Origin: Macrostomum hystrix
Taxonomy: Eukaryota; Animalia; Platyhelminthes
Length of the DNA stretch: 64,000 nucleotides
Direction of reading: 5' to 3'
NCBI GenBank assembly: GCA_950097015.1
Contig: CATNEN010000015.1
Coordinates: 2,025,188-2,089,187, forward strand
Below are positions 1 through 64,000 of this stretch, in pieces. The notes beneath the pieces were generated by a model, which worked only from the letters and a program-made list of their open reading frames with translations, did not search any database and had not been told where the DNA came from. The first letter of the stretch is position 1, and each line of letters starts with the position of its first letter. The position numbers were made by a program, and so were the translations under genes.

Positions 1-97
1 TCACACTCACCTCACTCCTGTAGTTCACACTCACCTCACTCCTGTAGTTCACACTCACCTCTCTACTGTAGTTCCTACTAACCTCACTCCTGTGGTT
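1..97. repeat. 24-bp minisatellite (TCACACTCACCTCACTCCTGTAGT), ~4 copies, cut by window edge
   Basis: Unit seen directly at 1-24 and 25-48, with variants at 49-72 and 73-96. Confidence 0.85.
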
Positions 98-696
98 TTC
101 CCAGGTCACTTTTTTCAAACAAGTCTTAATTTTTTTACTCAGTTTTAAAGTTAAAAATATATATTTGCGAGCTTCAAATTTCAGCAAAAATGTTCTTAAT
201 TGGGTGAGTTTTTCTCGAGTTGGTGCACTTGTGATCTGAATGCACATGTGCAAGATTTTGGGTGGCCTCAATCGGTTCAAAAACATTTGTATCCAGGGGC
301 AAGTCGCAGCCAGGTTGAAAAGTGCTTTGAACAAGTTGATTTTTACCGCCTCAGGGTCTAGACACGGAGCAAGGAGCACAGAAATTCAGATTTGACTAAT
401 TAAAAGTAGGTAATAAATAGGAAGTTTGCAACACGGGAACAACAAAATAAATTATCAAAGGAAATTCTAAGTCTCCGATGAAGTTTACGTAAAAATTTTG
501 AGTTCGAAGTTCTTCTGTAACAAAACGAAGTTAAAAAAGCAAAGGAACTCGTTGCAAATGAAATGTCTAATACTCGTATGTACCGTTTCTCCTCTCTGAG
601 TGACCACAGGCTCACTATCCACACAATGGAGCTTCAGCTCAAAGCTTTCTCAGCCACGGACGAAGAAATCGCTGCTGTTGCCGTTGTCCAGGGCAG

Positions 697-878
697 CTAG
701 GAAAATGGGTACTCAAGCAGGTGGCACTGACCCTGCTCACGGTTCAACACCACCGCCTCGCAGCCGACACCGCACAGGCACAAGCATTCGATCAATCCTC
801 GACGAGCACTGACAGTTTGGAAGGCCATCGCACCTGGTTTGCTGATACGGACCAGGGTGCGGTTGCCGAGGACAAGGG
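697..878 (-). CDS. Orphan, divergent PAN/apple-like exon (P0), homologous to exon 2 of the WSC genes
   Basis: Minus strand reads LVLGNRTLVRISKPGAMAFQTVSARRGLIECLCLCGVGCEAVVLNREQGQCHLLEYPFS*, the same C-x3-C-x3/5-C-x-A-V-x7-C-H-L-L pattern as the other exon 2s. Pyrimidine-rich CAG acceptor at 881-879 is phase 1 like all paralogs. No matching WSC exon is visible nearby. Confidence 0.6.
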
Positions 879-990
879 CTGTGGTGGAACGGATAAGGCA
901 AGGAATTGACATTGTGCTGTACCGGGGGCTTAAGCCAAGGCGTTGGGGGTAATCCAAGGCGTAGCCACTTCGTAAGCCAAGGCGGACAGC

Positions 991-1130
991 GGCCTCCCCA
1001 ATCGGCTGACTAAACTATGTGGCGCCCCTCCCCAATCGGCTGACTAAACTATGTGGCGCCCACTCCCTAATTGGCTGCCTAAACTATCTGGCGCCCCCTC
1101 CCCAATCGGCTGACTAAACTATGTGGCGCC
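991..1130. repeat. 34-35-bp minisatellite (GGCGCCCCTCCCCAATCGGCTGACTAAACTATGT), ~4 copies
   Basis: Contiguous direct copies immediately 5' of the RT fragment. Confidence 0.85.
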
Positions 1131-2163
1131 GTGCTGGATCCCTAACTGCGACCTGAGCAGAACGGGTTTCGGCCCCACCGTGGCACAGTGACGCAGATCC
1201 TAGCTCTTCACCGAATCATCGAGGAGGCGCGCACGCGCCAGTTGGACCTGATTGTTGTCTTCATTGACTTCATGAAGGCATTCGACTCGGTTGCGAGGGC
1301 TGCGCTCCCACATGTGCTCCGCGCGTACCATGTGCCAGAACAGCTGATCTCCGCCATCATGGCGTTGTACTGTGCTACGAGAGCAGCTGTGATGACGCCG
1401 GACGGCCTGTCGGACTCCTTCGAGACATCCTCCGGGGTGCTCCAGGGGGACACTCTAGCGCCGTTCCTGTTCGTCCCGGTGCTTGACTGGGTGCTACGAA
1501 CTGCTCTTCCTACCGACGAAGACGGCTTCCTACTGCGGCGACGCGTGGGTCAGCGTGCTTGGCTACGCCGATGACCTCGCCCTGTTGTCCTCGACCGTAG
1601 AGGGCGCCCAGCGCCAGCTGGACAAGCTGGTTAGCACTGCAGCGAGTGTCGGCCTGTTGGTCAACACGAAGAAGACCGTTGTGCTCTGCGTGCCGGGCGA
1701 CATGGAGGCCGCAATTTTCTGCCGAGGCGCTGACGGGCAGGTAACGGTGCTTCTGCGCTGTCAGCAGTTCGCCTACCTCGGCGGTCTGGTACCAGACGTC
1801 CGCGAAGATCTGCGGCGTCGCCACCGGTACGCTTGGGCTGCCTTTCGTTCTGTGAGGGCGGTCCTGCAGTCCGAGGCCCTACCTGATCGCCAGAGGGCGG
1901 CGCTGTTCCAGGCGGTGGTCGAGACCGTCCTGTTGTACAACGCCGAGACCTGGACGCTGACGGACTCGCTCGAACAGCAAGTCAACGCGGTGCACGCTGG
2001 CATGCTGCGCTCCGCCTTGAAGATCAGCGACAAGCGGATCACTAACGCGGTACTCTATCGCCGCGCCGGCCTGGCCCGTCCAAGTGAACTGCTGCGACTT
2101 CGGCGACTCCAGCTAGCAGGCCACATCATCCGCGCCGAGTCCTACTGCCCGCAGCCGGTGCAT
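1131..2163 (+). mobile_element. Degenerate non-LTR retrotransposon reverse transcriptase fragment (RTE-like), frameshifted, 5' and 3' truncated
   Basis: Motifs EQNGF, FIDFMKAFDSV, GVLQGDTLAPFLF, then after a frameshift near 1550 LGYADDLALL, VETVLLYNAETW and RRLQLAGHIIR (ORFs 1188-1574 and 1483-2190). Confidence 0.9.
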
Positions 2164-2525
2164 CCTGACAGCGTATTTTGTTGTTGTTGATGTTATATTT
2201 CGCTTTTATTAACCATCAACCAGCAGTTAAAGCCAAAAAATTGTTGTAAAAGTTCGCTTCAGTATCAAATTGATGAATGCTCGTGTAGAGAGAGTTTAGA
2301 AAAATAAAATACTGATATTATTAACCAAAATTCAAGAAAAATGTAGAAAAAAGAGCACCACTTACTACTTCAAGTCTACTGAATGATAGGTTTCAGGATA
2401 ATGGAATATGGAACAATACCCAGATTGGATTCCAGCAGTTGGGCCAACACACCCCTATAGCGCATGATAAAAGCAAGCCAGCGTAGAGGCAGTGAAACTG
2501 CTCAAATCTGCCGAATCTCAGCACA

Positions 2526-3263
2526 ATGGTCGCCGCTTCAGCTTTCAACTCCGCCGTCTACAGCGCTCTGCTGGCCGTCACCGCTGCCAGGGTGGCTCAG
2601 TTCTCCTACATCGGCTGCTTCAAGGACAACTATACAGCCACCAGAGCCTTAAATGGGCTGCAGGGAGTGAGTCGACTTGGTGAATTTTTCTACAGCGACA
2701 GGGATGGCCTGCAGAGTGACAGCGGGATGTCAACCGGGTTCTGCGGCAACGTCTGCTCACTGGGCGGGTTTCCGTACTTCGGCATGCAGTACGGCAGGCA
2801 GTGCTACTGCGGCCTGTCCTACTGGCTCTACGGAGCTGCCACCGAGACTGAGTGCGACATGGCCTGCTGGGGAAACCCGGCACAAAAATGCGGGGGAGGA
2901 AACCGGATTTCCGTGTTTTCCCAGACCTATCCGGGTGAGGCGAACTACCTGCTCTATGATCGTTTAGTTTCTGGTCAAACGAATAATTAAATTGTACAAT
3001 TTCGGACAACCACTCTGTATCATTTAGAACAAAACTCTTTCGTGCTGAAAGCCATGCCCTCTCTGAAGGTCGTGACAAGTCAAACTACTTTCTTGACCAG
3101 CTCTGCCGCGAACATAATGGAATGTGCGGCTGTGTGCTGGGTTAGCTCTGACTGTCAAGCCCTGATCTTCTCTGAGCGGCTGCTCCTGTGCCACCTGCTC
3201 AGGTTCGCCTACCCACCTGCCAACCTGACTGGAATCATTGGAGACTACTACCTGCGTGGCTAA
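2526..3263 (+). CDS. W1: secreted WSC + PAN/apple-like protein, 2 exons (2526-2934, 3028-3263), intact
   Basis: Hydrophobic N-terminus. WSC signature YIGCF..D / M...FC...C...GFPYFG.QY...CYCG / C.M.C.G....CGG. GT donor at 2935 (phase 1) and AG acceptor at 3026-3027 join in frame. Ends GDYYLRG-TAA. Confidence 0.88.
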
Positions 3264-4480
3264 GACTACTACCTGTGTGGCTGAGACTACTACCTGTGTG
3301 GCTGAGACTACTACCTGCGTGGATGAGACTACTACTTGTGTGGCTGAGACTACTACCTGCGTTGATGAGACTACTACCTGCGTGGCTGAGACTACTACCT
3401 GTGTGGCTGAGACTACTACCTGTGTGGATGAGACTACTACCTGTGTGGCTGAGACTACTACCTGCGTTGATGAGACTACTACCTGCGTGGCTGAGACTAC
3501 TACCTGTGTGGCTGAGACTACTACCTGTGTGGCTGAGACTACTACCTGTGTGGCTGAGACTACTACCTGTGTGGCTGAGACTACTACCTGTGTGGCTGAG
3601 ACTACTACCTGTGTGGCTGAGACTACTACCTGCGTGGCTGAGACTACTACCTGTGTGGCTGAGACTACTACCTGCGTGGCTGAGACTACTACCTGCGTGG
3701 CTGAGACTACTACCTGCGTGGCTAAGACTACTACCTGCGTGGCTGAGACTACTACCTGGGTGGCTGAGACTACTACCTGAGGATGAGACTACTACCTGTG
3801 TGGCTGAGACTACTACCTGTGTGGCTGAGACTACTACCTGTGTGGCTGAGACTACTACCTGTGTGGCTGAGACTACTATCTGTGTGGCTGAGACTACTAC
3901 CTGCGTGGCTGAGACTACTACCTGCGTGGCTGAGACTACTACCTGCGTGGCTGAGACTACTACCTGAGGATGAGACTACTACCTGTGTGGCTGAGACTAC
4001 TACCTGTGTGGCTGAGACTACTACCTGTGTGGCTGAGACTACTACCTGTGTGGCTGAGACTACTACCTGCGTGGCTGAGACTACTACCTGCGTGGCTGAG
4101 ACTACTACCTGCGTGGCTGAGACTACTACCTGCGTGGCTGAGACTACTACCTGTGTGGCTGAGACTACTACCTGCGTGGCTGAGACTACTACCTGCGTGG
4201 CTGAGACTACTACCTGTGTGGCTGAGACTACTACCTGCGTGGCTGAGACTACTACCTGCGTGGCTGAGACTACTTACCTGCGTGGCTGAGACTACTACCT
4301 GTGTGGCTGAGACTACTACCTGTGTGGCTGAGACTACTACCTGTGTGGCTGAGACTACTACCTGTGTGGCTGAGACTACTACCTGTGTGGCTGAGACTAC
4401 TACCTGTGTGGCTGAGACTACTACCTGTGTGGCTGAGACTACTCACTGCGTGGATGAGACTACTACCTTCTTGAATGAAA
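3241..4480 (+). repeat. 21-bp stop-codon minisatellite after W1 (GAGACTACTACCTG[T/C]GTGGCT), ~58 units
   Basis: First unit is the last 6 codons + stop of W1. Occasional 20/22-bp slipped units shift the frame. Confidence 0.95.
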
Positions 4481-5520
4481 CTACTATGAAACTGCTGCCA
4501 GCCGTAGTTCTGAGCCACATCTCTGAAATGATCACGCTTAAAGTGCATTAACTAATTGTTTCTGCAAATTTTTTTATTAAAGAGATTAGACTCATCCGCT
4601 TTTACCTGTGGGAAGCGCTTAGCAATAATATGTGTAAATGTATTTCCTTGGATGGTCATAAGAACTATCAGGAAAGTGCAACTGTCAAGTACCAGTCTGC
4701 AGGCGAACTCTAAAGTAGTACTTTCTGTTCTCTGTTCCACTGTTCGCCAGCTGTTTTACTTTCTTTTGTTCTCGAGAAAATGCAGATGGCCAACAACATG
4801 TGATTTTCCGACGGATACTGATGTATTGTTCCCAAAACATCAATCAAATTTTATTCTTTACACAAGAAGACAGATTCTAGAAGTGGTTGGGATTCTAGAC
4901 GAATCTTTCTTTTAGAAGACAGAAAGATGAGTTGACCCAACAGGGAAGCAGGGAGTGACATGCACGCTGGCTTTTCTTGAATAATTAAAGCGGCTTGAAA
5001 TTATTTGCCTTTTTCACGGCCAGTTTTAATAAAAGTGCATACCTTGTGCCTGCTCACGATGCTTTTTTCAACAAAAAAGACGGGGAAAAAAGAAATGCAA
5101 ACGCCACACCTGCTCCTTAGAAACAGGTCAGGTAACCGTCTATTTACGTTTTCCGCTTTGGAGAGTCAGCACTATTATTTTATTTCATTAGCAGATTAGC
5201 TAGCGGAGTCAGTTTAAGACAGGATATATCATGGATTTCACACGAACTCAAAATAATCCCAATTGATTTCGTTTGAAACACAGAACCTCGGACCGTGGCG
5301 ATTGTAGCAAAAATGCAGACAGCCTAAAATATGGGTGTTATATTCATGCCTACTTATAAACACAATTCCTTAACAAACATGACTACTCGCTTAATAGTAT
5401 TTCTCGAGCAGACGCGCCAAAAAACAATAAACACGCAATGCAATGACACTGCCTTCTGAGCTGTTTCTTATTGAGAATGATGTGTCATCCAATTTTCGAA
5501 CTGAAAGGACATATGATCAA

Positions 5521-6196
5521 ATAGACAGGTGAGCTGAAGAGACAGGTGAGCTGGAGAGACAGGTGAGCTGGAGAGACAGGTGAGCTGGAGAGACAGGTGA
5601 GCTGGAGAGACAGGTGAGCTGGAGAGACAGGTGAGCTGGAGAAACAGGTGAGCTGAAGAGACAGCTGAGCTAAAGGACAGGTGAGCTGGAGAGACAGTGA
5701 GCTGAAGGGACAGGTGAGCTGAAGGGTCAGGTGAGCTGAAGGGACAGGTGAGCTGAAGGGACAGGTGAGCTGAAGGGACAGGTGAGCTGAAGGGACAGGT
5801 GAGCTGAAGGGACAGGTGAGCTAAATGGAAAGGTGAGCTGAAGGGACAGGTGAGCTGAAGGGACAGGTGAGCTGAATGGAAAGGTGAGCTGAAGAGACAG
5901 GTGAGCTGAAGGGACAGGTGAGCTGAAGAGACAGGTGAGCTGGAGAGACAGGTGAGCTGAAGAGACAGGTGAGCTGGAGAGACAGGTGAGCTGGAGAGAC
6001 AGGTGAGCTGAAGGACAGGTGAGCTGGAGAGACAGGTGAGCTGAAGAGACAGGTGAGCTGGAGAGACAGGTGAGCTGGAGAGACAGGTGAGCTGAAGGAC
6101 AGGTGAGCTGGAGAGACAGGTGAGCTGAAGAGACAGGTGAGCTGAAGAGACAGGTGAGCTGGAGAGACAGGTGAGCTGGAGAGACAGGTGAGCTGA
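5521..6196. repeat. 17-bp satellite (GACAGGTGAGCTG[A/G]AGA), left part of an array split by a transposon
   Basis: ~40 units. Resumes at 10080 after the inserted element. Confidence 0.95.
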
Positions 6197-7079
6197 CACT
6201 AGACAACAAAAATTGAGCGGAATTGCATATGAATTACAATCGGACACACGAAAATTTCGCAATTCTTGCACGCGAATTGTAATCTAATTGCATTCGAATT
6301 GTAAGAAACGCAAGTAGAATTGCAATTTAATTGCAATTTCGGTGCTGATTTTTTCTTGCAATTAAATTACACGAAAATTGCACTTCAATTACAATATAGT
6401 TGCAAGCGGATTGCAATTAGCATCTCTTAAATCGCAATTTAATTACAATTATAACATTTAGACGTATCTTCTTACTGTCCTACTTAGAGTAGACTCATTT
6501 GCAAATAGCTGAAGGTTGCTTTCCCGGCTATCAAAATTTTCATGCTACAAGAGTTGAGCGCGGGTATTTATTTTCATTACTTTGTTCAATTGAAGGATAT
6601 TAAGTTTCGAGCTTGTGATAGCTTAGGTGTTTCGAATAACAGAGTATATATGGAATAGAAAAGAGCATTCTCAATGAGAAGCATAAAAAATAACCAACAA
6701 ACTGATTAAACAAATATTGGAATTAATAACATGAGAACATTTAGTTTGCCTGGTTCATTCAGTTGAAATAATGTATTGTAATGTAAACGCGTGACTATAT
6801 CAAATACGCACTGATCAGAATCAGATAGGGATGAAAGAACACGATCTGTCATCCACTCGTACAGTCGAACACGCGCGCGAACTGGAACACCACACACAAA
6901 GGAAAGAATTTCACCCAAGGACCCATTTCGAAAATAGAAAAAAGGAGATTCATTATTACAATTTACAATTTCGAGAAGCGCAGATACGGTTGCAACCAAT
7001 AGAAATACAGCGCGAGGAACGAAAGGTGACTATAGCATCATCAAGCCAAGTCGAATGATCCAAACCAAGAAACACCCGT

Positions 7080-7394
7080 TCACTTCTTTTTGGCCTTCAC
7101 AGCAGCATCTCTAAAAAATTGATTGAGCGATAGGCGCACATCTTTCCACGAATAAGTACCAAACCACGAGTCCAGACAGTCTTTAATATCATTAATGACA
7201 ACCGGATCGACCGAGATACGCTCCGTTTTTCCTTTCGGCTCAATGATTGCCGTGCGGCAGAATTCCTCACCGAATTTCCGAAGAGCTAGTTGTCTAGCGA
7301 AAATCGTCGGCACTTTGGAAAGCTGATTGTGACTCCGTAGCCTCAATGCTGCCTGATTGCACATTAGGTTCAACATTTGTAGCTTTGGAGGCAC
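7080..7394 (-). CDS. BEN-domain-like ORF carried by the CACTA-like element (start uncertain, possibly frameshifted)
   Basis: FARQLALRKFGEEF....KGKTERISVDPVVINDIKDCLDSWFGTYSWKDVRLSLNQFFRD resembles the BEN pattern (FA..L...F..E / LDP..I..IK / W..I...IN...RD). Recognised by eye only. Confidence 0.55.
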   Translation of the reverse strand: MPPKLQMLNLMCNQAALRLRSHNQLSKVPTIFARQLALRKFGEEFCRTAIIEPKGKTERISVDPVVINDIKDCLDSWFGTYSWKDVRLSLNQFFRDAAVKAKKK

Positions 7395-8234
7395 TCTCCA
7401 TATTTGAATCTAAGTCCTCAATTGCATCAAGGGAACTCAAGGCAGCAATGAAATCCTCCATGGCTCAGCAGTTTAGAAAGTAGGAGTTCTGAAGTTAGGA
7501 AGTTTTTTTGGAAAATTGTATATGCAAAATATTAAAGGAATATGTAGTTAAGATTAGCAAATAATATCTTTATACCATAATATAAAATGACTAGTTGCAT
7601 AGACAGTGGGGCAGGGGATATAGCTGAAAATTGGCTATACCCCCTAATCACCTGGGATTTCCCAGTCACACTGGGAAACTTCTACCTTGGGAAGAAGGTT
7701 TCTAGCTGCTTAGGCTAGGAAAAGACATAGTGGATAAGGTGGTGCATAGAGCATATAAAAAAGCCCACTACCACTATATTTTTAGGGCTTTTTTTGTCAC
7801 AAAGCAAGTCCCTTCCTATCCCCTAGCCCCCTCCTTAGATAGAAAATCCTAGATATGCTATTGAAAATGACCATCATATTTTTCATAAAAAGCCAACCTA
7901 TTTCCTATAGCTTTTATACTTTTCAACTTAGGATAAATAGAACCTTTCTTTTTATGTAAGTAAAACTTTCTATATTGCTAGAATTTTATTGGGGTCTAAG
8001 GTAAGGAATCAAGGGTTTTAAGGAAGGGAAATTATTTATGTGGGTTGAATTTTGGTATTTAAACTTCAATAGAATATATAAAAAAAGAACTAAATTATAG
8101 ATTGAATATCCAAAATATATCAATGGATAAAAGATAAAGTCTTTTTGCAGCTAAAAATAGTTAGATCTGCACATTTAGGGGTTTATTTAAAGATTGGGTG
8201 CTATCTGCAAAAACCCCTATATATTGCAATAGCT

Positions 8235-8516
8235 GGCAATAGTGGACTTTCATTCATTTAATTACTTCAGGTTTAACTTCATACCAAATTAATTTAGTCT
8301 ATTTGTGTCTTCATATGCTCAAAAAATGTTTGCCTATATGTACTTTTTTACAAAAGGACTGGGCCTAAAATACATTGCTAGCATATAATAGGCCTATAGA
8401 TATCAATAAATTGTTTCTATCTTACCAAATGCTCAAATTGAAATAGACTATGTCTAAATTAATTTGGTGCAAATTTAAACTCAAAATAATTAAATGAACA
8501 AAAGTCCACTATTGCC
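8235..8516. mobile_element. 282-bp MITE nested in the CACTA-like element (8-bp TSD, GG...CC ends; Merlin- or hAT-like)
   Basis: ~70-bp imperfect TIRs starting GGCAATAGTGGACTTT and ending AAAGTCCACTATTGCC. Perfect 8-bp TSD CAATAGCT at 8227-8234 and 8517-8524. Confidence 0.85.
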
Positions 8517-10079
8517 CAATAGCTATAAGTATAAGGCCTTAGTTAGATAGGCCTATTAAGTATTGTATAGGTATTGTATTAGATATAAATAAATAGATAT
8601 TACTATTGGTTCTAGTAATATATCTTAAAATATTATTGCTAGATATATAGATAGTATATAATACTCAATATATATGCATAATCCAGATTGAATATATATT
8701 ATAACAATATATATAGTACTATAGGTAGGCCTAGCTTTTTATATATCTAGACTAGTGTTCATGACAAAAGAAAATGGCTACTATTAGGCCTATGCCCTTA
8801 CCTTACCTTAGTCATAGCCCTAAATTTAATTAAAGTCAAGATAATCATTTTAGAGTCTAAGCCCCTAACCTAAACCTTATAAAACCATAATTTCCTACTG
8901 AGGACCTGTCCTAGGCTAGGCCTATACTTAGCAAAAACAGTTTAGTTATATGGCTTAGCTAACTACAATACCAATACAATATACAAAAACTTGAAAAAAC
9001 TTTTTGGCTACATTGAAAATGATTGCACTTTTGAAATCACCATCCCAAAACCCCCAAAAGGCCACTGATTTATAAATATAAAACATACCTAGCAAAACTA
9101 GAAGTAGAACTAGGCCCTAGCTCGAAGTAGCCATTTTAGGTACCTATAGGCCTATCAGGCTATATGGCTATATATCAAGAAGTCCCTTGGCCTTGACTAT
9201 GCCTATACAATATACAAAGGTGGATGGTTAAAGAGTTCTTTTGTCTTGAAATAGAAGTATAAAATTGGCAAGCTTTTCTTTCTTTCATGTCTGGCAAAAG
9301 ATTGTTATGTTAGATAAGATAGTGACTTATTCGCTAGCGAAATGTGAGTATAAAAGAAAGTGGCTCAATACAATAATAGCAAATAAGCATTTTCTAACGT
9401 ATGAAGCATTCCAAACTCCTCAGACAACTTTATAGCTGGCTCAAAAAAGAAAGCAAAAATTATGTGAAAAATATATCTCGACTTTATTTAATTGAGTTTA
9501 AGTTGAGTAAGAAAAGTAAAATCAATTGTTTACCACATTTAAATCATATATATCCACAATGATCATGTAAATTTGACCAGCGAAACAATTGTGCAAAACA
9601 AAGTAAAGCTGCTTAAGTGAAATAGATTGTAAGATGCAAATACTGCACCTGTTTTGTGTTGTAAAAAAATTTCAAGACTGAAAAAAGTATGCACCTAGGT
9701 GACCTAGTCCTTTAAAAAGATGACATTTTACGACTTTACTTTTCTCTATATTGATTACTATGACGTACGTATAAGTTCATGAAATCACATTGTGCAATAT
9801 TTTATTTTATACAAAGATGTGAAGCACCTTTAGGAAAAAAGAAATCATTTTCGTAAAAGCAAAATTCTGATCAATTTCAATACATGGTTAAAAGAAGATT
9901 TTTACATAAAAAAAATTACGCCAATTGTAATGCCATTAAATCTAACTTGCAATAATTGCAATTTTAGGCAGCAAGAAAATTGCAATTTCTACAACAGTTG
10001 CCAACAAAGTTGCAATTTTCGCAATTTTTGCAATTATATTGCAATTTCACTAATTTTTGCGCAATTCGAATGTCTAGTG

Positions 10080-10206
10080 GAAGGACAGGTGAGCTGGAGA
10101 GACAGGTGAGCTGAAGGACAGGTGAGCTGGAGAGACAGGTGAGCTGGAGAGACAGGTGAGCTGAAGAGACAGCTGAGCAGAAGGACAGGTGAGCTGAAGG
10201 GCAGGT
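10080..10206. repeat. 17-bp satellite, right part of the array split by the CACTA-like element
   Basis: Same unit and phase as 5521-6196. Confidence 0.9.
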
Positions 10207-11495
10207 GTGGGTTTGATTTTAATATGGCTTTATTATTATTATTTTAATTTTGTTATGTCTTTGCATTATCAAGTGTTCTTGAACATGCCGGCTACCGCAT
10301 CCAGAAATCATAGATTCCTCTTTTAGCAGCTTAGCATAACGCCAGTTCATTTTCGTGGATTCAGAACTGTGTTTGTCTTATTGCTACTCGTCTCGAAAAC
10401 TCGCATACAGCTGGCTTCTATTGTGATCCCGGATATCTAATGCGGTTTCACGGGCTCGCATGCAGCCAAATAAAATGTTTCTTGAAAGAAAATGATAGGT
10501 TTTTTATTATTTCAGGCTTCAGCCAAGTTTTGTAATCAGTTATTATTGTGCTGGTGCTTTCTGACAAGCAGGAAAGTGCTTCTAAACCGATAAAATATTC
10601 GCGTGTTTCGTTAGTCCATTAAGGCATTCTGCCTAAATGCCTTAATGTTAGTCCTAATGGGCGGAACTGCATTCCATTCTTTGGCAGAAAAACATTTATC
10701 GTTTAGCGAGGCGTTCCGCATTTTCGCTTTTGTAGCCCCCTTAAATACGGACTTAAATACTCAGTTTGACAAAATACATTCAGCCGCATGTATGTGCCTC
10801 GGGACTTGTGCGATACCTTATTTATGAGAAGTCAGAAGGGTTCCTGCCCTGCGAGACGGTGTGGATGTGCGGATGTGAGCGTGCATGTGTGCTCAGAGGT
10901 TATCTTGGAAAGTCTCTTGTGTGTGGCTGGTTTGTGTGCTTTTTGTTAGGCCTTCCTCACCCACCCCCGTCCTGGCTCAGAGTGCCCGGTGCCGCCATCT
11001 GATTGGCTGGGCGCGGGCATTGTGTGTCTATCCTACCCCAGCCCTGCGTGGCTTTGCCCTCACGCCAATCAGCTCTGCGTAGCTTTGCCCGTCCACCCAT
11101 CCAGCGCGTACAACCCTACCCCCCCAACGCGCTGTAGGCTTTGTTTGTGCTCCGCCCCTGTCTGCCCCCTTGTCGGCCCTAGTGGTATCGTTTTCTGCCC
11201 GGGCCAAGGGTACCACTCGCCCCCCTCGCGAACTTTAAAAGATCGTGCCGTAAAGACGGTCTCTTACGGCGAAGGCTCAATTCCTTGCATGCGAAGTGTT
11301 TATTGACTACATTTATTTATTGTAGTGATTGCGAGCGTATGGTTTATTGAAGTGCAAACATTGACGACAAATACATTCAGCGTCATCCTGCCATCCTATC
11401 GTGCGTCCCGACCGGTAAGCGCTGTATTCGTGTCTGTCCTTTCGGAGTGCCAGGCCCGCACGGAGTACTGTAATAGTCTTAGAAGTACTGTGTGA

Positions 11496-12053
11496 GCGTC
11501 CTAACGCCACCAGTCCCTGACTGCAACAGCGCGTCCTAACGCCACCAGTCCCTGACTGCAACAGCGCGTCCTAACGCCACCAGTCCCTGACTGCAACAGC
11601 GCGTCCTAACGCCACCAGTCCCTGACTGCAACAGCGCGTCCTAACGCCACCAGTCCCTGACTGCAACAGCGCGTCCTAACGCCACCAGTCCCTGACTGCA
11701 ACAGCGCGTCCTAACGCCACCAGTCCCTGACAGCAACAGCGCGTCCTAACGCCACCAGTCCCTGACTGCAACAGCGCGTCCTAACGCCACCAGTCCCTGA
11801 CTGCAACAGCGCGTCCTAACGCCACCAGTCCCTGACTGCAACAGAGCGTCCTAACGCCACCAGTCCCTGACTGCAACAGCGCGTCCTAACGCCACCAGTC
11901 CCTGACTGCAACAGCGCGTCCTAACGCCACCAGTCCCTGACTGCAACAGCGCGTCCTAACGCCACCAGTCCCTGACTGCAACAGCGCGTCCTAACGCCAC
12001 CAGTCCCTGACTGCAACAGAGCGTCCTAACGCCACCAGTCCCTGACTGCAACA
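11496..12053. repeat. 35-bp minisatellite (CGTCCTAACGCCACCAGTCCCTGACTGCAACAGCG), ~16 near-identical copies
   Basis: Contiguous units with a 35-bp period and no spacers. Confidence 0.95.
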
Positions 12054-12417
12054 TATTTTACTTACTAGGGCTGTGGGCCAGGGATCTCAAACCGACCACT
12101 AACTTTAGAAAACTGACATGAAGTTTCAGGCAACGGTGAGCGCACCAGATCAGACTAGTTTGTTGAGGATAAACTTTCTGGAAAGAAATTGTAAGAATCA
12201 TTTAACCGGATTTAACTGAGTCTAGCGATCAGTTTGCTCTGTGTTTGTGTTTGCTGAAAAACTAAAGCTGCATCCAAGCTTTAGCGAAGGACGAAATAAC
12301 CTTTTATTTTGCAGTCCTTGGCTTCGATGATAGGGTCGCGTTTTCGCAGTTTAAAGAAATAATAATTTTAAAGTATTTCACGAGTATTTCACACCAAGCA
12401 ATTAATCTCAAATTAAC

Positions 12418-12577
12418 AGGTGGTAGTCTGTCTCAGCCACACAGGTAGTAGTCATAGCCACACGTAGTAGTCTCAGCCACACAGGTAGTAGTCTCAGCCA
12501 CACAGATAGTAGTCTCAGCCACACAGATAGTAGTCTCAGCTTCACAGGTAGTATAGTCTCAGCCACGCAGGTAGTAA
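12418..12577 (-). repeat. 21-bp stop-codon minisatellite downstream of W2, ~7 degenerate units
   Basis: Reverse complement of GAGACTACTACCTGTGTGGCT. Confidence 0.9.
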
Positions 12578-12598
12578 TCTAACTGTAATCTATGTAAT

Positions 12599-13328
12599 CT
12601 AACCTTCTACCTGCGATTTCGAGCCTCGCAGGTAGAAATCGCCAGCAACGCCAGTTAGGGTAGACGGCGGGTAGGCGAACCTGAGCAGGTAGCACTGACT
12701 TCGAATCTTTAAGGAGATCACAGCCTGACAGTCAGCGCTGGCATGGCACTGAGCCACGCACTTGATCTTCAATGTCACAGCGCTTGTCCAGAATGTGGTA
12801 TAAGTGGCCACCACAGTCAGGCTTGGCGTTTGGGTCCGGGTGAAGATGTTCCTACCTGCAAATCAAGTTTTTAAGGCTAAGTCACGGCTCCTAGAACTCT
12901 ACGAACTCCACGAATTCCTAGAACTACCTACCCGGGTAGGTTTGGGCGAACACGGAGTTCCGGTCGCTTCCTCCACAGATCTGTGACGAGTTTCCTGAGC
13001 AGGCCATGTTGCACTCGGACTCACTGGCTGCTCCGTAAAGCCAGAAGGACTTGCCACAAAAGCACTCACGGCTGTTCTGCACACCGAAGTACGTGAATCC
13101 GCCAAGTGAGCAGACATTGCTGCAGAAATCATGCGACATGGTGTTGCTGCGCACGCCTTCTTTGTTGTAAGCGAATTCACCAAGTGTGCTCACTCCATCC
13201 AGCCCGTTCAAGGCTCTGACGCTACGCCAATCATCCTTGAAGCAGCCGACGTAGGAGAACTGAGCCACCCTGGCAGCAGCGACAGCCAGCAGAGCGCAGC
13301 AGACAGCGGAGGCCAAAGCGCTGATCAT
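12599..13328 (-). CDS. W2: secreted WSC + PAN-like protein, 2 exons (13328-12932, 12855-12599), intact, chimeric
   Basis: ATG at 13328. GT donor at 12931 (phase 1), CAG acceptor at 12858-12856, in frame. Ends GDFYLRGSKSQVEG* because the canonical stop is mutated. Confidence 0.88.
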
Positions 13329-13702
13329 TATCGCCAATTACGAAGCTAACTATGAAGATAATATTTAACCGTTGCTGTTTTAGCCTTCTTAAGTAACATA
13401 CAACCTGAGCATAATCTCGCCGGACTTCTGTTTTACCTAAAGTAATATGTAAAATGCGATTTGCTGTCCAATTTATCACAATGGACTGGCCGAACCAATC
13501 AGAAAGCAGAACCTGCTTAAGGGGTGCTGACTTGTTTTAATACACCTAAATAGTCTATAAATTTCCTCAAAACTGCCAAATTATTTAAAAAAATAACTTT
13601 AAAAAAAATAATCTGAATAGTTGGCTCTAGGTATTCAAGTTCAATTCGGGTGTGCATGGACATTTCATAAAATTGATGTACGACAAAACTCAAGAGATGC
13701 AT

Positions 13703-13793
13703 GAGCTGAAGAGACAGGTGAGCTGAAAGGACAGGTGAGCTGAAGTGACAGGTGAGCTGAAGTGACAGGTGAGCTGAAGGGACAGGTGAGTTT
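13703..13793. repeat. 17-bp satellite island upstream of W2
   Basis: GAGCTGAAG[A/T/G]GACAGGT units. Marks the end of W2/W8 upstream homology. Confidence 0.9.
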
Positions 13794-13809
13794 TAGATAG
13801 ATAGACAGG

Positions 13810-14920
13810 TGCACTATCTATGCACCGCCCGAGACTTCCAAGTATTTCGATGAGGATGTCTGGGAGGATATAAAAGGTCTCATTCAGACGTATTCCACAA
13901 TAGGAATCGTTCTCACAATCGGTGATTTTAATGCAAGGACGGGGTCAATGCAAGCAAATTGTGGTCCTCATTTCCGTAGAGTTAATCAGGACACGGGAAA
14001 AAGCAAACATGGCCTCCAACTCTTAGAAGTGTGTTGTGAAACGAAATCAGCAATCCTCAATGGGCTAAGTGGAGTAGCTGAAGGGGATATTTTGGGAAAC
14101 TACACTTACAGCTGTACGCTGGGACGCAGCTATTGATTGATTATGCCATTGCGTTCATAGATAGTCTTGACATGGTGGAAGATTTCTTTGTCCACCCTCA
14201 AAACTTCCTCTCAAAGCACTCTCCATTGACAGTCAAAGTGCGCATACAAGACATGAGCCCTCAGGAAGTGGTACGCGGGAACAAGACCATAAACTATCCA
14301 AGGCCACCCACCTGGAATCCCGTTGCACAGCAGCACTTCATCGAAGCCCTAGAAAGTCAACAGAGTCTGGAATACATAAAGCAGATTGTTACACAGGAAG
14401 TAAAGGAGACCTCATCTATTGCTGATCTCACATCTAAGTTAAACCGTCTGCTGCAGAGGAGTCCGTTCCCAAGAGCGGGGGTAAAAATATTATTCCCAAC
14501 AAATTCTGGATAAACAGAGACGAAAATCTTAGGGATTTGGCTAAATCATTAAAGTACGTAGCAAGGAAAAAAGTCGAAAGCCAGCGGACAGATCACTGGT
14601 CACAGAATACGATGAGCTTGCAAATAAGTATTGGAACCATCTAAAAAAGCTGAAAAAACTGACATAAATTATTTTATCCAGAAAATTGCATGCTCCAACA
14701 CATCCAGGGGATTTTGGTCAGGTTTAAAAAGAGCCGAGGAATTGCTGTTTCCCAACAAGCGAGTTTCCAGGGCACAACCCCCAATAGCAGATATTCAGAA
14801 GCACCTAAGCAGCATTTTCAACATGCAACCCTCAGTCAGATGCCTCCGAAGTCATCCACCAAACCCAAAAATCTTTACAGACACAACAGTCAGCACCCAG
14901 GAAATTGATAAGGCAGCTAG
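13810..14920 (+). mobile_element. Degenerate LINE fragment: AP-endonuclease domain and linker, frameshifted, RT missing
   Basis: CTIYAPPETSKY, IGDFNARTG, ILNG, YTY, frameshift, IDYA, SKHSPL are APE motifs of CR1/L2-group LINEs. Further broken frames continue to EIDKAAR*. Confidence 0.8.
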
Positions 14921-15211
14921 ATAACAAAGCCACTGCCCTGAGGCCCATAGTTAGAATGCAAAAACACAATAGCTATTCTTCTTTCGGTCCGTTTTAATTT
15001 TCTCTTTAAATTTCAATATTTCATTTTTGTTTTAATGCCTTTGTTTATTTAAAAAATTTGTTTTCTTTCAAATATTTTATTCACCTAAAATAAAACCTTA
15101 TGCATGCTACTGTTCTTCTATCACCTTCTTTTTTAAATCGAATTGTTCAGCCTCAAACATCAAATAAACAAAAAAATCAGCACCCAATCGGCGGGCGCAC
15201 CTCAATAATAA

Positions 15212-15444
15212 TAATGGGTGGGTAAAGCAGCTCGCGGCTTTACCCGTTTTTAATGTCAGAGCGCGCGGCCCTCCTCTCTCTCTGCCCTCTCTCCGCCGCC
15301 TACCGCCCACCCCCTTTTGCGTGTTCATCTGTGCTCGTACATTTCCGAGACTGCACATTTTAAGTCCCGGGGCTGCGCCCCAATATATGTCGCCCCGTGT
15401 TGAGAAGCGAGGATCGCTGTCGCTGTCTCAAAAATAAAATTTTT
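15212..15444 (+). repeat. Terminal repeat A1 of the YR retrotransposon
   Basis: Identical by eye to 19451-19683. Confidence 0.95.
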
Positions 15445-15474
15445 AAAATAAAATTTGCTAAATAGATTTTTAGC

Positions 15475-16550
15475 ATGGCAGAGCTGCTCAATCAGCTACT
15501 TGGCATGACTTCGCGCCAATTGTCAGACCATCTGGAGTCACTTGGCTGCAGTACCGAAGACAGCGCCCGTGGCAATAAGAGCGACAAAATCAAACGCATT
15601 CTGTCCCTGCAAAAGGACGAGGGCGCCTCCAGCGACGCATCCAGCCTTCAGGCGCAGATCGACGAACTGCTTCGGACATCCGGCGAGACCAACGGCAACG
15701 CGGCCGGGCCCCCTGCAGCGACTGGACCTGACAATGAGGCCATGGAGGCGGAGATCCGAGCGACGGAGCAGCGCATCCGACTGCTGCAGCTGAAGCGTGA
15801 GGAAGCTGCACTGCGCGCCGAGCTCAGATCCCTCCCGGCCGCCCCGCAGCCCGCTGGAAATAGCTCTGGTGAGTGGCGACATAACCTCCACACTATTCTA
15901 ACGCATGATGATGAAGGAGATTATGCGCAGGCGCAGGAGCCCTGCCGAAGACGTCCAAGCCGCTGCTGGTGTCAGATTTCCTCAGCAGAGAAGGATCGTC
16001 TGAGAACACCGTTTTGCACAGTCGCTCAGGTGATTTGGTGTTTAAAGGCAACAAGTCTGTATGCGCTGAAAATATCAATCTGGCTCAGTGGATTATTGGA
16101 AATGCGAAGGTGTTGGACTGCATGCTGAACAAAGGACAGCTTGTTACAGTGGGTGCCGATGGCCGGCCGGACGTGTCAGAACTGAGGCAATACCTGAAGT
16201 ACAACATCCAGATCGGCGAACTGGCGGAGTCTGGCTTCGGAACCGCCAAGATCATGCGCTTTGACGAGAGCTACCGCATCAACCAGCACAGCAGCAGCTT
16301 TCCGTGGGCGACCGAGTCATTCCAGCTGCTGGCCAGGCACCTGCTAGCACCAGACAACACCAACGAATCGCGTTTCCAAAAGGTTAAATCTCATCAGACT
16401 CAACCAAGCCGGCCAGTCTGCAACAATTTCAATGCCAACAAGTGCTTCCGCAAGGCCTGCCATTTCCAGCACATCTGCCGAATCTGCAAGGGCAACCACC
16501 CGGCCAGTGCCCACGAGTCAGGCACCAGCCAAGATCCTGCAAAAAACTAA
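15475..16550 (+). CDS. Gag-like ORF1 of the YR element, probably with a 62-68-nt intron (exons 15475-15868, 15931/15937-16550)
   Basis: C-terminal CNNFNANKCFRKACHFQHICRICKGNHP zinc-finger motif typical of DIRS/Ngaro gag. The two open frames are joined by GTGAGT (15869), a CTAAC branch (15898-15902) and CAG (15928-15930 or 15934-15936), all phase 1. Confidence 0.8.
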
Positions 16551-18292
16551 TTGGGGCGGCCAGCGGGCGGCCCTCGCCATCGGGGACCGCCAACGAGCTG
16601 GCCCAGCTCCCTGTTTTTAGCCTTTTAACTCCTCAAGCAATGTCTGAAGCCGCTCTGCTCTGCTCCGGCCTTCACAACAAGCTGGCTGTTTGGGAAGAAG
16701 AGCTGCAATCCGATCCCGATGCCGACTTCATTTTGAAGGGTCTCCGTGATGGCTTTGAAATAACTAATCTGACTGGTATTCAAACTGCTAGCGAAGATAA
16801 TCACAGGTCCGCTACCTGTCCTGAAAATCGCGAGCAAGTCGAGAAGCTGATCTTGGATGAGCTGAAAAACAGCAGGTACATGCTAGTCGAAGACAGGCCG
16901 CGCATCATCAGCCCGCTAGGTGCCGTGGCCAAGTCATCTGGCGGTCTTCGCCTGATCCATGACGCCAGCCTGCCCCGCGGCCGGAGCATCAACGAGTACT
17001 TCAAGCAGGATAAGAAGCTTCGCTTTTCAACCGTTAGTTCTTTCACCAAGAAGCTGAAACCAGGCTGGTTTATGGCCAAAGTTGACCTCGCCAAGGCCTA
17101 CCGCTCCTGTCCAGTCAGCGCTAACGCCTACCAGATCACGGGGCTACGATGGACTTTCAGCGGTGAGAGCGAGCCCCGGTACCTCGTGGACACCTGTCTT
17201 GGCTTCGGGTTCGCTGCCAGCGTCAATGTGTTTCACCGACTCTCCGAAGCGGTCAAGCGCATGATGATTCGCCGAGGTTATCACGTCATCTGCAACTACC
17301 TCGACGACTTCGCCGTTGCCGCCAGCACCCTCGATGCCTGCCAGGAGGCCTACAATACCCTCCTGAGTCTTCTGCGTCGCCTGGGTTTTTCTATCAACTG
17401 GGAGAAAGTGTCTCCACCCAGTCAGTCTATGGTTTTTCTCGGCATCCACATCGACACGGCTGCCGGCCGACTAACTCTCCCGCAGGAGAAGCTCGAGTCT
17501 TTACAGAGCCTGCTGGATGCCGCAGCTGCCAGCAAGCGACTCAATAAGAAGCAACTGCAGAAGCTTTGTGGCAAAATTGGTTGGTTTTGCGAGGTCGCCC
17601 GCGCTGGTAGATCTTTACTTCGGAGCCTCATTAACTTGACCAACAGCTTGACTTTGCCTCATCACAAAATGCGCGTCGAAGGCCCACTGGAGGAGCAGTT
17701 GCGTTTCTGGAGATCAGCGACCAATTGGATGCACGGAATCGAGCTGTGGCCGCAGTTCGCCAAGCGGTTGGTCGTCGAGACAGACGCCTGCCTGACAGGT
17801 GGCGCTGCAGTGATCTCGGATGGAGCAGAGAGTGACTGGATGTTCGTTGACTGGGCTGCTGATTTTTCTGGCGCGTTGCAAGGCCTGCATATCAACTATT
17901 TGGAGTGCGCGATGCCTTTGGTTTTTATCATCCTGTTCAACGAGCGTTTGGCCAACTGTCACGTTGTTTTCTATACCGACAATTCGTCTGTTGCAGGGAT
18001 GCTGCGCAAGGGCTCTGCCAAGCCCCCAATCATTCAGGCGCTGACGCGTACAGCTATTCTAATTGCTCTTAAGTATCGCATTCATTTTGAAGTTTTTCAC
18101 GTTCCTGGGAGATACCAGATCTTTAGCGACCCTGCCTCCCGTCTGACTAATAAGCACGGTCTCATAAACTTTTTGCTTCGTTACTATGGCTCTATTTACG
18201 TCAACGCAGCTGCTGTTGCTACGCACGCGCTGTCTGCCGCTTCCTGCCAATCTCTCTTTTTGCAGGTCCAGAAGCTGCAGCGGGGCCCCTGA
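16442..18292 (+). CDS. Reverse transcriptase + RNase H (ORF2 of the YR element), uninterrupted; first ATG at 16640
   Basis: RLIHDAS, MAKVDLAKAYR, LGFGFAAS, NYLDDF; RNase H TDAC, HINYLE, YTDN, DPASR. Confidence 0.95.
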   Translation: MLPQGLPFPAHLPNLQGQPPGQCPRVRHQPRSCKKLIGAASGRPSPSGTANELAQLPVFSLLTPQAMSEAALLCSGLHNKLAVWEEELQSDPDADFILKGLRDGFEITNLTGIQTASEDNHRSATCPENREQVEKLILDELKNSRYMLVEDRPRIISPLGAVAKSSGGLRLIHDASLPRGRSINEYFKQDKKLRFSTVSSFTKKLKPGWFMAKVDLAKAYRSCPVSANAYQITGLRWTFSGESEPRYLVDTCLGFGFAASVNVFHRLSEAVKRMMIRRGYHVICNYLDDFAVAASTLDACQEAYNTLLSLLRRLGFSINWEKVSPPSQSMVFLGIHIDTAAGRLTLPQEKLESLQSLLDAAAASKRLNKKQLQKLCGKIGWFCEVARAGRSLLRSLINLTNSLTLPHHKMRVEGPLEEQLRFWRSATNWMHGIELWPQFAKRLVVETDACLTGGAAVISDGAESDWMFVDWAADFSGALQGLHINYLECAMPLVFIILFNERLANCHVVFYTDNSSVAGMLRKGSAKPPIIQALTRTAILIALKYRIHFEVFHVPGRYQIFSDPASRLTNKHGLINFLLRYYGSIYVNAAAVATHALSAASCQSLFLQVQKLQRGP

Positions 18293-19311
18293 GGACGGAG
18301 CGAGACCGGCTGTTCAACCAGGCGCTGGCCCCGAGCACAAGGCGAGCTCTGAAGTCACAGCTCAACCGGTGGCAACAGTTCTGTAGCGAGATCGGCATCC
18401 ACCCGCTAGAGGCCGACGGCCCAACGGTGTCGTTGTACGTCTCTCACCTACACCTCAAGCATCTGACAGCTTTTTCCAGCTTTCAAGCGTACCTGCATGC
18501 TGTGTCCTGGCTGTACAAGCTAGCCGGGAGGGCCGATCCGACCGCTCACCCGCTGGTACGACTCGCTCTGCAAGGCGTTAAGCGTCAACGGGGTGCCCAA
18601 GCACGACAGAAAGCGGGTTTGACACCGAGCATGCTGCTCCAGCTTAGATCGCACATCGATACGACCTCCTGCTCCGGTGCGGCTTTCTGGTGCTGCCTCC
18701 TGGTGGGTTTCTGGGGCTTGCTACGAGCAGACAACCTGTGCCTGCCATCGGCGGCAGCCGCCCGAAGCCCTCGGCTGGCAGCCAGAGCGGTGCGATTGAA
18801 GGACCTGCAGCTGAGCAGCAAAGGCATCGAGTTGCGCATCCGCCACAGCAAGACCATCCAGTTCGCCGAGCGACTCCACACCGTCTGGCTGCCGCGTCTG
18901 CCGGACGTGAGTGGCTCCCGGCACCCGCTCTGCCCCTTCAGCGCAGTTCTCCTGCACCTCAACCGCAGCCGCTGCGCTGTGGATGGACCCGAATCGCTGC
19001 TGTTCTCTTTTCGTAGCGGCCAGCGTCTGGTCCCCGTCTGTCGGTCGCAGTTCACAAAGCAGCTCTTCAGATCGGCGGTTGCGGCTGGGCTCGACCCTTC
19101 GGCCATTTCGGGGCACTCTCTGCGCAGAGGTGGAGCGTCTTTCTTTGCTGGTGCTGGTGCGTCGGTGCAAGAGGTGATGGCCTTGGGAGACTGGCGCAGC
19201 GACTCTGTCTTTCGCTACATCAAGCCGAGCTGCGAAGCGCGCCGTCGCGCGGTGGAATCGGCGGCTGCGCACTGCCCTAACAGCCCCCTGCCCGCGTTGG
19301 CCTCAACCTGA
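18266..19311 (+). CDS. Tyrosine recombinase (ORF3 of the YR element); no ATG near the 5' end, probable splice acceptor at 18263-18265
   Basis: Frame is open from at least 18265 (ALAPSTRR...W..FC). Catalytic residues present: LLRADN (R), HSKT (K), GHSLRRGG (H-x-x-R), GDWRS (W), FRYIK (Y). Confidence 0.92.
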
Positions 19312-19367
19312 CTCTTCTGTTCTTTTCTTTTCTTTTGTTTTTTTTTGTTCCTTCCCTGCCTTGGCTT

Positions 19368-19830
19368 TGGGCTGCTTCTCGCCTGTGGGCGCACTTTCGC
19401 CAACTGCCTTCTTCCTGCGTTCTTCCTGCTTTTGCCGCCGCTTCAGACATTAATGGGTGGGTAAAGCAGCTCGCGGCTTTACCCGTTTTTAATGTCAGAG
19501 CGCGCGGCCCTCCTCTCTCTCTGCCCTCTCTCCGCCGCCTACCGCCCACCCCCTTTTGCGTGTTCATCTGTGCTCGTACATTTCCGAGACTGCACATTTT
19601 AAGTCCCGGGGCTGCGCCCCAATATATGTCGCCCCGTGTTGAGAAGCGAGGATCGCTGTCGCTGTCTCAAAAATAAAATTTTTCTTTCAGTTTTATCTGC
19701 TGCTTTAATTAAAATAAACTCGCGCTAACAGCCACATCGCTCATGGGCTGCTTCTCGCCTGTGGGCGCACTTTCGCCAACTGCCTTCTTCCTGCGTTCTT
19801 CCTGCTTTTGCCGCCGCTTCAGACATTAAT
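19368..19830 (+). repeat. 3' terminal repeats B1-A2-(~60-bp spacer)-B2 of the YR element
   Basis: B1 19368-19454, A2 19451-19683, B2 19744-19830. Confidence 0.93.
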
Positions 19831-20054
19831 CTAACTATTCTACCATTATTAACAATTATTTTTGAAATAGTTGATTACTCATCTCAGCCTATGAGTATCT
19901 TTCAGCAGCCTATTTTACGTGACAGAAACCAATAGCTACTTATTTTTTATTGGACCAGGCAGATAATACAATAACCGATGGGATGACTTGCTCTCGCTTA
20001 TTAGCGATGAAACCATTGTAAAATCGTTCTGGCTCTTCGTTATTAGCGACTGTG

Positions 20055-20858
20055 ATGGCAGTTCTGGTTGCAGTCATCTGTTGCGCTGTCCTAGCCGTCG
20101 CGGCGGCTAGGGTGGCTCGGTTCTCATACATCGGCTGCTTCAAGGACAACTACCGAATCGTCAGAGATTTGAACGGACTTCACGGAGTGAGTAGACTTGG
20201 CGAATTAGTTTACAGCGACTTGGTTGGATTGCCAGACAACCGGATGACCCACGAATTCTGCAGCAAGGCCTGTTCACTGGGCGGGTTCCCGTACTTCAGC
20301 CTGCAGTACAATTATGAATGCTTTTGCGGCAAGTCCTATGGTCTCTACGGAGCGGCCAGTGAGTCAGACTGTACGGCGGCCTGCAAGGGAAACGCGACGC
20401 AGATGTGCGGTGGAATAGATCGGAATTCCGTGTTCGCGCAGTTTTACCAAAGTGAGCTGATTGTTTTGATTCTGGAATTTGCTTCATCAGAAAGAGCTGA
20501 AAACGTTTGATAGTGCTCTGGATTTTCCTGGCTATTGGATGAATATTTTAATGACATGACATAGTTCAACATGAATAAAAAACTATTAAAAGTTATTTTC
20601 TGAAACCGTTTCTTGTTTTCAGACAATGCAATCTTTTTTAAGACTGAATTCCCTCGACTGACTGTGGAAGCCACTTGGAGCACTTTCTCAACAATGACTG
20701 TGGCATCCAGAGTGAAGTGCGTGGCTCTGTGCCAGATCAGCGCTGACTGCCAGGCAGTGATATTCTCCAAGCGGCAGCGGCTGTGCTATCGCCTCAGGTT
20801 CGCCTACCCGCCAGCGAGCTTGAGTGGCGTTACTGGAGACTACTACCTGTGTGGCTGA
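20055..20858 (+). CDS. W3: secreted WSC + PAN-like protein, 2 exons (20055-20451, 20623-20858), intact
   Basis: GT donor at 20452 (phase 1), TTTTCAG acceptor ending 20622, in frame. Ends GDYYLCG-TGA. Confidence 0.88.
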
Positions 20859-21350
20859 GACTACTACCTGTGTGGCTGAGACTACTACCTGCGAGGCTGA
20901 GACTACTACCTGTGTGGCTGAGACTACTACCTGTGTGGCTGAGACTACTACCTGCGTGGCTGAGACTACTACCTGTGTGGCTGAGACTACTACCTGTGTG
21001 GCTGAGACTACTACCTGCGTGGCTGAGACTACTACCTGTGTGGCTGAGACTACTACCTGCGTGGCTGAGACAACTACCTGTGTGGCTGAGACTACTACCT
21101 GTGTGGCTGAGACTACTACCTGTGTGGCTGAGACTACTTACCTGTGCGGCTGAGACTACTGTACTACCTGTGTGGCTGAGACTACTGTACTACCTGTGTG
21201 GCTGAGACTAATACCTGTGTGGCTGAGACTACTTACCTGTGTGGCTGAGACTACTGTACTACCTGTGTGGCTGAGACTACTACCTGTGTGGCTGAGACTA
21301 CTTATTTGTGTGGCTGAGACTACTACCTGTGTGGCTGAGACTACTACCTC
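20836..21350 (+). repeat. 21-bp stop-codon minisatellite after W3, ~24 units with slipped variants at the 3' end
   Basis: Begins inside the last codons of W3. Confidence 0.95.
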
Positions 21351-22554
21351 AGAATATTTAACCAGTTAGTAGTTCTTTTTATTCCAATTTTCTAAATTAC
21401 TTAGGAAATTTAAAGTTGGCTTCATGTTGATCGAAGAAAAAGATTGTGAAATACTTGAAATACTTGTGAGATCCTGAGTTTTCACTGGTCTGCTTGCTGA
21501 GAAAAACATTTGTCGAGCGGGTAAAGATCTAATACAGAAGTATGAGAAGTTTGAGTTATAACCAACAAGTTCTTAAAAACTGGTCTTAGTGTTTGAGATA
21601 AATTTCTGTATTTGGAAACAGATCGTACTAAGACTGTCTTCACTCCAACCCAATCCGTTTTTCTTCAATTCAAGCTTCCAGCCACTGAGTCTCCCACCTG
21701 AATAACTAGAGCCGTCTAGGTATGAGACAGTGCCAAATGCGTCTCTATGAGGCATATTTGAGACAGGTCACCGCTCAAGTGGCCTGTACGTCAATCAGAT
21801 TTCAGATTTACGTACCGATATCAATGCCAATTGTGCTTTTGTGCTACATTCGCAGTGATTTGAAAGTGTCGGTGACTTTTGGTTACTACGGTTCGTACAG
21901 TTTCTGTTTACTTTTGGAGGGGGTGGGTGTGCTTAGGTGGCCATCTGATTGGCTGGCGAAACCCCCATCTACGAGTACACCTTTACTCCTAGCCTTTTCT
22001 ACTCCCTCATCCGTTTTTCTTCAATCCAGGCTTTCCAGCCACTGAGTCTCACATCTGAATCTCACTGCTCCTTGACATCTCATCCATGCGTCTTACCCCA
22101 CCCGCATGAGTCTCACCCTGAGTCTACCATTCAGTGCTATAACTCAAAGCGGGTGAACGCCGCTGTAAATTTATATCTTCATGGGCGCTACTGCAAGTAG
22201 GATGCTTAGCTTGTTTCAGTCAAATGGAAAATAGCAAATGGAAATTCGCCAGTTACTCTTATGACCAGTTTCGTCCCTTTCATTTATCCGTTTCCTTGGC
22301 GACAGCTCATTGCGGCTTGAAAATAATTCGTCGAGCCGTTAGGAACAGCCGTTTAGGATGGCGGTTAGAGATTTCCATGTGGCCCGATTTTGTCTTCGAT
22401 ATATTTGCAACAAGTTGCAGCTCCTGATGCCTTCCGATTGGGTGAGACTGCTCACAGGATCACAAGTTTTACCACCTCTGGCATTTTTTGCAAGTGGTAA
22501 AATGCTTACAAGTTCTAATAGGATCTCACTGTAGGCTGCTAGCTAAATATTGAA

Positions 22555-23407
22555 ATGCTTGTCAGAGTTCTGGTTGCCACCATCTGCAGTGCTGTCCTGA
22601 CTGCGGCGGCGGCTAGGATGGCTCTCTTCTCCTACATCGGCTGCTTCAAGGACAACTATCAAAGCGTCAGAGCGCTGAATGGGCTGCAGGAAGTGAGCAC
22701 ACTTGGTGAATTGGCTTACAAAGATTTGGGCGCCATACGAAGCAACTCCAGCATGTCGCATGAGCTCTGCAGCAAAGTCTGCTCACTCGGCGGATTCCCG
22801 TACTTTGGTGTGCAGTACAGCTACCACTGCTTCTGCGGCCTGTCCTACACGCTCTACGGAGTGGCCAACGAGACAGACTGCAACATGAACTGCTCAGGAA
22901 ACTCGGAACAGAAATGCGGAGGAGCCAACCGTAATTCCGTGTTTGCCCAGTCCTATCCATGTGAGCCATTCATTATCCCGTTAGCTGGACAAAATGTCAA
23001 ACAACTGAGTGTGGAATGCAGCGATAGTTTAGAATGACATTCGACGCATTGCACCATTCTAGGTAATGCAGTGACCCTAACCAAAAAGCCTGACGCATAC
23101 CTTCTGGCAATGTTGAAAGATTTTTGGAAAGAAAGAATCGTTGACTGGTAGGTACTTGCTGCCTTTCAGATAAAGCATTGTTTTTTGTAAGACACCAATG
23201 CCCAGCCTGACGGTCGTGTCAGCGAACGCTTCATTCTGGACACGAGCGGTCAAGATCAGCTTTGAATGCGTTGCTCAGTGCCATGCCAGCGCTGACTGCC
23301 AGGCTGTGATTTTCTCTGAGCAGCAGCAGCTGTGCCACCTGCTCAGCTTTGCCTACCCACCTGCCAGCCTGAGCAGCATTCCCGGAAACTACTACCTGCG
23401 AGGCTGA
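22555..23407 (+). pseudogene. W4: WSC + PAN-like gene (22555-22960, 23170-23407); exon 2 apparently frameshifted by +2 near 23187
   Basis: Exon 1 intact with a phase-1 donor at 22961. From the CTTTCAG acceptor (23169) there are 26 nt rather than 24 before the conserved M/F-P-S-L, so the spliced product would end ..KALFFVRHQCPA*. The indel is beside a T6 run and could be a sequencing error. Confidence 0.7.
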
Positions 23408-26400
23408 GACTGCTACCTGCTTGAATAAGACTAGTACCTGATTGAATGAGACTAGTACCTGATTGAATGAGACTAGTACCTGATTGAATGAGACTAGTAC
23501 CTGATTGAATGAGACTAGTACCTGATTGAATGAGACTAGTACCTGATTGGATGAGACTAGTACCTGATTGGATGAGACTAGTACCTGATTGAATGAGACT
23601 AGTACCTGATTGGATGAGACTAGTACCTGGTTGATTGAGACTAGTACCTGATTGAATGAGACTAGTACCTGATTGGATGAGACTAGTACCTGATTGGATG
23701 AGACTAGTACCTGATTGAATGAGACTAGTACCTGATTGAATGAGACTAGTACCTGATTGAATGAGACTAGTACCTGGTTGAATGAGACTAGTACCTGATT
23801 GAATGAGACTAGTACCTGATTGGATGAGACTAGTACCTGGTTAAATGAGACTAGTACCTGATTGAATGAGACTAGTACCTGATTGGATGAGACTAGTACC
23901 TGATTGGATGAGACTAGTACCTGATTGAATGAGACTAGTACCTGATTGAATGAGACTAGTACCTGATTGGATGAGACTAGTACCTGATTGGATGAGACTA
24001 GTACCTGATTGGATGAGACTAGTACCTGGTTGAATAACACTAGTACCTGATTGAATGAGACTAGTACCTGATTGAATGAGACTAGTACCTGATTTAATGA
24101 GACTAGTACCTGATTGAATGAGACTAGTACCTGATCGAATGACACTAGTACCTGATCGAATGAGACTAGTACCTGATCGAATGAGACTAGTACCTGATTG
24201 AATGAGACTAGTACCTGATCGAATGACACTAGTACCTGATCGAATGAGACTAGTACCTGATTGAATGAGACTAGTACCTGCTTGAATAACACTAGTACCT
24301 GATTGAATGAGACTAGTACCTGCTTGAATGAGACTAGTACCTGATTGAATGAGACTAGTACCTGATCGAATGACACTAGTACCTGATCGAATGAGACTAG
24401 TACCTGATTGAATGAGACTAGTACCTGCTTGAATAACACTAGTACCTGATTGAATGAGACTAGTACCTGCTTGAATAACACTAGTACCTGATTGAATGAG
24501 ACTAGTACCTGCTTGAATAACACTAGTACCTGCTTGAATGAGACTAGTACCTGATTGAATGAGACTAGTACCTGCTTGAATAACACTAGTACCTGATTGA
24601 ATGAGACTAGTACCTGCTTGGATGAGACTAGTACCTGCTTGAATAACACTAGTACCTGATCGAATGAGACTAGTACCTGATTGAATGAGACTAGTACCTG
24701 ATTGGATGAGACTAGTACCTGATTGGATGAGACTAGTACCTGGTTGAATGAGACTAGTACCTGCTTGAATAACACTAGTACCTGATTGGATGAGACTAGT
24801 ACCTGATCGAATGAGACTAGTACCTGATTGAATGAGACTAGTACCTGATTGGATGAGACTAGTACCTGATCGAATGAGACTAGTACCTGATTGAATGAGA
24901 CTAGTACCTGATCGAATGAGACTAGTACCTGATTGGATGAGACTAGTACCTGGTTGAATGAGACTAGTACCTGATTGAATGAGACTAGTACCTGATTGGA
25001 TGAGACTAGTACCTGATTGAATGAGACTAGTACCTGATTGAATGAGACTAGTACCTGGTTGGATGAGACTAGTACCTGATTTAATGAGACTAGTACCTGA
25101 TTGAATGACACTAGTACCTGCTTGAATAACACTAGTACCTGATTGAATGAGACTAGTACCTGATTGAATGAGACTAGTACCTGATCGAATGAGACTAGTA
25201 CCTGATTGGATGAGACTAGTACCTGGTTGAATGAGACTAGTACCTGATTGAATGAGACTAGTACCTGATTGGATGAGACTAGTACCTGATTTAATGAGAC
25301 TAGTACCTGATTGAATGAGACTAGTACCTGGTTGGATGAGACTAGTACCTGATTTAATGAGACTAGTACCTGATTGAATGACACTAGTACCTGGTTGAAT
25401 GAGACTAGTACCTGGTTGAATGAGACTAGTACCTGGTTGAATGAGACTAGTACCTGATTTAATGAGACTAGTACCTGATTGGATGAGACTAGTACCTGGT
25501 TGAATGAGACTAGTACCTGCTTGAATAACACTAGTACCTGATTGAATGAGACTAGTACCTGATCGAATGAGACTAGTACCTGATTGAATGAGACTAGTAC
25601 CTGATCGAATGAGACTAGTACCTGATTGAATGAGACTAGTACCTGATCGAATGAGACTAGTACCTGATTGGATGAGACTAGTACCTGGTTGGATGAGACT
25701 AGTACCTGGTTGAATGAGACTAGTACCTGATTGAATGAGACTAGTACCTGATTGGATGAGACTAGTACCTGCTTGAATGAGACTAGTACCTGCTTGAATA
25801 ACACTAGTACCTGATTGAATGAGACTAGTACCTGCTTGAATAACACTAGTACCTGCTTGAATAACACTAGTACCTGATTGAATGAGACTAGTACCTGATT
25901 TAATGAGACTAGTACCTGATTGAATGAGACTAGTACCTGATTGGATGAGACTAGTACCTGCTTGAATGAGACTAGTACCTGCTTGAATAACACTAGTACC
26001 TGATTGAATGAGACTAGTACCTGATTTAATGAGACTAGTACCTGCTTGAATAACACTAGTACCTGATTTAATGAGACTAGTACCTGATTTAATGAGACTA
26101 GTACCTGATTGAATGAGACTAGTACCTGGTTGAATGAGTCTAGTACCTGATTGAATGAGACTAGTACCTGATTGGATGAGACTAGTACCTGATTGGATGA
26201 GACTAGTACCTGGTTGAATGAGACTAGTACCTGATTTAATGAGACTAGTACCTGATTGAATGAGACTAGTACCTGGTTGAATGAGACTAGTACCTGATTG
26301 AATGAGACTAGTACCTGATTGGATGAGACTAGTACCTGGTTGAATGAGACTAGTACCTGATTGAATGAGACTAGTACCTGATTGGATGAGACTAGTACCT

Positions 26401-29400
26401 GATTGGATGAGACTAGTACCTGATTGAATGAGACTAGTACCTGATTGAATGAGACTAGTACCTGATTGGATGAGACTAGTACCTGATTGGATGAGACTAG
26501 TACCTGGTTGAATGAGACTAGTACCTGCTTGAATAACACTAGTACCTGATTGAATGAGACTAGTACCTGATCGAATGAGACTAGTACCTGATTGAATGAG
26601 ACTAGTACCTGATTGAATGAGACTAGTACCTGATTGGATGAGACTAGTACCTGATTGGATGAGACTAGTACCTGATTGGATGAGACTAGTACCTGATTGA
26701 ATGAGACTAGTACCTGCTTGAATGAGACTAGTACCTGATTGAATGAGACTAGTACCTGATTGAATGAGACTAGTACCTGATTTAATGAGACTAGTACCTG
26801 ATTGAATGAGACTAGTACCTGATCGAATGACACTAGTACCTGATTGAATGAGACTAGTACCTGCTTGAATGAGACTAGTACCTGCTTGAATAACACTAGT
26901 ACCTGATTGAATGAGACTAGTACCTGCTTGAATGAGACTAGTACCTGATTGAATAACACTAGTACCTGATTGAATGAGACTAGTACCTGATTGAATGAGA
27001 CTAGTACCTGCTTGAATAACACTAGTACCTGATTGAATGAGACTAGTACCTGATTGAATGAGACTAGTACCTGCTTGAATAACACTAGTACCTGATTGAA
27101 TGAGACTAGTACCTGCTTGAATAACACTAGTACCTGATTGAATGAGACTAGTACCTGCTTGAATAACACTAGTACCTGATTGAATGAGACTAGTACCTGC
27201 TTGAATGAGACTAGTACCTGCTTGAATAACACTAGTACCTGATTGAATGAGACTAGTACCTGATTGAATGAGACTAGTACCTGATTGAATGAGACTAGTA
27301 CCTGCTTGAATAACACTAGTACCTGATTGAATGAGACTAGTACCTGGTTGAATGAGACTAGTACCTGCTTGAATAACACTAGTACCTGATCGAATGAGAC
27401 TAGTACCTGATTGAATGAGACTAGTACCTGCTTGAATAACACTAGTACCTGATTGAATGAGACTAGTACCTGGTTGAATGAGACTAGTACCTGCTTGAAT
27501 AACACTAGTACCTGATCGAATGAGACTAGTACCTGATTGAATGAGACTAGTACCTGATCGAATGAGACTAGTACCTGATTGAATGAGACTAGTACCTGAT
27601 CGAATGACACTAGTACCTGATCGAATGAGACTAGTACCTGATTGAATGAGACTAGTACCTGCTTGAATAACACTAGTACCTGATTGAATGAGACTAGTAC
27701 CTGCTTGAATGAGACTAGTACCTGATTGAATGAGACTAGTACCTGCTTGAATAACACTAGTACCTGATTGAATGAGACTAGTACCTGATCGAATGACACT
27801 AGTACCTGATCGAATGAGACTAGTACCTGATTGAATGAGACTAGTACCTGATCGAATGACACTAGTACCTGATCGAATGAGACTAGTACCTGATCGAATG
27901 AGACTAGTACCTGATTGAATGAGACTAGTACCTGATCGAATGACACTAGTACCTGATCGAATGAGACTAGTACCTGATTGAATGAGACTAGTACCTGCTT
28001 GAATAACACTAGTACCTGATTGAATGAGACTAGTACCTGCTTGAATGAGACTAGTACCTGATTGAATGAGACTAGTACCTGGTTGAATGAGACTAGTACC
28101 TGGTTGAATGAGACTAGTACCTGCTTGAATAACACTAGTACCTGATTGAATGAGACTAGTACCTGATTGAATGAGACTAGTACCTGATCGAATGAGACTA
28201 GTACCTGATTGGATGAGACTAGTACCTGATTGGATGAGACTAGTACCTGATTGAATGAGACTAGTACCTGCTTGAATGAGACTAGTACCTGATTGAATGA
28301 GACTAGTACCTGATTGAATGAGACTAGTACCTGATTTAATGAGACTAGTACCTGATTGAATGAGACTAGTACCTGATCGAATGACACTAGTACCTGATCG
28401 AATGAGACTAGTACCTGATTGAATGAGACTAGTACCTGCTTGAATAACACTAGTACCTGATTGAATGAGACTAGTACCTGATTGAATGAGACTAGTACCT
28501 GATCGAATGAGACTAGTACCTGATTGAATGAGACTAGTACCTGATCGAATGACACTAGTACCTGCTTGAATGAGACTAGTACCTGATTGAATAAGACTAG
28601 TACCTGCTTGAATAACACTAGTACCTGATTGAATGAGACTAGTACCTGCTTGAATGAGACTAGTACCTGATTGAATGAGACTAGTACCTGCTTGAATGAG
28701 ACTAGTACCTGATTGAATGAGACTAGTACCTGCTTGAATAACACTAGTACCTGATTTAATGAGACTAGTACCTGATTGAATGAGACTAGTACCTGCTTGA
28801 ATGAGACTAGTACCTGCTTGAATAACACTAGTACCTGATTGAATGAGACTAGTACCTGCTTGAATGAGACTAGTACCTGATTGAATGAGACTAGTACCTG
28901 ATTGAATGAGACTAGTACCTGATTTAATGAGACTAGTACCTGATTGAATGAGACTAGTACCTGATCGAATGACACTAGTACCTGATCGAATGAGACTAGT
29001 ACCTGATTGAATGAGACTAGTACCTGATCGAATGAGACTAGTACCTGATTGAATGAGACTAGTACCTGATCGAATGACACTAGTACCTGATCGAATGAGA
29101 CTAGTACCTGATTGAATGAGACTAGTACCTGATCGAATGAGACTAGTACCTGATTGAATGAGACTAGTACCTGCTTGAATAACACTAGTACCTGATTGAA
29201 TGAGACTAGTACCTGATTGAATGAGACTAGTACCTGATCGAATGAGACTAGTACCTGATTGAATGAGACTAGTACCTGATCGAATGACACTAGTACCTGA
29301 TCGAATGAGACTAGTACCTGATTGAATGAGACTAGTACCTGCTTGAATAACACTAGTACCTGATTGAATGAGACTAGTACCTGATTGAATGAGACTAGTA

Positions 29401-32400
29401 CCTGCTTGAATAACACTAGTACCTGATTGAATGAGACTAGTACCTGATTGAATGAGACTAGTACCTGATCGAATGAGACTAGTACCTGATTGAATGAGAC
29501 TAGTACCTGATCGAATGACACTAGTACCTGATCGAATGAGACTAGTACCTGATTGAATGAGACTAGTACCTGCTTGAATAACACTAGTACCTGATTGAAT
29601 GAGACTAGTACCTGATTGAATGAGACTAGTACCTGCTTGAATAACACTAGTACCTGCTTGAATGAGACTAGTACCTGATTGAATGAGACTAGTACCTGCT
29701 TGAATAACACTAGTACCTGATTGAATGAGACTAGTACCTGCTTGAATAACACTAGTACCTGATTGAATGAGACTAGTACCTGCTTGAATGAGACTAGTAC
29801 CTGCTTGAATAACACTAGTACCTGATTGAATGAGACTAGTACCTGATCGAATGAGACTAGTACCTGATTGAATGAGACTAGTACCTGATCGAATGACACT
29901 AGTACCTGATCGAATGAGACTAGTACCTGATTGAATGAGACTAGTACCTGCTTGAATAACACTAGTACCTGATTGAATGAGACTAGTACCTGCTTGAATG
30001 AGACTAGTACCTGATTGAATGAGACTAGTACCTGCTTGAATAACACTAGTACCTGATTGAATGAGACTAGTACCTGCTTGAATAACACTAGTACCTGATT
30101 GAATGAGACTAGTACCTGCTTGAATAACACTAGTACCTGATTGAATGAGACTAGTACCTGATCGAATGACACTAGTACCTGATCGAATGAGACTAGTACC
30201 TGATTGAATGAGACTAGTACCTGCTTGAATAACACTAGTACCTGGTTGAATGAGACTAGTACCTGCTTGAATAACACTAGTACCTGATTGAATGAGACTA
30301 GTACCTGCTTGAATAACACTAGTACCTGATTGAATAACACTAGTACCTGCTTGAATAACACTAGTACCTGATCGAATGAGACTAGTACCTGATTGAATGA
30401 GACTAGTACCTGCTTGAATAACACTAGTACCTGATTGAATGAGACTAGTACCTGCTTGAATGAGACTAGTACCTGCTTGAATAACACTAGTACCTGATTG
30501 AATGAGACTAGTACCTGCTTGAATGAGACTAGTACCTGCTTGAATAACACTAGTACCTGATCGAATGAGACTAGTACCTGCTTGAATGAGACTAGTACCT
30601 GCTTGAATAACACTAGTACCTGATTGAATGAGACTAGTACCTGCTTGAATAACACTAGTACCTGATTGAATGAGACTAGTACCTGCTTGAATGAGACTAG
30701 TACCTGCTTGAATAACACTAGTACCTGATCGAATGAGACTAGTACCTGATTGAATGAGACTAGTACCTGCTTGAATAACACTAGTACCTGATTGAATGAG
30801 ACTAGTACCTGCTTGAATGAGACTAGTACCTGCTTGAATAACACTAGTACCTGATCGAATGAGACTAGTACCTGATTGAATGAGACTAGTACCTGCTTGA
30901 ATAACACTAGTACCTGATTGAATGAGACTAGTACCTGATTGAATGAGACTAGTACCTGATCGAATGAGACTAGTACCTGATTGAATGAGACTAGTACCTG
31001 ATCGAATGACACTAGTACCTGATCGAATGAGACTAGTACCTGATTGAATGAGACTAGTACCTGCTTGAATAACACTAGTACCTGATTGAATGAGACTAGT
31101 ACCTGCTTGAATGAGACTAGTACCTGATTGAATGAGACTAGTACCTGCTTGAATAACACTAGTACCTGATTGAATGAGACTAGTACCTGCTTGAATGAGA
31201 CTAGTACCTGCTTGAATAACACTAGTACCTGATTGAATGAGACTAGTACCTGATTTAATGAGACTAGTACCTGATTGAATGAGACTAGTACCTGCTTGAA
31301 TGAGACTAGTACCTGCTTGAATAACACTAGTACCTGATTGAATGAGACTAGTACCTGCTTGAATGAGACTAGTACCTGCTTGAATAACACTAGTACCTGA
31401 TCGAATGAGACTAGTACCTGATTGAATGAGACTAGTACCTGCTTGAATAACACTAGTACCTGATTGAATGAGACTAGTACCTGGTTGAATGAGACTAGTA
31501 CCTGCTTGAATGAGACTAGTACCTGATCGAATGAGACTAGTACCTGATTGAATGAGACTAGTACCTGCTTGAATGAGACTAGTACCTGATTGAATAACAC
31601 TAGTACCTGATTGAATGAGACTAGTACCTGCTTGAATGAGACTAGTACCTGCTTGAATGAGACTAGTACCTGCTTGAATAACACTAGTACCTGCTTGAAT
31701 AACACTAGTACCTGATTGAATGAGACTAGTACCTGCTTGAATGAGACTAGTACCTGCTTGAATAACACTAGTACCTGATTGAATGAGACTAGTACCTGCT
31801 TGAATAACACTAGTACCTGATTGAATGAGACTAGTACCTGCTTGAATGAGACTAGTACCTGCTTGAATAACACTAGTACCTGCTTGAATGAGACTAGTAC
31901 CTGATTGAATGAGACTAGTAACTGCTTGAATAACACTAGTACCTGATTGAATGAGACTAGTACCTGATCGAATGACACTAGTACCTGATCGAATGAGACT
32001 AGTACCTGATTGAATGAGACTAGTACCTGCTTGAATAACACTAGTACCTGATTGAATGAGACTAGTACCTGCTTGAATGAGACTAGTACCTGATTGAATG
32101 AGACTAGTACCTGCTTGAATAACACTAGTACCTGATTGAATGAGACTAGTACCTGATCGAATGACACTAGTACCTGATCGAATGAGACTAGTACCTGATT
32201 GAATGAGACTAGTACCTGCTTGAATAACACTAGTACCTGATTGAATGAGACTAGTACCTGCTTGAATGAGACTAGTACCTGCTTGAATAACACTAGTACC
32301 TGATTGAATGAGACTAGTACCTGCTTGAATAACACTAGTACCTGATTGAATGAGACTAGTACCTGATCGAATGACACTAGTACCTGATCGAATGAGACTA

Positions 32401-35400
32401 GTACCTGATTGAATGAGACTAGTACCTGCTTGAATGAGACTAGTACCTGCTTGAATGAGACTAGTACCTGCTTGGATGAGACTAGTACCTGCTTGAATGA
32501 GACTAGTACCTGCTTGAATGAGACTAGTACCTGCTTGAATGAGACTAGTACCTGCTTGAATAACACTAGTACCTGATTGAATGAGACTAGTACCTGCTTG
32601 AATGAGACTAGTACCTGCTTGAATAACACTAGTACCTGATTGAATGAGACTAGTACCTGATCGAATGAGACTAGTACCTGATTGAATGAGACTAGTACCT
32701 GCTTGAATAACACTAGTACCTGATTGAATGAGACTAGTACCTGGTTGAATGAGACTAGTACCTGCTTGAATAACACTAGTACCTGATCGAATGAGACTAG
32801 TACCTGATTGAATGAGACTAGTACCTGATCGAATGAGACTAGTACCTGATTGAATGAGACTAGTACCTGATCGAATGACACTAGTACCTGATCGAATGAG
32901 ACTAGTACCTGATTGAATGAGACTAGTACCTGCTTGAATAACACTAGTACCTGATTGAATGAGACTAGTACCTGATTGAATGAGACTAGTACCTGATTGA
33001 ATGAGACTAGTACCTGCTTGAATAACACTAGTACCTGATTGAATGAGACTAGTACCTGATCGAATGACACTAGTACCTGATTGAATGAGACTAGTACCTG
33101 ATTGAATGAGACTAGTACCTGATTGAATGAGACTAGTACCTGCTTGAATAACACTAGTACCTGATTGAATGAGACTAGTACCTGATCGAATAACACTAGT
33201 ACCTGATTGAATGAGACTAGTACCTGCTTGAATAACACTAGTACCTGATTGAATGAGACTAGTACCTGATTGAATGAGACTAGTACCTGATTGAATGAGA
33301 CTAGTACCTGCTTGAATAACACTAGTACCTGATTGAATGAGACTAGTACCTGCTTGAATGAGACTAGTACCTGCTTGAATAACACTAGTACCTGCTTGAA
33401 TGAGACTAGTACCTGATTGAATGACACTAGTACCTGATCGAATGAGACTAGTACCTGCTTGAATGAGACTAGTACCTGCTTGAATAACACTAGTACCTGA
33501 TTGAATGAGACTAGTACCTGATCGAATGACACTAGTACCTGATCGAATGAGACTAGTACCTGATTGAATGAGACTAGTACCTGCTTGAATAACACTAGTA
33601 CCTGATCGAATGACACTAGTACCTGATCGAATGAGACTAGTACCTGATTGAATGAGACTAGTACCTGCTTGAATAACACTAGTACCTGATTGAATGAGAC
33701 TAGTACCTGCTTGAATAACACTAGTACCTGATTGAATGAGACTAGTACCTGCTTGAATGAGACTAGTACCTGCTTGAATAACACTAGTACCTGATTGAAT
33801 GAGACTAGTACCTGCTTGAATGAGACTAGTACCTGCTTGAATAACACTAGTACCTGATTGAATGAGACTAGTACCTGCTTGAATGAGACTAGTACCTGCT
33901 TGAATAACACTAGTACCTGATTGAATGAGACTAGTACCTGATCGAATGACACTAGTACCTGATCGAATGAGACTAGTACCTGATTGAATGAGACTAGTAC
34001 CTGCTTGAATAACACTAGTACCTGATCGAATGACACTAGTACCTGATCGAATGAGACTAGTACCTGATCGAATGACACTAGTACCTGATCGAATGAGACT
34101 AGTACCTGATTGAATGAGACTAGTACCTGATCGAATGACACTAGTACCTGATCGAATGAGACTAGTACCTGATCGAATGACACTAGTACCTGATCGAATG
34201 ACACTAGTACCTGATCGAATGAGACTAGTACCTGATTGAATGAGACTAGTACCTGATCGAATGACACTAGTACCTGATTGAATGAGACTAGTACCTGATC
34301 GAATGACACTAGTACCTGATCGAATGAGACTAGTACCTGATTGAATGAGACTAGTACCTGCTTGAATAACACTAGTACCTGATTGAATGACACTAGTACC
34401 TGCTTGAATAACACTAGTACCTGATTGAATGAGACTAGTACCTGATTGAATGAGACTAGTACCTGATTGAATGAGACTAGTACCTGCTTGAATAACACTA
34501 GTACCTGATTGAATGAGACTAGTACCTGCTTGAATGAGACTAGTACCTGCTTGAATAACACTAGTACCTGATTGAATGAGACTAGTACCTGCTTGAATGA
34601 GACTAGTACCTGCTTGAATAACACTAGTACCTGATTGAATGAGACTAGTACCTGCTTGAATAACACTAGTACCTGATTGAATGAGACTAGTACCTGCTTG
34701 AATAACACTAGTACCTGATTGAATGAGACTATTACCTGATCGAATGACACTAGTACCTGATCGAATGAGACTAGTACCTGATTGAATGAGACTAGTACCT
34801 GCTTGAATAACACTAGTACCTGATTGAATGAGACTAGTACCTGATTGAATGAGACTAGTACCTGCTTGAATAACACTAGTACCTGATTGAATGAGACTAG
34901 TACCTGATCGAATGACACTAGTACCTGATCGAATGAGACTAGTACCTGATTGAATGAGACTAGTACCTGCTTGAATAACACTAGTACCTGATTGAATGAG
35001 ACTAGTACCTGCTTGAATGAGACTAGTACCTGATTGAATGAGACTAGTACCTGCTTGAATAACACTAGTACCTGATTGAATGAGACTAGTACCTGATCGA
35101 ATGACACTAGTACCTGATCGAATGAGACTAGTACCTGATTGAATGAGACTAGTACCTGCTTGAATAACACTAGTACCTGATTGAATGAGACTAGTACCTG
35201 CTTGAATGAGACTAGTACCTGCTTGAATAACACTAGTACCTGATTGAATGAGACTAGTACCTGCTTGAATAACACTAGTACCTGATTGAATGAGACTTGT
35301 ACCTGCTTGAATGAGACTAGTACCTGCTTGAATGAGACTAGTACCTGCTTGAATAACACTAGTACCTGATTGAATGAGACTAGTACCTGATTGAATGAGA

Positions 35401-35533
35401 CTAGTACCTGATTGAATGAGACTAGTACCTGATTGAATGAGACTAGTACCTGCTTGAATGAGACTAGTACCTGCTTGAATGAGACTAGTACCTGCTTGAA
35501 TGAGACTAGTACCTGATTGAATGAGACTACTAC
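23384..35533 (+). repeat. 12.1-kb array of the 21-bp stop-codon minisatellite, diverged consensus GAGACTAGTACCTGATTGAAT, ~580 units
   Basis: Starts at the W4 terminal codons (GGAAACTACTACCTGCGAGGCTGA) and changes to the new consensus within two units. 21-bp phase is kept throughout. Confidence 0.97.
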
Positions 35534-35878
35534 CCACAGATTCTATATCACAGGTAATATAGAATCTGTGCTACTACCTGCTTCGAGTCACCATTGTGAA
35601 ATGAGCATGCTTAAAGTGCATTCACAAATTGCGTCTGAAACTTTAATTTAATCAGTTAGACGAGACTCATACCTATTTACCTTGCGTAAAACGCTAAGCG
35701 TCATCAATACTCTAAAGCAGTACTTTCTGTTCTCTGCTCCACTGTTCGTCAGCAGTTTTACTTTGCTACGTTCTCGAGAAAAGTCAGATGGCCAACAATC
35801 AGCCAGTAATTGACAGGTACAATAATTCATTGCTCCTAAAACATCAATAAATTTTCATTTATTTGCATAAGCCTGCAT

Positions 35879-36037
35879 AGATCCCAACCACTTCCAGAAT
35901 CCCAACCACTTTCAGAATCCCAACCACTTTCAGAATCCCAACCACTTTCAGAATCCCAACCACTTTCAGAATCCCAACCACTTTCAGAATCCCAACCACT
36001 TTCAGAATCCCAACCACTTTCAGAATCCCAACCACTT
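35879..36037. repeat. 18-bp minisatellite (CAGAATCCCAACCACTTT), ~9 copies
   Basis: Direct copies. About 1.5 copies occur in opposite orientation at ~4873-4898 in the W1 flank. Confidence 0.92.
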
Positions 36038-36943
36038 GAGTTATAGGTACCTGCAAGAGTTTTAGGTATTCAGAAGCCATTGGGAACGGGACACCTTTCT
36101 AATTAGGTTTGGACGTTTCATACACTGTTCAAAAATTCTCAACTGCAGAAATCTGTTGGGATATTTTGAACTCACAGGTACGAGTGTCACCTGAATCAGA
36201 ACTCAAAGTTATTTATCGCAATGTCTGTCACCCTGTATGATGGCTTAGTGAAGTTCTTTGTGATCTTTTATGATTGTGCGTGCGCTTGTCGTGTTGTGTG
36301 TGACTTATCCCAGAAGCAATTGACAGGTGAGACAAAATGCCTTTGTAATTTTGTAATATGCAATTTTCTCGTTGTCAAGAAAGTCGCTTTGCTTTCAGAT
36401 AAGAAGAGGAAAATGAAATGACAACACCCTCAAGTGCTCACCAGCGTGATATCTGACAAACTGACATTCGCTAAGTGACAGACTTTGACAGCTTAAGATG
36501 TACTATAATGAGTAGTAATTGTAAAAAGGCAGATTTTCTCGGGGAAAAACACTAGCGAGGTAGAAAATTTTCACTTTTTCACATTAAAATGTAAATAAAT
36601 TCATATCGGAAGCAGATCCAATGCATTTATTTAAGCACAACTTTCAAAACATGATGCTTCAACGATTTAAAAAAAGCATCAATTATGAATATTGATATTC
36701 ATTTTATTTAACAAAATAAATATATTTAATGCCTTTATAATAAATTTTCCAAGAAACGAAATGTCGCTTCCTTCCTCTAGTGGTCCTATGGTTTTCACTC
36801 ACATCGCGACAATTTACTTGCAATTTTTCGAAAAATACAAAACTCACACTCGTCCTTGACAACTGAACTTACAACAAGCACTATTTTACGATTCAGTCTG
36901 TAACACTGTTCAGATTGAGGACTGGAGGCATGAGCTCCTAAAT

Positions 36944-37533
36944 AGACAGGTGAGCTGAAGGGACACGTGAGCTGAAGGGACAGGTGAGCTGAAGGGACAG
37001 GTGAGCTGAAGGGACAGGTGAGCTGAAGGGACAGGTGAGCTGAAGGGACAGGTGAGCTTAAGGGACAGGTGAGCTGAAGGGACAGGTGAGCTGAAGGGAC
37101 ACGTGAGCTGAAGGGACAGGTGAGCTGAAGTGACAGGTGAGCTGAAGGGACACGTGAGCTGAAGGGACAGGTGAGCTGAAGTGACAGGTGAGCTGAAGGG
37201 ACACGTGAGCTGAAGGGACAGGTGAGCTTAAGGGACACGTGAGCTGAAGGGACAGGTGAGCTGAAGGGACAGGTTAGCTGAAGGGACAGGTGAGCAGATT
37301 GGACAGGTGAGCTGAAGGGACAGGTGAGCTGAAGGGACAGGTGAGTAGATTGGACAGGTGAGCTGAAGGGACAGGTGAGCTGAAGGGACAGGTGAGCAGA
37401 TTGGACAGGCGAGCTGAAGGGACAGGTGAGCTGAAGGGACAGGTGAGTAGATTGGACAGGTGAGCTGAAGGGACAGGTGAGCTGAAGGGACAGGTGAGCA
37501 GATTGGACAGGCGAGCTGAAGGGACAGCTGAGC
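36944..37533. repeat. 17-bp satellite (GACAGGTGAGCTGAAGG), ~35 units
   Basis: Same family as 5521-6196. Confidence 0.95.
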
Positions 37534-38243
37534 TTTTTTAATTTTTTAGAGTTGATTGTTAGGCATTTCAGATTACATTTAGTTTTGCGACACGTTTTTC
37601 TCTTGTTTTCTTTCCTAAATCCAAATTTGGTTTTCCTGACATGGTGACTCCCACATGCAGAATCCACAGATGCTATTTTATACCCCAAATATGACGGCTG
37701 TGTTAAATCAAAAGCCTGCACTTCGAGGCAGTTATTTAGCTGTGTTGTCATTCCGGTGGACGCAGAACTGTGGTTTTTCTATTCTTGTTCGCTTCAATTG
37801 TTACTGGAGTTTTTGCTGCAGTGTTACGGTCTTGCTAGCAGGTACAATTAAGATTCCATTTTAAGAGAGTGATTGAAATCATTTTAACAAATGTAAATGT
37901 CGCTACCAGCATATTGGTTGTTTTTTATTCAACCCTTTCTTTCGAGGCTGCTTCTTGTTGGATTGTGGTTTCTTGAGCAGTATTCTGAGTTCTGAGTCCT
38001 TGCTCGAGAAAAAGAGCTTGGAAAAAGATCTGTTTCCATGGAAATATGAAAATATTGCTGGTCCAAAGCACTGGGCCTAAATTCACTACAGCTAGCCAGG
38101 CACTGCAGCCTTCTGATTAGGTGAGACTGCTCACGGGATGAGGAGTGCAGTGTCCACTGCAGTAAGAATTGCAGCGTCAAGAAGAACTCTAGTTAAAACG
38201 ATTGCCTTCTGGACTGCTGGCCAGTGAAGAAGAGCTTCCTGAA

Positions 38244-38996
38244 ATGATGATCAGAGTTCTGCTTGCCACCATCTGCTGCCTGACCATCGCAGCTGCCAGG
38301 GTCGCTCAGTTCTCCTACATCGGCTGCTTCATCGATAACTCCTCAAGCGTCAGAGATCTGAACGGGCTGCACGGGGTGAGCAGGCTCGGTGAATTCGCTC
38401 ACAGCGACAGCGCCGGAGTGTACAGCAGCATGACGCGCGAGCTCTGCAGCAAAATCTGCTCTCTTGGCGGCTTTCCGTACTTCGGTCTACAATACAGCTA
38501 TCAGTGCTTTTGCGGCCTGTCCTATGGGCTCTATGGAGCGGCGAGTGAGTCCGATTGCAACTGGGCCTGCTCGGGAAAATCAACACAGAAGTGCGGAAGC
38601 AGCGCCCGTAATTCCGTGTTCGCTCAGACCTATCCAGGTGAGCTGAATCTCAAGCAATACAATGCTTCACTTTGTATTATTCCGTGAGCTGATACTCGTA
38701 CATATGAATGCACGATCCTTGGTGTAACAAGGAAAACTGATTCTATAAATTGCTTTTTAGATAGATCCATCTTCTCATGGACCATGTTGCCCAGCCTGAC
38801 TGTTGAGGCGACGCACGCCACCTTCTGGACTAGAAATGCGACATCCAGGATCGAGTGTGCGACCGAGTGCCATGCCCGAGCCACCTGTCAGGCTGTGATC
38901 TTCTCTAAGACTCAACTGCACTGTTATCTTCTCAGGTTTGCCTACCCGCCTGCCAGCCTGAGCGGCATTCCCGGAGACTACTACCTGCGAGGCTGA
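38244..38996 (+). CDS. W5: secreted WSC + PAN-like protein, 2 exons (38244-38637, 38761-38996), intact
   Basis: GT donor at 38638 (phase 1), TTTTTAG acceptor ending 38760, in frame. Ends GDYYLRG-TGA. Confidence 0.9.
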
Positions 38997-39285
38997 GACT
39001 ACTACCTGCGAGGCTGAGACTACTACCTGCGAGGCTGAGACTACTACCTGCGAGGCTGAGACTACTACCTGCGAGGCTGAGACTACTACCTGTGTGCCTG
39101 AGACTACTACCTGTGTGGCTGAGACTACTACCTGTGTGGCTGGACTGCTACCTGTGTGGCTGAGACTACTACCTGTGTGGCTGAGACTAATACTTGTGTG
39201 GCTGAGACTACTACCTGTGTGGCTGAGACTACTACCTGTGTGGCTGAGACTAATACTTGTGTGGCTGAGACTATTACCTAAGACT
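38974..39285 (+). repeat. 21-bp stop-codon minisatellite after W5, ~15 units
   Basis: The first five units carry the gene's own CGA-GGC-TGA variant; later units carry TGT-GGC-TGA. Confidence 0.95.
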
Positions 39286-40740
39286 TAAGCTTAGAAAGAT
39301 CTACGTCACTCCTACGTTGACTCTGATTCATAATTTGAAACAAACAAAGAGGCTAGTCATGTGTGAAGAAGCGAGTCACAGTGTAAATTAATTTTCCGCT
39401 TAAATTCGATTCTTCTATATTTATAAAAACTAAATCACGACCTGAAGGTAATTAGACTTCTTATACGTACTTTAACGAAGCACCATTTTTCTCGATTTTG
39501 CACAGCAGAAGTTTGAAATTTTCAATCGTACAAATTAAAGGTATCGTTTATTATAGAAGTTAATTTTTTTTTGTGTAATTTCTTGTAATCAATATCCCTA
39601 TGGAAGTTTATATTAAGGTTTTTTTCCATGTTCGTGGTTTTGTCTCGCGCACACATTGTTACAAGTAGTAAGCGCTGCGCACATCAATGCATCTGCCTGT
39701 TATTTTGTTTAGCCATTAGCAGGAAAACAGATGTGGGAAAAGCTCGACGGGAAAAAAATCATAGTCCCGTTGGTCTTCCGTTCTATGCTTCTAGGTTCTC
39801 ACGATAGTGCGTTGGCAGTGCATGATTAAAAAGTCAGTAATGCTGATACGAGTGTTTCTGGAAATCAAATTCAAGCGTTTGGTGTTTGTGGTGAAGGAGC
39901 TGTGAGTTTTTGGTACCCTTGATGTTCTCATTTTTGAAGAGGAAATTAAAACTGGGACTGAAATCACTTCTCTCACGAAAGGAGAAAAGCTGTTGTGTTT
40001 CTGTGAGTTACGATCAAATGTAAGAAAACAAAAACACAAACTATAATCAAGCATTCTAACTATGGGCCTCAGGGCAGTGGCCTTTTTACCTAGCTTTAAG
40101 CATGCTTTCTATGAAGTCCACAAAACTTTCTGTTAATTCTGTGCTTTCCTGTGTCATTAACAGTTGAACTACCAATCGGGGGGAATTCCCCCCCCTGACA
40201 ATTCTTTTGCTGCACCCGAACGGAACAATGCAAGCACACGAAACTCAAGAACACGGGCCAACTTTTTGTTGCGCATCTTCTGAAACAAGAAACAAGTCGC
40301 CAGCTCTTCAGGCCGTCGAGATATTCAATGTTTCTGGCCGAAGGTCCGATTTTTCCCATAAGAGCTAGTGTATTTCATACACCCCTATACACGAATTTGC
40401 ACTGCGCCTCAGTGCGGCCTTTCCAGACCTTCAAACTTTATCAGCATGTCACCCGAATGTGCTTGCATCATCACCGACCTTTATCTAGATCTATCTCTCT
40501 TATCTATCTAGACCTTCAAGAGCTACAACAGGTGGAACTAGGCCACTATGGACACCCTGACGCGAATTTCTCCAATTTCACTGTTCAAGCCTAACTATTA
40601 GGCGCAGCTCAACCACAGGACACCCTCGACTGGTCTGTCAACCTTTTCAAATGGTTGTTTTTAAAAAAATTCCCCCCTTGGTATAAAAACGGGCGGCAAA
40701 ACGGCTTGGTAGTCCTACTGTTAAATACACAGTTTTATCA

Positions 40741-41110
40741 TCAGCTGTTAGGCTTTCGAAATTTCGAACCTGCCACTTTCTCTATGAATTTATTTTTAAT
40801 TGGAACATAAACGGACCAATTGCATCCAAAGAGAATAGGAGTTTCGTTCTCTACCTCGACTCTACATTTTGGACATGTTCTGTTCTCATAGGCGATCTTC
40901 GGTCTTACAGTGCGCAATGTCTCACAGGCCAGTTTGTGGTTTCCTAGAAGAAATCGGGACATTGTGCGCCTTAAAACTAAAAAACTCCATTGCACAAACG
41001 CATGCCAGACTAGTAGCTGATATTTTCAGAACCAGCGGTAGTAAACACAATCCAATGGGAACTAAAAACAGTTCTAGAACTTTCGCTCCCCATATTTGCC
41101 GAGCTTCTTT
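40741..41110 (-). mobile_element. Degenerate 3' end of a LINE ORF2 (C-terminal Cys/His region)
   Basis: RRTMSRFLLGNHKLACETLR...ENRTCPKCRVEVENETPILFGC resembles the R...HxL.IE.GR / R.C..C...EDE.H..F.C motif of CR1/L2-group LINEs. Confidence 0.7.
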
Positions 41111-41518
41111 GTAGACCTGCGGCGCACTAATAGGGCTGCCGCTACATTAGCCGCTCAATGAAATCGCATTTCTAAGCAAACAGACCACGCGGGGAAATGA
41201 AACTCTATTTAGCCTGAACCAGAGTAGCTAATTGATGTGATGTGAGGCAGCGGGAATGTGAAGTCTTTAATGGATACTGGAGGACTCACGTGGGGCCTTC
41301 ACGTGAGCACACTAAACCTATTCCAGACTTTTTTGAATGCAGTAAATAATTTGTGGATTTTATTTTGAAAAGTACCAGAGAAGCATAAGAAGAATTTATT
41401 TGCTCATATTACCACAATAAGAACTAAATTATAACAAACCTTACAAATTGAATGACAAATGAATTTTTAATCGCAGTCTGTCACTTCAGTAAATTTTTAT
41501 CGGCACCTCGCCTGTCGA

Positions 41519-41677
41519 AAGTCTTTGTCATTGTCAAAATGGTAGCCTCGAGGGTAGTAAGTCTTGGTCATTGTCAAAATGGTAGCCTCAAAGGTAGTAA
41601 GTCTTGGTAATTGTCAAAATGGTAGCCTCGAAGGTAGTAAGTCTTGGTCATTGTCAAAATGGTAGCCTCGAAGGTAG
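41519..41677 (-). repeat. 40-bp minisatellite after W6, 4 copies, embedding a diverged copy of the terminal 21-mer
   Basis: Minus-strand unit contains GACTTACTACCTTCGAGGCTA plus 19 nt of extra sequence. Confidence 0.85.
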
Positions 41678-41695
41678 GTCGTAGTTACGCTGGTC

Positions 41696-42432
41696 TTAGC
41701 CACGTAGGTAGCCTCGCAGGTAATAGTCTCCTGTAAACCGAGTCAAGCTAGCTTGCGAGTAGACAAACCTGAGCAGGTAGCACAGCTGCTGCTGCTCAGA
41801 GAAAATTGCAGCCTGGCAGATGGGGCTGGCCTCGCAAAGGATGAGGCACTGAGAAGCGGCATTCGCAGCCAAGGTCCAGTGCGTGGTCTCGGCAGCTTCC
41901 ACTGTTAGGGTGAGTCTCGGAGATTTCGTGAAAAACGCTTTGTCTAAATGGATTGAAAAGGATGTGAGACATCGCGAGTCGCGAGACAGCTGAGGAAAGC
42001 AGAGACTTCAGAGAGCTAGCTAGTGTGCAACTTACCTGCATAGGTCAGCCTGAACACTGAGTTCCGGTTGACTGAACCGCAGATCTGACTCGAGTTCCCG
42101 CTGCAAACCATGTTGCATTCACTCGCATGGGCCACTCCCTGGGACCCGAATGACTGGCCGCAATAGCACTCAGAGCTGAACTGTACACCAAAGTAGGCGA
42201 ATCCACCGAGCGAGCACGCATTGCTGCAGAACTCGTGAGACATGCGGTTGCTTAGCAACCCGGAGCCCACCAGTGAAGTTCCACCGACTGAGCTGATTCC
42301 AATGAGCCCGTTTAAATCTCTAACACCAGCTGTGTTGTCGACGTAGCAGCCGATGCGCGAGAACTGAGCCACACGGGCAGCCGCGAGGGCTAGGAGAGCG
42401 CAGCAGACAGCAAAGAGCAGGCTCGTGCTCAT
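41696..42432 (-). CDS. W6: secreted WSC + PAN-like protein, 2 exons (42432-42036, 41943-41696), intact
   Basis: GTAAG donor at 42035 (phase 1), TTTAG acceptor at 41946-41944, in frame. Ends GDYYLRGYLRG-TAA. Confidence 0.9.
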
Positions 42433-44244
42433 GTTGCTGAATTATAAATAATACCGACCTGCCTGTGTGATGATTCTTATTGACAACCTTTTTGTCGTTT
42501 GCGATCCCTGAGGCGGCAATGCAAGCAGGGGACGGTTACACTGGGCGGCGCATGAATTGTTCTCAGAAGTCCAATTAGAACTCAATATTATCCAGTGCGA
42601 GCGCGCGCCGCAAGTAGCATTCAGCTCCCATTGGTCAATCCTTTGCAATGAGATTTGAAAGTCAACACTGTCTATTGGCCATTAGATATCGTCTTTATTC
42701 TAATATTTGGAACTGTAATTGTGGTCCGATGGACATTTCTTTGAGAAATTCGAAGGCCGGCCGAAGGTTAAAGTGCAATTCCCTGACTGAAATATTCAGT
42801 GCCGATTCAATCAGTAAAATTGCTTGTCAAACGGGGGGGTAAAAAGCTCATAAGTTTTTTAACTTTTCAGACTACCCACGTACATTTTGAACTTTTATGT
42901 ATCTCCAAAAATATTCAATCTATCGTCATGAAAATCCAGAACACGGTCTAACATTAGAGCTCTTTCCGATGAATCACAAGGTCAGCATCGTTGAGATACT
43001 TATCGATTGTGGTCAAAGACGCCGGTGACAAGGACAACAAAGACTGCCGGTGACAAGGACAACAAAGACGCCTTGCGAAGAGCGCGGCGTCGGTCTCGCT
43101 GCCTGGGCCGCTGCGCACTCCGCAAGCCGCACGAAACGGGCGGCTCCCACCGCCTCCTCGCTGCATCCGCTCGGGCCGGTGCACCCTGAAGCTAAGTCAA
43201 GTAAGTCCAGTCTCTGGGGGACGGGGGAAGTGGCTCGGCGTTGGCGATGAGTCGAACGAAGACGTGGAGCTCGCGGATCCAAGTGCTCAACTCGTCGATC
43301 CCTTGGAGGTGAATGAGATGTCGTCTGCACTCTTTCTCAAAAAAGCTGGCAGAATGTGCCGTGGACTTCCGCGTTTTCCTCACCTAGGCCGCACCCAGTT
43401 TGGAGGGCCATCAATGGATGACCAGATCTACAAATCCTGAGGAACTCTAAGGAACCCAGAGCTCAGTTCCAAATCCAGGTGACGCTGGAGCCTCCTGCGT
43501 CCCTGTCAGTTCCGCCGGGTGGCGCCAGGGACCGCTAGAACGCAACACGGAAGCTAGGTGAACCGGAGCAGGTGGGACGGCAGCTGCTGCTCAGAGAAGA
43601 TCGAACTGGACAATGCAGCCAAACCGATTTCCGACAGCGCTAGTCCACAATGGCATCAATCATAACCAGAATTGAATCAATCATCAAAATGATGACGTAA
43701 ATAAGACGAAGGGAGGGATAAATATAGGTCATCCAGAATGCTCTCAGCCCTCAGTACCTACCATGATACTACCATAGCTACAGAGAGCCGTCTTGGCCCA
43801 GACTCTGAGCGATGGAGCCTTCTTTCGAGCTTTTGAGTCCGTGCCAGGCTTAGCTCACTGGGCTCAGCTCACAATGGTAATTATTACCCATCAGGTGTGA
43901 CAGCCAGCATTTCACCATCCCTGGTCCCGGCTGAGGCAGCTTAACTTGAAGGCTGCTAATAGTGGCTAGAAACTGAAATCAAAACTGACCATCATTTTCC
44001 ATGCTTTTCCATTTTGAATTCTTTACTCGTACCAAGTTGAGGACTTGAAAATTTCAATGACTTTTGCTGCACACTAATTATCGTCAACACTTCACATGAT
44101 ATACTCGTAGAATTGAATCAAAGTAACTCAGTGGACTGATATGAGCTTGCATTTTTATTTAACATCATAGAATGTACTTCATGCTTTTCCTTAATAATCT
44201 CACATAGTTATTTATGTCAGACACGGGCACACAGGTACACAGTC

Positions 44245-44962
44245 TCAGCCACGCAGGTAGTAGTCTCCAGGTGTACTGCTCAGGTTGGCGGGTGGGTAGG
44301 CGAACCTGAGCAGGTGGCACAGCTGCTGCTGCTGAGAGAAGATCACAGCCTGGCAGTCGGAGCTGGGCTGGCACTGGACCAGGCAGCCCAGTCTGCTTGT
44401 GGAGGCGCTGGCCCACACAATGGCGTTGCTAGCGACAACGGTTTTAGTAGGCCGGGATGACTTCGAGAAGCAGTTGTTTTCTGTAAGGAGAATTCAAAAC
44501 AATCTTTACAACTGCAGCTCAAGTTGAAGCATGGGACCATACAAGTCAGAGCACAACCCACTGGGGTAGGTGAGAGCAAACACCGAGTTACGGAGGCCAC
44601 CGCCACAAACTTGGCTTGCATCTCCGTTGCAGCTCGTGCTGCAGTTGCCTTCGCTGACTGCTCCCAGCGATCCGTAGGCTCTGCCGCAGAAGCACTGGTT
44701 ACCCCGCCTGCACCCCGAAGTACGGGAAGCCGCCGAGACTGCAGAGGCCCGCGCAGAACTGGGGCGTCATGCTTCCAGTTCTGATGCCGAGGCTGGAAAC
44801 GGAAAAACCACCAAGTTTTACAACAGCAGTGAGCCCGTCCAAGTCTCTGTTACTGTCCTTGTCCTTGTAGCAGCCGATGTAGGAGACCTGGAACAGCCGG
44901 CCAGACACGCAGGCCAGGACGGCACACGCAGCCAGCAGTGTGTGAGTCAGGCGTAAGCTCAT
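44245..44962 (-). pseudogene. W7: WSC + PAN-like gene (44962-44562, 44480-44245) with a +1 frameshift in exon 1; exon 2 intact
   Basis: GGGTAACCAGTGC versus GGGTTCCAGTGC in the near-identical W9 creates a TAA at 44701-44699. Exon 2 ends GDYYLRG-TGA with only ~1 extra degenerate unit. Confidence 0.78.
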
Positions 44963-45642
44963 TGTTTAGTGACTACTTCAGCCGTCAGGAAAGGAGAGCA
45001 ATGACCTTCGTCAGGCCTTAGAGAGCCCATTAAAGATGCCAAAGCCTGAAACCGACTTTGTAATATATACTCAACTGCTCACAACCAATAAGCCCATGCA
45101 AGCCCCATGTCTTTTCCAAAGCGTCTTCAGCACTTGAAGGCTGCCCGCAGAAGCCATTGTCAAACAATGACACTTCTGGACTCCTGAAGCTAATCTTCCT
45201 TCCTAAAGACATCAACGAAGCCAACTTCTAATTGTTTCTTAACTCTCTCTCCTAGTCACTTGGTGAGGCCTGTGTGATGCCTTTGTCATTTGTGAAAAAA
45301 AACAATAAATCTGCTGTGCACCTTTTAATGAGCCCACTTTACCAGGGGACAAAAAATGAGTTTGCCTGCTGACAGTTTCCAAGAAAGTCTTTCTTCACAT
45401 TTTCCAGCAGGGCTAATGAGAACTGCTTTGCTGTGTCACTTGGATGGGTATCTATAAAATCAAACGAACCAACTTACACCTGATTACTGAACTGCGAACT
45501 AAGCATACAATACTACTAATTAATCTGGCTAGACGTGCTCTCAAGGTCTCTTAAGTATCTTAGTGTTTTGAATGGTGTTCTCATTTGATCTCATCTCATC
45601 GAGAGACTCATCTGTATGTCACAATCCTCCAAGACTTCTGAG

Positions 45643-45755
45643 TGGCTGAGACTACTACCTTGTGTGGCTGAGACTACTACGTGTGTGGCTGAGACTACTA
45701 CCTGTGTGACTTCTAGCTCGTACCTGCATGGCTGAGACTATACCTATGTGGTTGA
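45643..45755 (+). repeat. Orphan degenerate 21-bp minisatellite (~4-5 units) with no adjacent PAN exon
   Basis: GGCTGAGACTACTACC.TGTGT units. Upstream sequence shows no exon 2 homology. Confidence 0.85.
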
Positions 45756-46252
45756 CACAGCGAAAAGAACGTTCAGGTTTAGATGGTGCTGATAGCAGTA
45801 GTAGGCACGCTTATTCAAGAAAGTGAATGTCATTCTAAGCCTCTTCTTGTGACAAATTGCTGTGAAGCAAAAACTGAAGACGCTGTTCTATTCAATTTTT
45901 TACCCTACTTTGAATGCCCTGTTGCGATCTAGTCAAGCAGTCTTGTGGCATCTCTGAACTGAGCTGTGTAGGGAGCTGTTTTAAACTTTGTCCTCGGGAC
46001 AACTTTCGTTGATTATTTCCCATCCATGTCACTCTACAAAGCCACCCAGCAGGGGGGCTATTCCTTGCGATTAGCAGTCTCCTTCACAAGTCAAAATGTT
46101 TGGGCAGTGCATCCACTCAAAGGTTTGGATGCAGTGACACTCCTAACAATGCTCAAATCTTCCCTGCTGCAATTTACGGAGCTTCCGTTTGTCAAAATCT
46201 GAATAAAAACTACCGCTGACCCGTACCAGGAATATTCTAGTCAGCCCGATTC

Positions 46253-46461
46253 AGCTCACCTGTCCCTTAAGCAAACCTGTCCCTTCAGCTCATCTGTCAG
46301 TTCAGCTCATCTGTCCTTTCAGCTCACCTGTCACTTCAGCTCACCTGTCCCTTAAGCTCACCTGTCCCTTCAGCTCACCTGTCCCTTGAGCTCACCTGTC
46401 CCTTAAGCTAACCTGTCCCTTAAGCTCAGCTGTCCTTTCAGCTCACCTGTCACTTCAGCTC
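46253..46461. repeat. 17-bp satellite island in reverse orientation, upstream of W8
   Basis: CTTCAGCTCACCTGTCC units. Confidence 0.9.
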
Positions 46462-46861
46462 ATGCATCTCTTGAGTTTTGTCGTACATCAATTTTCTGAA
46501 ATGTCCATGCACACCCGAATTGAACTTAAATACCTCGAGCCAACTATTCAGATTCCAAAAGTTTTTTTTTTTAATAATTTGGCAGTTTTGAGGAAATTTA
46601 CAGACTATTTAGGTGTATTAAAACAACAGTCAGCACCCCTTATGCTTCACAATTAGCTCAGAAGGCTTCGCAAGCAGGTTCTGCTTTCTGATTGGTTCGG
46701 CCAGTCCATTGTGATAAATTGGACAGCAAATCGCATTTTACATGTTACTTTAGGTAAAACAGAAGTCCGGCGAGATTATGCTCAGGTTGTATGTTACTTA
46801 AGAAGGCTAAAACAGCAACGGTTAAATATTATCTCCATAGTTAGCTTCGTAATTGGCGATA

Positions 46862-47956
46862 ATGATCAGCGCTTTGGCCTCCGCCGTCTGCTGCGCTCTG
46901 CTGGCTGTCGCTGCTGCCAGGGTGGCTCAGTTCTCCTACGTCGGCTGCTTCAAGGATGATTGGCGTAGCGTCAGAGCCTTGAACGGGCTGGATGGAGTGA
47001 GCACACTTGGTGAATTCGCTTGCGACAGACAAGGCGTGCGCAGCAACACCATGTCGCACGAGCTCTGCAGCAATGTCTGCTCACTTGGCGGATTTCCGTA
47101 CTTCGGAGTGCAGTTCAGCCGTGAGTGCTTTTGCGGCAAGTCCTACTGGCTCTACGGAGCTGCCAATGCGTCCGACTGCAACATGGCCTGCTCGGGGAAC
47201 TCATCACAGATCTGTGGAGCAAGCAACCGGAACTCCGTGTTCGCCCAGACCTACCTGGGTGAGAATGAACTACATGCCAAAGACTAAGGGTTTTTAAGAC
47301 CATAAGATCAGCAAGAATTGAGTCGTGAAAAACGCTTGTAGGCCCAGTTCTTGAAGGCCCAAGTGATTTGGCAGCGAGAATTGCAGTCTCTAAGGCTTAG
47401 GGTCGATATATTTATTGGTTAACGATAGCGGAGGATGGGTGTGTTGTATGAGCACGTTCGATGCTGCAAGTTGCAAGCGGATACCCTACAAATACCCTAC
47501 AAATACCCTACAAATACCCTACAAATCAATGGTGGGCACGAGCGTAGCTCTTAATTAAGCTGAAGTGAATAATGAAGCACAAGAGATGCATAGCCAGCTA
47601 TGCCGCTAAAATTTCTATTGTGAAACTGCCCAAATACCGAAAAATACTCGTTCTAGAAATTCAAGGATTTCTAACTCTTTTAAGAGGAGCAGATACATAG
47701 CGCTAAAACTTGAATTACAGGAAGGAACACTTTTACCAGGACCCAAACGCCAAGCCTGACTGTGGTGGCCACAAGTACCACATTCTGGACAAGAGCTGTG
47801 ACTTTGAATATCGAGTGTGTGGCCCAGTGCCAAACCGACGCTGACTGTCAGGCTGTGATTTTCTCTGAGCAGCAGGGACAGTGCTACCTGCTCAGGTTCG
47901 CCTACCCACCACCTAGCCTAACTGGCATTGCTGGAGACTACTACCTGTGTGGCTGA
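46862..47956 (+). CDS. W8: secreted WSC + PAN-like protein, 2 exons (46862-47258, 47721-47956), intact
   Basis: ATG at 46862. GTGAG donor at 47259 (phase 1), TTACAG acceptor ending 47720, in frame. Ends GDYYLCG-TGA. Confidence 0.9.
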
Positions 47957-48941
47957 GACTACTACCTGTGTGGCTGAGACTACTACCTGTGTGGCTGAGA
48001 CTACTATCTGTGTGGCTGAGACTACTACCTGTGTGGCTGAGACTACTACCTGTGTGGCTGAGACTACTACCTGTGTGGCTGAGACTACTATCTGTGTGGC
48101 TGAGACTACTACCTGTGTGGCTGAGACTACTACCTTGTGTGGCTGAGACTACTACCTGTGTGGCTGAGACTACTACCTGTGTGGCTGAGACTACTACCTG
48201 TGTGGCTGAGACTATACTACCTGTGTGGCTGAGACTACTACCTGTGTGACTGAGACTGCTACCTGTGTGGCTGAGACTACTATCTGTGTGGCTGAGACTA
48301 CTAGCTGTGTGGCTGAGACTACTACCTGTGTGGCTGAGACTACTATATGTGTGACTGAGACTACTATCTGTGTGGCTGAGACTACTAGCTGTGTGGCTGA
48401 GACTACTACCTGTGGGGCTGAGACTACTACCTGTGTGGCTGAGACTACTACCTGTGTGGCTGAGACTACTACCTGTGTGGTCGAGACTACTACCTGTGTG
48501 GCTGAGACTACTACCTGTGTGGCTGAGACTACTACCTGTGTGGCTGAGACTACTACCTGTGTGGCTGAGACTACTACCTGTGTGGCTGAGACTACTACCT
48601 GTGTGGCTGAGACTACTACCTGTGTGGCTGAGACTACTACCTGTGTGGCTGAGACTACTACCTGTGTGGCTGAGACTACTACCTGTGTGGCTGAGACTAC
48701 TACCTGTGTGGTCGAGACTACTACCTGTGTGGCTGAGACTACTACCTGTGTGGCTGAGACTACTACCTGTGTGGCTGAGACTACTACCTGTGTGGCTGAG
48801 ACTACTACCTGTGTGGCTGAGACTACTACCTGTGTGGCTGAGACTACTACCTGTGTGGCTGAGACTACTACCTGTGTGGCTGAGACTACTACCTGTGTGG
48901 CTGAGACTACTACCTGTGTGGCTGAGACTAGTAACTGCGTG
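47934..48941 (+). repeat. 21-bp stop-codon minisatellite after W8, ~47 units
   Basis: Begins in the last codons of W8. Confidence 0.96.
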
Positions 48942-49539
48942 TTACTACTGCCTACAAACTATGGCCAATTCGTCAAATATTCAATCAATTTTTATTCGTT
49001 TTCCTTTCACCTTCAATTTATTCAATCAAGCCTGAAGTTAATTTGTTGTCAGATGAAACGCATGTAGGCTACAAGTTCAAAGTTTTTTACTGGTCTCAAT
49101 GCCTTCTAGTTGACTTGATAAATGCGACCTACTGTCAATGCACGGAATGTTAAATATATGTTTTTTAGTTTTTGATAGCTGAAATGCAATATCTTTACTT
49201 TTCAGCAAATACAAATTCATCCGCATCAATGATTATTGCATTTTCTTTCCTGAAAATTCTTCTTAAACAACTAAGTAGGCCTGGTGCGCTTAATACAAAG
49301 AATTAAGACAAATTTATGTCATACTCGAATTACTTTAGTCTATTAAGCAATTGGGAAGCGACGGAAAAATAAGAAGAAATGTAGCAGAAACGGTCTTTTG
49401 CAACTACCATTGAGTGAACTACAGGTAATCACCGAACCAGGCATTAGCACGCTTATGCAGGACTCATAAGCCATATCGTACAGCACGGGCCTGACACTCC
49501 GAAAGGCAAGAAACGAATGCAGGCTTATTGGCGAGATGA

Positions 49540-49995
49540 GACAGGGGAGAGATGACACAGGGGAGAGATGAGACAGGGGAGAGAGATAATACATGGGGAG
49601 AGAGATAAGACACTGGAGAGAGGAGACTGGGAGACATGAGACACGGGAGAGATGAGACACGGGACACATGAGACACGGGACACACGAGACACGGGACACA
49701 CGAGACACGGGACACACGAGACACGGGACACACGAGACACGGGACACATGAGACACGGGACACATGAGACACGGGACACATGAGACACGGGACACACGAG
49801 ACACGGGACACACGAGACACGTGACACACGAGACACGGGACACACGAGACACGGGACACATGAGACACGGGACACATGAGACACGGGACACATGAGACAC
49901 GGGACACATGAGACACGGGACACATGAGACACGGGACACATGAGACACGGGACACATGAGACACGGGACACATGAGACACGGGAGAGATAAGACA
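49540..49995. repeat. 16-bp minisatellite (GAGACACGGGACACA[T/C]) with a degenerate left end
   Basis: ~25 units. Replaces the distal intron and exon 2 position of W9. Confidence 0.92.
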
Positions 49996-50046
49996 ACTGC
50001 AGCTCAAGTTGAAGCATGGGACCATACAAGACAGAGCGCAACCCAC

Positions 50047-50446
50047 TGGGGTAGGTGAGAGCGAACACCGAGTTACGGAGGCCACCGCCACAAACTTGGC
50101 TCGCATCTCCGTTGCAGCTCGTGCTGCAGTTGCCTTCGCTGACTGCTCCCAGCGATCCGTAGGCTCTGCCGCAGAAGCACTGGAACCCCGCCTGCACCCC
50201 GAAGTACGGGAAGCCGCCGAGACTGCAGAGGCCCGCGCAGAACTGGGGCGTCATGCTTCCAGTTCTGATGCCGAGGCTGGAAACGGAAAAACCACCAACT
50301 TTTACAACAGCAGTGAGCCCGTCCAAGTCTCTGTTACTGCCCTTGTCCTTGTAGCAGCCGATGTAGGAGACCTGGAACAGCCGGCCAGCCACGCAGGTCA
50401 TGACGGCACACGCAGCCAGCAGTGTGTGAGTCAGGCGTAAGCTCAT
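50047..50446 (-). pseudogene. W9: intact signal + WSC exon (near-identical to W7) whose own PAN exon is missing
   Basis: Phase-1 donor GTGGGT at 50046. W7 homology stops ~50 nt into the intron, at the 16-bp repeat. No exon 2 between 49000 and 50000. Confidence 0.75.
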
Positions 50447-50758
50447 TGTTTAGTGACTACTTCAGGCGTCAGGAAAGGAGAGCAATGACCTTCTTCAGGC
50501 CTTAGAGAGCCCATTAAAGATGCCAAAGCCTGAAACCGACTTTGTAATATATACTCAACTGCTCACAACCAATAAGCCCATGCAAGTCCCATGTCTTTTC
50601 CAAAGCGTCTTCAGCACTTGAAGGCTGCCCGCAGAAGCCATTGTCAAACAATGACACTTCTGGACTCCTGAAGCTAAAATAGAGAATTCATCCCAACGGA
50701 ATAAACGAAGTCAACTACTAATTTTCTCTTAGTGAGGGTCTTACTTCTCTTTTCTCTT

Positions 50759-51107
50759 GCCAGGGTGGCTCAGTTCTCGTACACCGGCTGCTTCAATGAC
50801 GATTTTCTAAGCGTCAGAGCCTTGAACGGGCTGCAGGGAGTGACTAAACTTGGGGAATTCACTTACAGCGACGCGCAAGGTGTGTTCAGCAACACCAGCA
50901 TGTCGCACGAGCTCTGCAGCAATGTCTGCTCACTTGGCGGATTCCCGTACTTCGGTGTGCATTGCAGCCGTGAGTGCTTTTGTGGCAAGTCCTTCTGGCT
51001 TTACGGAGCGGCCAGTGAGTCCGAGTGCAACATGGCCTGCTCAGGAAACTCGTCACAGATCTGTGGAGGAAGCAGCTGGAGCTCCGTGTTCGCCCAGACC
51101 TACCCGG
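50759..51107 (+). pseudogene. W10: WSC exon lacking start codon/signal peptide, phase-1 donor and PAN exon
   Basis: Homology starts at ARVAQFS (50759), directly after the W9 upstream segment. Donor region reads CCGGTTAGG instead of CCGGGTAGG. It is followed by a ~190-bp hairpin-rich insert and then the 21-bp array. Confidence 0.8.
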
Positions 51108-51304
51108 TTAGGGGGGTGCTATCACAAGCTCGAAATTTCACAACACCGAAAAGCAATTTTTTCACAAGGTCGAAACTTCACAACGTCGAAAACTTAAATA
51201 GCAACTACCTTCATAGCAGCTATGAAATCTCTTGCTAAAGCTCTCAACGTTGGGAAGTTTCGACCTAGTGAAAGTAGCTGCTATTTTAGTTTTCGATGAC
51301 TAAA

Positions 51305-51540
51305 CTGAGACTACTACCTGTGTGGCTGAGACTACTACCTGGGTGGCTGAGACTACTACCTGTGTGGCTGAGACTACTACCTGGGTGGCTGAGACTACTA
51401 CCTGTGTGGCTGAGACTACTACCTGCGTGCCTGAGACTACTACCTGTGTGGCTGAGACTACTACCTGCGTGCCTGAGACTACTACCTGTGTGGCTGAGAC
51501 TACTACCTGTGTGGCTGAGACTACTACCTGGGTGGCTGAC
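51305..51540 (+). repeat. 21-bp minisatellite after W10, ~11 units, retained although exon 2 is gone
   Basis: GAGACTACTACCTG[T/G/C]GTG[G/C]CT units. Confidence 0.93.
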
Positions 51541-52704
51541 TAGCTGCCTGGTTGGGAAATATTCAATTAAGTTTTTTAATTCCTTTTTCCTCTTATCATC
51601 GGCTTTTGCATTCAGGCTTAAAGTTACTTTGTTAATTGGAGAGCAGCTTTTAGACTACGAGTTCAAGGTTTATACAGGTTTCTGAGTCGACTGCAAGCAC
51701 GCGACATTCTGTCGACGCGCGGCGCAAGTTTTGTAGTTTTAAAGCATTCTAGTTTGTAGTTTTGTACCTTGTAAGCTTGGATGCTTGTAAACTCGTTTTA
51801 TTTCAGCAAAAATGAATTTTACATTCTCTTTCCTGAAAGCTTCTTCTTAACAAATGAATTAGGCCTGGTCCGCTCACAATTGCCAAAAAATTCATGTCAC
51901 TGTGGCGCGACTTGGCTGTTCCTATTGACAACCTCTAACTTAACCCTTAGTGTTCTCTTTGTCAATGTACGCAACTTGCTCGCGCGGCACGATACAACTA
52001 AGTTACATTAGGTTGAAACGGTCTCATCGTGTTTTTCGCCCTTGCTAACACTATCTCAGAGTTCGTTGTGCAGACCAGACAGACGTGATGTGCTTTCTAA
52101 AAATAGCAACTGACGTCAGTGACGTGCAAAACGTCACTCCTACGTCACTCCTACGAAGGCCCTGACTCATGATCGAAACACCAAGAACAGTAAATATGTT
52201 TACTATACTTTTACGAGACAAAGACGCCAGCGCGGGACGAAGAGGTGATGACTCTTGAATTGTGCACTTGAAGTGCACAAGAAAGAACACTTATAGCGCA
52301 GGCGCGGCTAGGGGTGAACAGGCGGGCAGAGAGAGAGACAGTCCAGACGGCACGAGAGAGAGGTGGGTCGGACAGTCCCTCAGTGTCAACGAAAAGGCAC
52401 CAAAGCTACCTAGCAGGTGGGGCACTGAAAGCTAGAGAGACACCAATAGACCCCTAGGCTGTTTTCAAACAGATTCCACGCAGACTACTTGCTTGCAAAA
52501 GTAACACAGCGAAGATCATAAAAGAACTGTATTACTATCTACGAGTACTTACAGCTCTTCGGCGTTCTGGTTGGGTAGAGAAAGTTCGCAAGTCTGTCTT
52601 TTTTCGAGTAGCAACAGAAATTATGACAACTAGTTATAATCCAGGCATCAGAATTAAATGACAAAGAACTGCGCGTTAAATTCTAAAGTCTACAGAAAAT
52701 CACC

Positions 52705-53413
52705 ATGAGAGCTTTGGTCTCCGCTGTCTGCTGCGCTCTGCTGGCCGTCGCGGCTGCCAGGGTGGCTCTGTTCTCTTACATCGGCTGCTTCATGGACGAC
52801 TATCATCGCGTCAGGGCCTTAAACGGGCTGGATGGAGTGAGCAATCTTGGTGGATTCACTTACACCCACGGTTACGGCGTGCGCAGCAACAAAATGTCGC
52901 ATGATTTCTGCAACAATGTCTGCTCACTTGGCGGATTCCCGTACTTCGGTGTGCAGAACAGCCGTGAGTGCTTTTGTGGCAAGTCCTTCTGGCTTTACGG
53001 AGCAGCCAGTGAGTCCGAGTGCAACATGGCCTGCTCAGGAAACTCGTCACAGATCTGTGGAGGAAGCGACCGGAACTCCGTGTTCGCCCAAACCTACCCG
53101 GGTAGGTAGTTCTAGGAATTCGTGGAGTTCGTAGAGTTCTAGGAGCCGTGACTTAGCCTTAAAAACTTGATTTGCAGGTAGGAACATCTTCACCCGGACC
53201 CAAACGCCAAGCCTGACTGTGGTGGCCACTTATACCACATTCTGGACAAGCGCTGTGACATTGAAGATCAAGTGCGTGGCTCAGTGCCATGCCAGCGCTG
53301 ACTGTCAGGCTGTGATCTCCTCAAAGATTCGAAGTCAGTGCTACCTGCTCAGGTTCGCCTACCCACCGTCTATCCTAACTGGCGTTGCTGGCGATTTCTA
53401 CCTGCGAGGCTAG
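52705..53413 (+). CDS. W11: secreted WSC + PAN-like protein, 2 exons (52705-53101, 53178-53413), intact
   Basis: GT donor at 53102 (phase 1), TTTGCAG acceptor ending 53177, in frame. Ends GDFYLRG-TAG. Confidence 0.9.
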
Positions 53414-53453
53414 AAATCGGAGGTAGAAGGTTAGATTACCTAGATTACAGTTA

Positions 53454-53641
53454 GATTACTACCTGCGTGGCTGAGACTACTACCTGCGTGGCTGAGACTA
53501 TACTACCTGTGGGGCTGAGACTACTACCTGTGTGGCTGAGACTACTACCTGGGTGGCTGAGACTACTACCTGCGTGGCTGAGACTATACTACCTGTGGGG
53601 CTGAGACTACTACCTGTGTGGCTGAGACAGACTACTACCTG
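53454..53641 (+). repeat. 21-bp minisatellite after W11, ~9 units
   Basis: Starts ~40 nt after the stop. Homologous to 12418-12577. Confidence 0.92.
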
Positions 53642-54388
53642 TTTATTTGAGATTAATTCCTTGGTGTGAAATACTCGTGAAATACTTTAAAATTATTATT
53701 TCTTTAACTGCGAAAACGCGACCCTATCATCGAAGCCAAGGACTGCAAAATGAAAGTTTTTTTCGTCCTTCGGTAAAGCTTGGATGCAGCTTTAGTTTTT
53801 CAGCAAACACAAACGCAGAGCAAACTGATCGCTAGACTCAGTTAAATCCGGTTAAATGATTCTTACAACTTCTTTCCAGAAAGTTTATCCTCAACAAACT
53901 AGTCTGATCTGGTGCGCTCACCGTTGCCTGAAACTTCACTTCAATGTCAGTTTTCTTAAGTTACTTTCTTCTGTAAAACATTGGAAAAGCGACAGAAAAT
54001 AACGGAGGTGAAAATAATGCAGGTGACAGAAGCACAACCGGTCCTATGCAGAAGTTTTAATCGATGCTTATAGAATCTAGAGTTCTAGACTTTCTTCATC
54101 TCCATATTCTTAGGCTGTCATTCACGGGCCGGCAGAGCTGCTGGCTGATCGATAAAATCAGAAGAAACAAGAGACCAGTTTTCTAGTGGTCAAACACTGT
54201 CGATTGTTTCAGAAACGTTTACAAGAAAAAAACTATTTTCAAGATATTTAAAGCGTTGAAGCCATTGCATTTGCAAATGGCGGTTGCGGCAAAAATCTGT
54301 ATATTGTTATTGTTATTGTCATTGCCCTTTCGCTAAATTGCAATTCTATCTCTTCTCGTATTTTCTAGCCCCAGCTCGTGTGATTGGT

Positions 54389-54665
54389 TGAGCGTCTCTC
54401 TCGTGGGCACCCACCCCGCCGCCACCCTTACCCTGTGCGACTGTGTGTGGCTGAGCGTCTCTCTCGTAGGCACCCACCCCGCCGCCACCCTTACCCTGTG
54501 CGACTGTGTGTGGCTGAGCGTCTCTCTCGTAGGCACCCACCCCGCCGCCACCCTTACCCTGTGCGACTGTGTGTGGCTGAGCGTCTCTCTCGTAGACACC
54601 CACCCCGCCGCCACCCTTACCCTGTGCGACTGTGTGTGGCTGAGCGTCTCTCTCGTAGACACCCA
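54389..54665. repeat. 63-bp minisatellite, ~4.4 copies
   Basis: TGAGCGTCTCTCTCGTAGGCACCCACCCCGCCGCCACCCTTACCCTGTGCGACTGTGTGTGGC repeated. Confidence 0.92.
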
Positions 54666-54966
54666 TCTGGTGCCACCCTTCCATCTTGTTATCCGTCTCG
54701 AGACTCAATAAAAGTAAGTGGAGTAAAACAGAATGTGACACAAAAAGATGCACTGAAATGTTGTTTTAATTCTTGTAAAAAATCAGTTAAGAATATAACA
54801 TTTATTCAATGAAAATGTGCAAGAGCAAAATTCTTTATAGATCACAGAATATTTTGGAAATATTTTACGCATGGTAAAACTGCTCATTGATGTTCAATTG
54901 TCAGCGAACTCTACTGAAAAAATAGGGCTTGGGAAGTTGGGAAGTACCTCATGAGCAAATATTGAA

Positions 54967-56663
54967 TCACTTGTCAATCAGGGTGACAAGAATATTTGGC
55001 AGGCCGTACAGGATCATGTTGAACGAAGTCCGGTTCGCAACTGCAGTCTCTGCGGCCTCCGAACTGTCCGGACCGGCTGCAGTGCTGGTGCCGGCTTCCA
55101 CTGTAGCTCCAGCCCCTCCTGCTGAACCTGCCCGCTGCTGCGGCTGCGATTGTTGTCCTTCGGCACCTTCAGCCGCGGGTGCGGCAGCTGCGTCTCCACC
55201 GAGAGCTTCACCGGCAGCCGTGGGCTCATCCGACTGCGCAGGAGCCGCGGTCGCTGCCGCAGTGGACACTCCGTCGTCAGGACCCGCGCGCTTGTGCGGC
55301 TCGTAGATGAAATTGACCGCCTGGCCGATGGTCTTGCCGCCCTCCAGGACGTCTGCAATAGGGATTTTAGCTGCATGTTTAGTCGGGCTTCGGGGGTCGG
55401 TGGCAGAGCGGTTAACACGTTTGTCTCTCGCACCAAGGTCCATGAGCTCAATTCCGCGGCGAGGCCACATTCACTTGGGGCGCAGCCGCGGAGAGAAGGC
55501 TTGGGGGCTTGATGTGCAATTTACTCAATTGAGGGTCAACCTCCAAGGTACAGTGAAAGTTTACACTGCCTGACGATGAGAAAGTCACGGCAGATGTACG
55601 CACCTGTGTGAGCGTATGCCTTCGTCTAGCCATTGTGGGTGTGTGTGCTCAGGAGTCAGCGAAATGGGCAGAATTGCCTCTTCTCTGGCTGCGGGTCGTG
55701 TCCCCAAATGATGTTGGATAACGCCCAATATTATTTGGGATGTGAACACCTAGATGATAAGGGGGATGTTACGTTAACAGCAATTAGTCCAAACAAGAGG
55801 CCTTCAGTTGTCTCACCAGCCAGGAAAGTGTCCAGTCGGGTGGCATTCTCCTGCAGTGTGCTGGCCCACTGGTGGCAGCACAGAGCGGGCACACCAGCCA
55901 GTGTCATGAGCAGAGCGGTCTCAACTGGCTTCTCGAGCTTGAGCTGGTCGCTCCGCTTGACTACATCGATTTTGCTCTGCCGTAGGAAGCTCTGGCTGGT
56001 CTGCGCCATGTCAAACAGGGCCACCAGGCGGCAGTCCGTGAGGCCGAGACTCGCCAGCGCGTGCGGCGGCAGGTGGGCCAGGAAGCGCTCCATGCCGTAG
56101 AAGATGAAGCCGGTGCCCTCGCGCAGGTAGACCTCGTACTCGCCGACGCTTGGCGCGTGATCGTCTCCGGTGACGCCGAGCCAGCGCGGCGTGAACTGCT
56201 GGACCCTCTCGGGCCGGTCCATCATGGCGCGGAACTGGTCCAGCGGCTTCCACTGCTCAGTGTCCGCGCAGTCCAGGTACGGGTCCACCACGTGTCTGAT
56301 GTGGCTGGTGTCCACGGCCAGGTGACCCGGAGGCACTGGGCGCACCTGTGAGGAGGTGACATTTCGGTGTTTCGAGATTTCAGATCGATCACGTGACTTA
56401 CGGAACGTATCGGATTGAAGAGTGTCGTTTTTCTCAAATAAGCCTACTGTTAGTAGAGCAATGCAAATATTATAATTTTTTAGAGCCTTCATGCTTGATT
56501 CGCTGAAGTCTAAGCTGAACCCAATGCCATAGATCTTTGCCATCGGTACTTTGGCCCCTGAGAACCACCCCTTGCCCCTGAGAAGAGTGTACCCTGCTGA
56601 CGACAGTGAAGAAGTCAGGGCAGATCTACACTACGATGTGTGCAACCTGGGTATGGTGCGTGC

Positions 56664-56703
<40 letters not shown>

Positions 56704-59700
56704 GTGTGTGTGTGTCTGTAGGCAGTGGAATGGACAGAATCGTCTATCGCTTGCTGCGGGTTGACTGTCACCAAATGATGTGCCCTGCTGTCAGGAGTGA
56801 TGGGTGGAATGCTTGATGGGCAGGTTACGGTTGCAGCGCTTACCAGCGGGATGATTTTGCTCAGCTTCTTGCTGGCATCTCGCAGTCCGGGAATCCTGCT
56901 CAGCGCCTTGCTGCCCTTCTCCTTGCCGCCCTTGCCACCGCCGGCGCCGCCGCCACCGCCACCGCCAGCGTTGGCAGCGCGCTGCTCGTCATCGACGTCC
57001 TCGTCGGCACCGCCGGGACCGCCGCCGCCTCCATCGTCATCCAGCAGGTGCTTAGAGCCGAACATGCGGCGGGCCACCAGCTGCAGGCTGAAGTCACGAC
57101 TCATGCCAGCCAGGCTGTCGAAGTGCAGCTGCTGAAGAGCCTCCAGGGGCAGCTCGGCCAGGTGCGGGTCTATCAGCATCACCAGACAGTCATCTGGCTG
57201 CTGCTGCTGCTGCTGCTGCATCTCTCGCCTGCTGGTGCTGACTGTGGTGGCCGAACTCGGCCGGTTGAGGCGCTCGAATCGGTGCAGAGCGGGGCCCAGG
57301 TACTCGGCGGTGTCGCCAACGAGACGGTTGAACCATGTCTGCAGCAGCTCGAGGTCCGCCCGGTGCTCCTCGGTCAGGCAGCTCTGAGGGGCGGGGAAGG
57401 AAGTGGGAGTGGGACTGTTTCACTTTTCACTTCTCATCTGATTCGAAAGCACCAGGTGTTGAAACCAGAGCAAAGCTGTTTATTTCGAAATTATTTGTCT
57501 TCGGTGAAATAAGGTTAAACAAAAAAAACAAGAAAACTAGGTTCGGACAGGTTATTGATTTGTTGATTTGTGTGTTATTTCACTCGGCACACGAGTTTGA
57601 GTAAATACGAGCTAAATAAATGTAGCACTGCGGCGGCCACTGGCGCAAACACTCTAGACAGTTAAAAGTACTCTGAAGATGTACCCACAGGTATGATGTT
57701 GTTTATCAATTCAACAGCTCTGATGACCAGAGCGTCACCTACGTGGGGAAGACTAAAAGGCACCTGCACCCGGAAGAGCGCTTCAAAGTCATTGACCAAT
57801 GCTCATTTGACTCCAAACTGCAGATTCTTGAAGTGTTGTACAGTAAAGCACATTCCCCCAACTCCAACACAGTGGCGCGGGCTATGTTCTCCGTGTGTTC
57901 TGACGGAGGGGGTGGGCTGTACATTCTGTACTGTTGGCTGCAACGCTAACAATCCGCCCCGGGACTTTGCCTCTCGACTTACGCACTAACAAATATGTAC
58001 TTAAAATATTCATTAAATTTACACCCTAACAAATTTCATATTTATTCACTTCTCTACTCGTTTTCTTCATTTAAACTAAACCTGAAGATGCACACTGTTG
58101 TGCGAAACGCGTCGTTCAATTAAATGTTGATTTTCACTTTTCTATTTATCTTAGTCGCCAAGCGACCAACTCTACCTGAATTCTACATTTGAAATATCAC
58201 CCACTGGTCCTTCTACTGTTAAATGCGTCAGAAAAGCTGGGGTTAATTGACACTGTTAACTGAAAAGCAAAAAAAACTGCAGACGCGGCAGGTAACAGTA
58301 ACTAGGGAGCCAATCATGAAAAGGCGGATGCTAGTCGCAGACCACAAAACAATGACTTACATCGATGGAGTTTGCTGAACGCTGAAAACGAATTCCGACT
58401 TTAAGGATTAGCGTGCAAAACACATGCCACTTAGAAGTGCTTTCAACTGAGTTAGAACTAATTTTGTTAAAGTGTGCAGCTAGTTACTGGATGTAAACTA
58501 CTCATTAGCTAGTAATTTAAACTATAAACTAGTACTCCCACAAAACACTCCGCCATCAGAATTAGATCTAAGATCTAATTGGTTAGATTCAGTCTGTGCG
58601 CAAATATCAAAAATGTACTTTTAGCGACCGACAGGACAGCTTAGTGTCTAACAGTTTGATTGGCTCTTGTGTCTAACAGTTTCACTGATTCTAGTGTCTA
58701 ACAGTTTGATTGGCTCTTGTGTCTAACAGTTTCACTGATTCTAGTGTCTAACAGTTTGATTGGCTCTTGTGTCTAACAGTTTCACTGATTCTAGTGCCTA
58801 ACAGTTTTATTGGCTCTTGTGTCTAACAGTTTCACTGATTCTAGTGTCTAACAGTTTGATTGGCTCTTGTGTCTAACAGGTTGGCTGACTCTAGTTTCTT
58901 GAGTAAATCCTGACGTATCTTGAGCCTAATAAATAACGAATTATTCTAGGTAAGAAGTTCAACAGGTGGCACCCACAATTTGAACATCCCGCCCACTCAC
59001 CGCTGACGCGCCAATCTCCCCGTCGACTCCAGCCGTGATGGCCTCCAGCATCCGCCTTTGCCTGGCCGCCTGGCTGCGCTGGTACTCGTGCTTCAGCAGC
59101 AATGTGCCGACCTCCGACTTGAAGTCGTGCATGCTGTCCAGGAGGCGCTCCAGACGCTCTCGGCTAGTGTCCAGCCGCAGAATGAAACTGCGGCCCAGCA
59201 TCTGGCCCGCTCCGCCACTGGTACCGCCTGCTCCCCGGCAGCCTGAGCTCCTGAATGTGCGATGCGCAATGGGTCACCTTTTAGCCGCAACTCTGGTACG
59301 CTGGTAACTCTGGTACTCTGGTACTCTGGTACTCTGGTACTCTGGTACTCTGGTACTCTGGTACTCTGATGCTCTGATGCTCTAGGACTCTGGTACATTT
59401 TTACTCCAGGACTCTGGTATTCTGGTATTATGTTTCTTTGTTATTCTAGCTTCATGGTACTCAAAAGTCAGCAGAATTAACCAGCGATGGTAAGTCACTG
59501 CTTCTCTGCCTTTTTTAAAGTATCTCAGTACTTAGAATTGATAATTTACTCACCTTTTCCAGGCTTGGCCTTCTGCCTCTCCGTGGCTCCGGCGTACAAG
59601 TAGCGATAGTCGGGACTGTGCTGAAGCAGCAAGAAGCTCAGGAAGGGCGGCAGCGACTTGCCGATGTCCTGATGCGCGTGGTCCACGCAGCTCTGGCGCC

Positions 59701-62700
59701 AGGCCTGTGAGTTCGTTCATTTTGCGAAGAGAAGACTCATATTTCGCTTTGAAATAAAATAATTCTTGACTTTTGGCGCCTCACCAGTGACGTCCTCCTC
59801 AGCGTATCGCGGGCCGTGGCTGCCACACGGCTCTGGAGTCCATTGCAGAAGGCCGCCTCAGCCTCCAGGTTGTCCAGCTGGTTGATGAGGGCGGCGGTCT
59901 CGGATAGGTTGGAGTCACGCAGAGCCAACCGCAGAGTTCGACGCAGCAGTCGGGCCGTCTGGCAGGACTGGTGCAGACTGAGCTCCTGCCAGGACAGGCC
60001 GATGTCATACTGGCCGATGCACTCCAGCAGCTCCTGGGAGGCAAGGCTTGCGACTTCCTGGGACACAAAGGGGGTTGTGGCCTCGGGGTTAGAGCGTCCG
60101 ACTCACGACTTAAAGGTCGGGGGTTCGATTCCCGACTCCCACTGGAACAATTTGTGTCCTTTAGCCAGACACTTAACTCTGCATTGCTTCAGTTCATTCT
60201 GACATTCTGACATCATCAATATGGGACACTGTGACTAATGAATGGCTTATTGGGCATAAAAATCTGCCTCTAGGACTAACCAGCGCGTCCTTGTGCAGGG
60301 CCACCGTCTGCGCCTGGTACAACACCTCAGTGGCCTGTGCCAGACGATCGCGGCTTCGTTGAAAGGCCGCCCACGCCTGACGGGCTCGCCTGGCCGCCTT
60401 GGCCTCTCGCTCGCGCGCAGCTGCAGCCGCAGCGGCGGACTCGCGGCCAATAACCAATCCGGCGCCATCTTCGTCTCGAGGCGTCTCTTCCGATTCACAT
60501 TTGTTGTCATCGTCGGCCTCTTCATTAGCGGCCTCCTCAACTTGCGCCCACGCAGACGAGTCGATTTCCAGCAGGCGCCACTGAGCCGGCGAGTCCGGGT
60601 CCAGACGGCTGGCCAGCAGGCGCAGCGCTCGGCCAATCAGAGCCAGGCAGCGGGCTCGTGTCGGCAGCGGGCCGCCAGACGACGCAAGCGAGTGAGCGTC
60701 CTGCAGTTGGCCGACCGCCAGGTCGAAAGCCAGGCGCACCTTTGTCATCCAGGCCGCCTGTGGCTCGGACAGCTGCGGCTCCTCGTGGACAAATTCTTCA
60801 ACGGCCAGGGCGTCCGCCGGCTTTGCCAGCTGCCGTTCCGCCTCGGCTCTCTCTGTTTCCACCTGCGAGATGAAGATGCGGGAGCTTGTTTACGCTCGCG
60901 CGCCATCTTATTGCACTTTCACCTCTCTCCCTCAATCTGTTCAACTTCTTAGCTAACCTTCACTTCTCTTTCCTGTCCCTTGTCTCTGATTGGCTAGCTG
61001 CTCGTCTCTCTTTCCTCACCCTAGACTATCGGCTAGAGGGCTTCGGCCTACCGTTTTACATTCGTTCAGTGCCGTCAACACTGGCTCTCAATTTATTTTA
61101 AGAAGTCACTACAAGCATTCTGTCACTTCTGTTTACTGCTTATAAGACAGTAAGCACGCTCACACAGGTAATTATAACCTGCCTTGACTTTTTCATCGTC
61201 ATGCATTGCACGCTCTGACTGTGCCCTTAGGATTGCGTTCTGGGTGCGGCTAGAAACATCATCTAGAAACAGGCCTCCTCACCTGGATTTCAAACAGCTG
61301 CAGCAGGCATTCGGCCAGGCTGAGCTTGGCCGCGGCTGCCAGTCGATTCGCTGGCGGACAGGCGCGCCGGAGGTCGCCCAACGAGCCGCTGGTCTGAGCG
61401 TCAGCCACGAACGCCTCAGCGTAGCGAGTCGCCGCGCGGAAACAGCTCGCCGCGTCCACGAGCAGCTGCCTGCGGATGGGCAGAGGAATCGAGCGGATAG
61501 CCAAATAGAAAACTAGATTGACACCTGAGATAATGTAACTTACCTTTTGGCCTCCTCGTCATCAGCCAGTTTGCTCATCTCCAACTGGCAGGCTCCCAGC
61601 TGCTGAAAGCATTCCAGAGCCTGGCGAAAGTCGCGCCCGTTGGTCAGCCGCTCCAGGCCGCAGTGCAGGAAGCGCCGGGACACCTCGAGCCAGCGGTGCG
61701 CTCGGCCCCTGGAGCACAGCCGCTGAGACAGCCGGTCCAGCGCCCAGGTGGTCTGCAGCCGACCGAACAGCAGCTCCAGCCGGCCCACCAGACTGTCAAT
61801 CAGCGGCGCCTTGTTCGGTCGTCGGCGAGCCAGCTCCTCGAAGACGGAGATGCCCCGAAGGGCTTCTGTCTTGGCCCGGCTGAGTGCGTCCTTCTTGGTG
61901 AAGTCACTGGCTGTGGCCTCAATCAGCAGCCGGCAGCTCAGGAACCAGTCCTCTTCCGACGCCCAGCCCTGAAGGCGAGACAAGGATGAGGTCGAGGATA
62001 CGAGGATACTCGTAATAATCAGTCATCGTGTTCTTTAAAAAATTGGAGACTAGCCTTGAAGCCCGAACATAGATACAGTCCCTCTCACCTGCATCATGGC
62101 CTGAGCCTGTCGCACGCACTGAGCCGCCTGACCGAACTGGCGCTCCCGCAGGGCCAGCCGGCCCAGTTCCAGCCAGCGCTGCGGCCAGGCAACGCTTGTC
62201 GCCCAGCTCACCGGCGGTCAGTTGAACCCAGCAGTCCTGGAGGTTTGGTACTGGCCCTGCTCTGTGAGCAAGCGGGCCATCCTCCAGCCACTGGCTGTGG
62301 AGCCGCAGCTCGCCCAGCGGCTCGCCCAGGTGGCCGCCAGCGATCCGCCAGCGTCGTCTCGTCGCTGCTAGTGCCGCGGACAGTTCCAGCCGCGGCCGTC
62401 AGCTCAGCCGGGTCGCGGCCCAGCTCGCGCGCCAGCTCGGCCAGCGACTCGCGAGCACGCGCCTCTTCGCGGCGAACCTGTGCGCGTCGTTCGCGCCACT
62501 GAACGAGCATCTTGCGATTCTCTGGATGACTCGTCTACGCCCGGGGCGATCTCACCGGCGTAGCGCAGTGCTCATGGACTCACGACACCGAGCGTGGAGG
62601 CAGAGCTCCAGGCCAGACGTCCATGGCGCTGCAATAACCAAATGAAGTCCCCAGTCCCGTAGCATCCATGGAACAGCATGCATGTATAATAACACGAATA

Positions 62701-63212
62701 AGTGGCCTCGCTGTAGATTCGAGCTCAGAGTCAGGTATACCAGGGGGATTTTGTTTGCATATCGATTTTACTCTACTTCAAACAGCTGCCCCCACGCAAA
62801 AAGACAGCTTTGGAAGGCACTCACAGTCAGGTGGGACGAGGCAGTTGGCCGGCCTACTCTTGCACAGGTCGCGAGTGAGACAGTCCTGCAGAGCCAGCAC
62901 TGGCAAGCTCAGTGGCTCAAGCCGACGTTGCGAAGTTTCTCAGTGAGTAGACGGCAGTAGTATAGAGTGATTGTCTGCGGAATTTTTCGCCAAAGAAAAC
63001 AAATCAGTAATCAGTTCGGAATACCACCTGAAAAGCATTTAGAAACTCACCGGCTTGGCGATGTTGTGCAGTCCCAATCCGGTTGCTGGCATCAAGTCTT
63101 GGCGCTTGAACACCTCCAGCAGCTCGTCGGGCACATCGTAGGTGGCCCAGTCCTCAGCCGACTGGGGCACAAAGTCCAGGCCGCCCTTGCGCTTCGGCTT
63201 CTCTTTCTGGGG
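54967..63212 (-). CDS. CFAP46: 3' part of a CFAP46/TTC40-like ciliary protein gene, multi-exon, 5' end beyond the window
   Basis: Phase-compatible exons 63212-63051, 62974-~62825, ~62630-62089 (frameshifted), 61968-61544, 61469-61283, 60862-60281, 60057-59785, 59704-59554, 59242-59001, 57383-56844, 56345-55817, 55352-54967. Recalled CFAP46 motifs: LQHSPDYRYLYAG, DPHLAELPLEAL..MSRDFSLQ, GFIFYGMERFL, LEKPVETALLMTLAGV..HQW..LQENA, NMILYGLPN. AATAAA on the minus strand at 54806-54801. Confidence 0.8.
56640..56714. repeat. (GT)n/(GCGT)n microsatellite in a CFAP46 intron
   Basis: Seen directly. Confidence 0.95.
57692..58200 (+). mobile_element. Penelope-like element remnant: internally deleted GIY-YIG endonuclease plus pLTR-like tail
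   Basis: YDVVYQF...YVGKTKRHL and FKVID...LQILEVLY..HSPNSN match the PLE GIY-YIG pattern. The AT-rich tail carries a hammerhead motif. Confidence 0.72.
58079..58116 (+). ncRNA. Minimal type I hammerhead ribozyme motif
   Basis: AAC-CTGAAGA(58082-58088)-T-GCAC/ACTGTT/GTGC (stem II)-GAAA(58104-58107)-CGC-GTC(58111-58113)-GTT. Stem I is AAC/GTT and stem III is the palindrome ACGCGT. Confidence 0.75.
58644..58880. repeat. 50-bp dimeric minisatellite (two alternating 25-mers starting GTGTCTAACAGTTT), ~4.5 copies
   Basis: Alternating GATTGGCTCTT and CACTGATTCTA halves. Confidence 0.9.
59297..59395. repeat. 8-bp tandem repeat (CTCTGGTA)n
   Basis: Seen directly in a CFAP46 intron. Confidence 0.9.
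60070..60195 (+). mobile_element. tRNA-derived SINE fragment with CORE-like segment
   Basis: A-box-like TGGCCTCGGGGTTAG, B-box GGTTCGATTCC, then TGTGTCCTTTAGCCAGACACTTAACTC resembling the CORE-SINE domain. Confidence 0.75.
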
Positions 63213-63699
63213 CTGCAAAAATTGTTAGTAGTTTTCAATTGAAATGCTCCATCGATTAATTGTGTTTTCAAACGGAAAGAGTGCATGGTTACCATCTGTT
63301 TCGCCTGTTATCAAGCACATTGTCAGCTCAATGGGTGGCTGTGAGTACGCGGACATGTACAGAGTTGTACAAATTTTACTAACTTTAAACAGAGTCAATG
63401 AAATCTAAATCTAAATGAAAACAGAGCATAAATGTGCAGCACTAGGAATAAACGGGACTCCAGTTGCTAAGCCTGCGCCAATTTACATGAGCACGCAAGT
63501 AAAACAAAAAAATAAGGAATCAAAAAATCGAAGCTGTTATAAATATTTTCAATGAGGCAAAATTGGTGAGCACAAATTCTTCCTACTTCTAACTCAATGA
63601 TTCCCGGGACGGACTGAAACGGAATGAAAATATGATGGATAAGAAAATATATTTTCCTAATATTGAATTATTTTTATAGTACGATTGCACTAAATTGGA

Positions 63700-63902
63700 C
63701 CTCTGAAAGCTGCGTACGGCTGTTCAGTCCGTGGACAGGGGGACACCCACCCTCAGTTACCCCCGCTATAGCTGTTACCTATTTAACAGTTAGGTATCGA
63801 GCTAAAGGGGCACATTCGTTTTCAATGTAGTCGGAAATCGAACCCCAGACCTTCAAGTCATAGGCCCGACCCTCCAACCACTTGGCACAATGCTACAACC
63901 CC
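63700..63902 (-). mobile_element. Second copy of the same tRNA-derived SINE family
   Basis: Minus strand: GGGGTTGT...CCAAGTGGTTGG...ACTTGAAGGTCTGGGGTTCGATTTCCGACT...TGTGCCCCTTTAGCTCGATACCTAACT, homologous to 60070-60195. Confidence 0.75.
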
Positions 63903-64000
63903 TACTAAAATGTGAAAAAATGCAGGAACCGATTTTAATAATAAAGGAATTTAATTTGAATTCCAATACGCCTATCTAAATCCTAGAAGGTGTTTAGGTT

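Follow-up and report, generated by a model that had tools for sequence, protein, structure and literature searches.

A 21-bp minisatellite that probably arose from the coding end of a WSC and PAN-like secreted-protein gene in Macrostomum hystrix

Genes and arrays along the cluster

The window, a stretch of 64,000 nt of Macrostomum hystrix DNA, contains tandem two-exon genes of a WSC and PAN-like family, whose 3' ends are abutted by arrays of a 21-bp unit. The family was recognised by four features: exon 1 encodes a WSC domain, exon 2 encodes a PAN-like domain, the intron is in phase 1, and the protein ends in a C-terminal motif. The WSC domain scored 57 bits in Pfam (cutoff 27.8), while the PAN_1 score (cutoff 21.4) was 25.8 bits in W3 and, at 18.9 bits, fell under the cutoff in W1. 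All exon 2 ends in the window encode G-[D/N]-[Y/F]-Y-L-[R/C]-G-stop, and the C-terminus of the wider WSC-PAN family is G-[D/E]-[Y/F]-[Y/F]-x-R-G-stop.

Tandem repeats were called with TRF over the whole window. The arrays that abut the genes have 7 to 578 units each, and over all 21-bp arrays the TRF values range from 5.6 to ~578 copies with 75-96% matches, that is, head-to-tail units within the usual minisatellite range of about 10-100 bp and several to hundreds of copies. The unit corresponds to the last six codons of the gene plus its stop codon, D-Y-Y-L-(R/C)-G-stop, and at five genes it equals the terminal codons with their stop. In W1, W3, W4, W5 and W8 the array starts within the terminal codons, and in W2 and W11 it follows a spacer of ~40 nt. 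Translated in frame with the gene, the arrays give (DYYL[C/R]G*)n. An earlier note on this DNA had given the same start points and frame, which the gene ends bear out, and its unit counts (~58, 7, 24, 580, 15, 47, 11 and 9) agree with TRF almost to the unit. The features are listed below with their coordinates in the window.

W1 gene, 2526..3263, + strand: exon 1 2526-2934 with a signal peptide (by eye) and the WSC domain, intron, PAN-like exon 2 3028-3263; ends GDYYLRG-TAA
W1 array, 3241..4468, + strand: 58.6 units, CGT and TGT units mixed; starts in the terminal codons
W2 gene, 12599..13328, - strand: stop mutated from TAG to TCG, adding 7 residues; 3' part a near copy of W11
W2 array, 12422..12580, - strand: 7.5 units, ~40 nt beyond the original stop position
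W3 gene, 20055..20858, + strand: expressed; ends GDYYLCG-TGA
W3 array, 20836..21349, + strand: 23.6 units
W3 unique 3'UTR tail past the array, 21350..21521, + strand: from an RNA contig
W4 gene, 22555..23407, + strand: lacks an in-phase acceptor
W4 array, 23387..35534 (TRF 23405-35534), + strand: 578 units of 29 types, with the 21-nt register kept throughout
W5 gene, 38244..38996, + strand: intact; ends GDYYLRG-TGA with Arg encoded by CGA
W5 array, 38974..39279, + strand: 14.6 units; units 1-5 carry the gene's CGA variant, the others TGT
W6 gene, 41696..42432, - strand: outside the array clade; in-frame 12-bp duplication at the end, YLRGYLRG-stop
W6 array, 41519..41677, - strand: 40-bp unit, four copies; 21-mer-like core (18/21 bases and one gap) plus 19 other bases
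W7 pseudogene, 44221..44962, - strand: exon 1 frameshifted; a single decayed extra unit 3' of the stop
Orphan decayed 21-bp array, 45638..45755, + strand: 5.6 units, 75% matches; no upstream exon 2 and no abutting gene
W8 gene, 46862..47956, + strand: intact; ends GDYYLCG-TGA
W8 array, 47934..48941, + strand: 47.9 units, almost all TGT
W9, 49629..50446, - strand: exon 1 only, a 95% copy of the 5' part of W7, running into a 16-bp array of 23 copies
W10 remnant, 50759..51539, + strand: exon 1 donor changed from GT to TT; unrelated sequence in place of exon 2
W10 array, 51305..51539, + strand: 11.2 units, kept despite the loss of exon 2
W11 gene, 52705..53413, + strand: intact; ends GDFYLRG-TAG
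W11 array, 53453..53628, + strand: 8.2 units, after a 39-nt spacer of short local duplications

Copy number thus differs among paralogous loci. The W4 array is made of a variant unit: 5 of the 21 consensus positions depart from the canonical unit, and the units at its edges are closer to the canonical one. When the window was searched for the 21-mer with up to 3 substitutions, 159 of 159 matches fell in arrays or gene ends, with none elsewhere in the window and none in shuffled sequence. By eye, no good match to a splice donor was seen within the 21-mer. TRF also found ~15 other private minisatellites, and tandem repeats make up 31% of the window bases (12% leaving out the W4 array), which indicates that array birth is common in this genome. 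Some genes are preceded by a 17-bp satellite, which can have either orientation.

Origin and inheritance of the unit

The homologues in M. lignano are 45-50% identical to the window genes and end in a matching heptapeptide, GD[YF]F.RG-stop. Nine M. lignano gene ends read GGA GAC TAC/TTC TT. ... CG. GGC TGA, all of them without an array, and a 3' array is likewise missing from the nearest M. lignano genes; the 21-bp unit is homologous to the terminal codons of these array-less relatives. From this comparison, the C-terminal heptapeptide is ancestral, and the direction is from coding end to satellite. In the opposite account, the 21-bp repeat began as a free satellite, which was later captured to provide the family C-terminus. 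Word depth in the DNA run suggests ~500 genome-wide copies of the commonest array words, compared with ~90 exact canonical units in the window, so most units should sit outside it, and this surplus elsewhere in the genome is what capture has in its favour; it also weighs against the history proposed below. However, capture as the source of the C-terminus is ruled out by the array-less gene ends of M. lignano, since they have the same terminal codons. The heptapeptide also occurs in divergent family members, W7 retains it with at most one decayed extra unit, and in the window the units sit only at family gene ends, with the decayed orphan array as the sole exception. We therefore regard capture as close to refuted and its probability as minimal.

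The genes with a 21-bp array form a single clade of window genes only (support 96/98). W9 clusters with the array-less M. lignano subfamily (support 84/91); it is the 95% copy of W7 exon 1, and W7 itself is followed by no more than one decayed extra unit. Pairwise homology extends into the sequence past the arrays (W1/W4, W8/W10 and W2/W11), and rare unit variants, namely TAT units, 23-nt units and GGT units, are common to close paralogues. The simplest history is a single array birth followed by inheritance through tandem gene duplication. We rejected, for most arrays, the candidate explanation that each was seeded separately from its own gene end, because W2 and W11 end in GAT TTC ... TAG and W1 in TAA, yet their arrays carry GAC TAC ... 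TGA, and because all arrays lie within one clade. The earlier proposal that the coding 3' end acted as a heritable seed is thus upheld by the array-less M. lignano ends, the one paralogue clade and the paired flanks.

The same consensus unit is found in seven arrays, the canonical unit being the commonest one, or nearly so in three short arrays. Identity between arrays is 92-95%, equal to that within arrays, whereas exon identity is ~75%; synonymous differences are ~45% between genes and 0.4-0.6 between older paralogues. Some process therefore keeps the arrays alike, and exchange between them is probably the cause. The identical consensus in seven arrays could instead reflect selection on the unit.

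Transcription, proposed history and its alternatives

The RNA evidence comes from run X2, whose record does not state its kind and which we took as RNA since spliced sequence was present. One RNA contig leaves out 20452-20622 (GT..AG), which is exactly the intron predicted for W3, so the splicing of this gene follows the model. Further contigs match stretches within the W3 array, and one, at 21320-21521, runs across the array end and through 172 nt of unique flank; from ~21640 onward, the RNA depth is zero. The contigs break inside the repeats, and the array is spanned piecewise rather than by one contig. Given the spliced contig on the gene and the RNA over the array and ~170 nt past it, the W3 array lies in the 3'UTR, which agrees, for W3, with the 3'UTR that the earlier note had suggested. 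The other paralogues had no or low RNA coverage. No RNA was seen on the W4 gene or on its array, and together with the lack of an in-phase acceptor this makes W4 a likely pseudogene.

We propose that the 21-bp arrays are probably a 3'UTR minisatellite specific to this lineage and derived from the coding end of a WSC and PAN-like secreted-protein gene, and that the arrays are most likely a near-neutral product of slippage, hidden from translation by the stop codon. Its birth would have been a tandem duplication of 21 nt, spanning the final six codons and the stop, in a gene ancestral to one paralogue clade. Its tolerance follows from the in-frame stop in each unit: translation ends in unit 1, so the later units are untranslated and changes in length leave the protein unaltered. 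The array can thus grow and shrink by replication slippage or unequal exchange; tandem gene duplication would then have copied gene and array as one block, and exchange between arrays would have maintained the shared consensus. The coding unit belongs to the array, which feeds back on the protein. It matches the array consensus exactly in both W3 and W8, and in W8 it is 6/21 bases off the close paralogues W2 and W11; the TGT unit of the array now occupies the coding position in both genes, changing Arg to Cys. In W5, the CGA unit of the gene has spread to the first five array units. Behind W4, a dead-looking gene, the array has run away to 12 kb. No function of the array is needed to account for any of these steps.

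Two other accounts give the arrays a role. It is quite unlikely, in our view, that they are selected 3'UTR elements in which the number of units tunes the mRNA stability, translation or localisation of each paralogue; the repeated unit would then be a binding site or a structure. The place of the array inside the W3 3'UTR would suit such a role, as would the conservation of the consensus over seven arrays despite the synonymous divergence of ~45%. Compared with shuffled sequence, the array RNA gives the better fold (z = -3.2), but a fold z of about -3 is seen for many tandem repeats, and a search of Rfam found no known RNA family in or around the arrays. A different array occupies the same place in M. 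lignano, which could also speak for selection, although its unit shares just a 13-nt stretch with the 21-bp unit and that stretch is the terminal codons. Moreover, the unit number varies from 7 to 58 among intact genes without a pattern, the longest array sits behind the dead-looking W4, and arrays survive without exon 2 (W10) and as an orphan.

The earlier note had also suggested that the arrays are recombination or gene-conversion anchors, which would drive copy-number change and mosaicism whether selected or not. Such anchors would explain why arrays are as similar to each other as they are internally, and far more so than the exons, and how an array unit came to replace the coding unit of both W3 and W8; the same way point W2, W9 and W10, copies in the cluster with chimeric, truncated or inverted structure, and the shared orientation of seven array-bearing genes. 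However, the synonymous difference is 0.42 in the last third of exon 2, near the array, compared with 0.46 in exon 1, so that neither a clear drop toward the array nor a convincing gene-conversion gradient from it into exon 2 was found. The breakpoints that can be placed also fall outside the 21-bp arrays: the W2/W11 homology block ends ~320 nt beyond the array, W2 and W8 switch inside exon 1, and the block shared by W7 and W9 stops at the 16-bp array. We therefore consider anchoring rather unlikely.

Comparison with known systems and with M. lignano

A full-text search of part of the literature turned up no earlier case of a repeat unit with a stop codon in it, which is weak evidence of absence. 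The closest class is that of 3'UTR VNTRs such as that of the human gene SLC6A3/DAT1, which has a 40-bp repeat in its 3'UTR. Like them, the 21-bp arrays are made of head-to-tail units of 10-100 bp past the stop, transcribed, as seen at W3, and variable in copy number, here between loci. Unlike them, the unit copies the gene's own last six codons and stop, with unit 1 being the coding end itself, and the array recurs behind ~10 paralogues and exchanges sequence with the coding unit. Minisatellite birth is rarely seen with its source sequence identifiable, and the WSC-PAN family is such a case, with the stages visible from none (M. lignano orthologues) through one decayed unit (W7) and 7-58 units (intact genes) to 12 kb (W4). 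The rule it suggests is that a tandem duplication spanning a stop codon is invisible to translation and free to expand.

Tandem arrays, such as satellites and rDNA, evolve in concert by unequal exchange. The 21-bp arrays fit this general model in that their units resemble each other, both inside one array and from array to array, more closely than the unique surroundings do, and edge units are more divergent than central ones. They differ from it in that one unit per array is under protein-level selection; the coding unit stays a member of the array, so exchange can overwrite the last residues of the protein, as in the Arg to Cys changes.

The earlier comparison with the SpTransformer (Sp185/333) genes of the purple sea urchin is a loose one. 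Those genes are small, encode secreted proteins in two exons and form tight tandem clusters amid repeats, with signs of local instability; their diversity comes from mosaic elements within exon 2, and their immune role is established (PMC3091723, PMC5103432, PMC10887614). The window genes are likewise small, two-exon, secreted, tandem-clustered and surrounded by repeats, with signs of local instability. However, SpTransformer genes carry di- and trinucleotide repeats on both sides that are not derived from the coding end (PMC3091723), whereas the 21-bp array lies only 3', is part of the transcript, derives from the coding end and includes the stop; short tandem repeats on both sides of each gene and at the cluster edges were not found in the window. 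The window genes belong to the same protein family as the WSC-domain secreted proteins of M. lignano, among which are several prostate or seminal-fluid candidates (PMC6953679, PMC4490696), and which share with the window genes WSC and PAN-like domains, ~210 residues, two exons and the same C-terminal heptapeptide. If array length did affect mRNA fate, it would give a family with such seminal-fluid candidates among its relatives a built-in, fast-mutating expression dial.

A new finding is a 28-bp array in a distant M. lignano subfamily, whose unit is unlike the 21-bp unit and which starts inside the genes' own last codons at 4 of 4 gene ends. Together with the 40-bp W6 and 16-bp W9 arrays, it suggests that the site is favoured beyond chance, and pure neutrality falls short of explaining that. 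A stronger reading would make the 3' coding end a true hot spot of minisatellite birth, where arrays rewrite the C-terminal peptide and their length sets 3'UTR length and output; as a whole we hold this to be doubtful and improbable. The observations that belong with it are the start of both the 21-bp and the 28-bp arrays within terminal codons in two species, the altered protein ends (Cys in W3 and W8, and in the M. lignano subfamily a tail that is different altogether), and a family that is fast-evolving, secreted and possibly reproductive. The 40-bp and 16-bp arrays adjoin the same gene ends, and the 16-bp unit of W9 resembles the W7 sequence directly 3' of the stop (14/15 bases).

Gene ends and 21-bp arrays in the window

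By Tandem Repeats Finder, the window holds ten arrays of 21-bp period from 3.2 to 53.6 kb, with 5.6 to ~578 units each, which bears out the unit counts per array that the earlier note had claimed. The canonical unit equals the last six codons plus the stop codon of the WSC-PAN genes (W1 to W11) and reads D-Y-Y-L-(R/C)-G-stop. With the two W1 exons as tblastn queries, the window gave 12 exon 1 copies (WSC domain) and 9 exon 2 copies (PAN-like domain), with both strands represented, and every exon 2 in the window terminates in G-[D/N]-[Y/F]-Y-L-[R/C]-G-stop. With up to 3 substitutions allowed, all unit matches in the window (159/159) belonged to arrays or to gene ends; there was no match in shuffled sequence. 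At the gene ends of W1, W3, W4, W5 and W8, the claim that the array starts inside the terminal codons was confirmed, and therefore the coding end is unit 1. A spacer of ~40 nt separates the stop from the array in W2 and W11, and W7 has a single decayed extra unit. The earlier note had missed W10, which retains its array and has lost exon 2, W6, where an in-frame 12-bp duplication is accompanied by an array of 40-bp units with a core resembling the 21-mer, and the following feature:

45638-45755, orphan decayed 21-bp array

W1, W3, W5, W6, W8 and W11 are intact, each with two exons separated by a phase-1 intron. In W2 the stop is mutated from TAG to TCG (12599-12622), which adds 7 codons into the spacer before the array. 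W4 lacks an in-phase acceptor, W7 is frameshifted, W9 consists of exon 1 alone, and the donor of W10 is changed from GT to TT. A 16-bp array of 23 units occupies the place of W9 exon 2 (49629-49995), with 14 of 15 bases equal to the sequence just past the W7 stop.

Relative age of the coding end and the array

In a search of 5.8 billion proteins, the only close homologues were Macrostomum lignano WSC proteins (45-50% identical), which terminate in GD[YF]F[LVA]RG. Searching 1.8 billion representatives with a profile added more full-length members of ~210 residues; all those looked up were from M. lignano, most with a related C-terminal motif. Across five M. lignano loci, 9 such gene ends lack an array: unique sequence follows directly on GGC TGA. 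Since these ends carry the heptapeptide codons, the heptapeptide and its codons predate the array. The proposal that the coding 3' end was the seed is thus borne out, and, judging from the codons, the array is descended from the coding end. Satellite capture falls, as the heptapeptide and codons occur in genes that have no array.

In a distant M. lignano subfamily, whose proteins end in ...EAEWVWMKL, a 28-bp array starts within the last ~10 codons and is present at all four gene ends, on two contigs (loci L002 and L003):

L002:1722-2130, M. lignano 28-bp minisatellite
L002:13308-13446, M. lignano 28-bp minisatellite
L003:4012-4131, M. lignano 28-bp minisatellite
L003:28365-28447, M. lignano 28-bp minisatellite

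Among these four genes, one has an intact two-exon structure, and there the TGA stop spans the joint of two units. Since 28 bp is not divisible by three, no reading-frame rule operates. The 28-mer and the 21-mer have in common only a stretch of 13 nt, which corresponds to the Leu-x-Gly-stop codons. Taken with the 40-bp array of W6 and the 16-bp array of W9, the 28-bp array points to the gene end as a place where arrays may preferentially arise; equally, the coding end and an old array may have evolved together. The M. lignano clusters also have their own recurring 21-bp and 30-bp intergenic minisatellites, unrelated to gene ends:

L001:12455-12695, L002:12524-12641, L003:27405-27691, M. lignano intergenic minisatellite
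L002:11841-12064, L003:26873-26946, M. lignano intergenic minisatellite

Inheritance and homogenisation of the arrays

In protein trees, W1-W5, W8, W10 and W11 formed one array-bearing clade (96/98 support) that contains no M. lignano member and leaves W6 outside; W9, a 95% copy of W7 exon 1, joined the array-less M. lignano subfamily (84/91 support). Since no M. lignano protein falls in the array-bearing clade, the window comes from another species. Homologous flanks 3' of the arrays are found in the pairs W1/W4, W8/W10 and W2/W11, and rare unit variants are common to close paralogues. The termini of W2 and W11 read GAT TTC ... TAG and that of W1 ends in TAA, and their arrays consist of GAC TAC ... 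TGA units; because of this mismatch, seeding of these arrays by their own present gene ends is ruled out. The simplest history is one birth of the array and later inheritance with the gene.

Older paralogues show synonymous differences of 0.4-0.6 in all segments, and their introns are past alignment. The canonical unit is the commonest in seven arrays, or nearly so in three short ones among them, and identity between arrays (92-95%) equals that within arrays. By our own estimate, under independent drift at the synonymous rate, the chance that two 21-nt consensus units agree throughout would be ~0.55^21, or ~4 in a million. The W4 array alone has drifted (5/21 positions off). Either the arrays are alike through sequence exchange between them, or the unit itself is constrained. 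The coding units of W3 and W8 match the array TGT unit exactly, with Cys as opposed to the family Arg; between W8 and the closely related W2 and W11, 6/21 terminal bases differ, compared with ~12% across the last third of exon 2; and the first five array units of W5 carry the CGA variant of the gene. The coding unit takes part in array homogenisation. Synonymous divergence by segment showed no clear drop toward the array, and therefore exchange seems confined to the repeat itself.

Transcription, abundance and other repeats

The sequencing run X2, of unlabelled kind, proved to hold spliced sequence: a 916-nt contig joins W3 exon 1 to exon 2, skipping 171 nt with GT..AG ends that are exactly the predicted intron, and this joint is absent from the DNA run X1. 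X2 contigs also match stretches within the W3 array, and one runs from the final 30 nt of the array into 172 nt of unique flank, followed by zero depth. The W3 array is therefore part of a 3'UTR, with the contigs covering stretches and not one continuous molecule. X2 gave no coverage of W6 or of the W4 gene and array, and little of W5. Upstream of 19900 the W3 RNA contig continues for 232 nt or more, so that at least ~390 nt precede the ATG (~19668-20054), and the transcript starts at most a few hundred bases from a retrotransposon ending near 19311.

The best-supported overall reading treats the array as a nearly neutral product of slippage. Any duplication across the stop codon is hidden from translation and hence free to grow; the array would have been passed on with the gene, exchange would maintain the likeness among copies, and expansion would have run away behind a dead copy. 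A regulatory role is conceivable. Relative to shuffled sequence, folding of the array RNA is somewhat stronger (z = -3.2); the array matched no Rfam family. WSC proteins as a class count among the prostate or seminal-fluid candidates of M. lignano (PMC6953679, PMC4490696). Our literature search, partial in coverage, found no precedent for a stop-codon-derived repeat.

In X1, word depth was ~40,000-45,000 for the canonical array and ~28,000 for the W4-type array (578 units in the window), against 82-85 for single-copy sequence. Calibration on the W4 array suggests that the genome holds a few hundred canonical units, which is several times the window count, so the 21-bp repeat is not a major satellite and most units lie outside the window. 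The window holds ~15 other kinds of minisatellite, with tandem repeats making up 31% of bases, and the genome seems generally prone to private minisatellites. With a DNA-run word depth of ~300,000 (~80 for single-copy sequence), the segment 40134-40857 is a repeat or mobile element of very high abundance; it occurs in the RNA-like run too, where it shows many joints across internal deletions. Just upstream of W1, an open frame (1483-2190) resembles by eye a LINE-type reverse transcriptase in its C-terminal portion, and is a candidate for one. A second satellite recurs in the cluster:

5523-6196, 17-bp satellite
10080-10207, 17-bp satellite
13702-13790, 17-bp satellite
36945-37534, 17-bp satellite
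46250-46462, 17-bp satellite

Its 13-nt core, CAGGTGAGCTGAA, had no match in shuffled sequence and has one window copy outside the arrays, where exon 1 of W5 meets its splice donor (38635-38647). By this match, the 17-bp satellite may derive from the other exon boundary of the WSC-PAN family.

Follow-up and report, generated by a model that had tools for sequence, protein, structure and literature searches.

A stretch of 64,000 nucleotides from the flatworm Macrostomum hystrix (contig CATNEN010000015.1; hereafter the window) carries, at positions 2526–53413, a tandem cluster of 11 copies of a gene that combines a WSC domain with a PAN/apple domain. We lean, with modest confidence, towards reading them as two-exon genes for small, secreted, disulfide-locked putative binding proteins, which evolve by birth and death, have loops under relaxed constraint and belong to a gland setting.

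In this gene, exon 1 codes for a predicted signal peptide and the WSC domain, a phase-1 intron follows, and exon 2, of about 77 aa, codes for the PAN/apple domain. According to tblastn, the latter exon is present after 9 of the 11 copies. The introns start at phase-1 GT donors and end at AG acceptors that keep the frame, and the coding sequences come to 209–217 aa (spliced lengths were counted, the exons were not joined), in agreement with the originally predicted size of about 210 aa. The N-terminal leader has a hydrophobic core followed by AAA and looks cleavable, which supports the proposed signal peptide. Retroelements sit between the copies. The features, with signal peptides as predicted, are as follows.

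2526–2934 (+): c1 exon 1, signal peptide and WSC domain (Pfam, 56.8 bits), phase-1 donor GTGAGG
3028–3263 (+): c1 exon 2, PAN/apple domain with stop TAA, placed by tblastn and splice phase; PAN_1 18.9 bits, under the cut-off; coding sequence 214 aa
3241–4468 (+): example of a 3′ minisatellite, after c1, with a 21-bp unit (TRF)
12932–13328 (−): c2 exon 1, signal peptide and WSC domain (Pfam, 63.6 bits); 5′ part c7-like, 3′ part c10-like
12599–12855 (−): c2 exon 2, PAN domain; the usual stop is lost, which adds 7 residues; coding sequence 217 aa
20055–20451 (+): c3 exon 1, signal peptide and WSC domain (Pfam)
20623–20858 (+): c3 exon 2, PAN domain (25.8 bits); coding sequence 210 aa
22555–22960 (+): c4 exon 1, signal peptide and WSC domain (Pfam)
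23170–23407 (+): c4 exon 2, PAN domain (28.9 bits), shifted by one base relative to the phase-1 donor of the family
38244–38637 (+): c5 exon 1, signal peptide and WSC domain (Pfam)
38761–38996 (+): c5 exon 2, PAN domain (24.1 bits); coding sequence 209 aa
42036–42432 (−): c6 exon 1, signal peptide and WSC domain, of a sister sublineage
41696–41943 (−): c6 exon 2, PAN domain (30.7 bits), extended by 4 C-terminal residues, with two possible in-phase acceptors
44562–44962 (−): c11 exon 1, signal peptide and WSC domain; one extra base leads to TAA at 44701–44699
44245–44480 (−): c11 exon 2, PAN domain (25.6 bits)
46862–47258 (+): c7 exon 1, signal peptide and WSC domain (Pfam)
47721–47956 (+): c7 exon 2, PAN domain (27.4 bits) after an intron of 462 bp; coding sequence 210 aa
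50047–50446 (−): c8 exon 1, signal peptide and WSC domain (Pfam), of a distant subfamily; no PAN exon
50732–51107 (+): c9 WSC exon, with GTG in place of the ATG of its relatives and a shortened leader; no PAN exon
52705–53101 (+): c10 exon 1, signal peptide and WSC domain (Pfam)
53178–53413 (+): c10 exon 2, PAN domain (PAN_1 15.1 bits, PAN_3 17.7); coding sequence 210 aa
43524–43650 (−): decayed remnant of a PAN exon that contains an internal stop (two tblastn segments, E 7e-4)
703–864 (−): PAN exon, partial or a relic, from a distant subfamily and outside 2526–53413 (tblastn E 6e-4; hmmsearch 4e-5; no Pfam match)

Seven of the 11 copies (c1, c2, c3, c5, c6, c7 and c10) appear to be intact, with complete reading frames, canonical splice sites and all 12 cysteines. 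A single base breaks the frame in c4 and likewise in c11, the PAN exon is missing from c8 and c9, and c9 has also lost its ATG. The cluster of 11 genes that had been described could be located in full, but c11 is interrupted by a stop and only the seven copies named above look intact. The phase slip in c4 exon 2 adjoins a run of six T at about 23181–23186 and represents a genuine frameshift or an indel introduced by the assembly. The extra base of c11 is also found in the redundant C1 copy. Both breaks may be assembly errors; a redundant copy of the locus differs by 27 one-base indels and no substitutions over 3965 coding bases.

The damage raises the question of whether the cluster is a graveyard, in which most copies decay and the conserved appearance is inherited from functional members elsewhere. 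Four broken or truncated copies, two relic exons, the retroelements between copies and a runaway repeat array of 12 kb after c4 fit this explanation. Still, seven copies retain everything expected of a working gene as listed above, the two single-base breaks may not be biological, and selection has acted on these lineages, as the framework omega of 0.22 for the clade of window copies shows. We consider decay of most of the cluster very improbable.

The 21-bp unit of the arrays corresponds to the last six codons of exon 2 together with the stop, and reads D-Y-Y-L-C-G-stop in the coding frame. Arrays similar to the one after c1 were found by TRF at 12422–12580, 20836–21349, 38974–39279, 47934–48941, 51305–51539 and 53453–53628, and the 12-kb array after c4 (23405–35534) consists of a variant unit. 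In c9 a 21-bp array directly follows the WSC exon, and the reading frame of c8 continues into a 16-bp repeat (49629–49995). In the 21-bp array the coding frame has a stop in each unit and differs from the Thr-rich frame; on this ground a fungal Wsc-type sensor was rejected as the identity of these genes.

The family extends well beyond the window. We counted at least 150 copies of exon 1 in the genome (150 scored matches of 411 candidates), and most of the sampled loci carry the PAN exon. Outside the M. hystrix genome, the family was seen only in Macrostomum flatworms. In the tree, the cluster itself combines three sublineages, with c6 in a sister sublineage and c8 in a distant subfamily. Its loops have no synonymous differences between c2 and c7 and a dS of 0.26 between c2 and c10, whereas the framework dS of c2 to c10 is 0.06; c2 is a chimeric copy, close to c7 in its loops and to c10 in its framework. 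Damaged copies, relic exons, the chimera and the mixture of sublineages in one cluster all agree with the birth-and-death mode that had been proposed.

The expected WSC plus PAN/apple architecture was recovered by profiles as well as by fold. The WSC profile PF01822 (cut-off 27.8 bits) matched all ten open exon-1 reading frames at 55.4–63.6 bits (E 1e-15 to 1e-17). PAN_1 (PF00024, cut-off 21.4 bits) was exceeded by six of the nine exon-2 peptides (24.1–30.7 bits), while those of c1, c2 and c10 stayed below it (14–19 bits). The AF2 model of c1 exon 1 (pLDDT 91.7) matched the WSC domain of Kremen1 with Z 16.8 and rmsd 1.2 Å over 92 residues, followed by the WSC domains of glyoxal oxidase (Z 14.8) and Wsc1 (Z 13.8). 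Model and matches together support a predicted WSC fold, i.e. a PAN-like core wrapped by a long L5 loop. A natural M. lignano homologue, P0001, was modelled with pLDDT 92 and pTM 0.83 as two PAN-type domains, with strands at 136–208 around helix 161–169. Foldseek matches included the factor XI apple domain, the HGF N domain and the lectin SML-2, with a probability of at most 0.98 and weak E values (0.04–0.4).

The framework described in the original prediction is indeed nearly invariant: eight cysteines and the columns SLGGF.YF, C.CG, C.G, Q.CG and SVF do not vary in the alignment. In c1 numbering, C31, C73, C77, C93, C95, C110, C114, C122 and G123 (with the CGG motif) are invariant in 59–67 paralogues. 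The WSC cysteine positions map onto the published Wsc1 disulfide scheme, and by homology to Wsc1 and Kremen1 the eight probably correspond to four disulfides. In the PAN/apple domain, whose core typically has 4–6 cysteines, four cysteines are invariant or nearly so in 43 paralogues. The most conserved part, across paralogues and M. lignano, is the last PAN beta-strand (G-D-Y-Y-L-R-G).

Against this framework stand two variable segments. Loop B (c7 positions 53–65) is the most variable 13-residue window among 67 non-redundant paralogues, with a mean entropy of 2.96 bits; loop A (c7 positions 33–39) reaches 2.62, and the rest of the mature exon 1.50. Pairwise identity among the window copies is 37% in the loops vs 69% in the framework. 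All the loop strings quoted earlier are present in the alignment. The claim that variability lies in two segments needs to be softened, however: A and B are the most variable contiguous segments of the WSC exon, but a similar variability is seen at single positions (46, 89, 104 and 110–113) and over the first 30 residues of exon 2.

Compared with Kremen, the WSC domain of this family has about 17 extra residues in L1/L2. In the model, loop A is a coil after beta-1 and loop B a confidently predicted beta-hairpin ahead of the helix; the two variable segments would be the L1/L2 loops of a WSC domain. In the published Wsc1 structure, one end of the fold is covered by L1, L2, L4 and L5, and it is this description that suggests a shared location of loops A and B at one end of the domain.

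Codon models gave an omega of 0.36–0.43 in the loops vs 0.17–0.22 in the framework, and at non-synonymous sites the loops evolve about 2.5 times faster. Loop omega is significantly below 1 (LRT 109, p 1e-25), with about 8 of the 21 loop sites near neutral. The absence of positively selected sites had been named beforehand as grounds for refuting the glycan-recognition reading, and no codon with beta > alpha at p < 0.05 was detected among the 67 paralogues or within the window clade, in a comparison of paralogues that has low power. These tests assume a single tree, an assumption violated by exchange between copies. The loops show relaxed constraint while remaining under purifying selection, with no detectable diversifying selection. 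Because they evolve faster but are still constrained in this way, the family diversifies through duplication, exchange between copies, dispersal and decay, without demonstrable positive selection. The cluster shows that loops as conspicuously variable as these are no proof of adaptive diversification.

These results bear directly on the idea that the genes have diversified into a repertoire of glycan-recognition proteins that serve innate immunity or mucus, with the loops as specificity sites under diversifying selection. The architecture resembles that of lectins (beta-glucan is bound by fungal WSC domains, as cited, and galactose by PAN lectins such as SML-2), the lineage-specific expansion is large and no contiguous segments vary more than the loops. 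In the youngest clade, moreover, loop B has an omega of about 0.75, not significantly below 1, and some close pairs reach a loop dN/dS of 1.0–1.4. Those high pairwise values, however, come from comparisons with the chimeric c2 and rest on very few synonymous sites, and neither the overall loop omega nor the site tests agree with such selection. We regard a repertoire of this kind as improbable.

Purifying selection in every part of the gene, the near-neutral loop sites and the high conservation of the PAN half and the C-terminal strand might instead point to redundant paralogues kept for dosage or bulk secretion (structural, adhesive, eggshell or mucus), whose tolerant loops have no role in specificity. 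We find this rather unlikely: the loops are constrained (omega of about 0.4) and form a confident hairpin, which argues that they matter, and the age and divergence of the paralogues (framework dS 0.4–1.5) set them apart from the products of a recent amplification.

In the reading that we prefer, that of small secreted binding proteins, the PAN half and the WSC core would form a rigid scaffold, and the L1/L2 insert with loops A and B would be a tolerant, partly solvent-exposed end of the domain. This end differs between paralogues and may tune which glycan or protein is bound, while the diversity of the family would be driven by the four processes named above.

As to where such proteins act, the prostate-limited transcripts of M. 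lignano (Weber et al. 2018, Table S1) include at least 20 rows with WSC or "fungistatic metabolite" hits, which the text of that study calls the most frequent. Mlig-pro46 resembles WSCD2, and a transcript with two WSC domains is needed for a prostate antigen. Because WSC proteins dominate these seminal-fluid candidates, a reproductive-gland role appears at least as plausible as immunity. By analogy with M. lignano, gland secretion seems the most likely setting, with prostate and seminal fluid as the leading candidate. The Mlig-pro46 and Mlig-pro63 primers had no match among the loci compared, and the protein searches returned no transcript-derived protein of M. hystrix.

A bolder and doubtful extension would turn the 150 or more WSC-PAN genes into a Macrostomum-specific recognition repertoire, with the conserved PAN as the handle, WSC as the head and the enlarged L1/L2 hairpin setting specificity. 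It would serve in post-mating interactions between hermaphrodite partners (seminal fluid vs recipient) or in microbe recognition, and the 3′ stop-codon minisatellites would promote exchanges that shuffle the heads. If the proteins are gland secretions, flatworm reproductive biology would gain a very large, defined gene family with a confident structural model, on which the diversification of lectin-like proteins of seminal fluid or surfaces could be tested in a hermaphrodite.

Among known systems, Kremen1/2, the kringle-WSC-CUB Wnt co-receptors, offer the closest solved WSC structure (sequence E 2e-9), but the cluster proteins have no kringle, CUB, transmembrane segment or tail. Membership of the Kremen family was rejected, as only WSC and PAN were found and the coding sequence ends about 77 aa after the intron. 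The Kremen1 WSC domain binds a protein, Dickkopf, and not a glycan. With fungal Wsc1-type sensors and WSC lectins (ScWsc1 7PZ2, SiWSC3) the cluster shares the 8-Cys WSC fold and the CGG motif; it differs from Wsc1 in having PAN after WSC instead of a Ser/Thr-rich stalk, membrane anchor and cytoplasmic tail. Exon 2 has the PAN core known from factor XI apple, the HGF N domain, Sarcocystis SML-2 and microneme MIC4 (C-x3-C ... C ... C, a helix on a five-stranded sheet), but here a single PAN is fused to WSC and the whole-model matches are weak.

The prostate-limited M. lignano transcripts with WSC-type hits (Mlig-pro set, Mlig-pro46, RNA815_80.4) stand for secreted proteins with WSC domains from the same genus, and many of the transcripts are short, at 500–1100 nt. 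Many of them look like two-WSC proteins, and the link to the cluster is at the domain level only. Two have an oyster "Plasminogen" entry as best hit over 168–207 aa, a lead that these two may combine WSC and PAN. The closest relatives are M. lignano proteins of 206–219 aa annotated as "WSC domain-containing" or "Apple domain-containing" (for example BOX15_Mlig016881g1 and A0A1I8G8W0). Like the cluster genes, they combine a signal peptide, WSC and PAN in about 210 aa, with a phase-1 intron after the WSC exon and a C-terminal G-D-Y/F-x-x-R-G end, and they are 42–55% identical to c7 exon 1. At the one M. lignano locus that was read, unlike in the cluster, no stop-codon minisatellite follows the gene. 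We found no family name for these uncharacterised proteins in the literature. The WSC-PAN architecture is already visible in M. lignano annotations, and the cluster documents a lineage-specific expansion of this uncharacterised architecture.

The window, the final 64 kb of contig C15 in a 220-Mb assembly, is eukaryotic: it carries spliced genes, ORFs derived from retroelements and numerous minisatellites. A hydrophobic N-terminal leader and a Cys-rich domain are common to ten ORFs of 134–367 aa. All ten match the Pfam WSC profile PF01822 at 55–64 bits (cut-off 27.8), which confirms the WSC domain named in the original prediction. The PAN/apple module that it also proposed is present as a separate exon; a location within exon 1 was rejected, as no Pfam PAN match was found there at E <= 0.1. 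Reading the sequence downstream of c11, one of the eleven gene copies (c1–c11), revealed a PAN-like Cys pattern in a second exon past a short intron. With this exon as the tblastn query, a counterpart was detected behind 9 of the 11 copies. Of the nine exon-2 peptides, six score above the 21.4-bit cut-off of PF00024 (PAN_1) and three match it weakly. The same tblastn search returned two further fragments:

43524-43650, degenerate exon-2 relic
703-864, degenerate exon-2 relic

In the two-exon copies a GT donor lies in phase 1, one base past the codon after a conserved Tyr, and is joined by an in-phase AG acceptor (c4 deviates, its PAN frame being shifted by one base). Introns measure 76–462 bp and coding sequences 209–217 aa, lengths that were counted with the exons unjoined. 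Alignment of the regions upstream of the copies gave no sign of a long conserved promoter; a recurrent ATTGG is all that emerged. It forms the core of a T-T-C-T-G-A-T-T-G-G-like motif located approximately 110–130 bp 5′ of the ATG in c3, c4, c5, c6, c8, c10 and c11. This core, a CCAAT box on the opposite strand, is the sole shared upstream element; other likeness in the 5′ flanks is limited to the pairs c2/c7 and c8/c11.

Searches and folds were run exon by exon, and the full-length fold is that of a natural Macrostomum lignano protein, P0001. Its model, for which 106 sequences of the family were aligned, consists of two sheet-plus-helix domains (pLDDT 92, pTM 0.83). Foldseek ranked Kremen1, Wsc1 and the glyoxal-oxidase WSC domain at the top, followed by the factor XI apple domain, the HGF N domain and the PAN lectin SML-2. 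Exon 1 of c1 folded alone (pLDDT 91.7) superimposes on the Kremen1 WSC domain with Z 16.8 and an rmsd of 1.2 Å over 92 of 109 residues. Approximately 17 residues remain unaligned, in agreement with the wider gap that separates the first Cys from the helix Cys (39 residues in the family vs 21 in Wsc1).

The c1 exon 1 model also places the two segments of the WSC exon that had been described as hypervariable loops. Loop A (positions 33–39, c7 numbering) is a coil immediately past strand beta-1, and loop B (53–65) is a confident beta-hairpin (c1 residues 54–63) just N-terminal of the helix. In Wsc1 terms they are L1 and L2. According to the Wsc1 paper, L1, L2, L4 and L5 jointly cover one end of the domain; this description, our one source on the point, suggests that loops A and B would share one surface. 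N-glycosylation in the loops was considered and rejected: sequons are rare there, the common one being at framework position 115.

Among 67 paralogues, mean entropy is 2.96 bits in loop B and 2.62 bits in loop A, compared with 1.50 bits in the mature exon outside the loops; pairwise identity of the window copies is 37% for both loops together vs 69% for the rest of the mature exon. The two loops are thus the most variable contiguous stretches, but the description as two hypervariable loops holds only in part, since similar variability occurs at framework positions 46, 89, 104, 110–113 and 123–124 and across the initial 30 residues that the PAN exon encodes.

Diversifying selection on the loops, which the original prediction implied, is not supported by the codon analyses. 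Per-partition codon-model fits on a scaled common tree gave an omega of 0.17 for the framework and 0.375 for the loops in the 67 paralogues, and 0.22 and 0.43 in the window clade; the omega of exon 2 is 0.32. These and the following tests work on paralogue comparisons that are partly saturated, and exchange between copies breaks their single-tree assumption. In a grid-likelihood script of our own, a simplified test of the FEL/FUBAR type, loop omega was significantly below 1 (alpha 1.4, beta 0.5, LRT 109, p 1e-25), and site by site no codon had beta > alpha at p < 0.05 in either the 67-paralogue set or the window clade. Near neutrality is seen at about eight sites of the loops and at a few of the framework (33, 36, 39, 55, 57, 58 and 62 in the loops; also 46, 89, 104 and 113), and the clearly constrained loop sites are D34, 35, 53, 54, 56, 60, 61 and 63–65. 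In the youngest clade loop B has an omega of approximately 0.75, indistinguishable from 1. We rank the immune repertoire of the original prediction third among the possible settings of the family.

The 67 paralogues are non-redundant full exon-1 sequences, accompanied by 43 exon-2 sequences; the M. hystrix genome holds at least 150 scored exon-1 matches among 411 candidates, spread over many contigs, and the PAN exon is present at most sampled loci. In the tree, c1–c5, c7, c9 and c10 form one clade with two copies from another contig, C1; c6 falls into a sister clade, and c8 and c11 into a distant subfamily. Copy c2 is a mosaic, c7-like from the leader to the loop and c10-like in the remainder.

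Seven copies appear intact (c1, c2, c3, c5, c6, c7 and c10), with short C-terminal extensions on c2 and c6. The PAN exon of c4 is shifted by one base relative to the donor phase, beside a T6 run. Copy c8 has no PAN exon and its ORF continues into a 16-bp repeat; c9 also lacks a PAN exon, its leader is shortened and GTG replaces the ATG. The break in c11 and a second version of part of the cluster are located as follows:

44962-44562, minus strand, c11 exon 1, in which one extra base creates a TAA stop at 44701-44699
G000:C1:27527630-27555945 (L073-L079), redundant copy on contig C1, matching the last 28.2 kb of C15

The last 28.3 kb of C1 are an inverted copy of window positions 35756–64000 at 99.3% identity. 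Between the two versions, 3965 coding bases contain 27 one-base indels and 0 substitutions, which is the signature of assembly error and not of alleles. The two contig ends are redundant assemblies of one locus, the C1 copy being the error-richer, and the overlap ends at the edge of a 12-kb array. Both single-base breaks, in c4 and in c11, may be spurious; the extra base of c11 occurs in both versions, which are not independent data. A decaying cluster is ranked fourth.

The repeats and flanking elements are as follows:

3241-4468, 12422-12580, 20836-21349, 38974-39279, 47934-48941, 51305-51539 and 53453-53628, 21-bp minisatellites 3′ of genes
23405-35534, 12.1-kb array of a variant 21-bp unit, 3′ of c4
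5523-6196, 10080-10207, 13702-13790, 36945-37534 and 46250-46462, minisatellite with a 17-bp unit (AGACAGGTGAGCTGAAG), both strands, intergenic
49629-49995, 16-bp repeat inside the c8 ORF
15475-19311, DIRS-like retroelement between c2 and c3, with gag-like, reverse-transcriptase/RNase H and tyrosine-recombinase ORFs
1188-2190, reverse-transcriptase fragment before c1
55731-56543, 56631-57221 and 60194-60862, minus strand, ORFs past the cluster

The 21-bp unit corresponds to the final six codons of the PAN exon plus the stop, and each unit therefore carries an in-frame stop. These arrays might be taken for a mucin-like exon rich in Thr (E-T-T-T-C-V-A) and resembling the stalk of fungal Wsc sensors, a reading that we rejected: the PAN-exon frame reads D-Y-Y-L-C-G-stop in each unit, M. 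lignano proteins stop at the corresponding Gly, and none of the three plus-strand frames of the 12-kb variant unit is free of stops. Two giant minus-strand ORFs (3898 and 4042 aa, 23231–35537) are artefacts of a stop-free repeat. The 21-bp minisatellite also lies behind paralogues at nine comparison loci (L001, L006, L013, L015, L017, L018, L022, L027 and L034); neither the more distant subfamilies nor the M. lignano locus L031 have it. The copy followed by the 12.1-kb array, c4, is also the one with the out-of-phase PAN exon. The 17-bp and 16-bp periods are not multiples of three. Past the cluster (54900–64000), both strands carry long ORFs that resemble exons of unrelated genes.

WSC and PAN modules bind glycans or proteins, and the family proteins are probably secreted, rigid two-module binders. 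Conservation is highest in the PAN half and the C-terminal strand and variability is highest at the L1/L2 end of the WSC domain, which suggests a common PAN handle with a variable WSC head. The sole evidence on tissue context, on which our ranking of settings is based, comes from M. lignano, where WSC/'fungistatic metabolite' is the commonest annotation (at least 20 rows) among 76 prostate-limited putative seminal-fluid transcripts (Weber et al. 2018). One of them, the WSCD2-like Mlig-pro46, affected sperm competitiveness in one screen, and a two-WSC-domain transcript is required for a prostate antigen. RNAi primers for Mlig-pro46 and Mlig-pro63 had no match in the 79 loci compared, and no WSC-PAN annotation was found in the supplements of PMC4490696 and PMC7336406. 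First in our ranking comes a putative gland secretion, for which seminal fluid is the foremost candidate, and second a redundant bulk secretion.

When c7 exon 1 served as the query, a word-based search found M. lignano proteins (139–219 aa, top identity 55%) and, besides these, only two weak JGI matches; a profile search again gave M. lignano only. An exhaustive HMMER search gave 12,725 matches because WSC domains are common; among the best 150 (at least 201 bits), the full-length single-unit ones were all from M. lignano. These searches suggest that the family may be absent outside Macrostomum, which is unproven because the listed matches are saturated by multi-WSC fungal proteins. Judging from these relatives, a macrostomid flatworm distinct from M. 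lignano is the most likely source of the window. We found no paper describing a WSC-PAN family, and literature searches combining Macrostomum with PAN/apple were likewise empty.

The M. lignano proteins, named 'WSC domain-containing' or 'Apple domain-containing', have the same layout as the window copies and a C-terminus of the form G-D-Y/F-x-x-R-G. The P0001 gene has a phase-1 intron (69 bp) at the same position and, unlike the window genes, no repeat after the stop. It has a WSC-PAN neighbour 2.8 kb downstream (L031 13546-14295), and a WSC gene lies 8 kb from that of another M. lignano protein, P0003 (L032 18894-20137); tandem arrangement is thus common to both species. For M. lignano, public databases already contain the WSC-PAN architecture and relatives of these genes, and the cluster is a further example of a known, uncharacterised kind of protein.
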